Source: a virus (taxonomy: Duplodnaviria > Heunggongvirae > Uroviricota > Caudoviricetes). Taken from it: DNA of 64,000 nucleotides. The notes beneath the pieces are model-generated. The model worked only from the letters and a program-made list of their open reading frames with translations, was not told where the DNA came from and did no database searches. The stretch is from positions 323,655 to 387,654 of the IMG/VR virus record IMGVR_UViG_3300031998_000001. One strand, given 5' to 3'. A program made the position numbers and the translations under genes. Of this stretch, positions 1 to 64,000 are shown in pieces. How positions within the stretch are numbered: position 1 is the stretch's first letter; the number at the start of each line of letters is the position of its first letter.

Positions 1-378
1 GCGCAGAAGGCAATCATAGAGAACCAACTCCACAAGCGTTTCGCGCCAGAGTTCCTCAACCGCCTCGACGGTATATGCTACTTCGAGAACTTGGGCGACG
101 CGGAGTTCAACCGAATATACGACCGCGAACTCAAGGCTGGCACGGAGGAGATAGCCGAACTCGGCTATACGCTCAAGACCGACAGGAAGGTTCGCGCCCT
201 CATCGTCGATGAGGCGAAGAAGGAAAATCTCGGTGCGAGGGCGTTGCTCCGAGTAATCCAGCAGAAACTCCTCGATGTCGTCACCAACATTATGATTGAC
301 AACGAGGGCGACAAGAGGGTGATACAGGCGACAGTCAACAAGGACAACGAAATAACCGTAAAACTTGCCAGCAAATGA
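1..378 (+). CDS. ClpA/B/C-family AAA+ ATPase, C-terminal part (5' truncated by window)
   Basis: The frame is open from base 1: AQKAIIENQLHKRFAPEFLNRLDGICYF...NLGARALLRVIQ, matching the F-x-PEFLNRLD and GAR-x-L motifs of the Clp D2-small domain. Confidence 0.88.
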   Translation, partial: AQKAIIENQLHKRFAPEFLNRLDGICYFENLGDAEFNRIYDRELKAGTEEIAELGYTLKTDRKVRALIVDEAKKENLGARALLRVIQQKLLDVVTNIMIDNEGDKRVIQATVNKDNEITVKLASK

Positions 379-641
379 GAGTTTACATAAAGAACGAAAC
401 ATTGCACCCCAGAAACGAAAAGTGCCTCAAAAGGCTTCTAAACAGCAAATACAAGGGGTATGAGTTTTCAACGGGGCTTCACAGCATAACGCTCGAACGG
501 GTGGACGAACTCAACGCGCTCGTCCGCGACATAATAGGGGAGTTCGGTCAGACAAGCATATATCCGTTCATAACCCCGTTCAACGACACTATGTGCATTT
601 CGTTTCGGGAGATGGACATCGACACAAGGCGGTTCAAGTGA
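375..641 (+). CDS. hypothetical protein (88 aa)
   Basis: ATGA overlap with the upstream stop; operon context. Confidence 0.6.
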   Translation: MRVYIKNETLHPRNEKCLKRLLNSKYKGYEFSTGLHSITLERVDELNALVRDIIGEFGQTSIYPFITPFNDTMCISFREMDIDTRRFK

Positions 642-642
642 T

Positions 643-786
643 ATGGAAAGGAAGGATTGCAGACATCTCGGAAAACTCGCGGGGACTGGTACGGAAATGT
701 GCCTTGCCGACGATGATGTGTCGTTCCCGAAGTGCTCGGACAAGTGCCCGCACTATGAAAAGGCGGTTTCCGAAAGAAAAAACTGA
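643..786 (+). CDS. small Cys-rich protein (47 aa, MERKDCRHLGK...CSDKCPHYE)
   Basis: Read by eye, below the ORF-track cutoff; fills the gap just after the previous stop; 4 Cys. Confidence 0.5.
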   Translation: MERKDCRHLGKLAGTGTEMCLADDDVSFPKCSDKCPHYEKAVSERKN

Positions 787-840
787 AATCGCAATAGATA
801 AACTATATATTAGGAATCGAAAGGAAAAGGTTTTTGGATT

Positions 841-1236
841 ATGAACTTTGCATACGGCATACAGCCAAGCCTCCACCAGCCCGAAAGGAAGTTTGTCGGG
901 AAGGCGGACACGGACGAATGGGAGATAATGACGGACAACGGGTGGAAGGATGTCAAGACGGTAGGCAAGACAGTCCCGTACGAAGTATGGGAGGTCTGGA
1001 CTGACGGGAACAAGTTGCTCCGCTGTGCCGACACCCACATAGTGTACGACGAAGAATGGGACGAGATATATGTCTGCAACCTCAACTCCCAGTCGAGACC
1101 AGATATGGTGCAGACGGCTGACGGGGAGGAGATGGTCGAGGTCGCGTTCAACACGCGGGAGAGGGAGAATATGTACGACATAGAGGTTGACGATGTTGAC
1201 CACAGGTATTACGCCAACGGCTTCGTCTCCCACAAC
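841..1236 (+). mobile_element. large C-fragment (132 aa) of an atypically split intein
   Basis: Has block B (xxxH), block F and terminal His-Asn followed by Ser+1; no block A (N-terminal Cys/Ser) and no homing endonuclease. Confidence 0.85.
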
Positions 1237-2169
1237 AGCATATTCCTGTGCAACGATGCCACGACATTCTGCCGTATGGGGAAGAATGTCATCTACATCA
1301 CCTGCGAGATGAGCGACCGAAAAATCATAAAGCGTATCGGCGCGAATATGCTCGACATAGAACTGAAGGACTACAACCGCATCGCGTCCGACCAGCGTCT
1401 TATGTTCGACAGGATACAGGCGTTTCGGAGCAAGCAGTTGACACCTCTCGGAAGGCTGTTCGTCAAGGAGTACCCGACAGGCTCGGCTACGGTGATAGAT
1501 GTTGAGAACTATATGAAGAAGATACAGGAGAAGCACGGGATAAAGATAGATGTCCTCGTAATCGACTATATCAACATTATGAGGAACTACCGATGTTCCG
1601 ATGCCTCCAACACATACATATACATCAAGACGCTCGCGGAGGACTTGCGCGGACTTGCGGTCAAGTATGAGATACTTGTGATAACCGCAACGCAGATTAA
1701 CCGAAGCGGGTTCGACACTTCGGACATAACGGTGGCGAATATGAGCGAAAGTACGGGCTTGCTCAACACGGCAGACCAAGGCTACGGCATCATTCAGGAC
1801 GCGACAATGAGGGCGGACAAGTTATACAACCTCAAGATACTCAAAATCAGGGACGGCTACGGGAAGAACCACAAGATGGTGCTCTCGATAGACTACAAGA
1901 AGATGAGGCTCGTCGAGGAAGGCACCGTATATGACGAAAACGGCGATACGGTTATGGACACGAGAGGCTCGACAAGGGAAACCGCATCGGCTACGAGGAG
2001 TTTCAACCCAGCGACAGACGGGGGCAAGACCATAGCGGAACGCTTCAACCCAAGCGACAACGGATTCGGTCTGCCGAGCGGTTCTGGCGCAGGCTCGAAG
2101 AAGCAGGACATTGTTACCGAAGCACCGAAGGTATCGGAGAATGTAGATATAAACAACTTGGACTTTTAG
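841..2169 (+). CDS. C-terminal half of T4 gp41-like replicative helicase fused to a C-intein fragment (split gene)
   Basis: Intein motifs CADTH and MYDIEV...YYANGFVSHN|S, then SF4 helicase motifs VIYITCEM, VKEYPT, VIDYINIM, TATQINR, SES; the N-terminal domain and Walker A GK are absent. Confidence 0.9.
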   Translation: MNFAYGIQPSLHQPERKFVGKADTDEWEIMTDNGWKDVKTVGKTVPYEVWEVWTDGNKLLRCADTHIVYDEEWDEIYVCNLNSQSRPDMVQTADGEEMVEVAFNTRERENMYDIEVDDVDHRYYANGFVSHNSIFLCNDATTFCRMGKNVIYITCEMSDRKIIKRIGANMLDIELKDYNRIASDQRLMFDRIQAFRSKQLTPLGRLFVKEYPTGSATVIDVENYMKKIQEKHGIKIDVLVIDYINIMRNYRCSDASNTYIYIKTLAEDLRGLAVKYEILVITATQINRSGFDTSDITVANMSESTGLLNTADQGYGIIQDATMRADKLYNLKILKIRDGYGKNHKMVLSIDYKKMRLVEEGTVYDENGDTVMDTRGSTRETASATRSFNPATDGGKTIAERFNPSDNGFGLPSGSGAGSKKQDIVTEAPKVSENVDINNLDF

Positions 2170-2172
2170 GCT

Positions 2173-2544
2173 ATGGAAAGAAAGCGGGAAGGACTATGGA
2201 CAAGGAAGGGAGTGCCGTTCCATACTTGGTACACGCTCAACCGCAACCCGCACGACCTCTGCCCCCCGCCTATGTCGGAGGCGGACTTCGAGAAGTTCCT
2301 GCTACGCTATCTCGAAAAGGACTTCCTCACGACACTATCCCTGTCCGATGCGCAGACGCGGACGGAACTCCTGTGGACGATACTGTACCACTACTCGCCA
2401 GAGTTCAGGGAGGAATGGGAGGACACCAGAAGGAGAAGAAGGCAGGTCAACAAGCCGAAATGGGAAAGGAAGTTAAACATATTCACATATAAACTAAAAA
2501 GGAAAGCAAATGGAGCATTCAAGAAATTTCAAGGAAAGGAATGA
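2173..2544 (+). CDS. hypothetical protein
   Basis: ORF in a tightly packed + strand operon. Confidence 0.6.
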   Translation: MERKREGLWTRKGVPFHTWYTLNRNPHDLCPPPMSEADFEKFLLRYLEKDFLTTLSLSDAQTRTELLWTILYHYSPEFREEWEDTRRRRRQVNKPKWERKLNIFTYKLKRKANGAFKKFQGKE

Positions 2545-2773
2545 TGTCCGCGTAGTATCAATAGAAAGGGCGGGAAGCGGATACCCGCTCGGTGACTGGC
2601 TCTATGATGTCGTGGTCGATGCCTACGGGGAAATAGAGGAACACAACGGAGTGGTGGCGAACAGGGACTTCAGGAGTTTCAAGGACTCGCTCATAAGGAG
2701 GATGAACAGGCTGAACATAGACAACGAGGCGGAAACGGAGGAAATGTTCAGGGAAGCCAACTATATGGGATAG
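2510..2773 (+). CDS. hypothetical protein
   Basis: Overlapping ORF, phage-like codon usage. Confidence 0.6.
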   Translation: MEHSRNFKERNDVRVVSIERAGSGYPLGDWLYDVVVDAYGEIEEHNGVVANRDFRSFKDSLIRRMNRLNIDNEAETEEMFREANYMG

Positions 2774-2820
2774 CACTCTCCGTATAAATAAGATGTTAGT
2801 AACTTTTAAATCTAATTGAT

Positions 2821-3042
2821 ATGAACCTGAAAGATGCAATAAGCGTAGTGGAACAGGCACTCGAAATCGCACGCAAGGCTGGGGTATATACATTCGCGGA
2901 CAGCGCGATGATATATTCGGCACTCGGCACTCTCTCACAACTCAAGGAAGCGCAGGCGCAGGCGGAGGCGGGAAAGTCGGAACAGCCGAAACCAGAAGAG
3001 CCGAAGGGCGAGGAAGCACCGAAGAAAAGGAACGAAAAATAG
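2821..3042 (+). CDS. hypothetical protein (73 aa)
   Basis: Preceded by TATAAATA (~2783), followed by a terminator. Confidence 0.7.
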   Translation: MNLKDAISVVEQALEIARKAGVYTFADSAMIYSALGTLSQLKEAQAQAEAGKSEQPKPEEPKGEEAPKKRNEK

Positions 3043-3062
3043 TCGGGTGCGTGCCAGATGAC

Positions 3063-3092
3063 AAAAAAAGGCGGGCAAGACTCGCCTTTTTG
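3063..3092. terminator. bidirectional intrinsic terminator
   Basis: AAAAAAAGGCGGG-caaga-CTCGCCTTTTT. Confidence 0.7.
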
Positions 3093-3151
3093 CACATATA
3101 ATCTGAAATAAAATATTTTTTCCTATATATTGGTTATAAATAACATCTACA

Positions 3152-3736
3152 ATGGAAAAGCAAAAACTTATATTCAGGCTGCACATCCCGTTCTGGAACG
3201 AGGACGACCATCCGTTCACGATAATCGGAAAGGACGCGGAAGAAACTCTCCCCTTTGTAACTGGCTATGTTGACGGTTCACAGGAGATAATATGGAACAT
3301 AGACATCGAGACTGGCAAGGTCTTGGAATGGAACGGCAACGCCGTCTATGTGTTCGACAAACTCCGCGACAACGGGACATACGAACTCGTGATAGGCGAT
3401 GATGTCGTAAGGACGCTTATGAACTATGTGCCAGACTTCTGCTGTATCGGCGAGAACGGCTATGGCGACTACATAAAACTCGATGTCGATGCCGACGGTT
3501 GCATACGCGGATGGAACAACAAGTTGAAGGACGAGTGCCTTACATTCTTCAACGCCATAACCCTCGATACGCTTGCAAGGGCTGGCGGGCTTGACGGGTG
3601 GTACGCGATGAACTACGACCCGCACGAGGAAGGCAGGCAGTTGATAAGACCGAACCTGTTGCTCATATCGGATGACGGACAGTACAAGTGCTTGGGCGAT
3701 GTAGTTGAAAACTTCTTGAAGGGGGGACGGAAATGA
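3152..3736 (+). CDS. hypothetical protein
   Basis: 194-aa ORF after TATAAATA. Confidence 0.75.
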   Translation: MEKQKLIFRLHIPFWNEDDHPFTIIGKDAEETLPFVTGYVDGSQEIIWNIDIETGKVLEWNGNAVYVFDKLRDNGTYELVIGDDVVRTLMNYVPDFCCIGENGYGDYIKLDVDADGCIRGWNNKLKDECLTFFNAITLDTLARAGGLDGWYAMNYDPHEEGRQLIRPNLLLISDDGQYKCLGDVVENFLKGGRK

Positions 3737-4182
3737 TTATCTGCGGTTATCAGGGAATAGGCAAGTCAACCGTTGCGGGGCAACTATATACGATTGACCT
3801 CGAAAGCAGCAACTTCTACATTGACGGGGAGAGGGACGAGAACTGGTACAAGGTCTATGCGAACTTTGCACGGCACTTGTCCGAGCAGGGCTACATTGTG
3901 TTCACGGCAAGCCACAAGTTGTTCCGCGAATATATGAACTTACAGGGCATAGAGTTCGTGACCGTATCTCCCGCGCTCGAACTGAAGGACGAGTGGGTGG
4001 AGAAGTTGAACCAGCGTTACCTTGCCGACAGGACGGAGAAGAACTATCGGGCGTATATGAACGCGAAGATAAGTTACGAGGACAATATAAGGGACTTGCA
4101 GTCGGAAAAGAACGCCTACATCATAAATAGTATGGACTATAAGATGTACGATGTCATTCGTGAAATCAGCGAAAGGTTTTAA
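3733..4182 (+). CDS. P-loop NTPase / nucleotide kinase-like protein
   Basis: N-terminal Walker A IICGYQGIGKST. Confidence 0.7.
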   Translation: MIICGYQGIGKSTVAGQLYTIDLESSNFYIDGERDENWYKVYANFARHLSEQGYIVFTASHKLFREYMNLQGIEFVTVSPALELKDEWVEKLNQRYLADRTEKNYRAYMNAKISYEDNIRDLQSEKNAYIINSMDYKMYDVIREISERF

Positions 4183-4238
4183 CTTATGTTTGTCGGAATA
4201 GCCATATTGTGCGCTGAAGATATTAAAATTGAATAGGA

Positions 4239-4622
4239 GTGGTACATATTAAAAGGATAAATGAAATGAACGGAATTGCAAACTTAACGGAAAGGCACAA
4301 GGAAATATATTGCATATTGTCATCACTCGCGAAGCGAGTCGGGGACTGCCAGTTTTGCGTGTTTCCGATGGACGACCCCGACTTCACGGAAGTTGAAGAC
4401 GGCACGCTTTTCATAAGCGTTGGCGGCGGTCATAACGGCGGAAGCGCGGTCGGAGGTTTCAAGGAAAACTGGGAGGAGTATTTCGATACGCTTTCAAAGT
4501 TTGTCCGTATGGCGAGCGATAGCGGATTGCGGCTATGGATGGTCGATGCAAGCAATGACTGCCTTGACGATATGTTTACCGTTCGGTTCGGTGTTGGTGA
4601 TAAAAATAGAAAGGAGCGATAA
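4239..4622 (+). CDS. putative head-internal protein (leader MVHIKRINEM)
   Basis: Shared N-terminal leader motif; GTG start after AGGA. Confidence 0.65.
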   Translation: MVHIKRINEMNGIANLTERHKEIYCILSSLAKRVGDCQFCVFPMDDPDFTEVEDGTLFISVGGGHNGGSAVGGFKENWEEYFDTLSKFVRMASDSGLRLWMVDASNDCLDDMFTVRFGVGDKNRKER

Positions 4623-4623
4623 A

Positions 4624-5217
4624 ATGCACGAATGGGGCGACCAGTGGTTCAAGGAGCACGGAGACCACCTTTACAGCGCGATTGACGCTTTGGAAAAACG
4701 CATACGCAAGTGGGCGTTGATGCCAGTATGCGGGAAGGAGAAATACGGAACCTACAGGGACGAATTTCTTTCGTTCTGGGACGGAAGCATCGGTTCGCTT
4801 TTCTGCGGTTACAGGATATGGTGGGGTGCTAACTGGTGGACGAAACTGTGGTTCAAGTTAGACCACTATCTCATCCCGTACAGGAAGTCGCAGTTCGGCT
4901 GGCTTCGCGGAGGCATTGCCGACTTCAACAGGCTCATAGGGCTTGTTCGCCTTGTCAACTGGTGGCAGGCTCGAAGGCTCAACAAGGCGTTCCAAGTGAC
5001 CTGCAAGGAGTACCCCGATGTGATTGACGAACTCGTAATGGACACGGACTGCTACAGGTGCATAAAGCCGTGCCGTTGGGGTGATGTTGACGGGGAGGCG
5101 ATACACCGCAAGTATTGGATACCCCTGAAGCCGAAGACCGAAACGGTAACTTTCGAGTGCAGTGGCGTTACTTGCACTGCGCAGGTCGAAGTTGAACAAG
5201 ATGATGAAACTAACTAA
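4624..5217 (+). CDS. hypothetical protein (Trp-rich)
   Basis: Start re-called at MHEWGDQ, immediately after the previous stop. Confidence 0.65.
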   Translation: MHEWGDQWFKEHGDHLYSAIDALEKRIRKWALMPVCGKEKYGTYRDEFLSFWDGSIGSLFCGYRIWWGANWWTKLWFKLDHYLIPYRKSQFGWLRGGIADFNRLIGLVRLVNWWQARRLNKAFQVTCKEYPDVIDELVMDTDCYRCIKPCRWGDVDGEAIHRKYWIPLKPKTETVTFECSGVTCTAQVEVEQDDETN

Positions 5218-5229
5218 CCAAATAGTTAA

Positions 5230-5841
5230 ATGAGCGAAAAGAAATTTTATGCAGGGGTTGTCGATATATTCGACAAGGACATCAACGGCAACCCAGAGAA
5301 AAGTTGCGAAATGGTTATCAGCGATACTGTTCCTGAAATAACGCACGATTCGTGGTTCTTCCGCTATTATGCGAATTTTCATAAGTACGAAACACTCGAT
5401 GTGTCGTCACAGAATGAACTTATGAACGAAAGAAGAATAGATTGTTTCTGGAATATGCTCCTCAAACGGCTCGAAAAGGAAAGCACCAATGAGATTGTCG
5501 GCGATGTATATGAACTGGGTGAGGAGACCTTGGAAAAAATGAAAGCGATACGCGACGATGCGGAACGCGAAATGACAGCCATCAGGAATGAAATTGTGGC
5601 GTTGTCCAGAAAGCACCTTGAAATTGCGTGCAACGCCAACGGTCGGATGCGCGAACTTCTCGAAAAGGACGGTAGGGTTGTAGATGGCAGAGAACTCGTC
5701 GAAATGACGGGCGAGGTCGCGCTATTGGAGCATAGCGCAGTGGCTAATCCGAAAGTCCGTGACCTTTTTGGTCTCAAGGAACTTTGGTGGGGCAAACCGC
5801 AAAACGGCAATTCCGATGAAAAGCAGGACAAAAACGAGTAG
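5230..5841 (+). CDS. hypothetical protein
   Basis: Operon ORF with a coiled-coil-like middle. Confidence 0.65.
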   Translation: MSEKKFYAGVVDIFDKDINGNPEKSCEMVISDTVPEITHDSWFFRYYANFHKYETLDVSSQNELMNERRIDCFWNMLLKRLEKESTNEIVGDVYELGEETLEKMKAIRDDAEREMTAIRNEIVALSRKHLEIACNANGRMRELLEKDGRVVDGRELVEMTGEVALLEHSAVANPKVRDLFGLKELWWGKPQNGNSDEKQDKNE

Positions 5842-5843
5842 TT

Positions 5844-6353
5844 ATGCCAGCGACAATACTTGACGGGAACAGATACTTGGAGATGGAAGACGCATTGTTC
5901 AATATGTACAATGCGATTTCCAGCCTGCGCAGGCTCGTGATACTCTGCGAGCGCGAAGGCGAGATAACATACACGGACGAGGGGCGGGGTCTGTACTCGA
6001 ACCTGAACGACCTGCAACGGGCATACCTGCACTTCGAGGAAGGGGGCATAAGGCACATATTCTCCGAAGCGGAGATAACCGCGACACCGAGAGGCGAAAA
6101 TCCTATGCTCGACCAACTCATAGACGAGTATTACGAAAGGCACGGCAAGCGGATTTCCTGCGGTGAAGCCGAAGGTGTGTACGAGGGCATAGGCGAGGAC
6201 TATATGGACTTCTACAGAATATTGCGCACGGACACTGGCGATGAAGTCTGGTGCAGGCTGTGCGAGGAAATGAAAGTGATTGGCAACGAAAACGATAAAG
6301 GCGATGGCAACAAAAAAGAACAACGGGACGCTGACACAGAAGGAGGCTTCTGA
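5844..6353 (+). CDS. hypothetical protein
   Basis: Operon ORF. Confidence 0.65.
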   Translation: MPATILDGNRYLEMEDALFNMYNAISSLRRLVILCEREGEITYTDEGRGLYSNLNDLQRAYLHFEEGGIRHIFSEAEITATPRGENPMLDQLIDEYYERHGKRISCGEAEGVYEGIGEDYMDFYRILRTDTGDEVWCRLCEEMKVIGNENDKGDGNKKEQRDADTEGGF

Positions 6354-6792
6354 AAGGGCGTACAGGAACAACAGGAAGTACAAGGGCGAAGGTGATGAAC
6401 TCGCACGGGCTATGTTCGTAAGCGGTATCCGCTACGAGCATTCAAGGCGCACGGACAAGGAAGCGTGGAAGGCAAAACTAAACAAAGTAATCGGGTTGCA
6501 GAAGGAGGCGGACAACTTCATAGACAAGTGCCACGATGCTGGCATAGACCTGTTCGAGACGACGCTCTACGAGAACTTCTCGAAGATGACGGACGACTAC
6601 ATTATGGAACTCTGCGGGGGCGACAAGGAACTCTTCGACGATGTGCAGTGGTACATATTCGAGTACCTCCCGCACCTTGAGGAGAACGATGCCGAGCCGT
6701 GCAAGGAAAACGCAATGGCGCACGATGGGGACGACAACCCGATACTTTATGATATGGACTCGCTCGCGGAGTGGATACTCGCGGGAGCATAA
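6304..6792 (+). CDS. hypothetical protein
   Basis: Start re-called at MATKKNNG. Confidence 0.65.
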   Translation: MATKKNNGTLTQKEASERAYRNNRKYKGEGDELARAMFVSGIRYEHSRRTDKEAWKAKLNKVIGLQKEADNFIDKCHDAGIDLFETTLYENFSKMTDDYIMELCGGDKELFDDVQWYIFEYLPHLEENDAEPCKENAMAHDGDDNPILYDMDSLAEWILAGA

Positions 6793-6803
6793 GGCGCAAT
6801 GAT

Positions 6804-7091
6804 ATGGAAAAGAAACTGCTCACGGAGGAAATGTTGCTGAAGGGCGGGTTCGTCTTGCAGGAAGGCTTGGACTTCCCGTTCGACTTCACACCGCTCTATG
6901 AGCACCCCGACACGAAGGTATATGCGATAAACTCGATGTGCGGGAACGACGGCTCGGAGGACGAACCAGTGTGGCTGTGGGGCTTCAACGACAACGGCAA
7001 GCCAGAGGGCGAGGGGACTACGCTTGACGAGTTCAACGGATTTCTTTCGGAGAACGGATGCGAAACATTAAAAACATCAGGGGAGGAATAG
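6804..7091 (+). CDS. hypothetical protein
   Basis: Start re-called at MEKKLL. Confidence 0.6.
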   Translation: MEKKLLTEEMLLKGGFVLQEGLDFPFDFTPLYEHPDTKVYAINSMCGNDGSEDEPVWLWGFNDNGKPEGEGTTLDEFNGFLSENGCETLKTSGEE

Positions 7092-7093
7092 AT

Positions 7094-7255
7094 ATGCCGA
7101 TAGTACCGAGTATGAAAGATATGGGCTTCGACATTCAGCCGACCATAATATATGAGAAAGTCGGAGAGGTATGCGTGGGGAGAAAGAGACGGAAGAAAGC
7201 GCACGGCGCGGAAGCCGATACTCTTGGAAAAGAAAAGCCCGATAGGAATGAATAA
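7094..7255 (+). CDS. small basic hypothetical protein
   Basis: MPIVPSMKDMG..., last ORF before the terminator. Confidence 0.45.
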   Translation: MPIVPSMKDMGFDIQPTIIYEKVGEVCVGRKRRKKAHGAEADTLGKEKPDRNE

Positions 7256-7256
7256 T

Positions 7257-7287
7257 AAAAAAAAAGGAACTCAACGCTCCTTTTTTT
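7257..7287. terminator. bidirectional terminator between convergent genes
   Basis: A-run-GGA..TCC-T-run hairpin. Confidence 0.55.
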
Positions 7288-7308
7288 ATTATTCTTATGG
7301 ATGCTCCG

Positions 7309-8019
7309 TTATTCTACCTCATAACAAGAATCATTATAGAAATCATTCAATTCGTCTCCTTTTTCTCTTACCATATCAGAAATTTCATTAAAATCATTTT
7401 TGAAATCACCAATCATCTTATTTTTGTCCGAAGGATTTAGCAAATCGCACCCATTCACCAATTTGGTATAAGTTTCTATTGCTTTTGCCACTTCATCTTT
7501 ATCTAATTCAAAATCTATGATATTCCCATCTTTGTCAATAGTTGACCAACCAGTAATACGAAAATTACATCTTACCTCTCTAACCTTGATGATGTTTTCG
7601 TCATTATATTCTGGATTATGACGAGTAATCTTATTATATGAAAAATATCCATTGTATTTTTTATGACTCTGCAAATCAAACTTATAATAATCAGGAAACG
7701 AATATGCGTTTGGTTTGGTATGACTCCATCCAGTTATACGATTTTCTTGAACAAATTTGTCAAGATAGTTGTTAAAATCAATTATTAGATTCTCATTTTT
7801 CGCTATCTTGTTTGATACGGTCGGTCTTGACATAAACCACCACCACAAGTCCATTTCATATTCAAAGGCGTGGTCGCCCGACGACCATTTATCTAATTCT
7901 TCGTGTTCAGCGGGTTCATAATAGTCATCTTTCCAATCATTATAATGGTCACCATCAAATTCATATCCGTGTGATTCTACGATATGTAAATATTCATCAA
8001 ATTTCATTATATGTGACAT
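7309..8019 (-). CDS. putative head-internal protein (leader MSHIMKFDEY), AT-rich
   Basis: Leader motif; TATAAATA at 8048-8055 (-); visibly lower GC than its neighbours. Confidence 0.75.
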   Translation of the reverse strand: MSHIMKFDEYLHIVESHGYEFDGDHYNDWKDDYYEPAEHEELDKWSSGDHAFEYEMDLWWWFMSRPTVSNKIAKNENLIIDFNNYLDKFVQENRITGWSHTKPNAYSFPDYYKFDLQSHKKYNGYFSYNKITRHNPEYNDENIIKVREVRCNFRITGWSTIDKDGNIIDFELDKDEVAKAIETYTKLVNGCDLLNPSDKNKMIGDFKNDFNEISDMVREKGDELNDFYNDSCYEVE

Positions 8020-8030
8020 AGTTTCAAAAT

Positions 8031-8099
8031 TTATATTATTCTACTATTATTTATATTTTGTGCTTCCGCTGGGATTTGCTACCTTTGCCGATGAAAAGA
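8031..8099. repeat. 69-bp dual promoter box, copy 1 (late TATAAATA on -, Bacteroidota-type TTTG-N19-TACCTTTG on +)
   Basis: 67/69 identical to 14798-14866. Confidence 0.85.
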
Positions 8100-8174
8100 C
8101 GGAAGCCGATACTGCGGACGCACCGAAAGGCAGTTCGGTGGAAATATAAATAAGTTAGTATATAACTTATCGAA

Positions 8175-8528
8175 ATGGTACACATTAGAAGAATTGATGA
8201 AATGGCTTCCCAGACACCAAAGGCAAGCGAAGTATATGATAAGGTCGTAAAAGGATGTAGTCCCTTTGAACTTTATGCAGAAAAAAATACCGATAAAAAA
8301 CGAGGAAAGATAATATTCAGACATAAATTTAGTAACGGTCACGAAACCGTTGAACTGTATTTTAGTAAAGAAACGGACGACATATATAGTTGTGTAATGT
8401 ATAAGGATATTAAAGGTCTTATGATACAACATTTTAGTAATGCAAAAACAATAAAGGACATAGATACCAAAACTTCTGATGAAGTTGCAACCGAAATAAT
8501 CTACTACATTAAAAGAGGATACTGCTAA
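8175..8528 (+). CDS. putative head-internal protein (leader MVHIRRIDEM), AT-rich
   Basis: Leader motif; TATAAATA ~8145. Confidence 0.75.
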   Translation: MVHIRRIDEMASQTPKASEVYDKVVKGCSPFELYAEKNTDKKRGKIIFRHKFSNGHETVELYFSKETDDIYSCVMYKDIKGLMIQHFSNAKTIKDIDTKTSDEVATEIIYYIKRGYC

Positions 8529-8550
8529 CAATTAACAACCAAAGCATATT

Positions 8551-9060
8551 ATGTCATCAAATTCAAACTACGGAATTATCCACAAGACGGACATCGTGAA
8601 GTTCCAGAGGCAGTGCCTTGCACCGTTGAGGGACGAAAAGATAGGCGAGACGCTCGAACGGGCGGCTGAACGCTATATGAAGATAAGGGCGGACATCATA
8701 CTGCTCGAAGCCGAGAAGAAGGCAATAGTCTCCCATATACGCTCGTTCGAGGACTGGGAGTATTTCCTTGATGCCTTCTCGGACACCTACCAGCCAGATG
8801 TGCCATACGAGAAGTTCAACTCCGTGTCGGTGTATTCGGTCAGGGACGAGGGAGGCTACGGCAAGGATATGGTGTGCCTCGAATATGACGAGCGCGGTTG
8901 CGGGGCAACCAAGTCGGCAAAGTGCGTGACCTTCGGGTGCTGTGCCTTTAAAGACCTGCTCGACATAGAAAGCATCATCGCCGAGCGCAAGCGGTACTAT
9001 GAAACGGACGACGGCGGAACGGACTGCTGTCGGACAATCTATTGCGGTGCGGAGGCATAA
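8551..9060 (+). CDS. hypothetical protein
   Basis: 169-aa ORF followed by a terminator hairpin (~9066-9092). Confidence 0.7.
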   Translation: MSSNSNYGIIHKTDIVKFQRQCLAPLRDEKIGETLERAAERYMKIRADIILLEAEKKAIVSHIRSFEDWEYFLDAFSDTYQPDVPYEKFNSVSVYSVRDEGGYGKDMVCLEYDERGCGATKSAKCVTFGCCAFKDLLDIESIIAERKRYYETDDGGTDCCRTIYCGAEA

Positions 9061-9112
9061 AATACAAAGGCGGTGTAACAACCGCCTTTTTTAATATATA
9101 GCCTATTTATAA

Positions 9113-12100
9113 CTATCTTCTCTCGAACACTATGCTCATACCGAAGCAGTAGTTCTTTTTCTTCTTTATGTTATAGACAAGTTTGGTGTTAAGCCCGCCC
9201 GAAGCATATACGCCCTTCGTAACATCGTCCGTGATGCGAAGCCCGTCCGTGTACTTGCCCGTGTCGTCCACCCCGAAGTACGAGTAGTCCTGAACTGGCG
9301 AGTATGCCGAAGCGTCCTTCACCCAGAGCGAGATGTCCTTTATCCTGTAGAGTTTTAGGAGGTTCTCGTTTATGTAGGCATCTATGTCGTCGTCTATCGT
9401 CTCCTTGTCCCCGTAACTGAAAACTTCGGCAACCCACTTCTCCATCTCTGGGCGCAGGCTCTCGTGCAACGACTTGCGGAGTATCCTCTCCCCGTTGACC
9501 GAGAATGTTATCGCGTCTTTCTTCTCCGCAGTCGATGCGACCACATCCGTCTTGGTGAGGAAAACCGTCCTCGACCCCCTCACCGAATAGTCGAATACAT
9601 CGGCTGAAATCTCGTCTGGCAGGGAGAATTGCTTGCTCCCCAAGAAACTCTTGTGCTCCGCCATACTCGAAGTGCCGTGTACGAAACGCTCCCTTATCGT
9701 GTTTATCGTCAGCGTGTAGTAGTACGGGTCGAAGTTCGAGCCGAACACATTCACACCATACCTCGTGCCGAACGGAACTATGTTGGCAAGCGGCATAAGT
9801 TTCTTCTTCGCCACGACCGTATTGGCGGACTGGATTGTGGATGTATTCCCGCCGTTCACCCTGTGGAAGTGAAGCACAGGCAGAAGCCCGAAGCCCTCGT
9901 ATTTCCAAGCGAACTCGGTATGCGCCCCGCGCGTCCTGCGGAGGAACTCCGCCTGCTTCTCATCGGCAGTGCCGAGCATATACTCTCCCGTGAAGGCATC
10001 CTTGAAATAAAGTATGTCCCTGAAAAGAGGCTCGTAGAAGCCTCCGTTGCGAACCATACGGGAAATGCTGTACCCCCTCGTCACATACTCTATGCTCTGC
10101 GACGCGATGCTCTTCGTCGGGACAAGGTAGTTGTACTTGGCGTTGATTATCCTCGGCAGGAAGTGTATGCAGTAGTTCCAGTTGCGGGACGGCTCGCCAG
10201 CACCCTCCTCGCCAGCATACACGCTCGTCCTGACCACACCGTCGTCCCCTACCTGATGGTATCTTACAGTCCCCTTCTGCTCGGTGTTGACTACGTGGAA
10301 TATGTTGCTGAATATGCACCCGTCATACGAGCCGAGTATCTCCGACTTCTCGCGGTTTACGATTATGTACGAGTACCTGCTGTTGGGGGTGACGCTCGAC
10401 TGTGAGCCTTCCGTAATATGCCTGCACCTGACCGTAGTGTCGCTTATCTTCCTTATGACCTTGAATATGTTTCCGTCAAGTGTCGGAATCTGGGAGTTGT
10501 ATGTAACTATGGTATTCCTCTCGTAGTCAACTATGTCCTTCATAAATGTACCGTCTGGTGCATACAAGTCGTACACTTCGTCACCTACAAGGGTGACACG
10601 CACCAGCCCGTTGCCCTCCGTACAGTATTTCCTTTCGGACTTGATGGAAGGGTAGTTGTAGAGCACAGTCCTCGTGAGTTGGAGCGCATTCGTGTATTCC
10701 ACCTCGCTCCCCCATTCCCTGCGGGGGCGGAGCGTTCCGTCCTCGTCCACAACATTGTCCCTGTATGCAATCACATTCTGGACATACTTGACGACGCAGA
10801 TGAACTTGAACTTGTCATTGCGGACTATCTGCAAAGGAAGGTTGTATCTCCCATAGTCGTCGGTCGGGACGATGACCGCACTGAACCTGTATCCGTTCAA
10901 GCCGCCCGTGCTGGCGGTGCGGATGCTGTTCATATTGTTGTCGATTGCCTGCGACTCGTCCGTCTTTTCGAGTGCCTCTATCCCTATGCCGTGGAAATAT
11001 GTTACGCTCGGATAGTCGTCAGTGCCGTGCGAGAATATGCTCCACCTGTCCCTGTACGAAAGGCTGTCCTCGACCGCCGTGACTTCGGCACTGTTGTCAA
11101 GAAGCCCGTACACTGGCGCGGTGTCGCAGGAGAATATCTGCGTGAAGAAATCACCCCCGTCAACGGAAAGAAGCCTGTCCACCACGCTTCCGTCCCACCT
11201 GTTCGGAAGAATGTCCTTCTCCGTGAAGCCGAGATAAGACCAGCCCTTGTGGTAGTCCTCGCCCTTTGCGAACGGATACCTGTCCATTATGTACATCCAT
11301 TCCTGCGTAAACGCCTTCGGGTCGAGGTTGTCGTTATAGACGCTCGGCGAGAAGTTGAACTCCCCGAACGCATTGTTCGGCAAGTGCCTGTACCTCTTCT
11401 CGCGGACATTGTTGCCCTTGTACTGCTGAACCCACTTCCCGATATACGGGACTACCTTGCTGACAAGGCAACTCTCCGCATTGTAGTTCTCGTAGTACCT
11501 GTCATATTCGTTCGTTATGCTGTCCGAAGTTTCCGATGTTATGTCACCGTAAAGGGACGGGTACTCGAATGTGTCGTCAACATCTATGCCGCTGCCTCCG
11601 CCCCCGCTCGGCTTCGCCTTGAACTTTATCTCGACCTCGTATATGGCATCGTCCTGTTCAACAGGATTTATATTGTTATCGTTTATGTTGTTGTTCGGCG
11701 CATTCGTCACCGTACACACGACCTCCGAGTTTGTAAACTCCGTATCGACTTCTATTTCGATGGGATGTTCCCCGCGTTCGTCCGAATAATGTATCGTGCC
11801 CCGCAACGGAAGCGTTGTATCGGCGTTCTCGCTGTCGGTGTCGCTGTCCTCGTCATCGCTTTCCTCGTCGCCACCGCCTTCGCCCTCGTCACCACCTTCG
11901 CCGTCGCTGTCCGCGCCACCCTCATCGTCATCGTCCGAATAGACATCGAGTTCAAGGGCAAGTTCGCCCATATCCCCGTATATCGAAACTTCCTCCGATG
12001 TATATGTGTCAAAGTCCTTCAGGGGGAAGAACGACAGCACCCCGAAGGTCGCTATAAATTGCCTATATATTGATACGCTGTCCTGCTCGACTATTATGCC

Positions 12101-14098
12101 CTGACCGTCAACAAGCACAATGTACTTCATACCGTCGGTGAAGTCGGTTATCACCCCGTCCTCGTTGACCGTTATGTCGTCAAGGCACTGGGCTATACCC
12201 GTAACCTCGCAGAAACCTCGCCCTATGTTCGCCCTTATGAAAGTCCCCTCCTTGTGGTCGAATACCGATATGTCGTCCGCGCCGACCGTTATGCTCTCGT
12301 TCTGGTTTCTCGGAGTGAACACGAAGGCATACTCCGTGTCCCCGACAACCGAGTTCACAAGTATCGGCTCGTTGTCGTCCCCGACCATAACCTCGTCGTT
12401 CTCGTCCACCGCAGGAGTAGCCGAAGCATAGTTGACGACATCCGTTCTCCTGCGTACAAGGGTGTTGAAGGAGAATATGCCGTCGCACCCGTCGTCCGTG
12501 TCAAGCCCGCACACCACAATCTCGTATGGGTTGCAGGCACTGTTCATTGTGCTTATTATCACCCTGTTGCGGTAGCAGTACACATCAAAGCCGTCCAGTC
12601 CCATTGACCGAAATGCGTTCTTGACCATCCTTGCGAGTTTGGACTTGTCCGAGTTCCTCCCGCAGAAGTATATCCCGTCCTGCCAGCCCTCCACATAGTG
12701 GTCGTCGTCTGGAATATCATCCTTGTATGCCGTCATTATGTGTCCCACCGCCACCCCGTCGCAACGCAACTCTATGCGGACAAGCGGCGGTATGTCGCCT
12801 ATGATGTCGAAGTATATCTGCTGGAAGTCCCAAGACCTCGCATTCCGTACAGCCTCGATTCTGGTTTCGTCCTCTGTGAAGCCAGCGAACTCCGCGAGGT
12901 CAACCTCCTTATCGACTATGCGTATCTTTCCGTCAACCCCGTTGTTCTCCGTATCGACCTTCCTCAACCCCAGTCGGGACTCCGCGAAGCACACGCAGGA
13001 ACGGTCGGCAAGCCACTGTACCGTCCGCCCGTCCTCCGTATAGTTCACGGGAAGGCTCACTTCCCGCCCGTCGGAAATGTACCTGACTGGAACAGGCACG
13101 CCGTCCTTGTCGGACACCACCTTCCTGCCAGAAAGGAGATACTTGTCGGTGTAGAGGTAGTCGAAGTCGAGCGTAAACCTCTCAAGCCCGACCTTGTTGC
13201 AGTACAGACCGAAGTATCTGGTGAAGCGGAACTCGTCCGCCTTCCTGTCGTTGAACAGGAACTCTATGTTGAGGACATTCGCGCAGGCGAGCCTGTGCCT
13301 CTCGAAGCCGAATGTGGTATAACTGTCGAAGTCGGTTATCGGCTCGTCAATCTCGAAGTAGTGGGGGTGCTGCATTTCCGATATGCGCTTGAACCCGCCG
13401 TTCACTATGTCGATACCGCAGTATGTCGTCTCGTGCGTCCTCTCCACGCTAACCTCAAGGGGTGTCGGGGGAAAGTCCGTCTGTGAAATGTAGTTGTGCA
13501 GGTATGTGCCGAGCGGACTCTTCCTGTCGCGGAGGTCGAAGCAGGCTACGATGTCACACCTGTCGAGTATGTCCCTCTTGAAGTCCATATCCTCCATAAT
13601 GTCGTTCTCGGTATGCGTTTCCAGCCACTCCTTCATATTGAGGTACGACGGGTCGTCAATCCTGAACACGACAAAGTAGTCGGGGAACTGCTCCCCAATC
13701 CACAACGGCGCAAGCAAGCCCATCTCCTCGTCATATTCGAGGCTGTCGATATACTCGCACCCGTACCAGTACATAGTTTCGTACTGCTGGGAGTACCTGT
13801 CCTTTATGCCCATATCGGAGTATTCCTGCCCCACGACATAGGGCAACGAGTAGTCCGTGTCGGCATAGAACTTCGCCAAGTCCCTGTTGTATATCGAATC
13901 GGGGCTTACCCGAAAGTGCTTGTACGACTCGTTTGCGAGCGTCTCGTGAGCGTTGAAACTTTCAAGCCAGATGCCTTCCCCATTGGTCATAATCCGAGCA
14001 TTGGTGCTCAACTTCGGATTGGTGCGGAGAAGCCCGAAACTCGGAATGTCGTGCAACGAGTACGGGGAGCGGTCTATATCTACATATTTCTTTGTCAT
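9113..14098 (-). CDS. large virion structural protein (probable baseplate/tail component), 1661 aa
   Basis: Very long ORF with TATAAATA upstream (~14118-14125, -) and an acidic Gly/Asp linker; function inferred from context only. Confidence 0.6.
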   Translation of the reverse strand: MTKKYVDIDRSPYSLHDIPSFGLLRTNPKLSTNARIMTNGEGIWLESFNAHETLANESYKHFRVSPDSIYNRDLAKFYADTDYSLPYVVGQEYSDMGIKDRYSQQYETMYWYGCEYIDSLEYDEEMGLLAPLWIGEQFPDYFVVFRIDDPSYLNMKEWLETHTENDIMEDMDFKRDILDRCDIVACFDLRDRKSPLGTYLHNYISQTDFPPTPLEVSVERTHETTYCGIDIVNGGFKRISEMQHPHYFEIDEPITDFDSYTTFGFERHRLACANVLNIEFLFNDRKADEFRFTRYFGLYCNKVGLERFTLDFDYLYTDKYLLSGRKVVSDKDGVPVPVRYISDGREVSLPVNYTEDGRTVQWLADRSCVCFAESRLGLRKVDTENNGVDGKIRIVDKEVDLAEFAGFTEDETRIEAVRNARSWDFQQIYFDIIGDIPPLVRIELRCDGVAVGHIMTAYKDDIPDDDHYVEGWQDGIYFCGRNSDKSKLARMVKNAFRSMGLDGFDVYCYRNRVIISTMNSACNPYEIVVCGLDTDDGCDGIFSFNTLVRRRTDVVNYASATPAVDENDEVMVGDDNEPILVNSVVGDTEYAFVFTPRNQNESITVGADDISVFDHKEGTFIRANIGRGFCEVTGIAQCLDDITVNEDGVITDFTDGMKYIVLVDGQGIIVEQDSVSIYRQFIATFGVLSFFPLKDFDTYTSEEVSIYGDMGELALELDVYSDDDDEGGADSDGEGGDEGEGGGDEESDDEDSDTDSENADTTLPLRGTIHYSDERGEHPIEIEVDTEFTNSEVVCTVTNAPNNNINDNNINPVEQDDAIYEVEIKFKAKPSGGGGSGIDVDDTFEYPSLYGDITSETSDSITNEYDRYYENYNAESCLVSKVVPYIGKWVQQYKGNNVREKRYRHLPNNAFGEFNFSPSVYNDNLDPKAFTQEWMYIMDRYPFAKGEDYHKGWSYLGFTEKDILPNRWDGSVVDRLLSVDGGDFFTQIFSCDTAPVYGLLDNSAEVTAVEDSLSYRDRWSIFSHGTDDYPSVTYFHGIGIEALEKTDESQAIDNNMNSIRTASTGGLNGYRFSAVIVPTDDYGRYNLPLQIVRNDKFKFICVVKYVQNVIAYRDNVVDEDGTLRPRREWGSEVEYTNALQLTRTVLYNYPSIKSERKYCTEGNGLVRVTLVGDEVYDLYAPDGTFMKDIVDYERNTIVTYNSQIPTLDGNIFKVIRKISDTTVRCRHITEGSQSSVTPNSRYSYIIVNREKSEILGSYDGCIFSNIFHVVNTEQKGTVRYHQVGDDGVVRTSVYAGEEGAGEPSRNWNYCIHFLPRIINAKYNYLVPTKSIASQSIEYVTRGYSISRMVRNGGFYEPLFRDILYFKDAFTGEYMLGTADEKQAEFLRRTRGAHTEFAWKYEGFGLLPVLHFHRVNGGNTSTIQSANTVVAKKKLMPLANIVPFGTRYGVNVFGSNFDPYYYTLTINTIRERFVHGTSSMAEHKSFLGSKQFSLPDEISADVFDYSVRGSRTVFLTKTDVVASTAEKKDAITFSVNGERILRKSLHESLRPEMEKWVAEVFSYGDKETIDDDIDAYINENLLKLYRIKDISLWVKDASAYSPVQDYSYFGVDDTGKYTDGLRITDDVTKGVYASGGLNTKLVYNIKKKKNYCFGMSIVFERR

Positions 14099-14315
14099 CG
14101 TGGAAAAACACTATACATTATTTATATTCGGAACGATAACGCTTGCATACAAAACAAATAAGCCCAGCAACCACTGGGCTAAATATCACAATCTTAACAA
14201 GGCATTTGCAGGAGTATGTTGATGTGTTCTGCTACCGCCTTAACCACCGCCAGCCCGACAGTGCTTGGAGGCATCTGGTCGGGCTGGGGATAGGATGTGC
14301 TACGGCATAGAGATA

Positions 14316-14786
14316 TTATATATTAGTTCCTATTCCGAGTCGCTTGGCTTCTTTGGTAATATCATTACGGATTTCGTGTTTTTCAATATAAAGGTCGAAC
14401 ATAAACGATGTGAGATTACATTTACCCTGTTCAAAATCATCCAAATCTTTTGCGGACGGTTCAACAAAGTCAACATATTTGTTAGCAGTAGTAAATTTTC
14501 CAGTAACAGCCAATACTAATCTATTTTCTTGGTATGGGTCATAATACCAATCATTCATATTAAATTCGTGTCCGTGACATTGTTCATCGTTGAATTTTCT
14601 CATCAACCCCTCTAATGTGTCTGATTTTATATGCCCCATATCGAGTTCTATCGTATGCGGATTATACTCCTCTCCTCTGGTATAACTATCTTCGGCGATG
14701 ATACAATCGCAACTTCTAATGATATATTCTGTTTTATCGTCAAGTGTCTGACTATTCATCTCGTTCAATTTCTTAATATGTACCAT
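14316..14786 (-). CDS. putative head-internal protein (leader MVHIKKLNEM), AT-rich
   Basis: Leader motif; lies behind promoter box copy 2. Confidence 0.75.
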   Translation of the reverse strand: MVHIKKLNEMNSQTLDDKTEYIIRSCDCIIAEDSYTRGEEYNPHTIELDMGHIKSDTLEGLMRKFNDEQCHGHEFNMNDWYYDPYQENRLVLAVTGKFTTANKYVDFVEPSAKDLDDFEQGKCNLTSFMFDLYIEKHEIRNDITKEAKRLGIGTNI

Positions 14787-14797
14787 ATTCAATTCAG

Positions 14798-14866
14798 TTA
14801 TATTATTCTACTATTATTTATATTTTGCGTTTCCGCTGGGATTTGCTACCTTTGCCGATGAAAAGA
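14798..14866. repeat. 69-bp dual promoter box, copy 2
   Basis: Near-identical to 8031-8099. Confidence 0.85.
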
Positions 14867-14916
14867 TGGAAATTTCCCCATATATTATATATAGACAACA
14901 AATAGCATTTTAAAGT

Positions 14917-15135
14917 ATGGAAGCGCAGGAAGCAAAACTTTACAGGGACGGCGAGTACATCAAGAGCCTATGCCTCATCGGGAACGAGGACGATTTTGAT
15001 GAAATCACAATCGGAGATGACGGCAAGATGGTCGTCACGACATTCGAGACGGTCAAGAAGGGAAAGGGCGATAATGTCGAGTTCGTGGACGAGATGTTCA
15101 CATACGAGGGCATAACGAGGATTTCCTTCAAGTGA
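14917..15135 (+). CDS. hypothetical protein (72 aa)
   Basis: Downstream of the host-type promoter; terminator at ~15157-15184. Confidence 0.65.
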   Translation: MEAQEAKLYRDGEYIKSLCLIGNEDDFDEITIGDDGKMVVTTFETVKKGKGDNVEFVDEMFTYEGITRISFK

Positions 15136-15206
15136 GGCTCGCGTCTGGGCAAAACAAAAGGGGTATGCGATGCACACCCCTTTTATAATTATGCTCTGAC
15201 CGTCAA

Positions 15207-16997
15207 TTAGATGATGTCAACGCCTTCGAGTTTGATACCCAAAGTTACATACTGCAACTGTGGATTGTGACCAACCTCAACGATTGAGTAACGAGAACTC
15301 ATTACCATAACGGGACCGAATGTGAACTCCGAAGTGGTTTCCACTTTTTCTGCAAGCAGATATGGAGCAAACATCAAGCCGGGTTCGCCTTCCTTGCCCT
15401 TGCGACCAACGAGGATACGCATATCGTCAAGTTTCATATTCGGGTCAACATAGATTGAAATTCCCGAAAGGCTACCGATTGGGTAGAGGCTCTTGTTAAC
15501 ACCGAGAGTGTTGCTCATCGGGTAAGGCATAAATCCTGCGCAGTCCTGCAAAACCGCACCGATTGTTCCAGATACAACTGCGAAGTTGCCCTGTCCCAAA
15601 CGACCGCGAACGTGGATTACCTGCGAAGCATAGAGTATCTTCGACATAATGCGCCTCTGGATAGTACCCATTACTTCACCGCCAGCAGTAATGTTGACTG
15701 CCTTTGCACCTACTGTGATAGGTTCGCCGTCACGGTCGAAGCCCAACCAAATCTGTGCGGTGTCGCTTGAAGGAGTACCGTTTGTGAAGTAAGCGGAAAG
15801 TTTGCTAACACCAGCAACAGGAGATTCTACTTCCTCTACCTGCTTTGCGTTGATAGCACCGAGAGTAAACATCTTCTGGAGGATTTGCTTGTTGATGGTC
15901 TGTGTCAACTCGTCAGCCAACTTCGCCTCAACCTGTGCTACTGCGTCGATACCGTAAACCTTCAAGTCCTGTACCTGTTCGCGGGTGATTGCTGCGCTTA
16001 CCTTGATGGTGTCAGCCTTGTAGTCGATGTCGAACGACTTCAAACCAAGTTGTCTTGCTGGGGTTTCCTCACCGAGACCACGGCTGTATGCACGATAGTC
16101 GGTAGCAGGATTTTCGCCCAAGAAACCGCGACCGCTGTAAGAAGCGATATGGTTCTGGAGAGCCTTTACATTTTCAACTGGTTCAAGACCGTTTGCGAAA
16201 CCGATGCACTCGAAAAGAACTGGGCTTGACTGTCCAACTTCTTCAAGTGTGTAGTCAGGAGTTTCACCTCCCTTGTAAAGTCCGTTTACAAGTTCGTAGA
16301 TAGACTTTTCTGCACCTTCTCCACCGAGAACTGGGTTTTCTGAATGGTAAGCCTTTTCCATTACCCTGAATAATGGATAACCGTCAACCCTGTCAGGATA
16401 CAAGAATGTCAATTCGTAATCCGTAATCTGCTCGTTGTTTTTGTCAAAGAAAGCGTACTTGCGGTTAGGGGTGAAGCGATACTTCATTTCGCCTTCGCCT
16501 TCGATAGCGAACTTCGCGTTAACCTTAATCATATAAGGAGCAGCGGTGTTCTTGCCAGTGTAGTTTGAAGTTGCAAACGGGTCACTTGGGTGGATGCGTC
16601 CGCCTTCATATACATAGTCAAGATACTGCTGTGTTCCGTGAGGTGTGCTCATTGGAACAACATACAAAAGGTCGAGTGCGATAGTCTGTGCGGCAATCTG
16701 CAAGCCCAATGGAAGGGTTGAGAAAGTCTTGTCACCGCTACCTGCCAAGCCCGGTTCGTATGCTGCGCGTGTCTGTGCGCTTGGGAAAGCGATGTTACCC
16801 ATACCGCCGATGGTCATATTAGGATTAAGATGTGCGTGACCGTCAACGCTTTCGTTTAACATCTTTTCGTTCATTGAATGGAAGTAAGCGTACTTGCTCA
16901 TCCAGTTCAACTTGGTATTGTCGGTTACACCAAGAGATTCCTTGATGTGGTTAGCCCAACTCTGCTGAATCTGATTTTCGTTTAAGTTCAAATACAT
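15207..16997 (-). CDS. major capsid protein, T4 gp23-like
   Basis: IALDLLYVVPMSTPHG, TREQVQDLK..GIDA, ELTQTINKQIL, GNFAVVS, VYVDP-like, APY, SRY motifs of the gp23/gp24 family; N-terminal LNE/IKE/LNE cleavage-like sites; start re-called at MYLNLNE. Confidence 0.85.
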   Translation of the reverse strand: MYLNLNENQIQQSWANHIKESLGVTDNTKLNWMSKYAYFHSMNEKMLNESVDGHAHLNPNMTIGGMGNIAFPSAQTRAAYEPGLAGSGDKTFSTLPLGLQIAAQTIALDLLYVVPMSTPHGTQQYLDYVYEGGRIHPSDPFATSNYTGKNTAAPYMIKVNAKFAIEGEGEMKYRFTPNRKYAFFDKNNEQITDYELTFLYPDRVDGYPLFRVMEKAYHSENPVLGGEGAEKSIYELVNGLYKGGETPDYTLEEVGQSSPVLFECIGFANGLEPVENVKALQNHIASYSGRGFLGENPATDYRAYSRGLGEETPARQLGLKSFDIDYKADTIKVSAAITREQVQDLKVYGIDAVAQVEAKLADELTQTINKQILQKMFTLGAINAKQVEEVESPVAGVSKLSAYFTNGTPSSDTAQIWLGFDRDGEPITVGAKAVNITAGGEVMGTIQRRIMSKILYASQVIHVRGRLGQGNFAVVSGTIGAVLQDCAGFMPYPMSNTLGVNKSLYPIGSLSGISIYVDPNMKLDDMRILVGRKGKEGEPGLMFAPYLLAEKVETTSEFTFGPVMVMSSRYSIVEVGHNPQLQYVTLGIKLEGVDII

Positions 16998-17307
16998 AAC
17001 TTTATTATATTCTATTATATTGCACTGTTTCGGCAAAATCAAACCTCAAGTGCCTTCCTTAAAGAAATGTATTGTTTTCGTCAACCAAGTTTTCTTCTCC
17101 TATAACTAATGTTTAAAAACAAAACATTATTCTTTCGCTATTATTTATATTTTGACTTTTTGCACGGTTTCCCGCCTCCGAAGAAACGCCCGTCCGCCGA
17201 GCCAGAATATTCCATAACCGCATTTTTCGACAAATGGGGCGCGGGAGGAAAAATGCAGAATGGAAACAAAACTCCCGCGCTCCAGATATTGCTTTTTATC
17301 ATTCATA

Positions 17308-18699
17308 TTAAAAACCGTTTAAACTCTTTAATATTAGGCTCGCCTTTGAAAAGCACCTCGAAAACCTTGTCCCGCAACGGTCGAAGGAAAGCCTGTATCT
17401 GACTCCAGACTTTTTTAACGCATCATACGCTTCCAGAAGGCTCGTGCCGTCGTCCAGACCAAATTCTTCCAACGACTTGGAGATGGACGCTCTGTAGGCT
17501 TCATAATCTGGAAACACTATGTTGCGCTTAATATCTTTTTTCTTTTCTATGTATTGCTGGTTGAACTCATATCCACGCCTGCCTATTTCGATTGATGCCA
17601 GAACCATATCGGGAAGGTTCAAATGCCTAAACACGAAGTTGCCGACAAACGAACTGTAGTTCGGCTTGACCTTCAGGAACTTTATGTCGAATATGTTGCA
17701 ACGCTTCTGCAAGTTAAGTTCAAGGCTGTTCCTGCACCAGTTATTATTGACAAGACGGTTGTATTTCTTTCCGTGCCCACAATCCTTGCCCCGTATATCC
17801 AAGTCCTCGGTTGCAAACATCTCGCAGCGGTAGTGCAGGCATATACGGATTAACTTCTTCGACACCTCGTATGCCTCGTGCAGACGCTTATCCGCCACAT
17901 ATATTTTCTTCGGGTCGGACGAATCTGTCTTGGACTTCGATAGTTGTTGTGCAATGTCGTTTATCGGCTTTACCGAAAATACACCCTGCCTTATGACATT
18001 ATAATCGGCTTCGCCCTTCCAGTCAACGACTGACCATCCTATGTAGTTCGGGTTCATATCAATAGCCATAACTCGGTTTTGTATAGCGTTGTCGCGCCTG
18101 TAGTGCTCGACCTGCGTTTCGTCGAACGACAGATATACATATTCCGAATCCAACTTGTATGTTATGGGCGTTGCCTTTGCGCACTGGAGTTCATACAGTT
18201 TCTCAAGCGTGCGCCTGCGCTTGCCGTATATGCCGATTAGATTTAGCGTATAATGGCTGTTCTTGTTAATCTGGAATGTTATTGACTGGAAATCATTGTT
18301 TATGCGGAACTTGCGGTTGGCAAAGCAGTTCGCCTCGCCCACGACCAATAGCGGTGATAACCGTTTGTCATCAAACGCTTCCTTCGTTATCAATCCCTTG
18401 CAACGGCGGATGAAGTTTCCACGCCCGCCGAATATGTATTTGGCATCTGGGTTGTCGGAACTCTTTATCGACTTGAAGATTGCACTCGCCTCCTGTTCCG
18501 CGCACGAAGCCATATAACTGTCCATAAGCCCGACATTATTTAACTCGAACTTTATCGCGTCCCTAATCCGCTTGCCGTTCCAGCCGCCGATGACACGGTT
18601 GTACGCGAAGCGGAGCGCGGACGAATACTGCCGCCTGCACTCACGGATAAAAGCCTTCGCTTCATCGCTCGCCTCGTATTTCAACTTCAATGTTATCAT
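17308..18699 (-). CDS. tnpB: TnpB/Cas12f-like RNA-guided RuvC nuclease (DxNP subtype, no Zn ribbon)
   Basis: RFAYNR N-terminus; RuvC-I AIDMNP, RuvC-II TEDL, VKPNYSS, RuvC-III PDMVLASIEIGRRG; no transposase adjacent. Confidence 0.8.
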   Translation of the reverse strand: MITLKLKYEASDEAKAFIRECRRQYSSALRFAYNRVIGGWNGKRIRDAIKFELNNVGLMDSYMASCAEQEASAIFKSIKSSDNPDAKYIFGGRGNFIRRCKGLITKEAFDDKRLSPLLVVGEANCFANRKFRINNDFQSITFQINKNSHYTLNLIGIYGKRRRTLEKLYELQCAKATPITYKLDSEYVYLSFDETQVEHYRRDNAIQNRVMAIDMNPNYIGWSVVDWKGEADYNVIRQGVFSVKPINDIAQQLSKSKTDSSDPKKIYVADKRLHEAYEVSKKLIRICLHYRCEMFATEDLDIRGKDCGHGKKYNRLVNNNWCRNSLELNLQKRCNIFDIKFLKVKPNYSSFVGNFVFRHLNLPDMVLASIEIGRRGYEFNQQYIEKKKDIKRNIVFPDYEAYRASISKSLEEFGLDDGTSLLEAYDALKKSGVRYRLSFDRCGTRFSRCFSKASLILKSLNGF

Positions 18700-18805
18700 C
18701 GGCTGATATACATATACATTACATATTATTTATGAATTTAATTCTTGCAATGCTTTTAAACGGTTTTAATACTGTTTCGGGTCATATTATTTATATTTCG
18801 AGTTT

Positions 18806-19234
18806 TTACATCCTCACGGCTCGGTCGTACAAGTCATTATAGTCGCTTCGGGAAACACCGATTGTCGTACAGCGCATACCCTTCTTCGATATGTGCGATT
18901 CGAGTTTCTCCACGAACAGCACCTCGTCGTCCTCCGTGCTGTCAACAAGTATGCAGACCGTATTGAAGTCGTCTGGACTGCGCTGAATGTCATCGATAAG
19001 CCCCATAATCTCGCTGTACCTGTCGATTATGCTGTACAGCCTGAATACCACAACGCCCGTGCTGGCGGCATACTCGGAAAGCCTGCCAGTGCATCTTATG
19101 CCGTTCCCGCCGACGACCTTCGCGATAACCTCGTCGTTGCCGTATTCCTCGCCCTCGCTGGTAACGAACACGAACTTCACGGAACTGCTCCCCGTATCCG
19201 ACAGCCTTTCGTTTATCTTCCTGATGTGTATCAT
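18806..19234 (-). CDS. putative head-internal protein (leader MIHIRKINE)
   Basis: Leader motif. Confidence 0.7.
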   Translation of the reverse strand: MIHIRKINERLSDTGSSSVKFVFVTSEGEEYGNDEVIAKVVGGNGIRCTGRLSEYAASTGVVVFRLYSIIDRYSEIMGLIDDIQRSPDDFNTVCILVDSTEDDEVLFVEKLESHISKKGMRCTTIGVSRSDYNDLYDRAVRM

Positions 19235-19301
19235 TTCCTATCCTGTTATATATTGACTATAAATTGGAAGGAAAGCAGGTCGCCCCGCCTTCCCGCCGTG
19301 T

Positions 19302-22300
19302 CTATTTCTTCGTCTTGACCTGTGTCGGCTTGACTATGTTGAGTTCCTCTATCGTGCCGAGCGACTGCTTGCTGTTCTTCTTCGCCGTTGACTTGTTGAT
19401 TGCGGTGGTCATAGTGGCGGAGTTGAACTGGATGAGCGACGCTGGGTTGATGTTGCTCGAAGTCTCGCCGTAGTTCGCATATACCTCTATGTCGAAACTG
19501 AACGGCTTGTCCTTGCCAAGCCAGATATCGAAACCGAGCCTGTTGGCGAGCCTTATGTTGGATATATTGAGCCTGTTGGTCGTGGAAACCTGCGAGTCGC
19601 CCATAATCCTTCCCGTCCCGCTGTCGCCCTCGCCCCAGTAGTCGGTCATACGGTACTGGAATGTGAAAGGTATGGAAACCATAGTGCCTCCCGTAATCAC
19701 CTTGCTCGAATTTCTGCTGTCGCCCTCGACCTGAATGTCCTCGTGCGTCGCGACATTCAGGAAAAGGTAACTCGTGCAGGTGTCCTTGCCGAGCAGATAC
19801 CTGTCGTTGTCGTCATAGCCCATCTTGTGGACAAGCCCGACATTCCAGCCTATGCGGGTGTCACCGCTCTGCTCGATGTCGGTGTCTGGTATGTACTTTA
19901 TGTAATACTCGAACGGAACTTGCTGCATTATCTTGCTGTTCGCAACGGTCTTCGCCATACTCGTGTTCGTGGATGTGTTCACATTCGCGCCTATCATAGC
20001 GGGCGCAACCGCCAACTGCGCCGTCATAGCCATCGTATGCGGGGTTGCATTTGCGCTTGAACTGCTGTTTGAGTCAGAACTGCTGTTTGAGTTCGAGTTG
20101 CTGTTCGAGTTGCTGTTGCTGTCGGCAGAGCCTCCAAGCGTACTTGCGAGTTGAGCCTGTACCAAATTGGTCGTCTGCAACGGCAACGCCTTTATGTTCA
20201 ATATCTCAATCTCCCTGTTTCTCGGAAGCGAGAACAGATATTTGAGATAGTTGTTGACGCTGGTCGCCTTGATTGAATAGCCGCTCCCCGTAAGTCCGAG
20301 CCTCTCGTTGACCTTCTCCTTCAGTTCATCTGGGCGAAGCGAAGCGAACGGGTGGTCGGTATGCACCGCAAAATGCGAACCCTCATCATCAAAGTCGCTC
20401 ACATTGCCGTAAACGACAGCATCCCCGTCACGGTTAAGCCCGTCAAATATGATAGTGGATGTCGTGACAGGGGTTTCCGACTGCTGGAACTGGACTTCGT
20501 GCGAATCGAATACATCCGAATCGAGTTCCTCCACCGTATCGCCATAAAGGGATATGTTGTCGGAAATGTTCCTGCGACGAAGGTTGACAAACTGGTTCTT
20601 GCACTGCGCCGACTGATAGTTGGACGACGAGTTCACTCCGGGCATAATCTGCTCGTTGGCGTACAGGTTGACTGGTATCCAGTCGTACTTGTAGTATGAG
20701 TTGTAGTCGTTGTCCTTCGGGTTGTATGTCGTGGTATGCTCGTTGTCAAGCCTCCTGTTCGGCATATATGCGCGTGCCGTGCCGTCCCAGTTCTCGCTCT
20801 CGTCCACCATAGAAGTCCTGCTCCCGTAGCACTTGCTCTGCAAGCGGAGACCAGTGTCCGCGACATTGTGTATGTTGAGCATAAAGTTCTTCGTGATAAT
20901 CGCGCCCTTCTTGACATTGAGCCTGCTGACCTCATCGCTGTAACTTCCAGCATATATCTTGAGAAGCCCGTTCTCGTCAACATTATAGACATTACCGCTT
21001 TCGTCGGTGACGGTAACTATCATCTCGCCCATAGCGTTGCCGACTATATCGAGCAGTTGGTTCACCGTGGTCTGCAACTCCGTAAGTTTCTCGAAGAGCG
21101 AAATCGGTGTCTGCTCTGGACTCATAAACCCGCTCGCAATGCTCTGCGAGGTATGCACGAATGTCATCTCGTTCGCGTAGAAACTGTCGGCTATGTGCGA
21201 TATGAGACCGCGTGTCATAAGCGTCTGGTCAATCTGCAACTGGCTCTCGTCTGCGGTGTTCCCGTGAAGTATGTCGTCAACAACGCTGTTGGTGGAGAGT
21301 TCTTCGGGGAACGACATTATGAGGGAGTCCGACCAGTCGCTCACAAGCGGGTTCGACGGATAGCCAGCCTCGCTCACGCTTGCGACCTGTATCTCCACCT
21401 TCTCGCCCTTCGTAATCGGGATGTCGAGTTGGTTTATGTTCACAGCCTCGCTGTCGTTGGTGTTTATCTTGTCCCAAGTCCATATCCCGTCTGGGGACTT
21501 GCTCCTTCCGCGCAGTACGCTCTCGGTCATATTCCAGTTGCTGAACGCCCCGCTCGCCTCCTTGCCTATCTGCTCGGTGGCGTTGGCATCTCCGAGCGGG
21601 TTCAGATACCTGTATCTTATCTTGAAGCGGATTATCGACTGCAAGCCAGTGGCATCGCTCGACTTCTCCTTCGGCATCTCCCAGAAACCGCGTATGCGGT
21701 ATTTGGGCTTCACCGAGAGGAGGCTGTCGCTGTCGGCTATCGCCGAAATCTCCTTTACGGTACTGCTGTATGTGTTGACGAGGTTCTGGTACTCGGCAAC
21801 CTTCGATTCGAGCAACGACTTGTCGTTCTGGCGAAGCGTATCGCTCGCATAGTTGGTCGTCTGTATCTTCGACTTCAGGGAGGCTATCGCCGAACGCTTC
21901 TCCGTTATCTGGTCTGAAAGGTTGTGCTTCTCGTCATTGAGAGCCTTTATCCTCTTCACGCTGTCAAGTTCGGTGGTCTGCTTGTTTATCTGCAAGACCT
22001 TGAAGTCCTCCTGATTGAGAACGGGCTTGTTCGGTTTCACACCCTCCGTCGAAGTCGGATACCAGTCGTTTGCATAGCCAATCATCATAGCACCGAAGTC
22101 CGCGACATACTTCTGGTAATACTGCTGCAATGTCACGGCATTTCCGTTGCCGTCCTTCATAACGAGCGAGTTGCTGTCGAAGCCAACCCCGTCGCTCCAA
22201 GCGTCGGACGGACTGTTGCTGTTGCCGTCAACCGCCTTTACGAATATGACGCACTTCTCCCCGAAGCCTACGGTAGCCTGAACCTTCATCTCGACATCCT

Positions 22301-23237
22301 TGTCGCTGTAAACTCGGAAGTAGCCCGCGCCCACGCGGATGCTCCTGTACCCCTCGACAAGTTGGAGGACGACGGTGTTCGTGCTCGTGTCTATGCTGGT
22401 AATCTTATATCTCGTGTCAATCGGGTTGCTCACGACTTCGAGCATATCCCCGACCGCGAGTTTCTGGGTGTCCGTGTATGTAGCCCTGTTGTCCGTGTAT
22501 GTAAGTTTGTTCAGCCTTACGAGCCTCCTGCTCGAAACTATCTCCTCCCCGTTCACAAGTTCGGTGACGGACTTGTTGGTTATTCCGAGAACATCGAAAC
22601 TCCCAGTGAAGCGTCTGGAGCGCGGGGGTATGTCAACTATCTCCTCGTCGAGCACATACTTTATCCTCTCCGTTGCGATTGTGTCAAGGAACTTGTTGTA
22701 GTCGATGGCATTGTTCCCCCTGAACATCGTGTCAAATGTATTCTTCCTCCTTTCCGAACCATCGGTCTTGAGGAGAAAACGCTTGACCATAACCCTCTCC
22801 GTGTCGTCTGGTATCTTCCCAGTGAGGTCGATGTCAACGCAGAGGAGCGGGTTGAGCATATTCTCGAAGAAGTAGTTGCTCTTCACATTGAACTCGTTTA
22901 TCGTGTTGAGGCTTGTTATGGTGGGTGCTTCGCTCGGAAGGCGCATAGTCATAAGTTTGCGGTATGTACCGTCCGAAAGGCGAACCGCACTTCCGTTGGC
23001 ATCCACATTGCACAACGCCTCTATGTTGTTGTTGAGACGCTCTATGCACTGGCGGAGATACCCGAAAGAAGGTATAGTGTACTTGCTTATGTTGCCGTCC
23101 TTGTCCTCCACATTGAGGGTAACGGTGTCGGCTTCGCTTGTAACCGCCTCGTTCACCTTCGCGAAACTCTCGACCGCGTTGTTGTTGACCATCATCAACT
23201 GTTCAAGCAGACTGCTTAAATTGTTACGACTCTCCAT
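19302..23237 (-). CDS. large virion structural protein (1311 aa; coiled coil, FN3-like segment, Ser/Asn low-complexity tract)
   Basis: Long ORF after TATAAATA (~23264-23271, -); VSEAGYPSNPLVSDWS FN3-like end motif. Confidence 0.6.
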   Translation of the reverse strand: MESRNNLSSLLEQLMMVNNNAVESFAKVNEAVTSEADTVTLNVEDKDGNISKYTIPSFGYLRQCIERLNNNIEALCNVDANGSAVRLSDGTYRKLMTMRLPSEAPTITSLNTINEFNVKSNYFFENMLNPLLCVDIDLTGKIPDDTERVMVKRFLLKTDGSERRKNTFDTMFRGNNAIDYNKFLDTIATERIKYVLDEEIVDIPPRSRRFTGSFDVLGITNKSVTELVNGEEIVSSRRLVRLNKLTYTDNRATYTDTQKLAVGDMLEVVSNPIDTRYKITSIDTSTNTVVLQLVEGYRSIRVGAGYFRVYSDKDVEMKVQATVGFGEKCVIFVKAVDGNSNSPSDAWSDGVGFDSNSLVMKDGNGNAVTLQQYYQKYVADFGAMMIGYANDWYPTSTEGVKPNKPVLNQEDFKVLQINKQTTELDSVKRIKALNDEKHNLSDQITEKRSAIASLKSKIQTTNYASDTLRQNDKSLLESKVAEYQNLVNTYSSTVKEISAIADSDSLLSVKPKYRIRGFWEMPKEKSSDATGLQSIIRFKIRYRYLNPLGDANATEQIGKEASGAFSNWNMTESVLRGRSKSPDGIWTWDKINTNDSEAVNINQLDIPITKGEKVEIQVASVSEAGYPSNPLVSDWSDSLIMSFPEELSTNSVVDDILHGNTADESQLQIDQTLMTRGLISHIADSFYANEMTFVHTSQSIASGFMSPEQTPISLFEKLTELQTTVNQLLDIVGNAMGEMIVTVTDESGNVYNVDENGLLKIYAGSYSDEVSRLNVKKGAIITKNFMLNIHNVADTGLRLQSKCYGSRTSMVDESENWDGTARAYMPNRRLDNEHTTTYNPKDNDYNSYYKYDWIPVNLYANEQIMPGVNSSSNYQSAQCKNQFVNLRRRNISDNISLYGDTVEELDSDVFDSHEVQFQQSETPVTTSTIIFDGLNRDGDAVVYGNVSDFDDEGSHFAVHTDHPFASLRPDELKEKVNERLGLTGSGYSIKATSVNNYLKYLFSLPRNREIEILNIKALPLQTTNLVQAQLASTLGGSADSNSNSNSNSNSNSSSDSNSSSSANATPHTMAMTAQLAVAPAMIGANVNTSTNTSMAKTVANSKIMQQVPFEYYIKYIPDTDIEQSGDTRIGWNVGLVHKMGYDDNDRYLLGKDTCTSYLFLNVATHEDIQVEGDSRNSSKVITGGTMVSIPFTFQYRMTDYWGEGDSGTGRIMGDSQVSTTNRLNISNIRLANRLGFDIWLGKDKPFSFDIEVYANYGETSSNINPASLIQFNSATMTTAINKSTAKKNSKQSLGTIEELNIVKPTQVKTKK

Positions 23238-23315
23238 TGAAATATATTTAAGATACTATATATTATTTATAAATAACACCGACTGGGACTTTTTTTGAAA
23301 AAAAATCAAAAAAGT

Positions 23316-23347
23316 TTTGGCGGTTTCAAAAATAAGCGTTTCCTTTG
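23316..23347 (+). promoter_or_regulatory. Bacteroidota sigma-A-like promoter upstream of rep
   Basis: TTTG-N20-TTCCTTTG (1 mismatch to TAnnTTTG); a TATAAATA also lies at 23406-23413. Confidence 0.5.
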
Positions 23348-23545
23348 CAGCGGAAAATTAAAGTCAACGAAGCAAACGATGTAAACGAGGTCTGATTTGT
23401 CAATTTATAAATAGAAGTGAAGAAGTAGATTTTCAATGTTCCAATAGGTGAAGGAACTATTGTTAAAGATATAAAGTCGCTCGGCTGTGCGTTCACCTCC
23501 AGACGAAAGTCTTGGGCACAGTCGGGTGGCTTATTTTTTACTACA

Positions 23546-25534
23546 ATGTCAGACGACAGCAAAAGAATAAGCATACGAAACACCCGCACCTGCGGGCTGA
23601 ACCCGAAAACCAGACGGAACGAGGAGATATACGAGTCTGGCGACGGGCGGAAGTTCTTTGCTTCCGATATGCTTATATCAAGGTCGGACATAACCAACGG
23701 AACATACTTAATAACCAAGCAGGTAAAGAATAGCGAGAACATATGCTCGGAGAGGACGCACCACGCCAACAAGCCGGGCATAATACAATTCGCGAACAAT
23801 GTAGGCTCTATGGACTTCGGTGCGCAGAAGGACACCGACAGCATATACAGGTACAAGTGCAAGAAAGGCGAAAGCCTGCTCGACGCTTGGAGGGCGAACG
23901 CCACATACCTGTCAACGAGCACTGGCACTACCCACGAAACCCGACAGGTCATAGTTCTCGACATAGACGACAACTACACAATGGGGCAGGACGGCTTTGC
24001 CTTCGGCACAAACACCCTGTCCGCAGTCAAGTCGAGAGTATCCGCGAAAATCTCCGAGATTGCGGACGCGGGTCTGCCCCTGCCGAGCGCAGCGAGCATA
24101 AACACGCACAACGGTCACTACCAACTCCACTGGTATATGGACAAGCCAGTGCGGAAGACCTCGTACAAGTACGACCGCAGGAACGACCAGTGCGACGAAC
24201 TCTCGGCTGGGACGGCGAGCGGGGACGGCTACATCATAGCCACCCACATCCTCAACATTATATTCGGCGGTGACATAGGCTACACGGGCTGGAGGTGCAG
24301 GAACATATACTGCACCCACCTCGAACAGTACGCCAACTACAAGGTCTGTGATGACGGAAGGCTCGAAAGGGTGAGGAGGGGGACGGAGTTCATACAGCAC
24401 GACACCCCGAAACTCTACGCCCGCATATTCACCGTGGCGACGGACGGGCGGGGCGAGAGCAGGGTTCGCGTGAACTGGGGCGGGAACGACCGCTGGGACA
24501 CCATACTCGGCAAGTGGGAAGGATACTGGGCGGAGGCGGTGGCTCTCCACGAGGCGTATTCGGGAGAGCCGAAGCAAAGCGACAGAGACGCAAAGCCGAC
24601 CGAAAGCAAGAGCAGGAACACGGAAAGGAAGCCGACGGAACTCTCGGACTTGGCGCGGGCACGCTCGGAGATATACGGTCGGGACTTCAGGAAGATAAGC
24701 GAGATATACTCCACAAACAAGGTCGAGGCTATATACGGGGCGTACGCCAATGACCACATCGGACGCAACGCATACTGGATAAAGTCCCCGAAACTCGTAA
24801 GGCTTCTCGAACCAGACATAACGCAGGAGAAGGCGTACTCGATAATCAGGCAGGCATACGGAAGGCTCATAGACGCGGGGGGCGGAAAACTCAACGGCAC
24901 GCAGTCGTCCGAGCCGTTCACCGATAAGGACATCAGGAAGGCGTTTGTTCAGGGCTGGAAATATGCAACGGACTGCGACATACACAGGGGCTGGACTGAC
25001 GAGCAGAGGAAAAGGAGTTCGGAAGTCAACCGCATAAAATATGAATTAAGATGCCTTGCTGTATATAACTATTTGATATACAATAAGATAGACATATCAA
25101 AGGGCGTAAGTGTCCTGATGGTGAAGAAACTGTCAGGTGTATTCAGCAAGTGCGAACGGACAATAAGGAAGATGCTCAAGGAGTGCTCAATCGAAACAAG
25201 CAGGAAGCGGAGATACCGCGTATGCCAGAAAGCCACAATAGGCACAAGGCAGGCTAAATCTTATATGAGGCTGTATTCGAGCGTCAAGGCTCACCTTGAC
25301 GAGAGCAACTGCGGAAAGGACACCGCAAGGCGCACATTCGAGAGTTTCATTATGGAGGACGACACGGACTTCTGCAACAGGCGCAATATGTTCCTGTGTA
25401 CCGTGTCGAACGCATTAGCCCAGCAGGACAGTCCGAAGCCGACTGCAACGGCTTACAATATGTATGCGTGCGGGGCATACGGGTATGAAGCGGTGGCTAC
25501 GGCTGGCGGACACGCCCCTCCAGACACTCGGTAG
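23546..25534 (+). CDS. ColE2/pAL5000-type replicase (AEP-superfamily Rep primase)
   Basis: IVLDIDD, LPLPSAASINTHNGHYQLHWYMDKPV and GGDIGYTG..RN motifs; HTH-like C-terminal CERTIRKML. Confidence 0.7.
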   Translation: MSDDSKRISIRNTRTCGLNPKTRRNEEIYESGDGRKFFASDMLISRSDITNGTYLITKQVKNSENICSERTHHANKPGIIQFANNVGSMDFGAQKDTDSIYRYKCKKGESLLDAWRANATYLSTSTGTTHETRQVIVLDIDDNYTMGQDGFAFGTNTLSAVKSRVSAKISEIADAGLPLPSAASINTHNGHYQLHWYMDKPVRKTSYKYDRRNDQCDELSAGTASGDGYIIATHILNIIFGGDIGYTGWRCRNIYCTHLEQYANYKVCDDGRLERVRRGTEFIQHDTPKLYARIFTVATDGRGESRVRVNWGGNDRWDTILGKWEGYWAEAVALHEAYSGEPKQSDRDAKPTESKSRNTERKPTELSDLARARSEIYGRDFRKISEIYSTNKVEAIYGAYANDHIGRNAYWIKSPKLVRLLEPDITQEKAYSIIRQAYGRLIDAGGGKLNGTQSSEPFTDKDIRKAFVQGWKYATDCDIHRGWTDEQRKRSSEVNRIKYELRCLAVYNYLIYNKIDISKGVSVLMVKKLSGVFSKCERTIRKMLKECSIETSRKRRYRVCQKATIGTRQAKSYMRLYSSVKAHLDESNCGKDTARRTFESFIMEDDTDFCNRRNMFLCTVSNALAQQDSPKPTATAYNMYACGAYGYEAVATAGGHAPPDTR

Positions 25535-26290
25535 CGTCCCGCAAGGCAACCAGAAACAAAATAAATCCAGACATTGCGCCGAGAACCACCGCTCGGCTTT
25601 CGGTGTATATGCCCGTATCGGAAAAACGCTCCCGTCCGTGCGGAAGAATGTCCAGCGCGGTGCAAAACCACGCGACTGCGGTGTAAATTTTCCGCCACGC
25701 ACCGCCGAAATTCCGCCCGACCGACATCCGCGAGCACTCCAGACCGCACAGTATGGAAACCCGTGTATGAAATATGTAGGTGGACTTGCCTGACCATAAA
25801 CCTCCACCGCTACGCTGGTAGCCGTCCTACCGACTGGATACCGCTTGGGCTATAGAACTATATGCTGGCTTGGACTTTACAGCGTATGGTAGTTCCCGAA
25901 CATACGCCCATACGGTCTGCCGATACTGCCGATATGTCATCGCAGTCCCTGAAAGGCTATGTCGAAAGAGCCGATGGCTGATAATAAATAACAAATGATA
26001 AAGCGAAGCAACAGCCCTGCCCCAGACAGCGCAGGGGGCGGATTTGACGAAAAGGCGGGCGGTCGGGGCACGCGACCGTCAGGGAAGCGTGCTTCGCCCC
26101 CGCGCTTTTTGACGGGCGGGTGCAGGTAGCGACAGCGAAAGTGCTTTCCTCGGAGAGGATAAAAAGCACTTGAGCGGGAACGAAGCGTCCCGAACGACCA
26201 GCGGGAGTGAGTGGCGCAAGAGCGAAGTGGTAAGCGGACGGAAGCCGCCCGAAAGCGGAGTGGACAGACACCCGCATATAAATAACGCAT
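25535..26290. other. long GC-rich non-coding region, candidate replication origin or structured RNA
   Basis: No credible ORF; several hairpins; C-rich then G/purine-rich halves; directly downstream of rep. Confidence 0.45.
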
Positions 26291-26310
26291 ATATAACTAT
26301 TATTCGGAAT

Positions 26311-26982
26311 ATGGATATTGCTGGCATTCGGAAACAGGAAGACGGACTGCCCTGCTTCATAGTCGAGACAGGTCGGGAAGGGAACACGGACTTCATCGTG
26401 TTCAGGGGCGGATACGAAACACGCCACGATTACAACTGGCTCGTTGATGCCGAACAGATTGATATGTGGTTCAACGGTTCGGTGTGGCAGGACGGCATAC
26501 CGAAGCAGATGTGGGTGTCCCGCAAGCCAGTCCCGATTTCCGAAGCCGAGTATTCCTCTCTGGTCAGGGAGATACAGAAGGGCACGAGGATGCTCTCCGT
26601 GTTCAACGCGACCTGCGATGCGCTCTCGAAGAGGTACGGGAGGAATGTCGTAAAGCCAGACGAGTTTCCGTCCGACGAGGGTTGCTTCGTGTACCTGCGC
26701 AGGGATGTGCTTCCGTACCTTGTCGGCTGGGGGCTGTTCAGGGGGCGGATTACGGTAGCCGATGCGAAGGGTATGCGGTGGGACGCGGAAGCCGAGCAGT
26801 TCGCAGTCCCAGTCCATCCAGAGGGCGAAGGGGGCGTGTTCAAGTTCCTCCGACTGCCCGTGAAAGTCCCCGAAGCAATATGGGACAGGCTGTATTCGGA
26901 AGCCGAGAGGCTCATATCCGACAGGGAGGATTTTATGGAGAGATGTCGGAAGTTGGTTGAAGGTAAGAAGAGCCGTTTCTGA
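26311..26982 (+). CDS. hypothetical protein
   Basis: Start re-called at MDIAGIR after TATAAATA (~26277). Confidence 0.7.
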   Translation: MDIAGIRKQEDGLPCFIVETGREGNTDFIVFRGGYETRHDYNWLVDAEQIDMWFNGSVWQDGIPKQMWVSRKPVPISEAEYSSLVREIQKGTRMLSVFNATCDALSKRYGRNVVKPDEFPSDEGCFVYLRRDVLPYLVGWGLFRGRITVADAKGMRWDAEAEQFAVPVHPEGEGGVFKFLRLPVKVPEAIWDRLYSEAERLISDREDFMERCRKLVEGKKSRF

Positions 26983-27007
26983 AATCTTCGGGGATTCCCC
27001 ATATATT

Positions 27008-27232
27008 ATGGTTGAAAGGAAAGATTGCGATATGAACAATACGGATATGGGGCTTGAACCCTACGAGAGAATGGAGAACGGAAGGCGGAGAGGGCTTCGT
27101 GCGAGGCGATGCACCGCCTGCCTGCCGAACAGGAACAATGTGCGCAAGTGCAAGTCGTGCCGAGATTTCCCGTACGGAGAGTGCGGTGTTACGAACCCGA
27201 AGCACCCAGCCTGCCCGAAGCACAGGTATTAG
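27008..27232 (+). CDS. small Cys-rich (possible Zn-binding) protein
   Basis: CxxC...CxxC...C...C pattern. Confidence 0.55.
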   Translation: MVERKDCDMNNTDMGLEPYERMENGRRRGLRARRCTACLPNRNNVRKCKSCRDFPYGECGVTNPKHPACPKHRY

Positions 27233-27274
27233 TTGCGGGTTTATAAATAATGATAGAATATATTTGAATTTGAT

Positions 27275-27730
27275 ATGATACACATCAGGAGATTGAACGA
27301 GATGGCTGAAGCCGACCAGACGCTCACCCCGATACAGCGGGAGGTGATGGCTGAACTCAAGGAGAGGTACGGCATAGATACGGGCAATATCACTTGGGGG
27401 AGCGACAACTACTTCTGCAACGATGCCGACGGTTGCAACGGGAGCGTATATAAAAGTGAAGAGGAGGCGCGGAGGTCGATATTAAGCCCGACTGGTGACA
27501 ACCACCAGAACGCCCTTGATTTTGTTGAGGACGCAATGGGGGATGAAGAATGGATTGGCTTTCTGGAGAATTGCGGTATCAACCGCAGGACTGCGGAGAA
27601 AATCATATCGGGGGGCAACTGGAAGAAGGTCGTTGAGATTGTGGTGAAGAACGAAGGCGCAAAGTTCTTTTTGAGCACATATTCGGGCGGTACATTTGAA
27701 CTCGGCAACGGCTATATTGTTTATTTCTAA
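27275..27730 (+). CDS. putative head-internal protein (leader MIHIRRLNEM)
   Basis: Leader motif; TATAAATA 27242-27249. Confidence 0.75.
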   Translation: MIHIRRLNEMAEADQTLTPIQREVMAELKERYGIDTGNITWGSDNYFCNDADGCNGSVYKSEEEARRSILSPTGDNHQNALDFVEDAMGDEEWIGFLENCGINRRTAEKIISGGNWKKVVEIVVKNEGAKFFLSTYSGGTFELGNGYIVYF

Positions 27731-27744
27731 AAATAATAATCACG

Positions 27745-28125
27745 GTGGAAAGTTACAAGAATTACATTGGGAAGAAAACGGAGGTCGATAACCGCGTCAA
27801 GGCTATTATGAACTGGCTCAACGAAAGACCGAAGGACGACTACATTGCGGTAAGGCAGAGCAGGACATTGTTGCAGTCCGTGTTCGAGGAGTTTATGAAG
27901 TATTGCGACGACCTGTTCGATGCAAGGGGCGTGCTCCGCGAGGTCGCCGAGGGGCGCAGGCACTTCAGCCACGCGCAGAGGCTTATGTCCGACTACAGGG
28001 GCGACTACAAGGAGGTGGACGATGCCTTCTTCCGCTTCGAGTGTACGGACTTCTCCACTGGCATCGAGTATCCCCAGCCGTTCTATGTGAGGCGACCAGC
28101 GGAATTTCACGGGCGCGTAATATAG
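27745..28125 (+). CDS. hypothetical protein
   Basis: Operon ORF. Confidence 0.6.
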   Translation: MESYKNYIGKKTEVDNRVKAIMNWLNERPKDDYIAVRQSRTLLQSVFEEFMKYCDDLFDARGVLREVAEGRRHFSHAQRLMSDYRGDYKEVDDAFFRFECTDFSTGIEYPQPFYVRRPAEFHGRVI

Positions 28126-28211
28126 GCTGTATAGCCGATAGACGCGCTTTATAGGCTGTACAGCCGATATTTCGGTTTCCCGAAATATAAATAAGATATA
28201 ATATAAATAAT

Positions 28212-28410
28212 ATGCGGAATGTATGCGGCAAGACATTCCAGATTATAGGCAGCCGTACTGCCGAATACAAGCCTGTGGAGAATCCAACAGCGGATGACCG
28301 TTGCTTATGCAACCTAAAAAGCGGTGGTTCTGTGAAGCAGGAAGGAGGAACTGGCGAAGAACATAGTTTTTCATAGGTTTTCCATACGGTTAAGGCTTAT
28401 TTTTTATTGT
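28212..28410 (+). ncRNA. stand-alone TnpB omegaRNA (scaffold ending ...CCATACGG at 28389, plus putative guide)
   Basis: 28245-28279 is identical to 55740-55774; the remainder covaries with the 3' ends of both tnpB copies; tandem TATAAATA at 28186 and 28202; no tnpB CDS. Confidence 0.75.
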
Positions 28411-28420
28411 CGTAAATACG

Positions 28421-28452
28421 GAAAAGCCCGATAGTCAATATCGGGCTTTTCC
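28421..28452. terminator. bidirectional terminator
   Basis: GAAAAGCCCGAT-agtcaat-ATCGGGCTTTTC. Confidence 0.75.
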
Positions 28453-28477
28453 TTTTGCGTACTGTTCGGGTTTGCTC

Positions 28478-29107
28478 CTACGGTATGAACCTGCATACCC
28501 GTATGTAGTATTCCTCTGGCTTGAAGTCGCCTTCGCCCGCGCAGTTGAGGCGGTTCATCATATCGCAGAACTCCCTGACCGTGAAGTGCCTTTTCGCCTT
28601 TTCTTCGGACATTCCGTTCTTCATATCGCTCCTTTCCTCCCTTTTCACATAGAATCGGAAGTCCTCCTCGCGCATCCTCCCGATGTCGTCCTTGCAGTTG
28701 TTGCCCAGATGGATTTTTACCGAGTGCAAGTCCCTGCGGAGCATATATATGCACATATTCGCCTGCGGGCGTTTCTTGCCCTCGTAGATGCGCAGGTATT
28801 TCCCCTTCAGTATGTTCTCGTTAGACCTGTTCCAAGCCTCCGTGAACTTCTCTATTGTCATCGTGCTGTTGGTCAGGCTGTCTATCTTTCCGTATTTCTT
28901 GATAATGTCGTCCAGCGTTTCCCTGCTGATGCCGTTCGTCCATTCGCCCATAAACTTCTTCTGGTCTATGCCCTCTTCCTGCGCATATCTCCTTACATCA
29001 GCCCACCACAGTATGTACGCATCGTATATGCTCTTGCTTCCGAAGCCGAAAAGCCCTTCGTCCAGCGGCTCTCCGCAGAACTCGTCGAATGTCTTTATGT
29101 GTACCAT
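28478..29107 (-). CDS. putative head-internal protein (leader MVHIKTFDEF...LDE)
   Basis: Leader motif; TATAAATA upstream on -. Confidence 0.75.
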   Translation of the reverse strand: MVHIKTFDEFCGEPLDEGLFGFGSKSIYDAYILWWADVRRYAQEEGIDQKKFMGEWTNGISRETLDDIIKKYGKIDSLTNSTMTIEKFTEAWNRSNENILKGKYLRIYEGKKRPQANMCIYMLRRDLHSVKIHLGNNCKDDIGRMREEDFRFYVKREERSDMKNGMSEEKAKRHFTVREFCDMMNRLNCAGEGDFKPEEYYIRVCRFIP

Positions 29108-29210
29108 ATCCAATTCAAAAATATATTCTTACTTATTTATATTTTTTCTGAAATTCCTATTTATTAACTATATATTAGTGTTGGAAAGAAAACAACAAAA
29201 GCGTAAGGAA

Positions 29211-29864
29211 ATGAAAGACGACAGAGTTAACAAAGTTTCGCACTACAACGCGCTCCCGATAGAGTGCATAGATGTAATCAAGTATTTCGACCTCCCGATA
29301 GGCAATGTAATCAAGTATTGCTGGCGTGCAGGCTTGAAGAAGGAGGAGGGCATAAGCCAGATTGACAAGGAGATAGAGGACTTGAAGAAAGCCCAGTATT
29401 ACCTCAACTGCAAGATTGCTATGCTTGAGGAGCAGAAGGCTCGCGAGGAACTGGGGCACTCCCCAGTGGCATCGACCATAGTTCAGGCGAGAACGCCATA
29501 TACGAATACGATAGACGGCAAGGGCAGGGTTACGGTGCGTATGGCGGATGCGGACGACTACAGGGAGGCGGTGAAGAACCCGTATGCGACGAACACATCC
29601 CGCGCAAGGAACGAGGGGCTTGTGTCCGCATTGATATACGGGGAGGAGATGTTTTCCGATGGAGGCGTTGCCGTGTATGACATCGGCATCATATTCGCCA
29701 AGAGCGTGGATGAGGCGAAGGCTTACTTCGAGAAGCAGTGCGGGAAGTGGGCTGTGTGCTATTCCGACCTGAAGTTCATCGCGATGGACGGAGGCAGGGA
29801 GCATTCGCTCGCATACGAGTACGGCAATGTCGAGTTCAACCCAGACAGCGAATGGAGAGCATAA
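29211..29864 (+). CDS. DUF3310 (T7 gp1.7-like nucleotide kinase) domain protein
   Basis: VN..SHY...IECID...GNVIKY.WRAG.K...EDLKKA.YYL. Confidence 0.8.
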   Translation: MKDDRVNKVSHYNALPIECIDVIKYFDLPIGNVIKYCWRAGLKKEEGISQIDKEIEDLKKAQYYLNCKIAMLEEQKAREELGHSPVASTIVQARTPYTNTIDGKGRVTVRMADADDYREAVKNPYATNTSRARNEGLVSALIYGEEMFSDGGVAVYDIGIIFAKSVDEAKAYFEKQCGKWAVCYSDLKFIAMDGGREHSLAYEYGNVEFNPDSEWRA

Positions 29865-29886
29865 ACCAGTAAAAAATCATATTGAT

Positions 29887-30117
29887 ATGGCGGTATTGAC
29901 GATAGAGTACAACGATTTCAATTCCCATTACCAAGGCTGGGAGGTGCGCGTAATGAACTCACACGGTCAGAAGTGGGACTTCCGCAGGATTGGAATTTCG
30001 GAAGAGGATGTCCGTGCGCTTGTTAAGGGCAAGGGCAAGACGGAGGCGATAAAGGAACTTGTGCGCAGGGGTGCGCTTATGCCGTTCTACGGCGGTGATA
30101 TGCACCTTGACGATTAG
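29887..30117 (+). CDS. hypothetical protein
   Basis: Start re-called at MAVLTIEY. Confidence 0.6.
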   Translation: MAVLTIEYNDFNSHYQGWEVRVMNSHGQKWDFRRIGISEEDVRALVKGKGKTEAIKELVRRGALMPFYGGDMHLDD

Positions 30118-30150
30118 GATGTTTAAATGTTTAATTATAAAAATAACACA

Positions 30151-30453
30151 ATGGAAAATTCAGGAAAGAAAGGTGCGGACGGAAACCGCATAATTGACGA
30201 GAAGTTGCTTCAGTTTTTCAACAACGGCGGTATGATGCGCGACGGGTATGTGATAGTGTTTGACGACCAAGAACTCAACAGGATGCTCGGTAACGGCATA
30301 ATCTTCCCTACGGAGGTTCAGGCGAGGGAGTTTGTTGCCGACCCGGTTGCAACGCCGTTTGCTGTGCGCAAGGTAAAGGTCGGGCTGGGCATACCGAACG
30401 AGGTACTTGACGAAATGCAGGCAAAAGCCCGTGAAGCATCGAAGGAGGAATAG
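30151..30453 (+). CDS. hypothetical protein
   Basis: Operon ORF. Confidence 0.6.
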   Translation: MENSGKKGADGNRIIDEKLLQFFNNGGMMRDGYVIVFDDQELNRMLGNGIIFPTEVQAREFVADPVATPFAVRKVKVGLGIPNEVLDEMQAKAREASKEE

Positions 30454-30455
30454 TT

Positions 30456-30965
30456 ATGCCAGCGGGATATACGCGGAAGGAGTACAAGGACACAATCGAG
30501 AAGAGGATTGAGTGGCTTCGCAAGAACCTGAAGAAAGGTGCGTTCGACACATTTGAACTTTCGATGATAGAGAGGGCACTTCGGGACAATGTTGACTTGG
30601 AGTACGGGTACGCCTCATCGCTTGATGTCGCCGACGGGCGCGAAACTTCACAGCGTTACAAGGAGGTGGAGGCTGACAGGGGCAAGGCTCTTGCGAGGGC
30701 GTTGCAGAGGAACAAGTACAAGGACGAACTCGAATACACTGTCAACTGCGCTTTGAGCCGTTGCATAGACCCGACAAGCCCGATACCCGTGCAGGAGATA
30801 CTCCGCGAGCATTTCGTACACTACCACAACTTCGTGATGAACGAAGCACTGGCGAAGGTCTATGACGCTTTCGGATGCCACGACTGCGCAGGGGCTGGCA
30901 AGTGTCCGACTTGCAGGCACAAGGAGTTGAGGGACAAGATACTTGCGTTCCGAGAGACGCTTTGA
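30456..30965 (+). CDS. hypothetical protein with C-terminal CxxC-x4-CxxC
   Basis: CHDCAGAGKCPTC; terminator at ~30998-31031. Confidence 0.65.
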   Translation: MPAGYTRKEYKDTIEKRIEWLRKNLKKGAFDTFELSMIERALRDNVDLEYGYASSLDVADGRETSQRYKEVEADRGKALARALQRNKYKDELEYTVNCALSRCIDPTSPIPVQEILREHFVHYHNFVMNEALAKVYDAFGCHDCAGAGKCPTCRHKELRDKILAFRETL

Positions 30966-31071
30966 CAGGACTGTTTTCTTATGTTTATGTTTATACCGAC
31001 ACCAGCCGCTGAAACGCTCGGCTGGTGTTTTTGATTTTATAAATAAGTTATATATAATATAACTTTGAATT

Positions 31072-32597
31072 ATGAAAAACAATGGTTCGATAGGCGACAA
31101 CATCAGGAGGAGTGCGAAGGTGTACGACAGCCTTATGGCGAAGGCGAGGTCGGCACGCACGGAGGCGGAGGCTGAAAAGGCTATGCGTCAGGCGGAGATA
31201 TGGAGGCGTTTTACGCTTGAGCCGATGACTATGAATTACGGTTCGGACAGGCAAGGATGGGAGGGGGGGGCGAAACTCCCGACTTCTCTGGCTGTGCAGA
31301 GCCGTTTGCAATGGGAAATATGCTCATATTCCGCAAGCCCGAAGGAATTGAATATGAAGTTTCGGTTAACGGTGGCGAATGGTCAAGGGGCGTGTTCACG
31401 GTAGGCGGGGACGGCTGTACCGCAAGGACACGGACTAAAATCACAGTCGGCTGGGGCAAGGAATATGAACCAGAACTATGGTACGCTTCACAGCCCGACC
31501 ATCAAGACTACTGGGATGAAGCGGGCGTAGAACCTCCAGCACCAGACAATGTTGTTGAATGTGTTTCTCCGACAAAGAGTTTCTCGAAGGACAGGCACTA
31601 TCCGTATTACTCTTGGGCGTACAGGCTGTTCAATACATACCGCAGTTGGCAGCAGTACGAAATGAGTCAGGAAAGGTTTGGTACTTTCAGGGAGTTTATG
31701 GATTTCATTGCTTCGGATTGGACAAAGTTCAAGGAAACAGTCTTTCAATGGCGGGGATACAAGTGGGCTATGCCTATTGTGTTTGCAAGTTGGCAGGAAA
31801 TGCCAGAGAGCGACGAGTACAGGCACGAGGTTGAGGGTTCGACAAGTTGTGGCTTTGTAACGCCAGTGTTTGACGATACCGTAAAGGTCTATATGCCGAG
31901 TGTATTGTCCTGTTTTGAGAATACGCTTGGTCGAGATGGTTTGCAAAAATTGAAAGAAAAATTAGCAGAGGGCATTCATAGTGGCGCGAACGATGTTTTC
32001 GGCTTGCCGACACCTATGCCAGACAACTGGCGCAAGCCAGACGGAAGCCCCTTGCAGCCAGACGAGGAGTTGTTCGTATTCTCCGACTACTACAAGGCTC
32101 TAATCGAGTTTATGGAAACCATACCGAGCGGTCAGCGTTTCCAGATTCTCCGCAAGGTTGCGCACAGCAAGAACTTTATGAAGGATACTGGCTTGGGTTA
32201 TGGCGCATATTACAAGAATGACGCAATCGCGGATGTGCTCGCGGATGTTGACTTTGGTATGTACGGTATATGGCAGGGTCACGAAGCCGATTTGGACTGG
32301 TGCGAAAAGGAAATAGATGACAGTTTTGCATATTGGATGGTGCAATATACGCTTTATGCTATTGTTTGCCTTAATACTGGCGATGATGCTATGGCTTGGC
32401 AAATGCTTGATGAGATTAGAGGAGATATATTTTGCATTTCTCCACATACCCCAACACAGGAGTTGTTGGCGGAACTCTGTACCAGATACGGAATTATACC
32501 AGAATGCCGTATTGACTTGCTCCTTTATGGGTATGGGCATTTGCTCAAGTCGTGTATCAGGGAATATTTCAATCCTGTGTTGCCCGAATGGAATTAG
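31072..32597 (+). CDS. hypothetical protein, probably one gene frameshifted at a G8 tract (31263-31270)
   Basis: ORF 31072 (after TATAAATA) joins ORF 31257-32597 if one G is added. Confidence 0.55.
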
Positions 32598-32714
32598 TGC
32601 TTTCTCGCATATACAACAAAAGCCGTGTGAAATCCGCACGGCTTTGTTTATTTCTTTCAAATAGCCTACTTGGTCTCGATTCCGTATGAGAGTTTGTGTG
32701 TTTCCCCCGTATAG

Positions 32715-34220
32715 TCAGTCCATTGGATTATAAGTGTCCCCCTGCGGATGTCGAAGAATATCGACTGCGTGTGGTATGCGGGGTAGTAATTGCCGTTCTC
32801 GTCGCTGGCATATATTGTCACCGAACCCAAGTGCGCCTCGATTACGAGCAGTCGTTTGATTTTTTTTCATTGCCTCCCAGTATGCGTCGTTCCACGACTT
32901 GCCGTCCCACGTGACACCCCATCTCTCCGTTCCGTCGTCCGTGGTTATGTTTATGTCTGTGAGCGCGGTTTCGGTTATGTCCGTAGAGCCTTTGGTATTG
33001 AACATAAGGGTTATGTGGGCGGTGCGGGAACTTCCGACTGGCGACCAGCCGTCCTTCCCCTTTATATGGAGTTTCCCCTCTGCGTATGCGAGCGTGCCTT
33101 CGGTGTCCGAAGCACCCTTGCTACCGAGAGCGTTTATGGCGTTCCCGTCAAGGCTTATGCTTGTCGTGAACCTGAATCCTGCGGTGTGCTTGGCGTACCT
33201 TCCGCAGAAAGCACCGAAGCCCCCAGTCTTGTCGAGCATCGCCCTTACCGACTTGTAGTTGATTGAGCAGTATTCGGTTTTGTAGTACGGCACTTTAAGT
33301 TTTCCGTCCTCGTAATCTCCGATTTTTTCTTTATAGTCCGTTGATACGCCAGCACCAAGTATTGCCCCGTGCAGTGCTTTGAGCAGTGCCTTTTCGTCAT
33401 ACCCGCTCTTTTCCGTCCCGTAGGAGTATATGTGGTCTATGAAGTTCGAGTATGGCGTTGTATCGTTGAACATCATATAGAACGGAAGCAGTGCGGTGTA
33501 TTCATCGTCTATGATTTCTCCGTCCTTCACCACTGGGAGCGGGAGTTTGGATATGACATAGCAAGCCTTGAAACTATCCCTGTAGTCACAGACGGGAGAA
33601 TGTGCGAAGTTGTCATCCTCGTTCGGGTCGAACAGCGCGTCGCACAGCGTTGCTTCAGACGCGCCTCCGAAATTGAAGTCCCCGATGAGCATCTTTGTCA
33701 ACTCCCCTATGAACTGCGGGGTGAAAGACTCGGAGTTCTCGATGAGGAACTTCAGTATCTCCGCCACCGTATATACCTCATCGTTCAGGCATTTGTCTGG
33801 AAGCGTCTGGTCTTGGTTGAACACGGAGTTGATGACCTCCGTGAACTCCTGCGGGGAATCTTCGCCAGCCATCCCGCCCATCTCCATATCGAGGTAGTGC
33901 CTGAACATAAGGTACGCTATGCGGTGGAACATAACTTCCTTGAAGTGCTCGCACCAGTATATGCGCACCATATCAGAAGGCGGGTTGCCTATTTTGTCCC
34001 CCCAGTAGTCCGTTCCCGCTATGCCCTTTTCCATTGCGCGGGTAACACCGTCAATCGACACCCTGTAGTCCGCAGGGTATCTGAACACATCCGCATTGCC
34101 CATCCAGTCGTATCCGACAAGTTTCTGTGCCGTTTTGAGATATTCGTCCGCTTCGGCAAACGCCTTCCATACATCCTCATACCTCTCCGATATGAATGGA
34201 TATTTCGTGTAACCGCTCAT
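32715..34220 (-). CDS. hypothetical protein (~500 aa)
   Basis: Long ORF; the C-terminus may be shifted at an A8 run (32860-32867). Confidence 0.7.
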   Translation of the reverse strand: MSGYTKYPFISERYEDVWKAFAEADEYLKTAQKLVGYDWMGNADVFRYPADYRVSIDGVTRAMEKGIAGTDYWGDKIGNPPSDMVRIYWCEHFKEVMFHRIAYLMFRHYLDMEMGGMAGEDSPQEFTEVINSVFNQDQTLPDKCLNDEVYTVAEILKFLIENSESFTPQFIGELTKMLIGDFNFGGASEATLCDALFDPNEDDNFAHSPVCDYRDSFKACYVISKLPLPVVKDGEIIDDEYTALLPFYMMFNDTTPYSNFIDHIYSYGTEKSGYDEKALLKALHGAILGAGVSTDYKEKIGDYEDGKLKVPYYKTEYCSINYKSVRAMLDKTGGFGAFCGRYAKHTAGFRFTTSISLDGNAINALGSKGASDTEGTLAYAEGKLHIKGKDGWSPVGSSRTAHITLMFNTKGSTDITETALTDINITTDDGTERWGVTWDGKSWNDAYWEAMKKNQTTARNRGALGFGDNICQRRERQLLPRIPHAVDILRHPQGDTYNPMD

Positions 34221-34367
34221 TGTCCTGTACTTATATTATGCTATATATAGCCTATCTATTATCTTATTTATACGGTCGGGCAAATCGGATGTTTTTCCTT
34301 TGTGATATAAATAACATACACTAAATTTGCAAACCCTAATTGTCTAACAAAAAAATAATAATCATAT

Positions 34368-37061
34368 ATGGACGACAACACTTATTTCAGGAGCAAAATC
34401 GCCTACGATGTATGGGCGAAGAAGTACAAGGCTGACAGCGACAATACACCAGCGGACACATTGAAGAGATGCAACGGGGAGTTCAGGAAGGCGGAGAACC
34501 AGTGGGTTGAAAGGATAAACCGACTCATTCGCAAGCGTTCCGTGCGCTCCAAGTTAAGCCCGACATTCGGGCGCGTTATGCTTCGGGACGGACGGTACGG
34601 GACGGAATGGATGGACGGTATGTTCTCCGACTTCTCCCACCTTATGCTCGGAGGCTCTCTCGTGTCTGGTCTTGGGACGAAGCACCTCGCATCGTTGAGC
34701 AACTGCTTCGTGATAGGCTCGCCAGCCGACAACCTTTCTGGCATAAACTCGTCCGTCAACGAGATGGAGAATGTGTTTTCGCACAGGGGCGGTGTCGGGC
34801 TTGACCTGTCAACGCTCCGTCCGCAGGGTGCGCCCATCCATAACGCCGCCCGCATAAGCGAGGGTGTGGTGAGCGTGATGAAGCACAAGTACGGGGAGAG
34901 CGCGAAGTACATCGCCCAGAACGGAAGGCGCGGTGCGCTTATGCTTATGCTCGATGTTATGCACCCAGACGCGCTTGAATTTATAAAGTGCAAGAGGGAC
35001 AATGTGAGCGTGACCACAGCAAACATAAGCGTAAAACTCAACGGGGAGTTTATGCAACTCGTTACGAGGGGCAGGGAGGAAGGCGCAGGCGACGCTATGC
35101 TCGTCCAGCGTTTCCCGATTGATGCCGAACTCGGAGAGGGCGACATCGAACTGATAATGAAGCGTCTCGAAAGCGGTGAGTATGAGGCGGAGAAACTTTA
35201 CGACTACAACGGCATATATATCAAGTGTGTGTCGGCTATGAAGATTTGGGACGAACTTGTGACTGGTGCAAGGGACTGGGCTGAACCGGGTTGCCTGTTC
35301 TGGGACAATGTGGTTTCGAGAGACCCCGCTTCGAGGTGGGACGACCTCCGTCCGATTGCAACGAACCCTTGCGGGGAGCAGCCCTTGACGGCAGGGGACA
35401 CTTGCCGACTTATGCACTATAACCTGAACACTTTCGTAAAGGAGCGTTTCTCTGCGGGCGCATACATAGACTATGACGAAATGTTCGACACATTCTACAA
35501 GGTTATGTGGCTCGGTGACGATGTGATTGAACTCGAAGTCGAGGCTATCGGGCGTATCATATCCAAACTTGAGGGCGAGGGTGACGGCGGTTCGCCGATG
35601 GCGGATTTCTGGCGCAATGTTCAGGATGTAGCCCGTTTCGGAAGGCGTGTCGGAATAGGCATATCTGGTCTTGGCGATATGTACGCCTCGCTCGGTGTCC
35701 CGTACGGAGAACCCGAAGTTACGAAGAAGGTATTTTCGACTATGCTCGAAGCACTGCTGACCGCAAGCACAGACCTTGCCGTGCTGAAGGGCGAAGCACC
35801 CTGCTTCTATGACGACGACATAAAGCCGTTGTTCGGCTTCGGCTTCAGGAACTTCGTCCGCTCCCTCGTCGAGCGTTGCGTAAGGTTCAACACGGCTGAC
35901 GATATGAAGCCCCGTGACGAGTGGGAGGAATTTGTTTCGGGAGAGTTTCCTGAACTCTGGAAGCGTATGCGTGCGGTCGGAAGGCGCAATGTGAGCGTGA
36001 ACACCGTAGCACCGACAGGCACGGTTTCCCTGCTCGCTGGCATAACAAGCGGTATCGAGCCTCTGTTTATGGGCTGGTATCGCAGGAAGGTCAAACTTGA
36101 CGACAACGCTACGGAGTACGACGAGATAGACCAGACGGGCAACAAGTTCAAATACTACAACATTCTGCACGAGGGCTTCGAGGACTGGATTGCATACGCG
36201 CATCCAGACATAGACAGGGAGAAACTCACCGATGAGGAACTCGACACATTGTTTATGGCAAGCCCGTACTACTTGCAGTCCGCCCACGACATAAGTTGGG
36301 AGCGCAGGGTTCTCACGCAGGCTATCATCCAGAAGTACATAACGAGCAGTATTTCCTCTACGGTCAACCTTCCTAACGATACGACGGCGGAAGTTGTGGA
36401 CGACCTTTTCAGGACGGCGTACAAGTCTGGTTGCAAGGGCATAACGGTATATCGTGACGGAAGCCGCGAGGGTGTGCTCGTGAAGAAGGAAACCCAGAAG
36501 GCTGACACCGACGCATTGAAGGATGTCAATGCGGTCAGGAGGGAGAAGTCCCTGCAATGCGATGTGTTCCACTTCTACAACGGAAAGGAGAAGTGGGTTG
36601 CTTTCGTAGGCATACAGAACGACAGACCGTATGAGATATTCACGGGGCTTGAGGAGAAACTCCCGACGCTTCCGCCGAAAGTCACCGCTGGCAACATCGT
36701 CCGCTACAAGAGGGACGGTGCAAGTTGCTACGACTTCGAGTATTACACGGAGGACGGCGGGAAGCAGGTTGTCGAGAGCATAAACAAGACATTCAACCCA
36801 GAGTTCTGGAACTACGGCAAACTTCTTTCGGCAATGCTCCGCCACCGTATGCCTCTCGTCTATATAGTCAAGACGCTCGGTGATATGCGCTTCGAGAACG
36901 ACAGCATCAACTCTTGGCGCACTGGTGTCGTCCGTGCATTGAAGAAGTGGATAAAGGACGGCACTAAACTTGGGGAGAAATGCCCAGAGTGCGGTGAGAC
37001 GCTTGTTATGGAGAACGGTTGCAGGAGATGTCCTTCGTGTGGCTGGAGTGCCTGCGGATAA
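34368..37061 (+). CDS. nrdJ: class II (adenosylcobalamin-dependent) ribonucleotide reductase
   Basis: SLSNC, GGVG, RRGALM, TNPCGEQ, APTGT, SISSTVN, KGITVYRDGSR and C-terminal CPEC...GC..C.SCGWSAC. Confidence 0.93.
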   Translation: MDDNTYFRSKIAYDVWAKKYKADSDNTPADTLKRCNGEFRKAENQWVERINRLIRKRSVRSKLSPTFGRVMLRDGRYGTEWMDGMFSDFSHLMLGGSLVSGLGTKHLASLSNCFVIGSPADNLSGINSSVNEMENVFSHRGGVGLDLSTLRPQGAPIHNAARISEGVVSVMKHKYGESAKYIAQNGRRGALMLMLDVMHPDALEFIKCKRDNVSVTTANISVKLNGEFMQLVTRGREEGAGDAMLVQRFPIDAELGEGDIELIMKRLESGEYEAEKLYDYNGIYIKCVSAMKIWDELVTGARDWAEPGCLFWDNVVSRDPASRWDDLRPIATNPCGEQPLTAGDTCRLMHYNLNTFVKERFSAGAYIDYDEMFDTFYKVMWLGDDVIELEVEAIGRIISKLEGEGDGGSPMADFWRNVQDVARFGRRVGIGISGLGDMYASLGVPYGEPEVTKKVFSTMLEALLTASTDLAVLKGEAPCFYDDDIKPLFGFGFRNFVRSLVERCVRFNTADDMKPRDEWEEFVSGEFPELWKRMRAVGRRNVSVNTVAPTGTVSLLAGITSGIEPLFMGWYRRKVKLDDNATEYDEIDQTGNKFKYYNILHEGFEDWIAYAHPDIDREKLTDEELDTLFMASPYYLQSAHDISWERRVLTQAIIQKYITSSISSTVNLPNDTTAEVVDDLFRTAYKSGCKGITVYRDGSREGVLVKKETQKADTDALKDVNAVRREKSLQCDVFHFYNGKEKWVAFVGIQNDRPYEIFTGLEEKLPTLPPKVTAGNIVRYKRDGASCYDFEYYTEDGGKQVVESINKTFNPEFWNYGKLLSAMLRHRMPLVYIVKTLGDMRFENDSINSWRTGVVRALKKWIKDGTKLGEKCPECGETLVMENGCRRCPSCGWSACG

Positions 37062-37109
37062 TATTGAAATGCCAATTTATAAATAATATATAATAGAAGT
37101 TCGTATATA

Positions 37110-39056
37110 ATGGACAATAATATTATCAGGCTAATAGAAGCATATCTCAAAGGTGGCAACGACATCGAGTGGGTGAGGGCTGTACTTTATCGGCTCGGTA
37201 TGATACCAGAGGAGATTGAGGCTGGCATAGACTACTACAAGAAGAACTTTATGCACGCTTCGGAGGAGGACATACAGAAGAAGACCAGCCCAGATTTCGC
37301 GCAGGCGGGGTTGTGTGCGGTCAAGGATAAGAAGAATAATATATCAGAGCATAGGAATATGAAGAATAATTTTAGTTTACTTGGACTTTGGAACCGTTGC
37401 AACACGGCTCGCACAAAGTTGAACGAAATGGTCGCTGAAAACGGCAAACTCGGCTATACCGCCCTCATTGCACGCGACCTTCTCGAAAACGCAATGTGCA
37501 ATTTCCCGTCGGAGACACACACTATGTCGGCTCGCGCAATCGCAGGCTTTGAGGTCGATGAGAGCAGTGTCAACCCTTCGGCAAAGTACCGCATCGCAAA
37601 TATAATAATGGAAAGGCTTTCCGACCAGTGGCTCGACTGCTGCAAGGAACTCTGCGGATATATCTCCGAAAGTATGAAGAACGACAAGTGGGGCTATGTC
37701 GCCTCGCAGGTTATGGGGGTATGCGAGAGCCGTATGGACAGGGAAAAGATGTATGTAGGTCTTTACGAGCGTCTTGAAAAGGCTCTGAAGTCTGGCAACA
37801 TCGAAAGGGAACTCCGTCAGGCGGCGTTTGAAAACGAGTTCTGGTCAGACGAGTGCAGGCAGGTTCTTGCCCTCTACGAGTCGGAAAAGGCTGGAAAGAA
37901 GGACAATATCAACGAGCAGGCTAACTCGAACAATATGTGGTCGGAAATCCGTATGTTCACACCAGTTCTCGTGAACGAGAAGAACGAGCAGATTTTCAAT
38001 CTCTTCGGAAAGAACTATATGGTAAGCAACGGTCGCCTTATGGAGTGCAAGGTAAGCGACGAACGCTACAACGATTGTGTTAACGGTCTTATGCTTATGC
38101 ACTACAACTACCAGAACGAGAGCCTCGACTACTACGGTGCTAACGGAAAGATTCTGGAATGGAGTTGCAAGAACGACACAATTACCTGCGGTGACGCTAA
38201 CTACACAGACCTCGGAAGCATCGCGTTGCAGGAGAAACTCGGCGCAAGCGGACTTTTCGACAGGCGCAACATCAACGACCTCAACACTCTCGTAAAGATG
38301 TTCGAGAACAAGGAGATGGTCTATGCGCTCGACAATGTTCACTCGTTCCGCAACGATATGCTCGCGGGGGTATATCTGACAGTCCTTGCTGTTGACGAGA
38401 GCAAGCGCATCTATGTAAATCAGGTGGATATGGGCAAGGGCATCAACGAGACCTGCTGCTTCGGCTCTGCTACGGAGGCTGTGAAGTCGTTGAAGGAAAG
38501 TATGCGCTATGACGCAAGCAAGATACTCAACGACTGGCTTATCCGCGAGGGTGACGAGAACGCCAAGTATGCGCAGAGGAGGGAGGAACTCACCGAGCGT
38601 ATCAACTACCTCAAGGGCAAACGCTCGCAACTTGTCGAGAAGATGTCCGAACTCCCAGAGAACATTGACAACTCTCCTATTCAGGAGGCAATCGAACTTG
38701 TGGAGTGCGAACTCAAGAAGAACGAGTGCGAACTTGCAAAATGCACCTGCGCGGGCGGAACTTGCGTATGCAACACCCAGCCAGAGTGTATGTGCAAGCC
38801 TGATGACTGCGCGGTTGTAAAACTCGCTTCGACTGGCGAGGATATGTGGGTGAACGCTGCCGAGTATGCGCAGGCTGATGCCGATGCGATGCTTACGGTA
38901 ATCAACCCGACCAATCAGGTTGCAAGCGTAGTGAAGAAGAGCGACCTCGTATGGACTGTCGATACCCAGACACCGCAGGAAGTTGCAAAAGTTCCTACTG
39001 TTGCTACATCACCAGCGACAGTAACCGCTGTAATCAACGACAGTTGTTGCAAGTAA
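37110..39056 (+). CDS. hypothetical late protein (possible prohead core component), Cys-rich C-terminus
   Basis: TATAAATA upstream; internal LNE/INE/VNE sites; coiled coil. Confidence 0.6.
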   Translation: MDNNIIRLIEAYLKGGNDIEWVRAVLYRLGMIPEEIEAGIDYYKKNFMHASEEDIQKKTSPDFAQAGLCAVKDKKNNISEHRNMKNNFSLLGLWNRCNTARTKLNEMVAENGKLGYTALIARDLLENAMCNFPSETHTMSARAIAGFEVDESSVNPSAKYRIANIIMERLSDQWLDCCKELCGYISESMKNDKWGYVASQVMGVCESRMDREKMYVGLYERLEKALKSGNIERELRQAAFENEFWSDECRQVLALYESEKAGKKDNINEQANSNNMWSEIRMFTPVLVNEKNEQIFNLFGKNYMVSNGRLMECKVSDERYNDCVNGLMLMHYNYQNESLDYYGANGKILEWSCKNDTITCGDANYTDLGSIALQEKLGASGLFDRRNINDLNTLVKMFENKEMVYALDNVHSFRNDMLAGVYLTVLAVDESKRIYVNQVDMGKGINETCCFGSATEAVKSLKESMRYDASKILNDWLIREGDENAKYAQRREELTERINYLKGKRSQLVEKMSELPENIDNSPIQEAIELVECELKKNECELAKCTCAGGTCVCNTQPECMCKPDDCAVVKLASTGEDMWVNAAEYAQADADAMLTVINPTNQVASVVKKSDLVWTVDTQTPQEVAKVPTVATSPATVTAVINDSCCK

Positions 39057-39167
39057 TGTAATTGACACAATTTGAGATTTTTCATATTACAATCGTTATT
39101 ATCGGTGCGACCTTCTCGGTCGCACTTTTTTCATTTTATAAATAATGTATATATAACATTTTTGAAT

Positions 39168-40115
39168 ATGATACACATTTACAAAACGGACGAGTTCGTG
39201 GCGTTGCTTGAAAAGGCGAACAGCAAGGGTGCTGTCTATAAGAGTTCATCTGTTGACGACATCATAAGGAAGTACACCGAGAAGGGCAGGATTAACGAGG
39301 AAACCATAACCAAACTCATCGACATATTGAGGGATGTCCCGTATTCGCAGGACTACATTGAACTTGTGAATGGACTGCTCGAAGACAAGAGGGTGAGAAA
39401 GTTGTTCCAGCACAAACTTGAAAACGGAAAGTCAATAATCGACGCAATAGAGAATGTTGACATCGTTACCGACAAGGTGATACCCACCCAGAACGAAATC
39501 GACATATCGAAGAGCCTTGACTTCGGACTTACCAACAAGTTCGACACAATCAACAATGTGTGCAGGCGGGGGATATTGAAGGACACCCCGATAGTCGTGT
39601 TCAACGGCAAGTACATAATTGACGGACACCACAGGTGGTCGCAGATGTACTGCTTCAACCGCAAGCAGGACGAGCACGAGACGACATTCAAGGCTATAAA
39701 CCTCGTGAGCAAGGCGGTCACCAACCCGATGGACATCCTCAAGATGGTTCAGACCACGATAGGCATCGACCTTGCGCCAGACAAGGAGATACCAGTGGAA
39801 ACCACCGACAAGAACGCAATGAACATTTTGAGCAACCGCTGTACGAGGGAGTTTATGGAGAAGTATTGCGACAAGAAGATAACCGACGGCTGTGTCAACG
39901 GAATGAAGAAGTACCACGAGGCTGACGGCGTGGTTGACAGGGAAAGCACAATCGACTACATTGTGCGCAACTGCGAGAGGATGAAGCAGGAGTGCAAGCC
40001 GATAAAGGGTGCGCCCTCGCGCGACATTATGCCGCAGACCGACCAAGACGACAAGATACTGCCGAGCCGTAAGAACGACGAGCCTACAATCGAGACGGCA
40101 ATAGACCTTTCGTAG
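39168..40115 (+). CDS. ParB/Srx-like N-terminal domain protein with leader MIHIYKTDEF
   Basis: IPTQNEID...PIVV...YIIDGHHRW; TATAAATA 39137-39144. Confidence 0.75.
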   Translation: MIHIYKTDEFVALLEKANSKGAVYKSSSVDDIIRKYTEKGRINEETITKLIDILRDVPYSQDYIELVNGLLEDKRVRKLFQHKLENGKSIIDAIENVDIVTDKVIPTQNEIDISKSLDFGLTNKFDTINNVCRRGILKDTPIVVFNGKYIIDGHHRWSQMYCFNRKQDEHETTFKAINLVSKAVTNPMDILKMVQTTIGIDLAPDKEIPVETTDKNAMNILSNRCTREFMEKYCDKKITDGCVNGMKKYHEADGVVDRESTIDYIVRNCERMKQECKPIKGAPSRDIMPQTDQDDKILPSRKNDEPTIETAIDLS

Positions 40116-40189
40116 TCTTGTTCGGAGCAGGACAAATAAAAAGCGGGGCGAATGTCCCGCTTTCTTTTTTTTTTTCACACGGATGTTTA

Positions 40190-40912
40190 TCACAGGTTCG
40201 GGAACAGGTCTGGGACAAGTCTAAACTGCGTGTTGTCTATGATGTTCTTCAACCCCTGCATAAGATATTCGTTGTATATGTCCGATGCTTGGGTAATTGG
40301 TTGTGCTGGTAGTCCGAGCCAAGCCATTATCTGGTTATAGTACATTTGTGCAGACCCTTGGTCGCCTCTGCTCAATGCACACAGGACGAAGTTGAGGAGA
40401 ATGCAGAATGCGTATGCCGTGCTTTCTGAAAATGCGATTGATTCCGCTGGCACAATCATCCCGCCGTTGACCGTGATGAGTTTTCCCCGCTTGAAGTCGG
40501 TGCTGTCGCTTATATCAAGCGTTGCCGTCCTCAACTCATTGGCATCGATAGTACCGTTTACTGTGGCATCTCCTGCAAAGTGTGCGTTTCTGCCTATGTT
40601 GATGTCCTGCTCGGTAGTCAGGCTTCTGCAAGTTATATCTTCCGTTATGCTCGCATTTCCCGATACATTTATGCTTCCCCGTGCAGTCAAGTCCCCCTGC
40701 AAGGTCAGGCTGTTCTGGACTGACAGGTTTCCGCCAGCAACGATGTCGCCCTCGCTTTCAAGGGTGATGCACTTCAGGTTGTCGGTGCTTATGTCGTCCG
40801 TCTTTTTCTGGAGCGTATTTATTGCGTCCGCAAGCACGCGGAAGTTGTCGTTTATCGTTATTCGGCTTGCCGACAACTTGTCGCTTTCGAGTATTTCGTT
40901 TATCGTAATCAT
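40190..40912 (-). CDS. tail fibre/spike-like protein with beta-helical repeats
   Basis: D..SASRITINDNF N-terminal motif; G-D/N-L/I-x-V repeats. Confidence 0.55.
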   Translation of the reverse strand: MITINEILESDKLSASRITINDNFRVLADAINTLQKKTDDISTDNLKCITLESEGDIVAGGNLSVQNSLTLQGDLTARGSINVSGNASITEDITCRSLTTEQDINIGRNAHFAGDATVNGTIDANELRTATLDISDSTDFKRGKLITVNGGMIVPAESIAFSESTAYAFCILLNFVLCALSRGDQGSAQMYYNQIMAWLGLPAQPITQASDIYNEYLMQGLKNIIDNTQFRLVPDLFPNL

Positions 40913-40922
40913 CTTCTAACTT

Positions 40923-41249
40923 TTATATGGCTGTCACTGGGCTTACTGGTATCAGTTCGATGAGCGCAACGAGTTGCTCTTCGGTGAGTTCGGTATGCCC
41001 GACTACAAGTTTGCCTCCGCACTCGATATCCCCGTTCACCCTTATTCCTCCTGTGACGCTCATATTGTTGAGGACATCAATCCTGAAGTTCGTGTCCCCG
41101 TCCCGACCTATGACTATTCGTGCCTCCCCGATGTTTACCGAAGCGTCAAAGTCGTTCACCGCCTTTTCAAGTGCCTTGAAGTTGTTGTTTATTGTTATTC
41201 GGCTCGCACCGAGTCCGTCAGTGCCTTTTATTTCAGTCAAAGTAATCAT
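40923..41249 (-). CDS. paralogous short fibre-like protein
   Basis: Same ASRITINxNF N-terminus as 40190-40912. Confidence 0.55.
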   Translation of the reverse strand: MITLTEIKGTDGLGASRITINNNFKALEKAVNDFDASVNIGEARIVIGRDGDTNFRIDVLNNMSVTGGIRVNGDIECGGKLVVGHTELTEEQLVALIELIPVSPVTAI

Positions 41250-41296
41250 TTTGGTATGTTTATAAATACTATATATTATTTATAAATTGCTTACAG

Positions 41297-42658
41297 ATGG
41301 GATTGTTCGATACCATAGTGAACGCATTGGGGGGTGATGACAGCAACCTCAATCCGCAGAACAGGCTCTACAAGGGGGACAGCGCGGTTGCCACTTTCCT
41401 TCGTGGCGGTTCTATAAAGAACGGCTATATGAAGGGGGAACTTGTGGGTGCAAACAAGATTGTCGCGGGCTTTGAAGACCCGACATACCTCGCCTTCCAG
41501 TTCATAGTCGATACTTCGGAGGGGCTTTTCCGCACCACCCCGACAAGCAGGGTGATGGCTACGGACGGTCTTATGAGGAGGAACGACTACTCATATACGG
41601 CACTCGAATACCTCAACTCCGCAGTGGAGGCTGCGAAGGCTCACGGTAACGCGGACAGTTCCAACCTTGAAGCGAAGAGCAAGACCGATGTAAAGGGGGC
41701 GTACAACAACCTCAAGGCTTTCACGGAGGGCTTCTATCGGATATGCAACGAATATCCGTACTACTTGCAGACGATAGAGGGCTTGCAGGATGTCTATAAG
41801 AAATACTACGACATTTCCAAAGAGCCGTTTATGGGTGGCAACGACACGAAGATAAAGGTTTCCTGCCTTGAAAGTATGGACTTGCGTATGCTCGCCCTGT
41901 TTGACGCATACCTTCGCGGTGTGTACGACAGGCGTTACAGGAGGATGCTTGTTCCGAGAAACCTGCTGAAGTTCAACTGCACAGTCATAGTCCACGACCT
42001 CCGCAGGTTCATAGGCGTTGTTACCGACGAGGGGACTGCGCTCGGCAACTGGAAGTTCGTGGAGCAGAATACGAGTATGATTATATTCGAGTTCAAGAAC
42101 TGCGTGTTCGATGTCGAGGCTGTCGGCGAGTCGGTGGCTGGGGTGAGCAATGCGGAAAAGACGCTCGCGAAGTCGTCCTTCCAGTTCTCGTATGACGATG
42201 TGGAGATAACCGTATGCAGCCTTGCCGATGCGCTCGAAGGCATAGAGGACTATGACAGGATGCGCAACTACAAGGATATGACAGACCAGAGCAAATATAC
42301 AAGGAAGTTCGGGGAGGAAATCAACTACCCTGAATACTATTCGGAACTTGACTTCGGCAATGCGTACGAGGACTATGGGGGACGGGGGCTGTTCAGCACG
42401 CTGTTCAACTTCGGTCAAAAGGTGTTCAACTCGGCGACATCCAATTCAAGTCTCGGCAATGTCTATTCGGACGGTGCTGTGGGCGTGGTGAGTAATATGC
42501 TCAACTCCATAGGTGCTGGCGGTTTCGGCTCATACCTGCAAATGCAGGGCAAGGAGGGGCTGAAAAATCTTGGTCGTGGTGCATTGGGCAACATACACGA
42601 CGACGATACGAGAGGTTTCGTGTCAAGAATGACAAACGGCGGTAAATTCAACTTATAG
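41297..42658 (+). CDS. probable virion structural protein (tail tube/baseplate-like)
   Basis: Late promoter; EDPTYL..F and CLESMDLR motifs; the assignment is inference. Confidence 0.45.
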   Translation: MGLFDTIVNALGGDDSNLNPQNRLYKGDSAVATFLRGGSIKNGYMKGELVGANKIVAGFEDPTYLAFQFIVDTSEGLFRTTPTSRVMATDGLMRRNDYSYTALEYLNSAVEAAKAHGNADSSNLEAKSKTDVKGAYNNLKAFTEGFYRICNEYPYYLQTIEGLQDVYKKYYDISKEPFMGGNDTKIKVSCLESMDLRMLALFDAYLRGVYDRRYRRMLVPRNLLKFNCTVIVHDLRRFIGVVTDEGTALGNWKFVEQNTSMIIFEFKNCVFDVEAVGESVAGVSNAEKTLAKSSFQFSYDDVEITVCSLADALEGIEDYDRMRNYKDMTDQSKYTRKFGEEINYPEYYSELDFGNAYEDYGGRGLFSTLFNFGQKVFNSATSNSSLGNVYSDGAVGVVSNMLNSIGAGGFGSYLQMQGKEGLKNLGRGALGNIHDDDTRGFVSRMTNGGKFNL

Positions 42659-42673
42659 CGGGAGGAAAGGACT

Positions 42674-44401
42674 ATGGCAAGCATAATGAACGAGGGGCTT
42701 CGCAAGACAATTCGCGTGCTCCTGTTTACCAAGTATATCGAAAAACTCGGACTCAAAGAGCCGAAGATACCAGACTTGAAGTTCTGGCAGAATTTCCAGT
42801 TGCCTCCTATGCCAGATGTGTCCGCCCTCATCGCGGAAGCCAACAGGCAGTTGACGAACTCCGACCCGAATGACATATACACGAGGGAGTATCTTGACGC
42901 GGTGGACGGCTACAACAGCCTCGTGTCGAAGGAGAAGGAGAAACTTGATGCGATAGTCAAGGAGCAGGAGGAGATAAAGAAACGCTCGAAGAACAAGGTT
43001 GCCGAGCAGAAGGACGGCATAGCCCTCGACCTGTTTGCCGAAGTCGAGGTTATGAACAATGCTGACGAGGCGATAGCGACGGCGAGGGAGGCGTACAACG
43101 ACGCGAAGAAGGAGGCTTGGCAGAACTTTGAACTCGATACGATACAGAAGTACAAGAGAGTGCCGAAGGAAAAGAAGAAGGGTGCGAAGAAGTCGGCTGA
43201 CGGGGAGACGAACTCAAAGAAGCAGAAGTCGAAGTCGGTTATGGCTGCGGCTATGCAGACGGCTATCGCAAAGCAGTACGAGAGGTATGTGAAGAAGCAA
43301 CTTATGGTGGTCAAGCGCAAGGTTCGGGAACTTGAGAAGTTCTACGAGGACTGCAACACCATATTCGTTGAAACCCCGAAGAACATCAAGAGGTATTTCA
43401 CCGACAAGGACGGTATGGGGAAGAAGATGGTCGATGAGGAGTGCGACAAGATAGACCGTTGCTGGGACAACCTGCTCGAATCAATAAAGGAACTCACAAC
43501 CGACATCGCCACTATGACAGCCAAGATACCGAACCCCGATGTGATAGTCGTGGGTACGGCTGCGGGTATGCCAAACCCGTTCCAGAAGATTATGATATTT
43601 ATGGAGAATGTCAAGAAGGTGGCAACCGACATAAAGAAAATCATAAACTATGTGAACGAGATGCTTTCCATCGCGAAGGCTCTCGGCTTCAACCTGAAGA
43701 ATTTGGAGACATTCATCGGCATAATGAAAGTGATAGAGGCGTTGAAGGGCGACTATGACAAGCAGTTCAGGAATGCCGTGAAGCAGTTGCAGAAGAAGTC
43801 GAAGTGGGTTGCGGAGATAAAGGATGTCGTCGAAGAGCCAGACAAAGACGATGACGGCAAGGAAATAGCGAGCGATGACGACGACCCCGAACACAAGACG
43901 CGCAAGGCTGGTTACAAGTATGCCGACCTTGACATCGACTGGGAGAACCATACGGTGGACATACTCGGCTACAGGTGCTACTGCACGAGAAAGGAAGGAA
44001 GGAAGAAGAAGGCTTGGCACGGCAAAAGTTACAAGAAGAAAGGCGGGGAGCGTATCGACAACAAGGGAAAGAGATACTACTACATATCTGCGGACGAGAT
44101 GAAGAAATTTTTTGTTTCGGCAGCGGAGGGGAACTCCACTTGGAGCGAGAACACTATGGACAGCGAGGATATGTATATGTATGATAAGGATGGCAACACG
44201 CTTCTTAACAAGGAGGGTTTTCCTGTCAAGAACGAGAACTACGGCAAGCAGGACAGTATGTATGCTGGGGCTACATACGACTATGACAGCAACACGACCA
44301 GACTTGTCCTTGCGGACGGTCGTATCGTCACGATAGACTATCTTGCGGAGGTCGGGGACAGGATAAAACTCAACGACGGCACATTCATAGAGGTCGTATA
44401 G
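42674..44401 (+). CDS. hypothetical Lys-rich coiled-coil protein
   Basis: 575-aa ORF co-transcribed with 41297. Confidence 0.7.
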   Translation: MASIMNEGLRKTIRVLLFTKYIEKLGLKEPKIPDLKFWQNFQLPPMPDVSALIAEANRQLTNSDPNDIYTREYLDAVDGYNSLVSKEKEKLDAIVKEQEEIKKRSKNKVAEQKDGIALDLFAEVEVMNNADEAIATAREAYNDAKKEAWQNFELDTIQKYKRVPKEKKKGAKKSADGETNSKKQKSKSVMAAAMQTAIAKQYERYVKKQLMVVKRKVRELEKFYEDCNTIFVETPKNIKRYFTDKDGMGKKMVDEECDKIDRCWDNLLESIKELTTDIATMTAKIPNPDVIVVGTAAGMPNPFQKIMIFMENVKKVATDIKKIINYVNEMLSIAKALGFNLKNLETFIGIMKVIEALKGDYDKQFRNAVKQLQKKSKWVAEIKDVVEEPDKDDDGKEIASDDDDPEHKTRKAGYKYADLDIDWENHTVDILGYRCYCTRKEGRKKKAWHGKSYKKKGGERIDNKGKRYYYISADEMKKFFVSAAEGNSTWSENTMDSEDMYMYDKDGNTLLNKEGFPVKNENYGKQDSMYAGATYDYDSNTTRLVLADGRIVTIDYLAEVGDRIKLNDGTFIEVV

Positions 44402-44404
44402 CGG

Positions 44405-44500
44405 TCAGGCACTCGCGCCTCCGTTGTTCCTGTGGTCGTCTATGTACTTGAACATAAGCGACAGGCACAGCAGGACTATACAGATTCCAATAGGTGTCAT
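44405..44500 (-). CDS. tiny membrane protein (31 aa)
   Basis: MTPIGICIVLLCLSLMFKYIDDHRNNGGASA, read by eye. Confidence 0.4.
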   Translation of the reverse strand: MTPIGICIVLLCLSLMFKYIDDHRNNGGASA

Positions 44501-44575
44501 ATATGAGCAATATATAGCATATTTCGGATTATGCACCATATCGTGCATATAAGCCATACGGCTTATAGATGTGCT

Positions 44576-44962
44576 TTATAAGTTGTTCGGCTTATAAGCC
44601 TTGCTGGGCTTGCAGGATACGCTTACTGGCTTGCACCAAGCGTAGCCCCCGTCAACCCAGACCGTGCGTATGCGGTAGTAGTGCGTGTCGGTAGCCTTTA
44701 TGTGCTCAACATTGTCGTACCACCTGTAGGTTGTCGGCTTCGGGTTGTATATGCACCCCTCCACCGATGCTATGCTGTCATACTCCGCACCGTCCTTCGA
44801 CCACTCTATCACATATCGGTCTATGTGGTCTTCCGACTTCACCCTCCATTTGAGTTCCACTATCTTCGTGCAGGTGGACACTGTTTTTACAGTCAGCCTC
44901 CCCTGCGGGTAGCACCAGAGGGAAACTGCGATGAGCGCGATTGTCGCAACGAGCCTTGCCAT
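44576..44962 (-). CDS. secreted FN3/Ig-like domain protein
   Basis: Signal-like MARLVATIALIAVSL; LKW...SE....Y.IEWSKDG..Y..I..V.G...Y.W.D...YYRI...DG. Confidence 0.65.
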   Translation of the reverse strand: MARLVATIALIAVSLWCYPQGRLTVKTVSTCTKIVELKWRVKSEDHIDRYVIEWSKDGAEYDSIASVEGCIYNPKPTTYRWYDNVEHIKATDTHYYRIRTVWVDGGYAWCKPVSVSCKPSKAYKPNNL

Positions 44963-44963
44963 A

Positions 44964-45305
44964 CTATTCGCCCTCCTCGTTAAAGTCAAAGAACTTCCCG
45001 CCCCACATATACGGCAGGTTGATGTGCTGGTGGCTCTCGAAACTGTATCCGTCCATATAGTCGTAGTCCTCCTTCTCGACATATATGTTGGCGTGCCCCT
45101 TCGAGTAGAAGGCAATCATCTCTATCGGCAGGTTGTCGCCTATGCCCCCGACAAGTTCTATCTTGTCGAGTGCCTCGTTTATGTCCTCGAACTTGCCCCA
45201 AGCGTTAGTGAAACCGCAGGCGTTGCGGTAGCGGACATAGAAAGTGTCAACCTTGCACGCTTCGGTGACGGTTGAAATCTGGTAGTTCAAATCTTCCCTT
45301 GTCAT
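44964..45305 (-). CDS. hypothetical protein
   Basis: Start re-called at MTREDL. Confidence 0.6.
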   Translation of the reverse strand: MTREDLNYQISTVTEACKVDTFYVRYRNACGFTNAWGKFEDINEALDKIELVGGIGDNLPIEMIAFYSKGHANIYVEKEDYDYMDGYSFESHQHINLPYMWGGKFFDFNEEGE

Positions 45306-45396
45306 TTGTAAAAAGATTAGCGGGTTAAACAAAAAACATTACATATTATTTATATGTGAAAATCTGAAATCATTATCTGTTAACTATATATTAGTT

Positions 45397-46215
45397 ATGG
45401 AAAGAAACATTAAAGCACAAGAAGATATGGAAAGCAACGAAAAGAACGAAAGGACTGCTTGGTTGAGCGTAGAGACGACTGGGCTTGACAGGATGGCTTC
45501 GAGGATATGTCGCATAGACATACTCATAGTTGAGGGCAAGAGCGTCATCAAGACATTGAACACGCTTGTAAACCCGACGATACCGATACCAGAGGAGGCT
45601 ACGGCTATAAACGGGATAACCGATGTGGCGGTGCTTGACGCGCCAGTGTTCGCGGAGATAGCCGATACGGTCAAGTCATACCTTGACGAGTGTTCCGCGA
45701 TAGGCGGGGACAGCGTGTCGTTCTTTGACCTGCCAGTGCTTATGGCGGAGTTCACCCGACTGGAGATGCCGTTCAAGGTGTTCGGCAAGCGCATAATAGA
45801 TACGCAGGACATCTACAAGAAGTATTGTCGGCACGGGCTTGACGAGAAACTTCGGGAGAGGCTCTCCCCGAAAAGGTATTCGGAGGTGACCGAGTACATA
45901 TCCAGAAACTGCATAGGCTATGACAATGATGCCTTCCGTTCGCTTATGCTCTACCGCTCGCTTGTCGATGACTTCAAGTTGAAGGCTGACGACATCGACG
46001 ATGTGTGCAACAACCGCAAGCGCATAGACCTTGCTGGCTTCTTCGTGAAGAACGAGGACAGGAGCGTGGTGCTTGCGAAGGGGAAGCACAAGGGGGAGGA
46101 CATCAATGATGTCGATAACTCCTACTTCTCTTGGATGTATCGGAACGAGAGTTTCGACTTTGACACCCGCGATGTCGCATACCGTATCTACCGCAAGCGC
46201 GGGGGGAAGAAATGA
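45397..46215 (+). CDS. DnaQ/Pol III epsilon-like 3'-5' exonuclease homolog (catalytic motifs degenerate)
   Basis: SVETTGLD, VNPTIPIPEEATAINGITD, FFDLPVL, IIDT, C-terminal GKHKG..I..V...YFSW. Confidence 0.8.
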   Translation: MERNIKAQEDMESNEKNERTAWLSVETTGLDRMASRICRIDILIVEGKSVIKTLNTLVNPTIPIPEEATAINGITDVAVLDAPVFAEIADTVKSYLDECSAIGGDSVSFFDLPVLMAEFTRLEMPFKVFGKRIIDTQDIYKKYCRHGLDEKLRERLSPKRYSEVTEYISRNCIGYDNDAFRSLMLYRSLVDDFKLKADDIDDVCNNRKRIDLAGFFVKNEDRSVVLAKGKHKGEDINDVDNSYFSWMYRNESFDFDTRDVAYRIYRKRGGKK

Positions 46216-46383
46216 TTTGGGACATATTTTTGTTATTTGTATTTTGTATTGTAAGACCGCCGTGGAGTTTCCCAGACACACGGCGGATTTTTTTATCGTG
46301 CCACAAATCGTGCCACTTGGCACGATACCGCCTGTGTGTTGTTGCATTTATAAATAAGTTATATATAATATATTTGTTTTGTT

Positions 46384-47235
46384 ATGGTACATATTAAGAG
46401 AATTGACGAGATGGCTGGGAACAATGTCGGTGCAATTAGGGGGGAATACCGTGTGTATGCCCTTGATGAAAGAACAGCGGACGCGGTTATGAGAAAACTC
46501 AACTGCAAGAATGTCGAAGGCATATCGGACGATATGTTCATCGACACTGCCGAAACCGAAGGTACTGTATGGTCGTTGGCTGGCTTTGTGGATAACTGGA
46601 ACAACAACGACCAGATGATGCCAAGTCCCGACTTTTCGTACATAAGGATATTCGACCGCAACGGAAGTCAGGTCGCCGTCAAGGACGATACATACCGCAT
46701 CTATGTGATAAGCAACGACAGCGCGTTTGTCGATGAATATGAATATTGCGATGAGATACCGAACGACAAGTTCATCGACACTGCCGAAACCGAAGGTACT
46801 GTATGGTCTCTGGCTGGCTTCCAAGACAAGTGGAATAACGACAACCAGATGTGCCCAGACCCAGAGTATTCTTGGATTAGGATTATCAGGAAAGATGCCA
46901 AGATATTGACAACCCGAAGGGGTGTTAACGAGGCGCAGGAAAATCGTTCCAATGCACGCCTCTGGAAAGTTGGCGACATACTCGTATATTCGATAACCGC
47001 GACGGCAAGGACTGTCATCTTTTACAGGGTAACAAGAACAACTGGTTCGACCATATGCGCTGAAAAGTTGCAAAGCACGTGGGCGAACAGCGTGGACGGG
47101 AAGATTATTCCCGATTTGAGAGCCAAGAGCACTGGAACGGAATCTTGGAGGATAAAACAGGACGGGACTTGTGGAAGCAGGTATGAATACATAGAAAAAT
47201 GGGACGGCAAACCCGAAGTGGAATGGGGTGACTAA
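46384..47235 (+). CDS. putative head-internal protein (leader MVHIKRIDEM) with internal tandem domain duplication
   Basis: Leader; FIDTAETEGTVWSLAGF..WNN x2; TATAAATA ~46348. Confidence 0.8.
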   Translation: MVHIKRIDEMAGNNVGAIRGEYRVYALDERTADAVMRKLNCKNVEGISDDMFIDTAETEGTVWSLAGFVDNWNNNDQMMPSPDFSYIRIFDRNGSQVAVKDDTYRIYVISNDSAFVDEYEYCDEIPNDKFIDTAETEGTVWSLAGFQDKWNNDNQMCPDPEYSWIRIIRKDAKILTTRRGVNEAQENRSNARLWKVGDILVYSITATARTVIFYRVTRTTGSTICAEKLQSTWANSVDGKIIPDLRAKSTGTESWRIKQDGTCGSRYEYIEKWDGKPEVEWGD

Positions 47236-47238
47236 ATT

Positions 47239-49209
47239 ATGGCTGTAATTGACAACAGGACTACCGCGAACGGCGATTCGCTGCTCATAAGCCTGCGCAC
47301 CCCGTACAAGGGTGTCGTGGAGGTGAGCGACTTCACAATCGACACGACTGGGGAGACACCGAGCGTGTACTACCGAAAGGAGTTCAGGTACAGCACGGAC
47401 GGGGTGCTCTACAACGACTGGCGGGAACTTACCGCAGAGAACTTGCAGAAGTTGCTCCTCAACAGTGCCAACAATTTCTACCCCCAGTACAAACTCACGC
47501 AGGTCGGTGACGGTGAACTCGCCTTCAACAGCATCGCCCTTGAGGTTACGAGCATAGAGGGGCTTGTGGAGAATGTCCCGCTGTGCAGTACGAGCGACGG
47601 GAGTGCTGGCGGGTGCTGTGGTGGAGGCGGTCTGGTCTATGAGTGCTGCGGGACGGACGGGATTTTCAACCCGTATGCCACTGGCAACGCCCCGACAATC
47701 TACAACCAGATGTCGCAACTCGTAGCCAATATGTTCGGCTTCTGCGTCACATACTTCAAGACATCGGCTGACCAGCGGAGCAAGGATGTCGTGCTCCACG
47801 AGTACAACCTCGAAAATGTCATTGCGCAGAACACCGTCAAGATAGTCGTTCCCGACAACAACCTCCCGACAAGGGAAATCAACTTCAACGCTATGATGCT
47901 GGACTTCCAGACGGTCTTTGAAGTCCACATAGTGAAGAGTATGTTCTGGGAAGCCTTCGGAATGGGAAGCAAGCCAGAAGTCCACGACTACCTCTACTTC
48001 GAGCAGTATATGAACAGGATGTACGAGGTCAACGCGGTAAGCGAGACGGACGACTATATGTACACGGGCGCATACTGGCGCGTGTCCCTCACCCCGTACC
48101 AGCAGAGGGCTGCGGTAAGGTTCGACACGGAGGAACTTGACCTCGCCACCCATACGCTCGTATTCGACAACGACAAGTTCAATGTGGAGGCGAAGGCGGA
48201 GGAGAAGGATGTCCGCAAGCCAGAGCAACTCAATACTTTCGGCACAGGCTCGAAGGACAGGGTAAGGAGGCTTCTCGACAAGGAACTCATAATCCAGCCA
48301 GAGACGATATACAACGGCTACACCGTCATAAGCAAGCACCACTACAAACTCGGAAGCATACGCACTGGGGAGACTGCGGTGGCGTACAGGTACGACGGCG
48401 GGATGAACGCCGACGAGGAGAGGATGGTGAGCCTGTGGTTCAGGAGAGGGAACATAGGCGGAAGGCAACTCGGCGACAAGCACGGCATAAAGTCCGTGGG
48501 CAAGAACTCCGAAGGCTACGCAGTCCTGACGCTCAATGACGAAGCCCCGATAACCGACATCAGGGAGGGGACGGTCGTCTTTATGCGACTTCGCGGGTAT
48601 GACGACACCCAGATTGTGTCGGGTGTTGACACCGAAACCAATGAAATCACTATAAATAGCAAATATATAAGGGGTGTGGACTACGGGACTGACGAAGTAA
48701 TCGGCACAGTCCAGTGGAGAAGTTCGGCTACCCTGTTCTCGCAGGACAATTCGCTTGACATACTTGCGACCGCGAAGGGCGTAGCCGTGAGGGTGAACGG
48801 AAACTCATACCCGTTCCCGATATACCCCAACAACACAAACGATACGATAAAGCCGAACTGCTGGTATGCCTTGTGCCTCGCATTGAAGCCTGCCGACAAC
48901 AAGGTCGCCCTCTGGGTGTATGAACTCGGAAGCGGGGAGAACGAGCGCAACAAGATGGACAGCAAGTTGAAGAACATATACTACAAGTGCCTTGACGGGT
49001 ACGGGCTTGCCTTCGGTGAGGGCGTATGGAGGCTGGTAGGCTCGCCAGAGACGGATGTCACGAACATAAGGATATGGAACTCCATCGCACAGGAGGAACT
49101 CCACAACCTGCTGTTGAGCCAGTACACCGTGCGTGATGCCCACCTTTGCGAACTATGCGACAACGCGCAGCCAGAACTTCTGCTCGACAAGGTTACGAAT
49201 CCAAGATAG
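47239..49209 (+). CDS. neck/head-closure protein (T4 gp14-like core) with LamG-like C-terminus
   Basis: G..VTYF...D..L.EY and F...FG....P...DYLYF...RMYEV pattern; upstream of the sheath gene. Confidence 0.55.
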   Translation: MAVIDNRTTANGDSLLISLRTPYKGVVEVSDFTIDTTGETPSVYYRKEFRYSTDGVLYNDWRELTAENLQKLLLNSANNFYPQYKLTQVGDGELAFNSIALEVTSIEGLVENVPLCSTSDGSAGGCCGGGGLVYECCGTDGIFNPYATGNAPTIYNQMSQLVANMFGFCVTYFKTSADQRSKDVVLHEYNLENVIAQNTVKIVVPDNNLPTREINFNAMMLDFQTVFEVHIVKSMFWEAFGMGSKPEVHDYLYFEQYMNRMYEVNAVSETDDYMYTGAYWRVSLTPYQQRAAVRFDTEELDLATHTLVFDNDKFNVEAKAEEKDVRKPEQLNTFGTGSKDRVRRLLDKELIIQPETIYNGYTVISKHHYKLGSIRTGETAVAYRYDGGMNADEERMVSLWFRRGNIGGRQLGDKHGIKSVGKNSEGYAVLTLNDEAPITDIREGTVVFMRLRGYDDTQIVSGVDTETNEITINSKYIRGVDYGTDEVIGTVQWRSSATLFSQDNSLDILATAKGVAVRVNGNSYPFPIYPNNTNDTIKPNCWYALCLALKPADNKVALWVYELGSGENERNKMDSKLKNIYYKCLDGYGLAFGEGVWRLVGSPETDVTNIRIWNSIAQEELHNLLLSQYTVRDAHLCELCDNAQPELLLDKVTNPR

Positions 49210-49226
49210 AATATAAACTGAACGAT

Positions 49227-49376
49227 ATGGACGAGAATAAAAAGATGCACGACCACCTCGAAAGGATAAGACGCTACAAGGGCAATGTCAATGATTTGAA
49301 GTCCGCAATCGAACTTGCGATAAGGCGTACCGAGAGGGAAAGCGGGACAAAGCACCCGCTTGCTGTCATAAACTGA
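49227..49376 (+). CDS. small hypothetical protein
   Basis: MDENKKMHDHL...; terminator at ~49415-49447. Confidence 0.45.
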   Translation: MDENKKMHDHLERIRRYKGNVNDLKSAIELAIRRTERESGTKHPLAVIN

Positions 49377-49494
49377 CATATAAAGCAGACCTTCTACGGC
49401 TAAACAATAATCGGAAAGCCACGCGGTTGTCGTGGCTTTTCTTTTTCTCATTTCGCTAAAATATAAATAAGATATAATATACTTTTATCTAATT

Positions 49495-52002
49495 ATGGCT
49501 ATTGATAGTAACATTGCAAAGATGAACATTCGTTCAGCGGGAACGAAGCGTATGGAGATAGACCAGACCATACAGAATTCTCCATCTACCGTCCCGACGA
49601 ATGTCCGTATGCTTGTGGGCTTCTCGAAGCAGGGTCCAGTCAACCGCCCGATATACATAAGGAACTCAAAGGAGTTCGTCGAGACATTCGGGAACATTGA
49701 CCGCACATTGGAGAACCGTGGGTGCTACTTCCACCGTTCCGCGCTTGCTATGCTTGAGGTTTCGCCTATATACTGCCTTAACCTTTTCAAGCCGCTTGAG
49801 GGGGACAGCGTTGATGTGCTTGACTTCTCGTTAAGCCCGACCAACAGGATGAACAACACCGACCAGAGCAGTGCGCAGACTATTCTTGGATACTCCTACA
49901 AGGGGATGTATAACATCGATACCGTCTGGACACCAGACGAGGAATGTATGCTCTTCACCGTAGGACGCGGGATAGAATGGAATGATGGCACGAGCGAGGC
50001 TGGAATGGGTAAACTCACCAACAACCTCCTTACCTTCACCAATATCGGCAAGAAGCCTATCTCCGTTCTCGTAACGAAGGCAGCGAAGGAAAATGTGAAG
50101 AACTGCGACATCACCGCAGTCGAATGGTTCGGCAAGGGTAATGTTCCAGACTATATCCGCGAGGAAAGTTACATAAGTGACTTCTATGTCGATGTCTATG
50201 TATTCGACGGAAAGTGGGGCGGAGAGGCTAACGAGGACGGTATGCCTTACAAACGCTTCGCAAGCGACATCAAGTTCTCGAAGTATTTTGACCCAGTGAA
50301 GGGCTTGAAGCGCAAGGCTAACGCAAAGGACAACACCGATACGATGCTCTACTCGTTCCTTAACGAAAGCGATGTAACATTGCTCGGCAAGTACACTGGC
50401 TGCCTCATACCGGGCTTTGTTGACAAGCGCGGAAGGGATGTCTATATCGAGCGTATGATTAACAACGACACCGACAAGAACGGTCTTATGTGTGCGGTAA
50501 ACGAAGCCGTGTTCGGAAATATTCCTTTCGGGACTTATGCAGACGGCTCGCAGACTGGCTACGATATGGTCGGACACACAATCAACTACGGAGATGACGC
50601 TGAAAGCATCGACATCGAGTTCCTTGCATACAAGATGAACAAGGAGGACTATGACATCAACAACTACCGCGAGGTTATACCTACCGTAAGCGGTGAAGAA
50701 CTCGGCATTGAAGTCAAGGACAACGAGTTCCTCATCACAAAGGAAACGGAAGGCGTTAGTGTCGGCGACTATGTTGTAAGCAACACGGAGGAGGGCAATC
50801 GCCGTCTCGCCCGCGTGGTTACAATTCAGGGAAGGTCGGCAGAGGGAAGCGATGAGGTCGAGTACAAACTCGTAACCTGCTCGTCAACCGTTTACAGGAC
50901 ACCCGACAGCGATATGGCTGTAATCAAGGTGAAGGCTCTCACCGACTGGTTCACACACTACCAGATTTTCAACCTCAACGGATTTACCCTTACGGCTTCA
51001 CACCAGCCGAACGGAACTAACACACGCCAGCACGAAATATTGGGCGTGCTTGAGGAAGGCAGCAAGGACAGCAACTTGTTCAAGGCTCTTACCGACCGCA
51101 CATTCATCCGTTTCAGGTACTTGGTTGACAGTTTCGGCTTCGGTATCGAGGAGTCCTGCAAGGACACATATACCAAACTCTGCAACAAGCGCAAGTCGGC
51201 ACTCGCGATAATCAATGTTCCTTCGTGCGCTGACTTCAAGAACAGCCCAGACCCAGTGTTCACGGACGAAAGCGGAAGCGTAAGCGCGGAACTCATCGCG
51301 CAGGGAGGCGATATGACGAAGAACCCGTCATTCCTTTTCAGCCTGCCGAGCGAACTTGACGGGGCGACCTACGGTGCTTACTACTATCCGTACCTGAAGA
51401 TTTACACGAACTACTCGGTAATCAATGTTCCGCCTGCGGCTTATGTTTCCAACAACTACATCACGAAGTACGGCAAAGGTCGTGCTTGGGAAAGCGTTGC
51501 TGGTGAAAAGCGCGGTGTATTGCGCGGAAACGGCATAATCGGAACGGAGGCGAGCCTCATCGAAGACCACCGCAACTACCTCGAACCGATTGGCATCAAC
51601 TCGATTATCTACCGCGACGGTATCGGCTGTGAAATCTATGCTAACCGCACGGCAAAGCAGAAACCCGAAAGCGCACTTTCGAGCATCAGCGTCCGCGAGG
51701 TCTGCATCTACATCGAGGACGAAATCGAGAACATACTTGAAAGTTACCTGTTCGACAACAACACCGCGCAGACACGCCTTGAAATCAAGACGCTCGTTGA
51801 CAACTTCCTGCAAGGTGTTGCCGACTGCGGTGGTATCATCGCGTTCAAGACTGTAATGGACACCTCGAACAACACTCCTGAAATCATTGCGAAGAAGATG
51901 GGTGTTATTGATGTGTTTATCGAGGCAGCAGAGCCGATGGACATTTTGATTCAGCGCGTAACTATCGTTAAATCAGGACAGATAGAGAGCAGTGGCTTCT
52001 AA
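49495..52002 (+). CDS. contractile tail sheath protein (gp18-like)
   Basis: VGFSKQGPVNRP..I....F...FG; VPPAAYV, W..VAG..RG, INSI, LS.I.VRE, FD.N...TR, MD..NNT. Confidence 0.92.
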   Translation: MAIDSNIAKMNIRSAGTKRMEIDQTIQNSPSTVPTNVRMLVGFSKQGPVNRPIYIRNSKEFVETFGNIDRTLENRGCYFHRSALAMLEVSPIYCLNLFKPLEGDSVDVLDFSLSPTNRMNNTDQSSAQTILGYSYKGMYNIDTVWTPDEECMLFTVGRGIEWNDGTSEAGMGKLTNNLLTFTNIGKKPISVLVTKAAKENVKNCDITAVEWFGKGNVPDYIREESYISDFYVDVYVFDGKWGGEANEDGMPYKRFASDIKFSKYFDPVKGLKRKANAKDNTDTMLYSFLNESDVTLLGKYTGCLIPGFVDKRGRDVYIERMINNDTDKNGLMCAVNEAVFGNIPFGTYADGSQTGYDMVGHTINYGDDAESIDIEFLAYKMNKEDYDINNYREVIPTVSGEELGIEVKDNEFLITKETEGVSVGDYVVSNTEEGNRRLARVVTIQGRSAEGSDEVEYKLVTCSSTVYRTPDSDMAVIKVKALTDWFTHYQIFNLNGFTLTASHQPNGTNTRQHEILGVLEEGSKDSNLFKALTDRTFIRFRYLVDSFGFGIEESCKDTYTKLCNKRKSALAIINVPSCADFKNSPDPVFTDESGSVSAELIAQGGDMTKNPSFLFSLPSELDGATYGAYYYPYLKIYTNYSVINVPPAAYVSNNYITKYGKGRAWESVAGEKRGVLRGNGIIGTEASLIEDHRNYLEPIGINSIIYRDGIGCEIYANRTAKQKPESALSSISVREVCIYIEDEIENILESYLFDNNTAQTRLEIKTLVDNFLQGVADCGGIIAFKTVMDTSNNTPEIIAKKMGVIDVFIEAAEPMDILIQRVTIVKSGQIESSGF

Positions 52003-52090
52003 TCTTCGGATTTTTTTCATAACGATATGTAGCAAGATTTCTATAATTTTATTACCTTTGCCCCGAATGAAAGTTCGGGGCTTTTTTTAC

Positions 52091-52571
52091 ATAAAGTATC
52101 GTGAAAGATTCCTCCATTTATGGTGGAATATGAAACGATACTTTAATTCATTTATAATATATTGGAAATATTAGAAATTTCATCTAACCTTGATTTTCTA
52201 TGTAATGCTTTAATGTCTCTTCGCTTACATCGCCTACACTTGAACAGAAATAACCCCGTGTCCATAGGTGGTGCTTTCCGCTCCAGTACCATTTGCCCAT
52301 ATAGTCGAAATGCTCCCGCCAAGCATAGTATGTCGATACCTGCTTTAACTTGTGTATAATCTCGAACGGTGTGCAAGTAGGCGTTGCCCGTATAAGAAAA
52401 TGAATGTGGTCACATTTCACTTTGTCAATCTCCATAACCTCGTAGGTGTGGGACGCACCGATGTAAAGCGCGTGGAGATGCGGGCAATGATTGACAATGC
52501 AATCAGGTGTTGCAATCAACCTGAATCAGTGAAGCGCGAAGCACCCGTTCTTTAGAACGGGGGTAGTTCAC
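52091..52571. mobile_element. internally deleted IS200/IS605 element (truncated tnpA plus tnpB 3' tail/omegaRNA)
   Basis: Left hairpin TTCCTCCAT..ATGGTGGAA; right end CCCGTTCT-TT-AGAACGGG-GGTAGTTCAC; ends approximate. Confidence 0.75.
52184..52445 (-). pseudogene. tnpA: IS200-family Y1 transposase, 5'-truncated
   Basis: DHIHFLI (HUH), LWTRGYF.SSVG, YIENQG; N-terminus missing. Confidence 0.85.
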
Positions 52572-52590
52572 ATACAGGTATTCATTTTCT
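52441..52590 (+). ncRNA. orphan IS605-type omegaRNA remnant
   Basis: Encodes a TnpB-tail-like peptide VGVGRTDVKRVE...SVKREAPVL*; canonical right-end hairpin. Confidence 0.55.
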
Positions 52591-52826
52591 TCTTCACAGA
52601 GGATGAATAGTAAAAATCAAGACTTTTGAATGATTTGATATTTATCTGATAATCAGCAAAATGAATGTACGGTATTTTTTAGCCGTTCTTCATTTTGCGT
52701 CATTTTAAGCCAAAATATGCTTGCTTATCCCCGATTGCTTGCGGTAACTTGCCGTAATGACGGTTGCGCATATATTGCATCTTTCGGTTTTTTCTTATAT
52801 ATAAATAATGTATAGTGTTTTAGGAT

Positions 52827-54560
52827 ATGGCTAAAAAACCGACAATAGACGGAAGGAAATATGTGCAGTTGACGGATAATGTCCTGCTCGAATACATATA
52901 TGTATGCGACAGGTATTCCGCAGGCGATGACGAAACCGCCACCGAAGACAACGGTAGCATAAATGACGACCTGATTGGCATTGATGCCAACGGGGAGTTT
53001 GTCGGCACATACGCGAAGTCGGAACACGAATCGTTGGGTACATACGGCTCGTGCCTTGCGGGTAACAAGTACACTGGGGAACTTTACTTCTGCAACACCG
53101 AGAACATAGAGGAATGGACTAAAAATACGCTCTCCACTATGATACTCCCAGCCAACACTGGTCAGACAAAGTGGGTGGAGTGCAAGAAGAAGAACGGAAA
53201 ATACTATACCGAGTACGACAACTACTGGAGTTGGGGTACTGACGGGGACACCATACCGCACAGGCTTATCAGCGGGGACAGTGACATTAGGCTGACGGAG
53301 TTCGCCCACGACGAGTACATTGTCTATGACATAGTGAGGGTGTGGTTTCAGAGCGGATATGTGAGCGGGTATGACGGCTGGGTTCTCAACACATTTACGA
53401 AGGACAAGAAGAACAGGTATGTCAACCTCGCCTGCAAGGTGCTTATGAACACGGACAGTCTGAAGGTCGCAAGCGACCCGCTGTGGTTCAACGACAGGCT
53501 CTACAACAACTACATAGAGTGGAGGCAGCCTTCGGTTGCCCAGATGTCTATGGTCGGGTGGAGCGATTCAATCGTTGCCAGCGGGTGGGCGGAGAAGCCC
53601 ACCGAGCACAGCGAGGGGCACGCATACGACAAGGGCAATCCGCCAGAGTACACCCTGCCGTGGTACTTGACGAGGGGGGACGGCTTCGGGAACAATCCGT
53701 ATATCGGCTTTGAACTCTTCGGTATCGGTGGCACATATACGGAGGACACATACGGATACCCCTGCCGAGTAACTTCACTGCTTACGAGCAGTATGATACC
53801 GAACAGGCAACTCAACGACAACATAATTGCCCGTGTGGGCGAGGACACCGACAACGGCGACTACATCGAACTCTACGGGTACTACATAAAGGATAATGTC
53901 CAGAAGTACGAGCCTTTCAGCCTCTACGAGTGGCTTCGGGACTACGGTGCTGGCGAGTTTACATTCGTACACCAGATTGTAGTTACGGAGAACTGCGTGG
54001 ATGTTACCGACAACTCTGTTGTGTCATATACGCACACCCCGATTTCATACATACAGACTTGGGAGGAACTGACGGAACTTGACGAGAGGAACATAGACCC
54101 GCGCATACGCTTCCGCCCGATACTCGAACACACTGGGGAGATGCTCAACGACAACTGCGGTGCTACGGTAAGTTATGTCCTCCGAATTATGAACCACAGG
54201 GACAACACGAGCATAATAAAGACGGCTTCGTACAGCATAATAGACCCGAAACGCTACGGGCTTCGCTTGAACAGCGTTGATGTGGAGGGAGTGAACAACC
54301 TTCATATCTACAACAGGATAGAGGTCGTTGACGGCGTTCAGGTGAACGGCGGAAGCACGAACCCCATCGGGGAGGGCAACGCCTCAAGGGTTGTGGTCAA
54401 CAAGTTCGTCACCTCATCGTTCATAGACAGGAGGAACATAAAGGTCAGCATATCGCCAGTCGGGATAGTGGACGACAAGACGCAGGCGAGCAGGGCGAGC
54501 GCAACGAGGTCTGGCAGTAACGATACTTCAAGGGTTGGCAACAGTTCAACGAAATCCTGA
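52827..54560 (+). CDS. probable structural protein; last codons supplied by the inserted element
   Basis: TATAAATA upstream; the element begins at 54535. Confidence 0.7.
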   Translation: MAKKPTIDGRKYVQLTDNVLLEYIYVCDRYSAGDDETATEDNGSINDDLIGIDANGEFVGTYAKSEHESLGTYGSCLAGNKYTGELYFCNTENIEEWTKNTLSTMILPANTGQTKWVECKKKNGKYYTEYDNYWSWGTDGDTIPHRLISGDSDIRLTEFAHDEYIVYDIVRVWFQSGYVSGYDGWVLNTFTKDKKNRYVNLACKVLMNTDSLKVASDPLWFNDRLYNNYIEWRQPSVAQMSMVGWSDSIVASGWAEKPTEHSEGHAYDKGNPPEYTLPWYLTRGDGFGNNPYIGFELFGIGGTYTEDTYGYPCRVTSLLTSSMIPNRQLNDNIIARVGEDTDNGDYIELYGYYIKDNVQKYEPFSLYEWLRDYGAGEFTFVHQIVVTENCVDVTDNSVVSYTHTPISYIQTWEELTELDERNIDPRIRFRPILEHTGEMLNDNCGATVSYVLRIMNHRDNTSIIKTASYSIIDPKRYGLRLNSVDVEGVNNLHIYNRIEVVDGVQVNGGSTNPIGEGNASRVVVNKFVTSSFIDRRNIKVSISPVGIVDDKTQASRASATRSGSNDTSRVGNSSTKS

Positions 54561-55874
54561 TAAAAACTATGAATAGTTATTAAAATCAGGCAACATATAA
54601 ATAATATGATGTTACGGGCGTTGAAGATACGGCTATATCCGAACGGGGAACAGCAGACCAAGATGAACAAGGTCTTGGGCTGCTATCGGTTTGTATATAA
54701 CCAGTGCCTTGAACGGAAGATAAGTGCATATAAGGACGAAGGTGCTTCGTTAGGTCTGACCGACCTGTCCAAGTGGTTTCACGGAACACTGCTCAAGGAC
54801 GACAACTATATTTGGCTTCGTGAACAGAACACGAAGGTTATGAAACAGGCAATCCGACAGATGCTCACGGCATATACCAACTTCTTCAAGTTGCATAGGG
54901 GCTTTCCGAAGTTCAAGAGCAAGCACGACACAATCCTGTCTGCATTATTTCCATTGGAAGCCATATCGTCCCGTAATACATTCGACGATAGAAAGATAAC
55001 ATTAACTAAAGATTTAAGCAATATTCGTTTCAGGTGCTCCAAGTTATACCACAACAGGTTAAAGGCGTATAAGGGCAATATAAGAATCGCAACCCTGTCG
55101 AGAACCAAGACTGGCAAGTATTTTTTATTCGTCCTTATGGACATTCCAGACGATGAACTTATACGGTTCAGGAAGACTGGAAATGCCGTGGGCATAGACT
55201 TGGGCGTAAAGGACTTTGTTATAACGAGCGACGGGGAAGTGTTTGAAAACAGGCACTTCTTCAATAGAACCGAGCACAGGATTAAGGTCTTGCAGAAACA
55301 ACTGTGCAGGAAGGTCAAGGGTTCTAACAACCGTATGAAGCAAAGGATACGGCTTGCAACCGCCTATGAACGGCTGGCGAACCAGCGCGAAGCCTACATA
55401 CACTATGTCGTTAACTCGTTGCTGAAGGACTACGACACAATCTGTATGGAAGATTTGAATGTGCGCGGTATGCTCCGCAACCACAAACTTGCGAAGGCTA
55501 TCGCCGAAGTTGGCTTGTACAGGTTCAGAACCGTATTGACCGACAAGGCTGTGCTAAACGGCAAGAGCGTAGTCTTTGTCGATAGGTTCTATCCTTCGTC
55601 GAAGACCTGTTCCGTATGCGGTTATGTAAAGAAGGACTTGACGCTCAAGGACAGGGAATGGACTTGTCCCGAATGCGGAACGCACCACGACCGAGATGTC
55701 AATGCCTCGGTAAACATCCTGAACGAAGGGAAGAGAATAATAGGCAGCCGTACTGCCGAATACAAGCCTGTGGACTGCCCGACTATGGATGACCGTTCAG
55801 CAATGAACCTAAAAAGTAGTGGCAGGGCGAAGCAGGAAGGGGATGCCTAACTTTTATTAGGTTTCTTCATACGG
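54535..55874 (+). mobile_element. non-autonomous tnpB-only element (IS607-like GG junctions), copy 1
   Basis: Left end TTGGCAACAGTTCAA after AGGG; right end ...CATACGG; both shared with copy 2. Confidence 0.8.
54606..55850 (+). CDS. tnpB: TnpB RNA-guided endonuclease
   Basis: KIRLYP, GIDLGVK, MEDLNV, PSSKTCSVCG, CPECG, HDRDVNAS; D-E-D intact. Confidence 0.95.
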   Translation: MMLRALKIRLYPNGEQQTKMNKVLGCYRFVYNQCLERKISAYKDEGASLGLTDLSKWFHGTLLKDDNYIWLREQNTKVMKQAIRQMLTAYTNFFKLHRGFPKFKSKHDTILSALFPLEAISSRNTFDDRKITLTKDLSNIRFRCSKLYHNRLKAYKGNIRIATLSRTKTGKYFLFVLMDIPDDELIRFRKTGNAVGIDLGVKDFVITSDGEVFENRHFFNRTEHRIKVLQKQLCRKVKGSNNRMKQRIRLATAYERLANQREAYIHYVVNSLLKDYDTICMEDLNVRGMLRNHKLAKAIAEVGLYRFRTVLTDKAVLNGKSVVFVDRFYPSSKTCSVCGYVKKDLTLKDREWTCPECGTHHDRDVNASVNILNEGKRIIGSRTAEYKPVDCPTMDDRSAMNLKSSGRAKQEGDA

Positions 55875-55891
55875 TAAGGAGATAGTTTGAT

Positions 55892-57130
55892 ATGGAAGAT
55901 AGTAGCAACATATTGTTTTCACTCAATTATTCAGCCGTCATATCGTTCATTGTGAATGACGGGGAAAAAAAGAAGGCGGAAAGTCGTTTCAGCACGATGG
56001 GGCTTGAAGTCGCCGAAATGAAGGACGCTCGCAACAGGTATTCTGTTTCGGTAGAGCCTTGCGCATACGCACGCTTCAAGTTGCTCGTGGCGGACATCAT
56101 AGGATATGTCCGCGAGCATTGCAGGGTTGACGGGAAGTGCAGGTTTGCCCTTACGATAGAGATGCCATCGGTGGAGGCTGGCAAGTTGGAGTTCGCCATA
56201 AACTACGGGCATACGAAGGACGATGAAACCCAGACGCTCAACAATTATTTCGGGGCGATGCTCCCGAAGGTCGATATGGGCGAGTATGAGTTCGGCTGGG
56301 CTGGCGTGTCGCCAGCGACGCTCGGCAACGATACTGTCCTTACCAACAACAACATCGACCGCCTTGTATATCCGCAGTACGAGATTGATATGCGGGAGTA
56401 CAATAACAGGAAGTTGACGCTTGTGTTCCCTTATGAAACGCAGTGGACTTCGATTTCTATGATTATCGACTACTTTGCGTCCTTTGCGACCGCCTGCGCT
56501 TCAAGGAAAATGGATATGGGCGGACTGAAGGCTCTCAACGCATTGAAGGAGAAGTTCAACAGGATAAGTTCCGATTTTTCGAGTTATGCGACATTCCGCA
56601 GGGCATACGGGGAGAAGTTCGCCGTTTCGATTGATATGGACGAAGAGCCGACATACATAGAGGCTTTCTTCTCTATGATAAAGCCAGAACTTTTCAGGAT
56701 ATATAATTTGCTGTGCCAGTGCAAGCCGAACGGGAGGAAGCGCATACACATCAACTACGATTCTGACGAGAGCCGCTGGCAGGTGAACTCCCTGAAGTCT
56801 GGTAAATACGGCATAGGCGATGTTCGCAACCTTGACATTGTAAATGCCGAACTGCAATTTTCAAACTTCTACGGGTGCAACCTAATGAACTGCAAGATAA
56901 GCGACTGCAACATACACGACGGTTCTCTCATAGGGACTTGCGAGATTTCCGACTGCACAATCAGCGGTTGCTACTTCGGGCAGGACACTACCGCGAAGGA
57001 GTGCCACATAGAGGCTAACAACACTATGGACGGAAAGGTGGAGAAGTCGGTCATCGGGGACAACAACTCATATACCGACAAGGCGGTGATTGACACGGAG
57101 AGCAGGAACAGGAACAACCGAAAAACATAA
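55892..57130 (+). CDS. hypothetical protein with C-terminal pentapeptide/beta-helix repeats
   Basis: C-x-I-S-D-C type repeats. Confidence 0.65.
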   Translation: MEDSSNILFSLNYSAVISFIVNDGEKKKAESRFSTMGLEVAEMKDARNRYSVSVEPCAYARFKLLVADIIGYVREHCRVDGKCRFALTIEMPSVEAGKLEFAINYGHTKDDETQTLNNYFGAMLPKVDMGEYEFGWAGVSPATLGNDTVLTNNNIDRLVYPQYEIDMREYNNRKLTLVFPYETQWTSISMIIDYFASFATACASRKMDMGGLKALNALKEKFNRISSDFSSYATFRRAYGEKFAVSIDMDEEPTYIEAFFSMIKPELFRIYNLLCQCKPNGRKRIHINYDSDESRWQVNSLKSGKYGIGDVRNLDIVNAELQFSNFYGCNLMNCKISDCNIHDGSLIGTCEISDCTISGCYFGQDTTAKECHIEANNTMDGKVEKSVIGDNNSYTDKAVIDTESRNRNNRKT

Positions 57131-57163
57131 AATATAAATATTATATAATACATATATTTCACA

Positions 57164-59224
57164 ATGAAGAAGAACAAACAGTTGATGATACTTGAGCGCA
57201 CCGAGTCCCTGCTTACCGAATGCGCGGGAAGCGGACAGGATGGCGTTATTCGTCTTTCTGGTGTGTTTACGAAGTTCAATGTGCTTAACGGCAACAACCG
57301 CATATATACCCCCGAAGGCTTCCTACCGAAGTTGCAGGAACTTATGCCCGCAATCGCTTCGGGTGCATTGCTTGGCGAACTCGACCACCCGAAGACCTTT
57401 GATGTAAGTTTGCAGAACGCAAGCCACGTCATAGAGAAGGTCGAGTATGACGAGGCTAACCAGCAGGTCATCGGAACGATAAGGCTGCTCAATACCGACG
57501 CTGGTCGTCAGGCGCAGGCACTTGTCCGCGACGGTATTCCGTTGCACATATCTTCCCGTGCGGCTGGAAATGTTGACCCCGCCACCAACAAGGTTACGCT
57601 CGACAAGTTGTTTACATACGACTTGGTGGCGACCCCGGGCTTCTCCGAAGCGGTACTCCACCGTGTAAACGAGTCATACGGGTTCTCGAACTCTGGGAAC
57701 ATTGCCATCTATGAGATGGACGAAATTAACGAAGCAGGAAATAACAAAGAATATAATAATACCATTATGAGTAATAGCACGGATAATCACGTCACGACAA
57801 AGGATTTCCAGAAGTACACCGAATATATCGGCGGAGTTGTCGGTCAGTTGAGGGAATCCCTTGAGAATGTAAAGGCTGAATTGAAGAGAGGTTCGAGCGC
57901 ACTTCCAGAAAGTCTCGAAGGCTATCTCGACCACCTCGCAGAAGGCATCAACAAGACACAGGAGCACAGCGACTACCTCGCGGAGCAGTTGGAAAAGACC
58001 ATCAACAGGGGTGGCAGTTCAAGTGCGCTCGAAGAGAAGGTCAACGCCCTCATCAAGCACAACAACTACCTCGCGGAACAGTTGGAAAAGACCATCAGGT
58101 ACAGCGAGTATGTGGCGGAAAACCTCAACAACACGCAGAAGCACAGCGACTACCTCGCGGAGCAGTTGGAAAAGACCGCCAACCACAGCGACTACCTCGC
58201 GGAGCAACTTGAAAAGACCGCCAACCACAGCGACTATCTCGCGGAGCAGTTGGAAAAGGGCATAGGCTATACCGAATATGTTGCCGAGAGTCTTGACAAC
58301 TCGGTTAAGCACAACGATTATCTCGTTGACAACCTCAACGCGATGTGCAAGCACAGCGACTATGTTGTGGAAAATATGAACAAGATGTGCGAGCATCAGG
58401 ACTACCTCGCGGAGAAGTTGGAGCAGAACTTCGCACACAACGACTACCTCGCGGAGAAACTCGGACAGAACTTCGCACACAACGACTATCTTGCGGAGGA
58501 ACTCAACAAGTCCAACGCATACAGCGCATATATCGCTGAAAGCCTTGACAAGACCTGCCAGCACAACGACTACCTCGCAGAGCAGTTGGAGGCAACGGCA
58601 AACCACGGTGACTACCTCGCGGAGCAGTTGGAGAACGGCATCAACGGCAAGGCAATCAACGAAGGCTGGTCGGAACGCCGTCCTTCTATGATAATCGAGG
58701 GCAAGACCAACGAGTCGTACAAGGCTAACCTTGACGCTAAACTCGATGCCCTTATCTCGAAGGTCAACACCACCGTAAAGGAAACCAACTTTATGGACTT
58801 CCTTTCGGAGAACAGGCAGAAGGAGTTCTACTCGCTTGACGATGAAACAAGGGGTATGATTACCGAAGCGATGAAGGGTGTAAAGAACGCTGAACAGGCT
58901 GCTACCGTATGGCGCAGGGTATATGAAAGCAAGAAGGGGCTTGACATCGTTGAGAATATGCCTGAACAGTTCAGGGCTAAATGGGAAGCATTGAGCGACC
59001 AGCGCAAGGGCGAATTGCTCGAAGAGGCGAAGTTCTACAAACTCAACAGTGCGAACGAAATCGCTTATTTCTGGCAGACACGCGATATGCGTGAGACCAA
59101 GCAGATTGTTGAACGCCTTGACACCGACAGTGCGCGTATGTGGAACACCGAAGCCAATATGAAGGAGCAGAACGACTACATCGGCAGCATTATGGGTCAG
59201 GTAAAACGCAGAATGGGGTGCTAA
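57164..59224 (+). CDS. prohead protease (T4 gp21-like) fused to a repetitive scaffold domain
   Basis: NGNNRIY, GELDHP, SHVI, ISSRAAG, YDLVATPGF; then 14-aa H(S/N)DYLAEQLEKT repeats. Confidence 0.9.
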   Translation: MKKNKQLMILERTESLLTECAGSGQDGVIRLSGVFTKFNVLNGNNRIYTPEGFLPKLQELMPAIASGALLGELDHPKTFDVSLQNASHVIEKVEYDEANQQVIGTIRLLNTDAGRQAQALVRDGIPLHISSRAAGNVDPATNKVTLDKLFTYDLVATPGFSEAVLHRVNESYGFSNSGNIAIYEMDEINEAGNNKEYNNTIMSNSTDNHVTTKDFQKYTEYIGGVVGQLRESLENVKAELKRGSSALPESLEGYLDHLAEGINKTQEHSDYLAEQLEKTINRGGSSSALEEKVNALIKHNNYLAEQLEKTIRYSEYVAENLNNTQKHSDYLAEQLEKTANHSDYLAEQLEKTANHSDYLAEQLEKGIGYTEYVAESLDNSVKHNDYLVDNLNAMCKHSDYVVENMNKMCEHQDYLAEKLEQNFAHNDYLAEKLGQNFAHNDYLAEELNKSNAYSAYIAESLDKTCQHNDYLAEQLEATANHGDYLAEQLENGINGKAINEGWSERRPSMIIEGKTNESYKANLDAKLDALISKVNTTVKETNFMDFLSENRQKEFYSLDDETRGMITEAMKGVKNAEQAATVWRRVYESKKGLDIVENMPEQFRAKWEALSDQRKGELLEEAKFYKLNSANEIAYFWQTRDMRETKQIVERLDTDSARMWNTEANMKEQNDYIGSIMGQVKRRMGC
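57920..58640 (+). repeat. coding tandem repeat, 42-bp period
   Basis: CACAGCGACTACCTCGCGGAGCAGTTGGAAAAGACC variants, roughly 15 units. Confidence 0.85.
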
Positions 59225-59262
59225 CGCACTCCGTTCCAAATGCGGATTTAATAATAGATTTT

Positions 59263-60018
59263 ATGACTACTATGTATTACAGGACTGTAAACGAGGGGCT
59301 TGACTGGAAAGTTGAGGATTGCGAGGAACTTCTGGCGAATGTTGACGACAACTATGCGAAGGAGGTCGAGCGTTTTATGAACAGGGAAGGCGTAACAAGC
59401 ATCCGCTGGATAAAGCCAGAGGGCGTGGGTGCGCTTACCGATGAAATCCGCGACCACAGGCTTGACTGCGCTTCCGTTCTCTGTGATATTCTCAACTGCA
59501 CGGAGAGGGGCGTATATTACAGGAGGCTTCTCGGAGAGCAGATAAAGGACAGCAGGGGCTATGTGACAAGGGGGCTTGCCACGGAACTGTATGCTGCGAT
59601 ACTCGACTACATCAAGTGGAACAACTTTATGGGCGAGGCGCAGGGCGTTGTTCTGACCACACCGTTGTCGGAGGCGTTAGACCCAGACCGTTACTATGAG
59701 TTCAAGGACAACGACAAGTTGGGCTTCAGGGGTAAGGTATATGTTCCTGAAACATTCAGCGATGCGTTTACAATGCAGTTTGAGAAGATAACGGACAAGC
59801 AACTTTACTACTCTATGCTGGCGATGGGCTATCCTAAATGGACGATACCGTACAACGGCAAAGGGGAGGCTACGAAGGAGCAGAGAGAAGTGATGCTTAT
59901 GGTCATCTACAACTATCTTTCCACGCTTATCGCTTCAAGGGGCAAAACCAAGAACGAAATGCCAGAACCTGAACAGCAGGTAAGGTTTCGGAATCCAAAC
60001 TTCAAGGTTTATAACTAA
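59263..60018 (+). CDS. hypothetical protein
   Basis: Start re-called; N-terminal ..RTVNEG. Confidence 0.65.
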   Translation: MTTMYYRTVNEGLDWKVEDCEELLANVDDNYAKEVERFMNREGVTSIRWIKPEGVGALTDEIRDHRLDCASVLCDILNCTERGVYYRRLLGEQIKDSRGYVTRGLATELYAAILDYIKWNNFMGEAQGVVLTTPLSEALDPDRYYEFKDNDKLGFRGKVYVPETFSDAFTMQFEKITDKQLYYSMLAMGYPKWTIPYNGKGEATKEQREVMLMVIYNYLSTLIASRGKTKNEMPEPEQQVRFRNPNFKVYN

Positions 60019-60036
60019 TAATAAAAGGACAGGACT

Positions 60037-61449
60037 ATGCGGTCATTCAGCATAAACAGGAATTTTGCACGGAGCATAAACGAGAGCAAGAAGGTTGAGA
60101 AACTCACCCTTGTCCTCTTATCTACCAACGAGAACAGCACATTCAGCAAGATGCTTCAGGACAAGTGCGCAGGCAACGGGTTCGACTTCATATTCGCAGA
60201 CCCGACCAACTGCACGCTTCGCCGTGCCGATGACGACAGGTTCGAGTTGAGCACCAACGGGAGCATCTATACGCTCGTGCGCAACAACACGGTTGTAATG
60301 CCCCGTCTGACCGTCCTGAAGAACAGCCAGACGAAGAACGCATTGCGCGAGTTCGAGTATTATGACTTCTTCGTGGTGAACAACCTCGAAAGTTTCGAGA
60401 ACTGCGAGGACAAGTACACGACATACAAGGTGCTGTGTGCCGAGAGCCTTGCCACTCCGAGAACTACGGTCGTCAATGCCGACAATATGGACAGGCTTCA
60501 GAAGAAGGTTGACTTCATCGGAGGTCAGTTCCCGATAGTCTGCAAGTTGCTCAACGGGAAGAAAGGCGTGGGAGTGTTTATCATTGACAGTTTTATGTCT
60601 TTGAAAAGCACCCTTGAAGCCATATTCAAACTTTCGCCAGAGAGCGAGATACTTATGCAGAACAAGATTGACAGCGACTACGATTTGCGTATCCACGTCT
60701 TCAACAAGTCGTACAACCGCATTTCGAGAAACCTTGATGACTATGAAGTCATAGGCGTAATGAGGAGAAACAAGGTTACGGGAGACTTCCGTACCAATTT
60801 CTCGCTCGGCGGGACGATAGAGAAGTTCACCCTTGCACCAGAGCAGGAGGAACTCGCGAAGAAGACCGCTATGGCTGTCAAGTGCCGTTGGTGCGGTGTC
60901 GATATGATTGAGGACAGGGCGACTGGCGAGAACTATATCATAGAAGTAAACGCATCTCCGGGCGTGAAGGGAATATCGAGCGTGAGCGAACACTTGCCTC
61001 TCGACTATATCTTCAACTACTTCAAGCAGTTCAGGGCGGTCAACAACAACACCACCGTAATCGGCAAGGTTGAGACAGCCAAGTTGACATTTGAAAACGG
61101 GGAATACGAGGGTGATGTCTGCTTCGACATCCAGTCCGATGTGAACTCAATCTATGCTTCCGATGTAAGTTACTCGGAACGCGAGAACACGATAACATTC
61201 AACTTCGGCGGAGGTATGTGCGTGGCGAAGGTAATCGCCTCTATGGTTGACAGGGACAAGCGCAAGTGCTATCTCGTCAATGCCGATGTCGAGTTCAACG
61301 ACAGGCGTTACCGCAACAGCCTTTTCAATGTGTACGAGAACGATGAGGAGAAGGTGTGTATGTCGTCCCAGTTCATATCGTTGCTGGGCAACTGCGTGAG
61401 CATAGACCCGCAGAACGACTATCTTGTTACCGACAAGGTGATATTGTAG
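60037..61449 (+). CDS. rimK: RimK-family ATP-grasp ligase fused to a degenerate RimB-like protease domain
   Basis: DKY.T, TPRT, FPIVCK, G.KG.GV, DLRI, DFRTNFSLGG, GVD, IEVNASPG. Confidence 0.85.
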   Translation: MRSFSINRNFARSINESKKVEKLTLVLLSTNENSTFSKMLQDKCAGNGFDFIFADPTNCTLRRADDDRFELSTNGSIYTLVRNNTVVMPRLTVLKNSQTKNALREFEYYDFFVVNNLESFENCEDKYTTYKVLCAESLATPRTTVVNADNMDRLQKKVDFIGGQFPIVCKLLNGKKGVGVFIIDSFMSLKSTLEAIFKLSPESEILMQNKIDSDYDLRIHVFNKSYNRISRNLDDYEVIGVMRRNKVTGDFRTNFSLGGTIEKFTLAPEQEELAKKTAMAVKCRWCGVDMIEDRATGENYIIEVNASPGVKGISSVSEHLPLDYIFNYFKQFRAVNNNTTVIGKVETAKLTFENGEYEGDVCFDIQSDVNSIYASDVSYSERENTITFNFGGGMCVAKVIASMVDRDKRKCYLVNADVEFNDRRYRNSLFNVYENDEEKVCMSSQFISLLGNCVSIDPQNDYLVTDKVIL

Positions 61450-61480
61450 AATAAATGATAATATAATAAATCGAATAATT

Positions 61481-62206
61481 ATGCAGTACATTAAAACTTT
61501 TGAAGAGTTCCTCAACGAAAAGATGAACATCACAAACGGTGTTACCGTATTCGAGAAGGACTTTGGTGTTGACCCGAAGACCATCTTGGCTGAAATAAAG
61601 AACGGTGGTCGCGGTCGTGGTACTTCGGCTTGTTATTTGAGTGCAGTAAAGGTCAACAAGACCTATGTTGACGCTTCAGGCAACAAACTCCCGAACCCGA
61701 TGGCTGAACCAGTTGCAATCGGTGGCACAGTTGCACCGAGATTGTACAAGATAACCTATTATCTTTTCAAGGCTGGTATCGACTATGCAAAGAACCGCGA
61801 AAAAGAGGCAGCGGCTCACGGAGATGTATATGTTGCAGGCGCAGACAAGGGCAAGACGAATGTTCCCGGACTTGAAGGCTTCCTCAAGTACAAGGACATC
61901 GACCCAAGCGTGCTTTATCTTGTAATCAACTACGGACAGGCAAGACCAGAAAGCGAATATTTCGTATATGATGACAGTCTGGGTGACTATCGTCCTTGCG
62001 ACAAGTCTGAAATCGCTATGTATCTTCCGCCAAAGAAATCCTACACTTGGGCTGACGGCGCACAGAAGGACGGCTATGTAACGGCAGGTCTTGAAAAGAT
62101 ATTGTATATCAAGTCGAATAAGACTTATTACTACAACAAGCCATTGCTCAACAATGTTCCTCCTACGATAGCACAACTCGTAAAGAACAGCACGAACGCA
62201 TACTAA
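61481..62206 (+). CDS. putative head-internal protein (leader MQYIKTFEEFLNE)
   Basis: Leader closely resembles the T4 internal-protein MKTYQEFIAE; terminator at 62227-62256. Confidence 0.75.
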   Translation: MQYIKTFEEFLNEKMNITNGVTVFEKDFGVDPKTILAEIKNGGRGRGTSACYLSAVKVNKTYVDASGNKLPNPMAEPVAIGGTVAPRLYKITYYLFKAGIDYAKNREKEAAAHGDVYVAGADKGKTNVPGLEGFLKYKDIDPSVLYLVINYGQARPESEYFVYDDSLGDYRPCDKSEIAMYLPPKKSYTWADGAQKDGYVTAGLEKILYIKSNKTYYYNKPLLNNVPPTIAQLVKNSTNAY

Positions 62207-62291
62207 CATTTGTTTGATTTATGTGGAAAAGCGGGGCAAGCACCCCGCTTTTCCTTTATATATAAATAATCTATATATAGCATAATCCGAT

Positions 62292-62681
62292 ATGGTACGC
62301 GGCGGACATATTGCGCTTTCATTCTCGGAGTTTGTGTCCGAGATGAAGTCGGGCACGAAAGTCCCTCGTTGCATCTATGAGGGAAGGTCGTCAGACCTTA
62401 TGCAACATCATTACCCAGACGATGAGGTGAAGTCCGCAGTGTGGGACTATGTTCTCGGCTACACCACGAGCGTCAACAATGAACTCCGAAAGGGGAGGAA
62501 AGGCGTGGCGAAGCAGGTGTCCGACCTGCTCGACAGGGCGTTCACGAAGAAGATGAAACTCGATGTCTATCGGACGGTGGACTGGGCTTTTATGGAAAAC
62601 ATATTCGGGATAACGAAGGACAACATAGGCGATATGGCAGGACGGGTTATCACGGACAAGGGGTTGGCAACAGTTCAATGA
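62292..62681 (+). pseudogene. VIP2/Alt-like ADP-ribosyltransferase, N-half, interrupted by a tnpB element at 62664
   Basis: Y...Y..VN.ELR..., LD.AF, VYR, G..ITDKG| ; the STS and ExE motifs are missing, presumably beyond the element. Confidence 0.7.
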
Positions 62682-63999
62682 AATCTTGATAAAAACTATG
62701 AATAGTTATTAAATCAGGCAACATATAAATAATATGATGTTAAGGGCGTTGAAGATACGGCTATATCCTAACGGGGAACAAACCACAAGGTTCAATCGGG
62801 TCTTGGGGTGCTACCGCTTCGTCTATAACCAGTGCCTTGAACGGAAGATGAATGCCTATAAGGATGAAGGTGCTTCATTGGGCTTGACCGACCTGTCCAA
62901 GTGGTTTCACGGAACACTGCTCAAAGACGACAAGTATGCTTGGCTTCGTGAACAAAATACAAAGGTTATGAAGCAGTCCATAAGGCAGATGCTTACAGCC
63001 TATGCAAACTTCTTTAAACTCCACAGGGGCTTTCCGAAGTTCAAGAGCAAGCACGACACTGTTCTTTCTGCTTTATTCCCCATTGATGCCATATCGAAGC
63101 GCAATACATTCGACGATAGAAAGATAACATTAACAGGAGATTTAAGCGATATTCGTTTCAGGTGCTCCAAGTTATACACCAATAGGCTTAAAATGTTCAA
63201 GGACGGCATACGAAGCGCAACCCTGTCGAGAACCAAGACTGGGAAATACTTCCTATCCGTCCTTATGGACATTCCAGACGATGAACTGGTGAAGTTCAAG
63301 CGGACTGGGAACAGCGTGGGCATAGACTTGGGTGTAAAGGACTTCGTGATTACATCCGATGGCGAAGTATTCGAGAACAAGCACTTCCTCAAGAGAACCG
63401 AGCATAGGATTAAGGTCTTGCAGAAGCAGTTGAGCAGGAAAGCCAAAGGCTCGAACAACAGGTTCAAGCAACGGATACGGCTTGCAACCGCTTACGAGCG
63501 GTTAGGCAACCAAAGGGAAGCCTACATACATTATGTAGTCGATTCACTGCTGAAGAATTACGACACGGTGTTTATGGAAGACCTTAATGTCAAGGGGATG
63601 CTGAAGAACCACAAGTTAGCGAAGGCTATCGCCGAGGTCGGCTTATACAGGTTCAGAACCGTATTGACCGACAAGGCTACGGTTAATCATAAGAGTGTAG
63701 TCTTTGTTAACCGTTTCTATCCGAGTTCAAAGACTTGTTCCGTATGCGGATATGTAAAGAAGGACTTGACATTGAATGATAGGGAATGGACTTGTCCTGA
63801 ATGCGGAACACACCACGACAGGGACTTGAACGCATCAATCAACATCCTGAACGAAGGTAAACGAATTGTAGGTGTCCGTAGCACCGAACTTACGCCTGTG
63901 GACTGCCCAACTATGGATGACCGTTCAGCAATGAACCTAAAAAGTAGCGGCAGGATGAAGCAGGAAGGAGAAACTGATTTATTAGGTTTTTCCATACGA
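62664..63999 (+). mobile_element. non-autonomous tnpB-only element, copy 2
   Basis: Same left end after GGGG; right end ...CCATACGA. Confidence 0.8.
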
Positions 64000-64000
64000 T
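62734..64000 (+). CDS. tnpB: TnpB RNA-guided endonuclease, no stop within the window
   Basis: Close paralog of 54606-55850 with D-E-D intact; the frame runs ...KQEGETDLLGFSIR to the window end. Confidence 0.9.
   Translation, partial: MMLRALKIRLYPNGEQTTRFNRVLGCYRFVYNQCLERKMNAYKDEGASLGLTDLSKWFHGTLLKDDKYAWLREQNTKVMKQSIRQMLTAYANFFKLHRGFPKFKSKHDTVLSALFPIDAISKRNTFDDRKITLTGDLSDIRFRCSKLYTNRLKMFKDGIRSATLSRTKTGKYFLSVLMDIPDDELVKFKRTGNSVGIDLGVKDFVITSDGEVFENKHFLKRTEHRIKVLQKQLSRKAKGSNNRFKQRIRLATAYERLGNQREAYIHYVVDSLLKNYDTVFMEDLNVKGMLKNHKLAKAIAEVGLYRFRTVLTDKATVNHKSVVFVNRFYPSSKTCSVCGYVKKDLTLNDREWTCPECGTHHDRDLNASINILNEGKRIVGVRSTELTPVDCPTMDDRSAMNLKSSGRMKQEGETDLLGFSIR

Follow-up and report, generated by a model that had tools for sequence, protein, structure and literature searches.

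In phage T4, IPI, IPII and IPIII, which are internal proteins, and the propeptide of Alt carry a capsid-targeting sequence (CTS) that is removed by the prohead protease gp21 (PMC9026906, PMC3012670, PMC5694885). The leader of IPII and IPIII reads M-K-T-Y-Q-E-F-I-A-E in the sequence record; as described in PMC9026906, residues 4 and 7 serve targeting and residues 8 and 10 processing, the T4 internal proteins are basic, and IPIII influences head assembly. Use of the CTS as a route to varied cargo has already been proposed in the T-even literature. In phages phiKZ and SPN3US, the latter with about 50 head proteins, many head proteins are likewise cut after a Glu by the prohead protease, yet, according to the account in PMC5694885, their propeptides end in A/S/G-x-E, are mostly longer than 100 aa and share no short tag; both lineage and motif differ from those described here. 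An N-terminal signal of DarB in phage P1 is sufficient to package a reporter, and its cargo is anti-restriction, but as far as the description in PMC9024508 goes, the Dar N-termini have no consensus and a single cargo has been demonstrated.

The window analyzed here, a stretch of 64,000 nucleotides (positions 323,655 to 387,654 of IMG/VR record IMGVR_UViG_3300031998_000001), belongs to the 387.7 kb genome (49% GC) of an uncultured T4-like jumbo phage, whose capsid protein is about 30% identical to those of Lak and PTm1. An initial annotation of the window had listed 11 otherwise unrelated ORFs with a similar N-terminal leader. Each starts as quoted there, and BLASTP among the 11 after removal of the first 15 aa gave 0 matches at E ≤ 1e-3. 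A scan of the whole genome found the leader on 67 of 532 called genes (about one in eight), roughly six times the number first noticed, in 60 unrelated body families and dispersed over the genome. This set derives from 68 pattern rows, less six dropped because they lay away from any gene call with an upstream A+T below 0.8, plus five leaders added by eye. Based on its sequence, the leader is likely a capsid-targeting and cleavage tag of the T4 type (probability of roughly 0.7); because it resembles the head-loading tag of T4, it likely marks a large and varied set of proteins that would be packed into the particle and may be delivered into the host. The mechanism itself is already known from T4, and a tag system of such scale was not found in the literature searched. 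Membership in the Jug phages was rejected, as their GC content is given as 27–30% (PMC12880540). Short contigs from one bovine RNA run, mostly 95–99% alike, cover part of the window; as they yield no expression level, strand or start, they were set aside.

Features of the window (positions count from its first letter)
Feature	Position	Strand	Remarks
Tagged gene, class A	4239..4622	+	GTG start in frame with ATG 4266; ATG at the 4239 position in related contig L059
Tagged gene, class B	7309..8019	-	TATAAATA at 8048..8055 (-)
Tagged gene, class A	8175..8528	+	TATAAATA at 8145..8152 (+)
Tagged gene, class A	14316..14786	-	TATAAATA at 14815-14822
Major capsid protein, gp23-like	15207..16997	-	Candidate cleavage sites near N-terminus
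Tagged gene, class A	18806..19234	-	Without TATAAATA
Tagged gene, class A	27275..27730	+	TATAAATA at 27242-27249
Tagged gene, hybrid A/B leader, LDE/G site downstream	28478..29107	-	TATAAATA at 29134-29141
Tagged ParB/Srx-like protein, IDGHHRW	39168..40115	+	TATAAATA at 39137-39144
Late-unit gene, short xNE/G propeptide-like start only, without targeting core	42674..44401	+	
Tagged gene, class A	46384..47235	+	TATAAATA at 46349-46356; two internal repeats common to genome gene 90713
Tail sheath, negative control	49495..52002	+	Late promoter present, leader absent
gp21-like prohead protease fused to scaffold-like repeat region	57164..59224	+	TATAAATA at 57133
Gene after protease, short VNE/G propeptide-like start	59272..60018	+	
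RimK-family ATP-grasp ligase, N-terminal extension ending INE/S (G002 orthologue ITE/S)	60037..61449	+	Candidate cargo
Tagged gene, class B, exact T4 geometry	61481..62206	+	Without own TATAAATA
Tagged gene with T4 geometry; ART-like similarity weak and confined to N-terminal half	62292..62681	+	TATAAATA at 62261-62268
IS200/IS605-family TnpB reading frame	62713..64000	+	Directly behind ART-like gene

The leader core consists of seven residues, I-[KR]-x-[FYIL]-[DNE]-E-[MFY], and exists as two versions, which are interchangeable and often followed by [ILV]-x-E. Class A (H-I-K-R-I-N-E-M) was present in 40 of the 67 genes and class B (I-K-x-F-x-E-F) in 22. Like the CTS as described for T4, it is an N-terminal leader of about 10 residues on unrelated bodies, with a basic residue followed by hydrophobic residues three apart and an [IL]-x-E site, in a genome with a gp21-family protease and a variable, non-core cargo that includes an ART-type protein. 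Unlike T4, with three IPs and Alt, about 67 dispersed genes would be involved, the protease is fused to scaffold, the cargo is acidic, and leaders also occur inside fusion proteins. Aromatic residues at T4 targeting positions 4 and 7 were found in class B and in nine genes of exact T4 geometry, whereas in the dominant class A, Y and F are mostly replaced by I/L and M, and an xNE lies within the core. Of 529 gene starts, 34 matched a position weight matrix, and the expectation derived from internal windows was 0.22; the test is partly circular, as the matrix was trained on the same starts. The exact T4 geometry occurred at nine gene starts (0.34 expected) and, out of sample, at 13 of 609 ORFs in LR756500 (1.2 expected). 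With a broad cleavage pattern chosen after inspection of the data, an [ILVFM]-x-E site behind the core was found in 29 of 66 tagged versus 54 of 446 untagged genes (p = 6e-9), and xNE[SAG] in 12 of 66 versus 6 of 446. In class A, a second site within 14 aa was present in only 10 of 40 genes, and the core itself contains [ILV]-[ND]-E.

The gp21 homolog that had been reported in the window was confirmed by PF03420 (32.6 bits, cut-off 27) and phrog_207 (E = 5e-38). Residues H75, S130 and R132 were invariant in 79 sequences, H75 and S130 being presumably the catalytic pair. At the protease/scaffold junction, VNE170/S171, an alignment of 79 homologues had E170 in 78 of them, N169 in 66 and S171 in 64. 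The scaffold-like region (C-terminal 486 aa) held 18 candidate sites compared to 3.3 after shuffling, and all 78 of 78 homologues exceeded their own shuffles, while the capsid protein had three in residues 1–50, the last being LNE49/S50, and none in residues 281–596 (its last 316 aa). The [ILV]-x-E site is common to the leaders, the junction between protease and scaffold, the repeats of the scaffold and the N-terminus of the capsid protein. With the protease as query, viral contigs gave no confirmed locus, and relatives were gathered by the leader pattern instead.

Exactly 8 of the 11 leaders first listed (8019, 8175, 14786, 27275, 29107, 39168, 46384 and 62292), as the initial annotation had counted, have the putative late promoter motif TATAAATA 30–36 nt upstream; it is missing ahead of 4239, 19234 and 61481. 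Genome-wide, it preceded 34 of 67 tagged versus 58 of 465 untagged genes (p = 8e-12), with a position peak at -40 to -26. The other 33 tagged genes, like the capsid gene, lack their own copy, and 10 are outside any late unit. Late units contained 12 of 14 virion, packaging and lysis genes and 4 of 13 replication and housekeeping genes; the leader itself was on 0 of 14 and 0 of 13, respectively. Equal frequency among early or non-virion genes, which had been named as speaking against the proposal, was not observed, and the leader is enriched behind late promoters. A query with the T4 sigma factor gp55 gave no match in the genome.

It is improbable that the leader is instead recognized by some other component of the infected cell, for example the phage's own protease of the Lon type, a chaperone or some subcellular compartment. 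The genome does encode an ATP-dependent protease (phrog_4871), class A departs from the aromatic residues of T4, and some tagged genes lie in non-late clusters; however, the leader ends in or precedes the same xNE site found conserved at the junction within the head protease itself, and neither the strong late-promoter enrichment nor the exact T4 geometry here and in LR756500 fits such a role.

The leader is conserved as protein, as judged from its codons. The class A cores of 32 genes comprised 32 different DNA sequences and 19 peptide sequences. Each of the seven degenerate columns showed synonymous changes, with 1221 synonymous codon differences in pairwise comparison, and the peptide was kept across contigs of 31–51% GC. 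These patterns make it highly improbable that the peptide is incidental to a DNA cassette copied around the genome, made up of a late promoter, a translation enhancer rich in A/T and perhaps a second start at NE-ATG, even though 30–58 identical upstream bases are common to some tagged genes, stretches of at least 25 nt are shared in 8 of 561 tagged pairs versus 1 of 1653 untagged late pairs, AGA is preferred at one Arg column, and the residue after the Glu (the eighth class A column) is Met in 28 of 32. A homologue of the WDGH cargo, 94% identical, was also recorded without a leader. Cassette spread accounts better for the movement of the tag than for its retention.

Among homologues, the leader has been gained, lost or swapped. 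Of the best 120 homologues of the WDGH cargo, six were tagged, all at 87–98% identity, which suggests that the tag was recently grafted onto a widespread domain. Tagged and untagged LRR paralogues were about 60% identical, and orthologues exchange one leader version for the other, with similarity picking up again after xNE. In G001, the homologue of the 27275 gene forms the second module of a fusion, where the leader lies internally. The leader is absent from cultured PTm1 (1 match, 0.2 expected), and Lak-A1 had no match in 370 of 542 kb. Lak proteins show a different recurrent start, around S/N-L-F-D. RaK2, a cultured phage with virion mass spectrometry that was considered as a test case, was set aside because 0 of 569 ORFs had the T4 geometry; its mass-based ORF mapping is only partly reliable.

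The cargo bodies had a median length of 179 aa, a predicted membrane helix in 1 of 67 and a median pI of 5.3, with a pI above 8 in 9 of 67, as in untagged genes. Being small but not basic, they are not filed as homologues of the T4 internal proteins. Most had no family assignment, and some have enzyme folds (ART-PolyVal, retropepsin-like, ParB/Srx). The 'ParB-like' assignment of the 39168 protein is a fair lead as to fold, with an invariant IDGHHRW and Atlas ParB clusters at 0.87–0.88, under 0.9; a comparison with PDB sequences gave no match. Its predicted model has a low-confidence N-terminal stretch of about 50 aa and a confidently folded body, and [ILV]-x-E occurred within the first 35 aa in 70 of 119 homologues of this family versus 17.9 shuffled, with an untagged control family also modestly above its shuffles (24 of 114 versus 12.8). 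The supposed ADP-ribosyltransferase at 62292 was not upheld as a complete enzyme: the 129 aa protein has a sub-threshold Pfam match (E = 0.006) to profile positions 18–99 of 196, leaving the catalytic domain incomplete. No longer homologues of this ORF were found, and no second half was recognizable in the 234 bases at the record start. A SAM-lyase-like cargo did not reach the Pfam cut-off; the PDB matches of this protein were weak ones to Cas9, taken as chance. The Atlas search with the 46384 protein returned no named match. TnpB elements interrupt or directly follow two of the tagged genes, suggesting that some tagged genes are dispensable.

The tagged proteins might also be targeted to the prohead as core or filler, to be trimmed or degraded there without ever acting in the next host. 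Such a role agrees with the preferred reading as to targeting, differs from it solely on ejection, and appears rather unlikely. The cargo is indeed acidic, as scaffolds are, internal xNE sites occur in several proteins (e.g., genome genes 90713 and 15456), and IPIII affects T4 head assembly (PMC9026906); yet 60 bodies without mutual relation, of which some have enzyme folds, the recent grafting of the tag onto a widespread domain, and TnpB at two tagged genes are not what a core component would lead one to expect.

In the favored reading of a T4-type tag, some 67 unrelated proteins, most of them expressed late, would be docked on the prohead core by a leader that binds scaffold, and the gp21-like protease would then cut this leader off after the Glu. 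Class A leaders may be cut inside the core at xNE/M or stay uncut. The cargo would be retained in the mature head. That the trimmed proteins are ejected with the DNA and act on the host, with different cargo doing different jobs in host take-over, counter-defence or core filling, is more tentative, with chances overall slightly short of even. The head-targeting and gp21-cleavage part of the original proposal has thus gained independent support from the T4 geometry, the shared xNE/xAE site, protein conservation, late promoters, absence from tail and replication genes, and portability. Its injected anti-defence arsenal found little direct support, with an acidic cargo mostly without family, no protein above the cut-off for known anti-defence families and a truncated ART.

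It is possible, though doubtful as a whole, that in this gut jumbo phage lineage a portable 10-residue plug-in tag turns any captured gene into virion cargo. The result may be a fast-turnover arsenal of 60–70 injected proteins, among them an ART-PolyVal enzyme, a SAM-lyase-like candidate for anti-restriction, ParB/Srx enzymes, LRR binders and a RimK ligase together with a RimB-like protease, some made as tag-punctuated polyproteins that are cut apart in the head. To learn which proteins a phage injects, one normally needs purified virions, and these are not to be had from uncultured jumbo phages. With a readable tag, the packaged proteome could be predicted from sequence, and about 60 proteins without known role per genome could be shortlisted for screens of counter-defence and host take-over; the T4 loading mechanism would be shown to scale up from four proteins to one-eighth of a genome. 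If true, the tag would be a sequence barcode with which injected counter-defence proteins could be mined in metagenomes.

All 11 leaders (short N-terminal peptides) quoted from the window by the initial annotation were correct, as was the count of eight preceded by TATAAATA, the late-promoter motif. The leader set is real, non-random and larger than the "about 11" proteins first described. A genome-wide scan with two patterns returned 68 rows, of which six, with no nearby gene call and upstream A+T <0.8, were dropped and five were added by visual inspection. The resulting 67 tagged genes comprised 40 with class A leaders (H-I-K-R-I-N-E-M type), 22 with class B leaders (I-K-x-F-x-E-F type) and five loose forms. 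They were dispersed in 44 separate runs (33 single genes; one run of 11) and represented 60 body families. In the 66 aligned leaders, the seven core columns were I58/V7, K44/R8/L8, R33/K18/T8, I18/F18/L13/Y9, D25/N23, E57/D8 and M29/F25/Y8. Genes were predicted with a purpose-built hexamer caller (529, then 532 after merging). Chance origin is excluded, because the leader stood at 34 of 529 gene starts against 0.22 expected (a partly circular comparison), and the T4 leader geometry occurred at nine starts in the genome (0.34 expected) and in 13 of 609 ORFs of the uncultured huge phage LR756500 (1.2 expected).

The virus record spans 387,654 bp (GC 49%), and the window is its final 64 kb; the ends of the record overlap within a TnpB gene, so the genome is probably circular. 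Encoded in the window are a gp23-like capsid protein, the tail sheath protein and a protease resembling gp21; capsid identity was 40% to LR756500, ∼30% to Lak and PTm1, and 27% to PAU. We infer a Bacteroidota host because relatives infect this phylum, the Shine-Dalgarno motif was rare (43 of 532 genes, with A dominant at -12/-13), and the leader pattern occurred in only three stretches of a 185,579-species genome collection, all contigs of Bacteroidales ruminant MAGs. The leader is lineage-limited: it was present in LR756500 and the related contigs G001 and G002, and was not found in PTm1, RaK2 or the examined 370 kb of Lak-A1. In Lak-A1, LRR and other proteins had another recurrent N-terminal pattern, one that ends in E/S-L-F-D. 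Two further regions of the genome stood out: one with many genes of similar N-termini, which we take to resemble DNA methyltransferases, and one with few genes and repeated short ORFs with a common start sequence, possibly repeats or a non-coding RNA region.

TATAAATA preceded 34 of the 67 tagged genes versus 58 of 465 others, and a permissive operon rule placed 57 of the 67 and 170 of the 465 in late units. No leader was found on any of the 14 genes for virion, packaging or lysis functions, or on any of the 13 for replication or housekeeping. A T4 gp55 query had no match in the genome, so genes are called "late" from the motif and from where it lies, ahead of virion genes.

A DNA cassette is an unlikely alternative reading. 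Some tagged genes had upstream stretches in common, as long as 58 nt, and at least 25 nt were shared by 8 of 561 tagged pairs versus 1 of 1653 untagged late pairs, which suggests that a promoter-plus-leader unit may spread by recombination. The conserved unit is the peptide, because 32 strict class A cores comprised 32 distinct DNA sequences and 19 peptides, with synonymous variation in all seven degenerate columns, and the exact pattern recurred in 28 metagenome and three MAG stretches of 31–51% GC (two being contigs already found by the earlier leader-pattern search). It was the first ATG of its frame in 27 of these 31 stretches, followed TATAAATA in 17, and preceded bodies of 24 families.

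Among the best 120 of 3381 homologues of the WDGH cargo, six carried the leader, all 87–98% identical; those without it included one at 94% identity and 113 at 63–80%. Two tagged LRR-repeat proteins had two untagged paralogues (50–65% identity), which were not in late units. Leader versions were swapped among orthologues in G001, G002 and a third contig (L045), with similarity restarting right after xNE, the candidate cleavage site, or xxE. Internal leaders lay at fusion junctions in two genes, and in another an internal xNE marked the point where a free-standing tagged G002 homologue starts. Leader-like motifs were also seen inside proteins or near the C-terminus; the start of one such gene (genome 238850) resembles a RaK2 ORF whose mass fits the MS-detected virion protein gp156, a tentative mapping. 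The ParB-like cargo had 229 homologues; this leader matched only six of the best 120, and within that set [ILV]-x-E fell in the first 35 aa of 70 of 119 (17.9 when shuffled), compared with 24 of 114 (12.8) in an untagged control family. The predicted model was confident for the body and of low confidence for the N-terminal 50 aa. About ten of the other ParB-like homologues, along with P0013 and P0022, have this body but carry, in place of the leader, another conserved N-terminal module of ∼40 aa, which may be an alternative head-targeting module.

Coordinates of features discussed in the text
Feature	Frame	Position
gp21-like protease–scaffold fusion	window	57164-59224
RimK-family ligase	window	60037-61449
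Retropepsin-like protease	L016	16013-16543
ART-PolyVal cargo	genome	80958
ART-like gene	window	62292
Gene whose G001 homologue has an internal leader	window	27275
Gene with internal leader	genome	87188
Gene with internal xNE	genome	90713
Leader-like motifs, internal or C-terminal	genome	238850, 316707
Leader-like motifs, internal or C-terminal	window	23546-25534
TnpB/transposase-like genes	window	62713-64000, 54606-55850, 17308-18699
TnpB/transposase-like genes	genome	85585, 194773, 239175, 206096, 84257
Similar N-termini (L015-L017)	genome	~257,000-301,000
Repeated short ORFs (L017-L018)	genome	~305,700-312,300
E/S-L-F-D pattern	Lak-A1	L025-L027, L101-L111

The most likely reading (probability about 0.72) is that the leader would bind to the scaffold core as the prohead is assembled and then be cut off by the gp21-like protease, by analogy with the T4 capsid targeting sequence (CTS). 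For T4's IPII/IPIII leader, taken from its database record, residues 4 and 7 serve targeting and 8 and 10 processing, according to PMC9026906, a layout that class B has. By a broad pattern defined after the data were seen, 29 of 66 tagged genes, compared with 54 of 446 untagged ones, had a candidate site behind the leader core, in 12 cases in T4's exact register. The repeat region to which the protease is fused holds 18 candidate sites against 3.3 in shuffles, and 11 of the 18 read L-A-E; of 3240 homologues found, 150 were listed and 78 aligned, and in all 78 the scaffold-region count exceeded that of their own shuffles, with V/I-N-E/S at the protease boundary nearly invariant. The capsid protein had three candidate sites in residues 1–50 and none in its final 316. 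Less probably, the leader would be recognised by a partner outside the head, such as phage Lon. The scaffold-like region is built of D-Y-L-A-E-Q repeats, each 14 residues long, which are conserved in many of the huge-phage homologues, and the fusion ends in a conserved C-terminal domain (P600, F636, W637).

Six Pfam models passed their cut-offs among the 67 tagged proteins: ART-PolyVal, WDGH, DUF5856, WYL_2, DUF4314 and Zn_protease/retropepsin-like, the last also matching PDB 2pma (E = 0.003). SAM-lyase, PRTase and Lcl_C fell below them, as did the ART match of the window gene that had been called an ADP-ribosyltransferase. The TnpB element that follows this gene belongs to a set of TnpB/transposase-like genes, at least seven in number, that fall into two groups; a TnpB element also splits one tagged gene, which is intact in contig L052. 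The N-terminal extension of the RimK ligase ends INE/S. Both this ligase and the retropepsin-like protease have leader or cleavage-site starts, and they could form a packaged pair adding and removing glutamates; PF05618 is presumably the RimB-type partner of RimK.

Diverse internal proteins united only by the CTS are already described for T-even phages in PMC3012670. Full-text searches listed no paper that describes a tag of this kind in huge phages from metagenomes or related to Lak/PAU; the text consulted included available portions of PMC7824862, PMC13282480, PMC12619734, PMC12880540, PMC5694885, PMC9024508 and PMC3622015; subscription papers or supplements may hold one. In contrast to the T4 internal proteins, the present cargo is acidic and unrelated, not homologous to them. 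These small, soluble proteins may be packaged filler without action in the host; that they are instead ejected as host-acting proteins is a tentative reading, to which we give slightly less than even odds.

Follow-up and report, generated by a model that had tools for sequence, protein, structure and literature searches.

The window analysed here, a stretch of 64,000 nucleotides, comprises the final 64 kb of a virus record that is 387,654 bases long and whose two ends overlap by 127 bases. Positions 28245-28390 of its plus strand are a complete IS607-type (RAGATH-18-like) omegaRNA scaffold, pseudoknot included. The scaffold, which corresponds to the right end of an IS607-type element (28245-28389), was assigned by homology, by a match to the Rfam family RF03064 and by a six-helix pair model, and comprises SL1 (28248-28262), a RAGATH-18-like core (28272-28343), a 3' stem (28344-28383) and a pseudoknot between 28253-28257 and 28385-28389, all on the plus strand; these parts are placed by the structure model and, in the case of the core, also by the RF03064 match. 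The solo copy satisfies 28 of the 29 pairs of this model with all six helices present, and 27-29 pairs hold in each of the 28 scaffolds examined. The pseudoknot (CCGUA/UACGG), which was missed by an earlier sequence-only reading of this DNA, covaries across the family, with the two-sided changes CAGUA/UACUG and UCGUA/UACGA in relatives. The match of the core to RF03064 (RAGATH-18) reaches 27.5 bits (E 0.0056), below the gathering score of 44.9, and no gathering-level Rfam hit is found in the window. The whole unit, terminator included, folds at z -4.0.

As in a standalone omegaRNA, the scaffold is complete (all helices and the pseudoknot), is homologous to that of effector-bearing elements, and has no tnpB or transposase next to it. 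The sequence-only reading had described the unit as homologous to the 3' ends of the two tnpB elements in the window, and 28245-28390 does align to both, with the shared CATACGG end; the 35-nt identity that it reported is exact for the element with tnpB at 54606, whereas the longest exact match to the element with tnpB at 62734 is 15 nt. A tnpB open reading frame and a left end are both absent from the locus, as had been stated, and of the two ends of a PATE or mini-element the unit has only the right one. A tblastn extension upstream of 28245 contains a stop and gaps and is noise.

Upstream of the scaffold on the plus strand lie the two TATAAATA boxes pointed out previously, box 1 at 28186-28193 and box 2 within the 13-mer TATAAATAATATG at 28202-28214. 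The TATAAATA box is found 126 times in the genome against approximately 7.6 expected per strand, and the 13-mer 12 times, 4 of these in tnpB elements. Box 2 is the predicted late promoter of the RNA, which, if T4 late-promoter geometry is assumed, would start at ~28215, just before a 5' hairpin of 7 bp (GGAATGT/ACATTCC, 28216-28239, plus strand). This hairpin is present in the sequence as described, but alone it is not better than shuffles (z -1.44); a similar one precedes the solo copy of a distant phage. The downstream terminator is also confirmed as a predicted intrinsic hairpin of 14 pairs at 28420-28452, to which no strand is assigned; it sits between the solo unit and the convergent gene at 28478-29113 and may therefore be shared. 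A peptide from the 54-codon frame at 28212 was considered and rejected, because the promoter 13-mer contains its ATG and, by eye, no such frame exists in the solo copy of the distant phage.

The two boxes had been read as tandem promoters of the RNA gene, a view that does not survive comparison with other strains. In X7, a run of an independent study in which the flanking genes differ at ~6% of positions, a contig matches up to 28203, then carries ~900 letters of different sequence, and from 28200 onwards again follows the locus through box 2, the hairpin and the scaffold; a second contig spans the guide, the terminator and the downstream gene. X7 thus retains the unit together with its box 2, hairpin, guide and terminator, and the boxes are adjacent only in the present strain. 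In run X8, box 1 continues from 28203 into the start of a MIHIKR-type cassette gene, and a promoter context like that of box 1 precedes cassette genes elsewhere in the genome. Given the X7 insert and the X8 gene start, box 1 is most likely a promoter that served a cassette gene which this strain lacks, and, as judged from these sequences, only box 2 most likely belongs to the RNA gene; the adjacency of the boxes would then reflect the coming and going of MIHIKR-type cassettes. The cassette family comprises 22 genes (counted by pattern) with an N-terminal M(I/V)HI(K/R)R motif and divergent downstream sequence, for example at window positions 8175, 27275 and 46384, and 10 of the 22 have a TATAAATA box within 60 nt upstream. 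Additionally, a dispersed repeat of ~55 nt of the type TCTGAAAT...TATATATTAG...GAAAGAAA is present at window 29143-29194 and in ~35 other places, upstream of genes, and is likely to be a second promoter class.

A contig of run X11 (246 letters, depth 4.3) departs from the locus at 28170 and continues with 23 letters resembling the scaffold end plus flank, no copy of which was found elsewhere in the genome or in the collected loci; it hints at a strain without the solo unit. In the RNA run X24, exact pieces cover the downstream gene, and over the unit no exact piece was found, only diverged short scaffold pieces, in contigs of a kind that cannot show expression.

Resident elements and their target motif

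The 388-kb phage genome (G000, which includes loci L001 and L003) encodes a tail sheath, a head protease and a ribonucleotide reductase and carries 15 tRNA genes, and its best-matching sequencing runs are bovine gut metagenomes. A scaffold search of the genome returned eight copies (a ninth match is the end overlap and was not counted), which gives an inventory of four intact tnpB elements and four gene-less scaffolds. Two of the full elements lie in the window on the plus strand and are candidate trans partners of the solo RNA. Element 1 (54532-55875) has a GGG flank at 54532-54534 and a left end from ~54535, encodes a 414-residue TnpB (54606-55850, plus strand) with GIDLG, MEDL and DRD motifs and a zinc finger, and ends in an omegaRNA assigned by scaffold homology (55740-55875, plus strand). 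Element 2 (62661-64000), with tnpB from 62734, reaches the window end, as does its omegaRNA (63868-64000, plus strand). The catalytic motifs of all four genomic TnpBs are intact, and their scaffolds are of a subtype other than that of the solo copy. Related full elements are carried by Prevotella Lak phages, and TnpBs were detected in 2 of 121 Bacteroidia genomes, at only 41-42% identity.

The RGGG-type target-adjacent motif (TAM) proposed from the sequence holds approximately: of the 10 full elements in which the left end could be placed by eye, 9 have GGG in front of it, a tally to which ~10 further, unplaceable full elements do not contribute. At locus L028, joining the flanks at GGG(G)T restores the CCA end of a tRNA. 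A left end between CAGT and TCAA with a CAGT TAM was considered and dropped in view of the GGG flanks, the L028 tRNA end and the reading frame of the L022 paralog; the empty site of L022 was sought in 11 records, which yielded only the filled site and a paralog. Serine-recombinase-like tnpA sequence, read by eye, adjoins related tnpB genes in L016, L008 and L012, and since no IS607 tnpA was found in the phage genome, the tnpB elements appear to be non-autonomous there. RAGATH-18 RNA reportedly serves IS607 TnpBs as their guide scaffold (PMC11061315, accessible text), and the IS607 TnpB of CboIStron has been reported to cleave TGGG-flanked empty sites with a scaffold that ends in CGG (10.1101/2023.11.20.567912, accessible text), a target and an end that the GGG flank and scaffold end described here fit. 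On the basis of the tnpA-like neighbours, the GGG flanks and the RAGATH-18-like core, the family is assigned to the IS607 type; both linkage to a serine-recombinase tnpA and a GG core with a G-rich TAM at the ends are found. Among the NCBIfam models, the TnpB scores higher on IS200_TnpB than on IS607_TnpB, both below the cut-off.

Three further features were noted around these elements. Upstream of the tnpB at 196 kb (G000 194763-194893, L003), promoter and start codon are separated by a structured leader of ~115 nt, and similar leaders occur in L028, L033 and L050. An open reading frame at window 62292-62681, which is interrupted by element 2, gave no family hit; we take it to resemble an ADP-ribosyltransferase fragment. 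At window 52190-52578, a 5'-truncated Y1 tnpA on the minus strand abuts a divergent omegaRNA-like stretch (52442-52578, 25 bits) that ends in GGGGTAGTTCAC, and the region is probably an internally deleted IS605-type element, that is, a second gene-less scaffold of another family in the window.

Gene-less scaffolds and their stems

Beyond the solo locus, the genome holds three more gene-less copies that the sequence-only reading had not noticed. Whereas the 306-kb copy has a left-end-like stretch, those at 310, 311 and 352 kb have no left end, the last being the solo copy at 28245. A close relative, L051, carries counterparts of the 310- and 311-kb copies and another solo directly after tRNA-Gln (L051 4900-5090), in which the 3' stem is shortened but re-formed and the flank is a broken tRNA-like sequence. 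One more solo lies among the tRNAs of a distant phage, G001, whose tail sheath is 40-53% identical to that of the present phage. In a tree of 28 scaffolds, which needs care because the scaffolds look mosaic, these seven copies without a left end, which come from three phages, group in a single clade with support of 98/99, and the solos L015 and L030 fall outside it with their own full elements. Placement of the solo copy as sister of element 1 (p-AU 0.0004) or of the phage's 86-kb element (p-AU 0.008) is rejected, and a grouping of this copy with all resident elements together is not rejected (p-AU 0.06). Gene conversion or recent transfer could be an alternative source of the clade.

All seven copies begin with ATAGG, the first bases of the scaffold, directly after unrelated upstream DNA, and at least four of their flanks are unrelated. 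Across the seven, pairing holds in 98.2% of cells and two-sided changes affect four pairs, a level that none of 500 shuffles reached; the sequences are related and the structure was drawn from them, and such sequences can exceed shuffles without structure, and each two-sided change comes from a single sequence. The two-sided changes of the distant solo are absent from the 16 full or internally deleted elements examined. The G001 solo and the 311-kb solo agree at 118 of 136 bases (87%) and share a 3' flank, and the best-matched tRNAs of the two phages are 85-94% identical; this similarity could be due either to selection or to a recent transfer from phage to phage. No TnpB was found in the G001 record, which is 96% complete. 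Taken together, the clade, the common boundary, the stem changes and the G001 copy suggest maintenance rather than simple decay, as far as such comparisons reach. Two orthologous solo flanks differ at 4 of their first 20 bases, 2 of these near the start. Several copies lie within tRNA clusters, some of them directly after a tRNA 3' end; the solo at 28245 lies outside any tRNA cluster. A search for syntenic loci by way of the flanking proteins found none in viral contigs or in four phage records.

The stem changes of the solo copy had been read as covariation and as a mark of its domestication. Among the swaps listed, GAATCC/GGTTC includes a U.G pair, and there is an A.G mismatch in ACAGC/GCGGT. 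Moreover, the same stems occur in full elements of other phage and metagenome contigs, GAACC/GGTTC in L050, L036 and L008 and GTTG/CAAC in L050, L036, L016 and the phage's own 86-kb element, which removes them as evidence of domestication: by sequence comparison, the listed swaps are differences between scaffold subtypes. The letters private to the solo copy are those at 28283, 28289 and 28291, which yield one wobble, one mismatch and one stronger pair. Because X7 has the canonical letters, these changes appear to be recent and not compensatory, and they do not show selection on the solo copy itself, as far as the alignment indicates.

Several other features of the tRNA-rich region were recorded. 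The 306-kb copy (G000 306.1-306.4 kb, L001 6150-6420) is a gene-less mini-element with its own TATAAATA box and a resident-type scaffold; this type is found with a different 3' flank in runs X8 and X9, and may still be mobile. A 74-nt non-tRNA segment with the hairpin ATGGTCGT/ACGACCAT lies in the tRNA cluster (G000 310749-310822, L001 10750-10823) and in L073; it is 93% identical between this phage and G001, has no Rfam hit and is possibly an undescribed small RNA. Tandem repeats of ~65 nt separate tRNA genes at G000 307.6-308.2 kb and 311.6-311.8 kb and differ in copy number in L051, and a tRNA-Phe with an AAA anticodon is called in both phages (G000 307226-307303; L073).

The putative guide, the search for targets and possible roles

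The putative guide, TTAAGGCTTATTTTTTATTG (28390-28409, plus strand), follows the scaffold, and its first T may be the last scaffold base; a T follows CATACG(G/A) in all eight genomic copies, and the predicted target, GGG-TTAAGGCTTATT..., is the same in either case. The guide is predicted to be mostly unpaired (0.79 over the first 12 nt), and in X7 and X9, which have one extra T after 28399, its first 15-16 bases are unchanged. The sequence-only reading had found no RGGG-flanked match to the guide in the window, a result that is confirmed here and extended to the whole genome. In viral contigs (IMG/VR), eight hits to GGG plus 14 guide bases were found and none longer; in GTDB, two hits of 16 bases, in unrelated Saprospiraceae and Thermodesulfovibrio assemblies; and the 401 Bacteroidia genomes gave 15 near-matches, compared with 23 for a reversed control. 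A plasmid search gave weak partial matches only. The sister guides have no targets in viral contigs, and their near-matches in 35 of the 401 genomes are fewer than those of the control; for none of six solo or mini-element guides was a target above chance found in the DNA searched. A TAM-flanked target other than its own flank was thus found in none of these collections, which may not include the host. Two candidate matches were discarded: the tnpB leader of another phage, the best match at 17 of 20 bases, has no GGG and is equalled by 13 of 100 shuffled guides, and two near-matches of different guides, 5.6 kb apart in G198, have at least 4 mismatches in 20, with GGG beside only one.

The reading tentatively preferred here, as a possibility somewhat short of an even chance, is that of a complete nuclease-less omegaRNA gene whose product is loaded in trans by TnpB and cuts GGG plus flank in sister phages that lack the insert. 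Its starting points, namely the scaffold, the promoter box, the terminator, the lineage and the retention in relatives, are directly observed. From the sequence features, we infer that late transcription probably runs from box 2 to the terminator and that the RNA is probably bound by TnpB supplied in trans, either by the intact elements of the phage or by another phage that co-infects. The guide is probably an old insertion flank and not a chosen spacer, and a loaded nuclease would therefore cut GGG plus flank in insert-less sister phages; we infer both this cleavage and the existence of the empty allele. Through homing or marker exclusion, such cutting would favour the solo allele, which costs only ~150-240 bases. 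A guide of the flank type is supported by the broken tRNA-like flank of the L051 solo and by the 3' stem of the solo copy, which resembles that of long-type full elements. This homing reading is favoured by the 28 satisfied pairs, the 98/99 clade, the retention in X7 and the four intact TnpBs. Against it stand the lack of an empty allele or target in the collections searched, the persistence of a solo in G001 where no TnpB was found, the difference in subtype from the scaffolds of all four resident elements, the surviving grouping with these elements (p-AU 0.06), the non-compensatory private changes and the X11 hint of loss. Of the earlier proposal of a domesticated trans-acting omegaRNA, the standalone and structurally complete gene, kept in X7 and belonging to a lineage with signs of structural selection, is retained, and its reprogramming against a chosen target is not.

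An inert remnant, in which the right end outlasted tnpB and the left end, was copied or homogenised by recombination among repeats and is transcribed by accident, is rather unlikely but deserves weight. The presence of the supposedly compensatory stems in full elements, the mosaic scaffolds, the commonness of gene-less or internally deleted copies in the family (L012, L015, L030, L031), the broken pair among the private changes and the possible loss in X11 all fit such a remnant, and the ~900 letters of X7 could hold a left end, which would make the unit a decayed mini-element. However, each of the seven solos begins at the functional 5' boundary, the distant solo has two-sided changes unseen in 16 elements, one solo has re-formed a short 3' stem, and copies are retained across distant phages.

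It is also conceivable, though doubtful, that gut jumbo phages keep and multiply a left-end-less scaffold lineage as TnpB decoys, the scaffold being an RNA anti-TnpB that binds and diverts nucleases of the phage itself or of co-infecting phages, with a harmless guide. If true, a decoy would explain the conserved scaffold, the interchangeable guides without targets and the copy in a phage without detected TnpB. The scaffold is indeed conserved while flanks are unrelated among loci and orthologous flanks differ at 4 of 20 bases, none of the six guides has an above-chance target, the G001 solo persists at 87% identity against 40-53% for the sheaths, and several copies sit inside tRNA clusters. 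The solo guide, however, is predicted to be open (0.79), the accessibility of solo guides (0.20-0.79) overlaps that of full elements (0.30-0.92), and the missing targets may only reflect sister phages and hosts absent from the collections.

The explanation offered by the sequence-only reading, in which selection shaped the spacer so that it directs TnpB to a gene of the host or to an unrelated competitor, is improbable. A promoter box and terminator of its own, the open guide and the 15-16 unchanged bases in X7 and X9 would suit it, and a host target may lie outside the sample searched; but the guide is AT-rich, low-complexity intergenic sequence, no match exceeds the control, and the best one, at 17 of 20, has no GGG flank and is equalled in 13 of 100 shuffles. 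The searches yielded no target beyond chance level, and the idea that TnpB was redirected at a particular host or competitor gene therefore lacks support. A role independent of TnpB, for instance as a stable structured spacer within tRNA operons, as a signal for their processing or as a small RNA that acts on a host factor, is very improbable: it would suit the presence of a solo in G001, where no TnpB was detected, and the location of most copies among tRNA genes, in some cases immediately downstream of a tRNA 3' end, but every feature of a TnpB scaffold, the pseudoknot included, is kept and the solo at 28245 lies outside tRNA clusters.

Relation to known systems

Most gene-less copies can be read as debris, and the solo set is harder to dismiss in this way because it is one lineage that starts at a functional boundary, shows two-sided changes and survives in G001. 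With four TnpBs and four gene-less scaffolds, the genome offers a small testable system for distinguishing extra guides from TnpB inhibitors, and it supplies, for a TnpB subfamily encountered here only in large phage or metagenome contigs, a natural variant of the scaffold together with a predicted GGG TAM. In the openly accessible literature searched, neither a left-end-less omegaRNA lineage common to distant phages nor an RNA decoy for TnpB was reported.

Standalone omegaRNAs are known from OMEGA systems, where use in trans is reported or proposed and their role is stated, in the accessible text, to be unknown (PMC10691335). They share with the phage solos a full scaffold without effector or transposase and the presence of effector-bearing elements in the genome, but are described there as mobilised, whereas the phage solos have no left end, form a separate lineage and in one case occur without a detected TnpB. 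PATE-like IS200/IS605 elements are likewise protein-less and have an omegaRNA that needs TnpB in trans; as described in the accessible part of that report (PMC10055086), however, they retain both ends and belong to IS200/IS605, whereas the phage solo is a right end only and IS607-type, so that the 306-kb copy with its left-end-like stretch is the closer analogue. With the RF03064 reRNA (PMC11061315) and the CboIStron omegaRNA (10.1101/2023.11.20.567912), as far as their accessible texts describe them, the phage solo shares a RAGATH-18-like core, a pseudoknot, a G-rich TAM and a CGG end; it differs in score (27.5 versus 44.9 bits), in length (~145 versus 187 nt) and in having no adjacent tnpB or intron.

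Solitary, protein-less guide-RNA handles in viral genomes are also represented by the Racr RNA anti-CRISPRs, which, according to the accessible text (PMC13670838), mimic CRISPR repeats and inhibit host Cas proteins; the handle in the present phage is instead a TnpB scaffold, and any inhibition by it is hypothetical. The outcome proposed for the preferred homing reading, in which a co-infecting relative is cut and inheritance is biased, tRNA clusters included, is the same as that described for the free-standing homing endonucleases SegB and SegF of T-even phages in the accessible part of that account (PMC13565253). Unlike in SegB and SegF, the specificity of the phage solo would reside in a separate RNA gene that draws on a shared RNA-guided nuclease.
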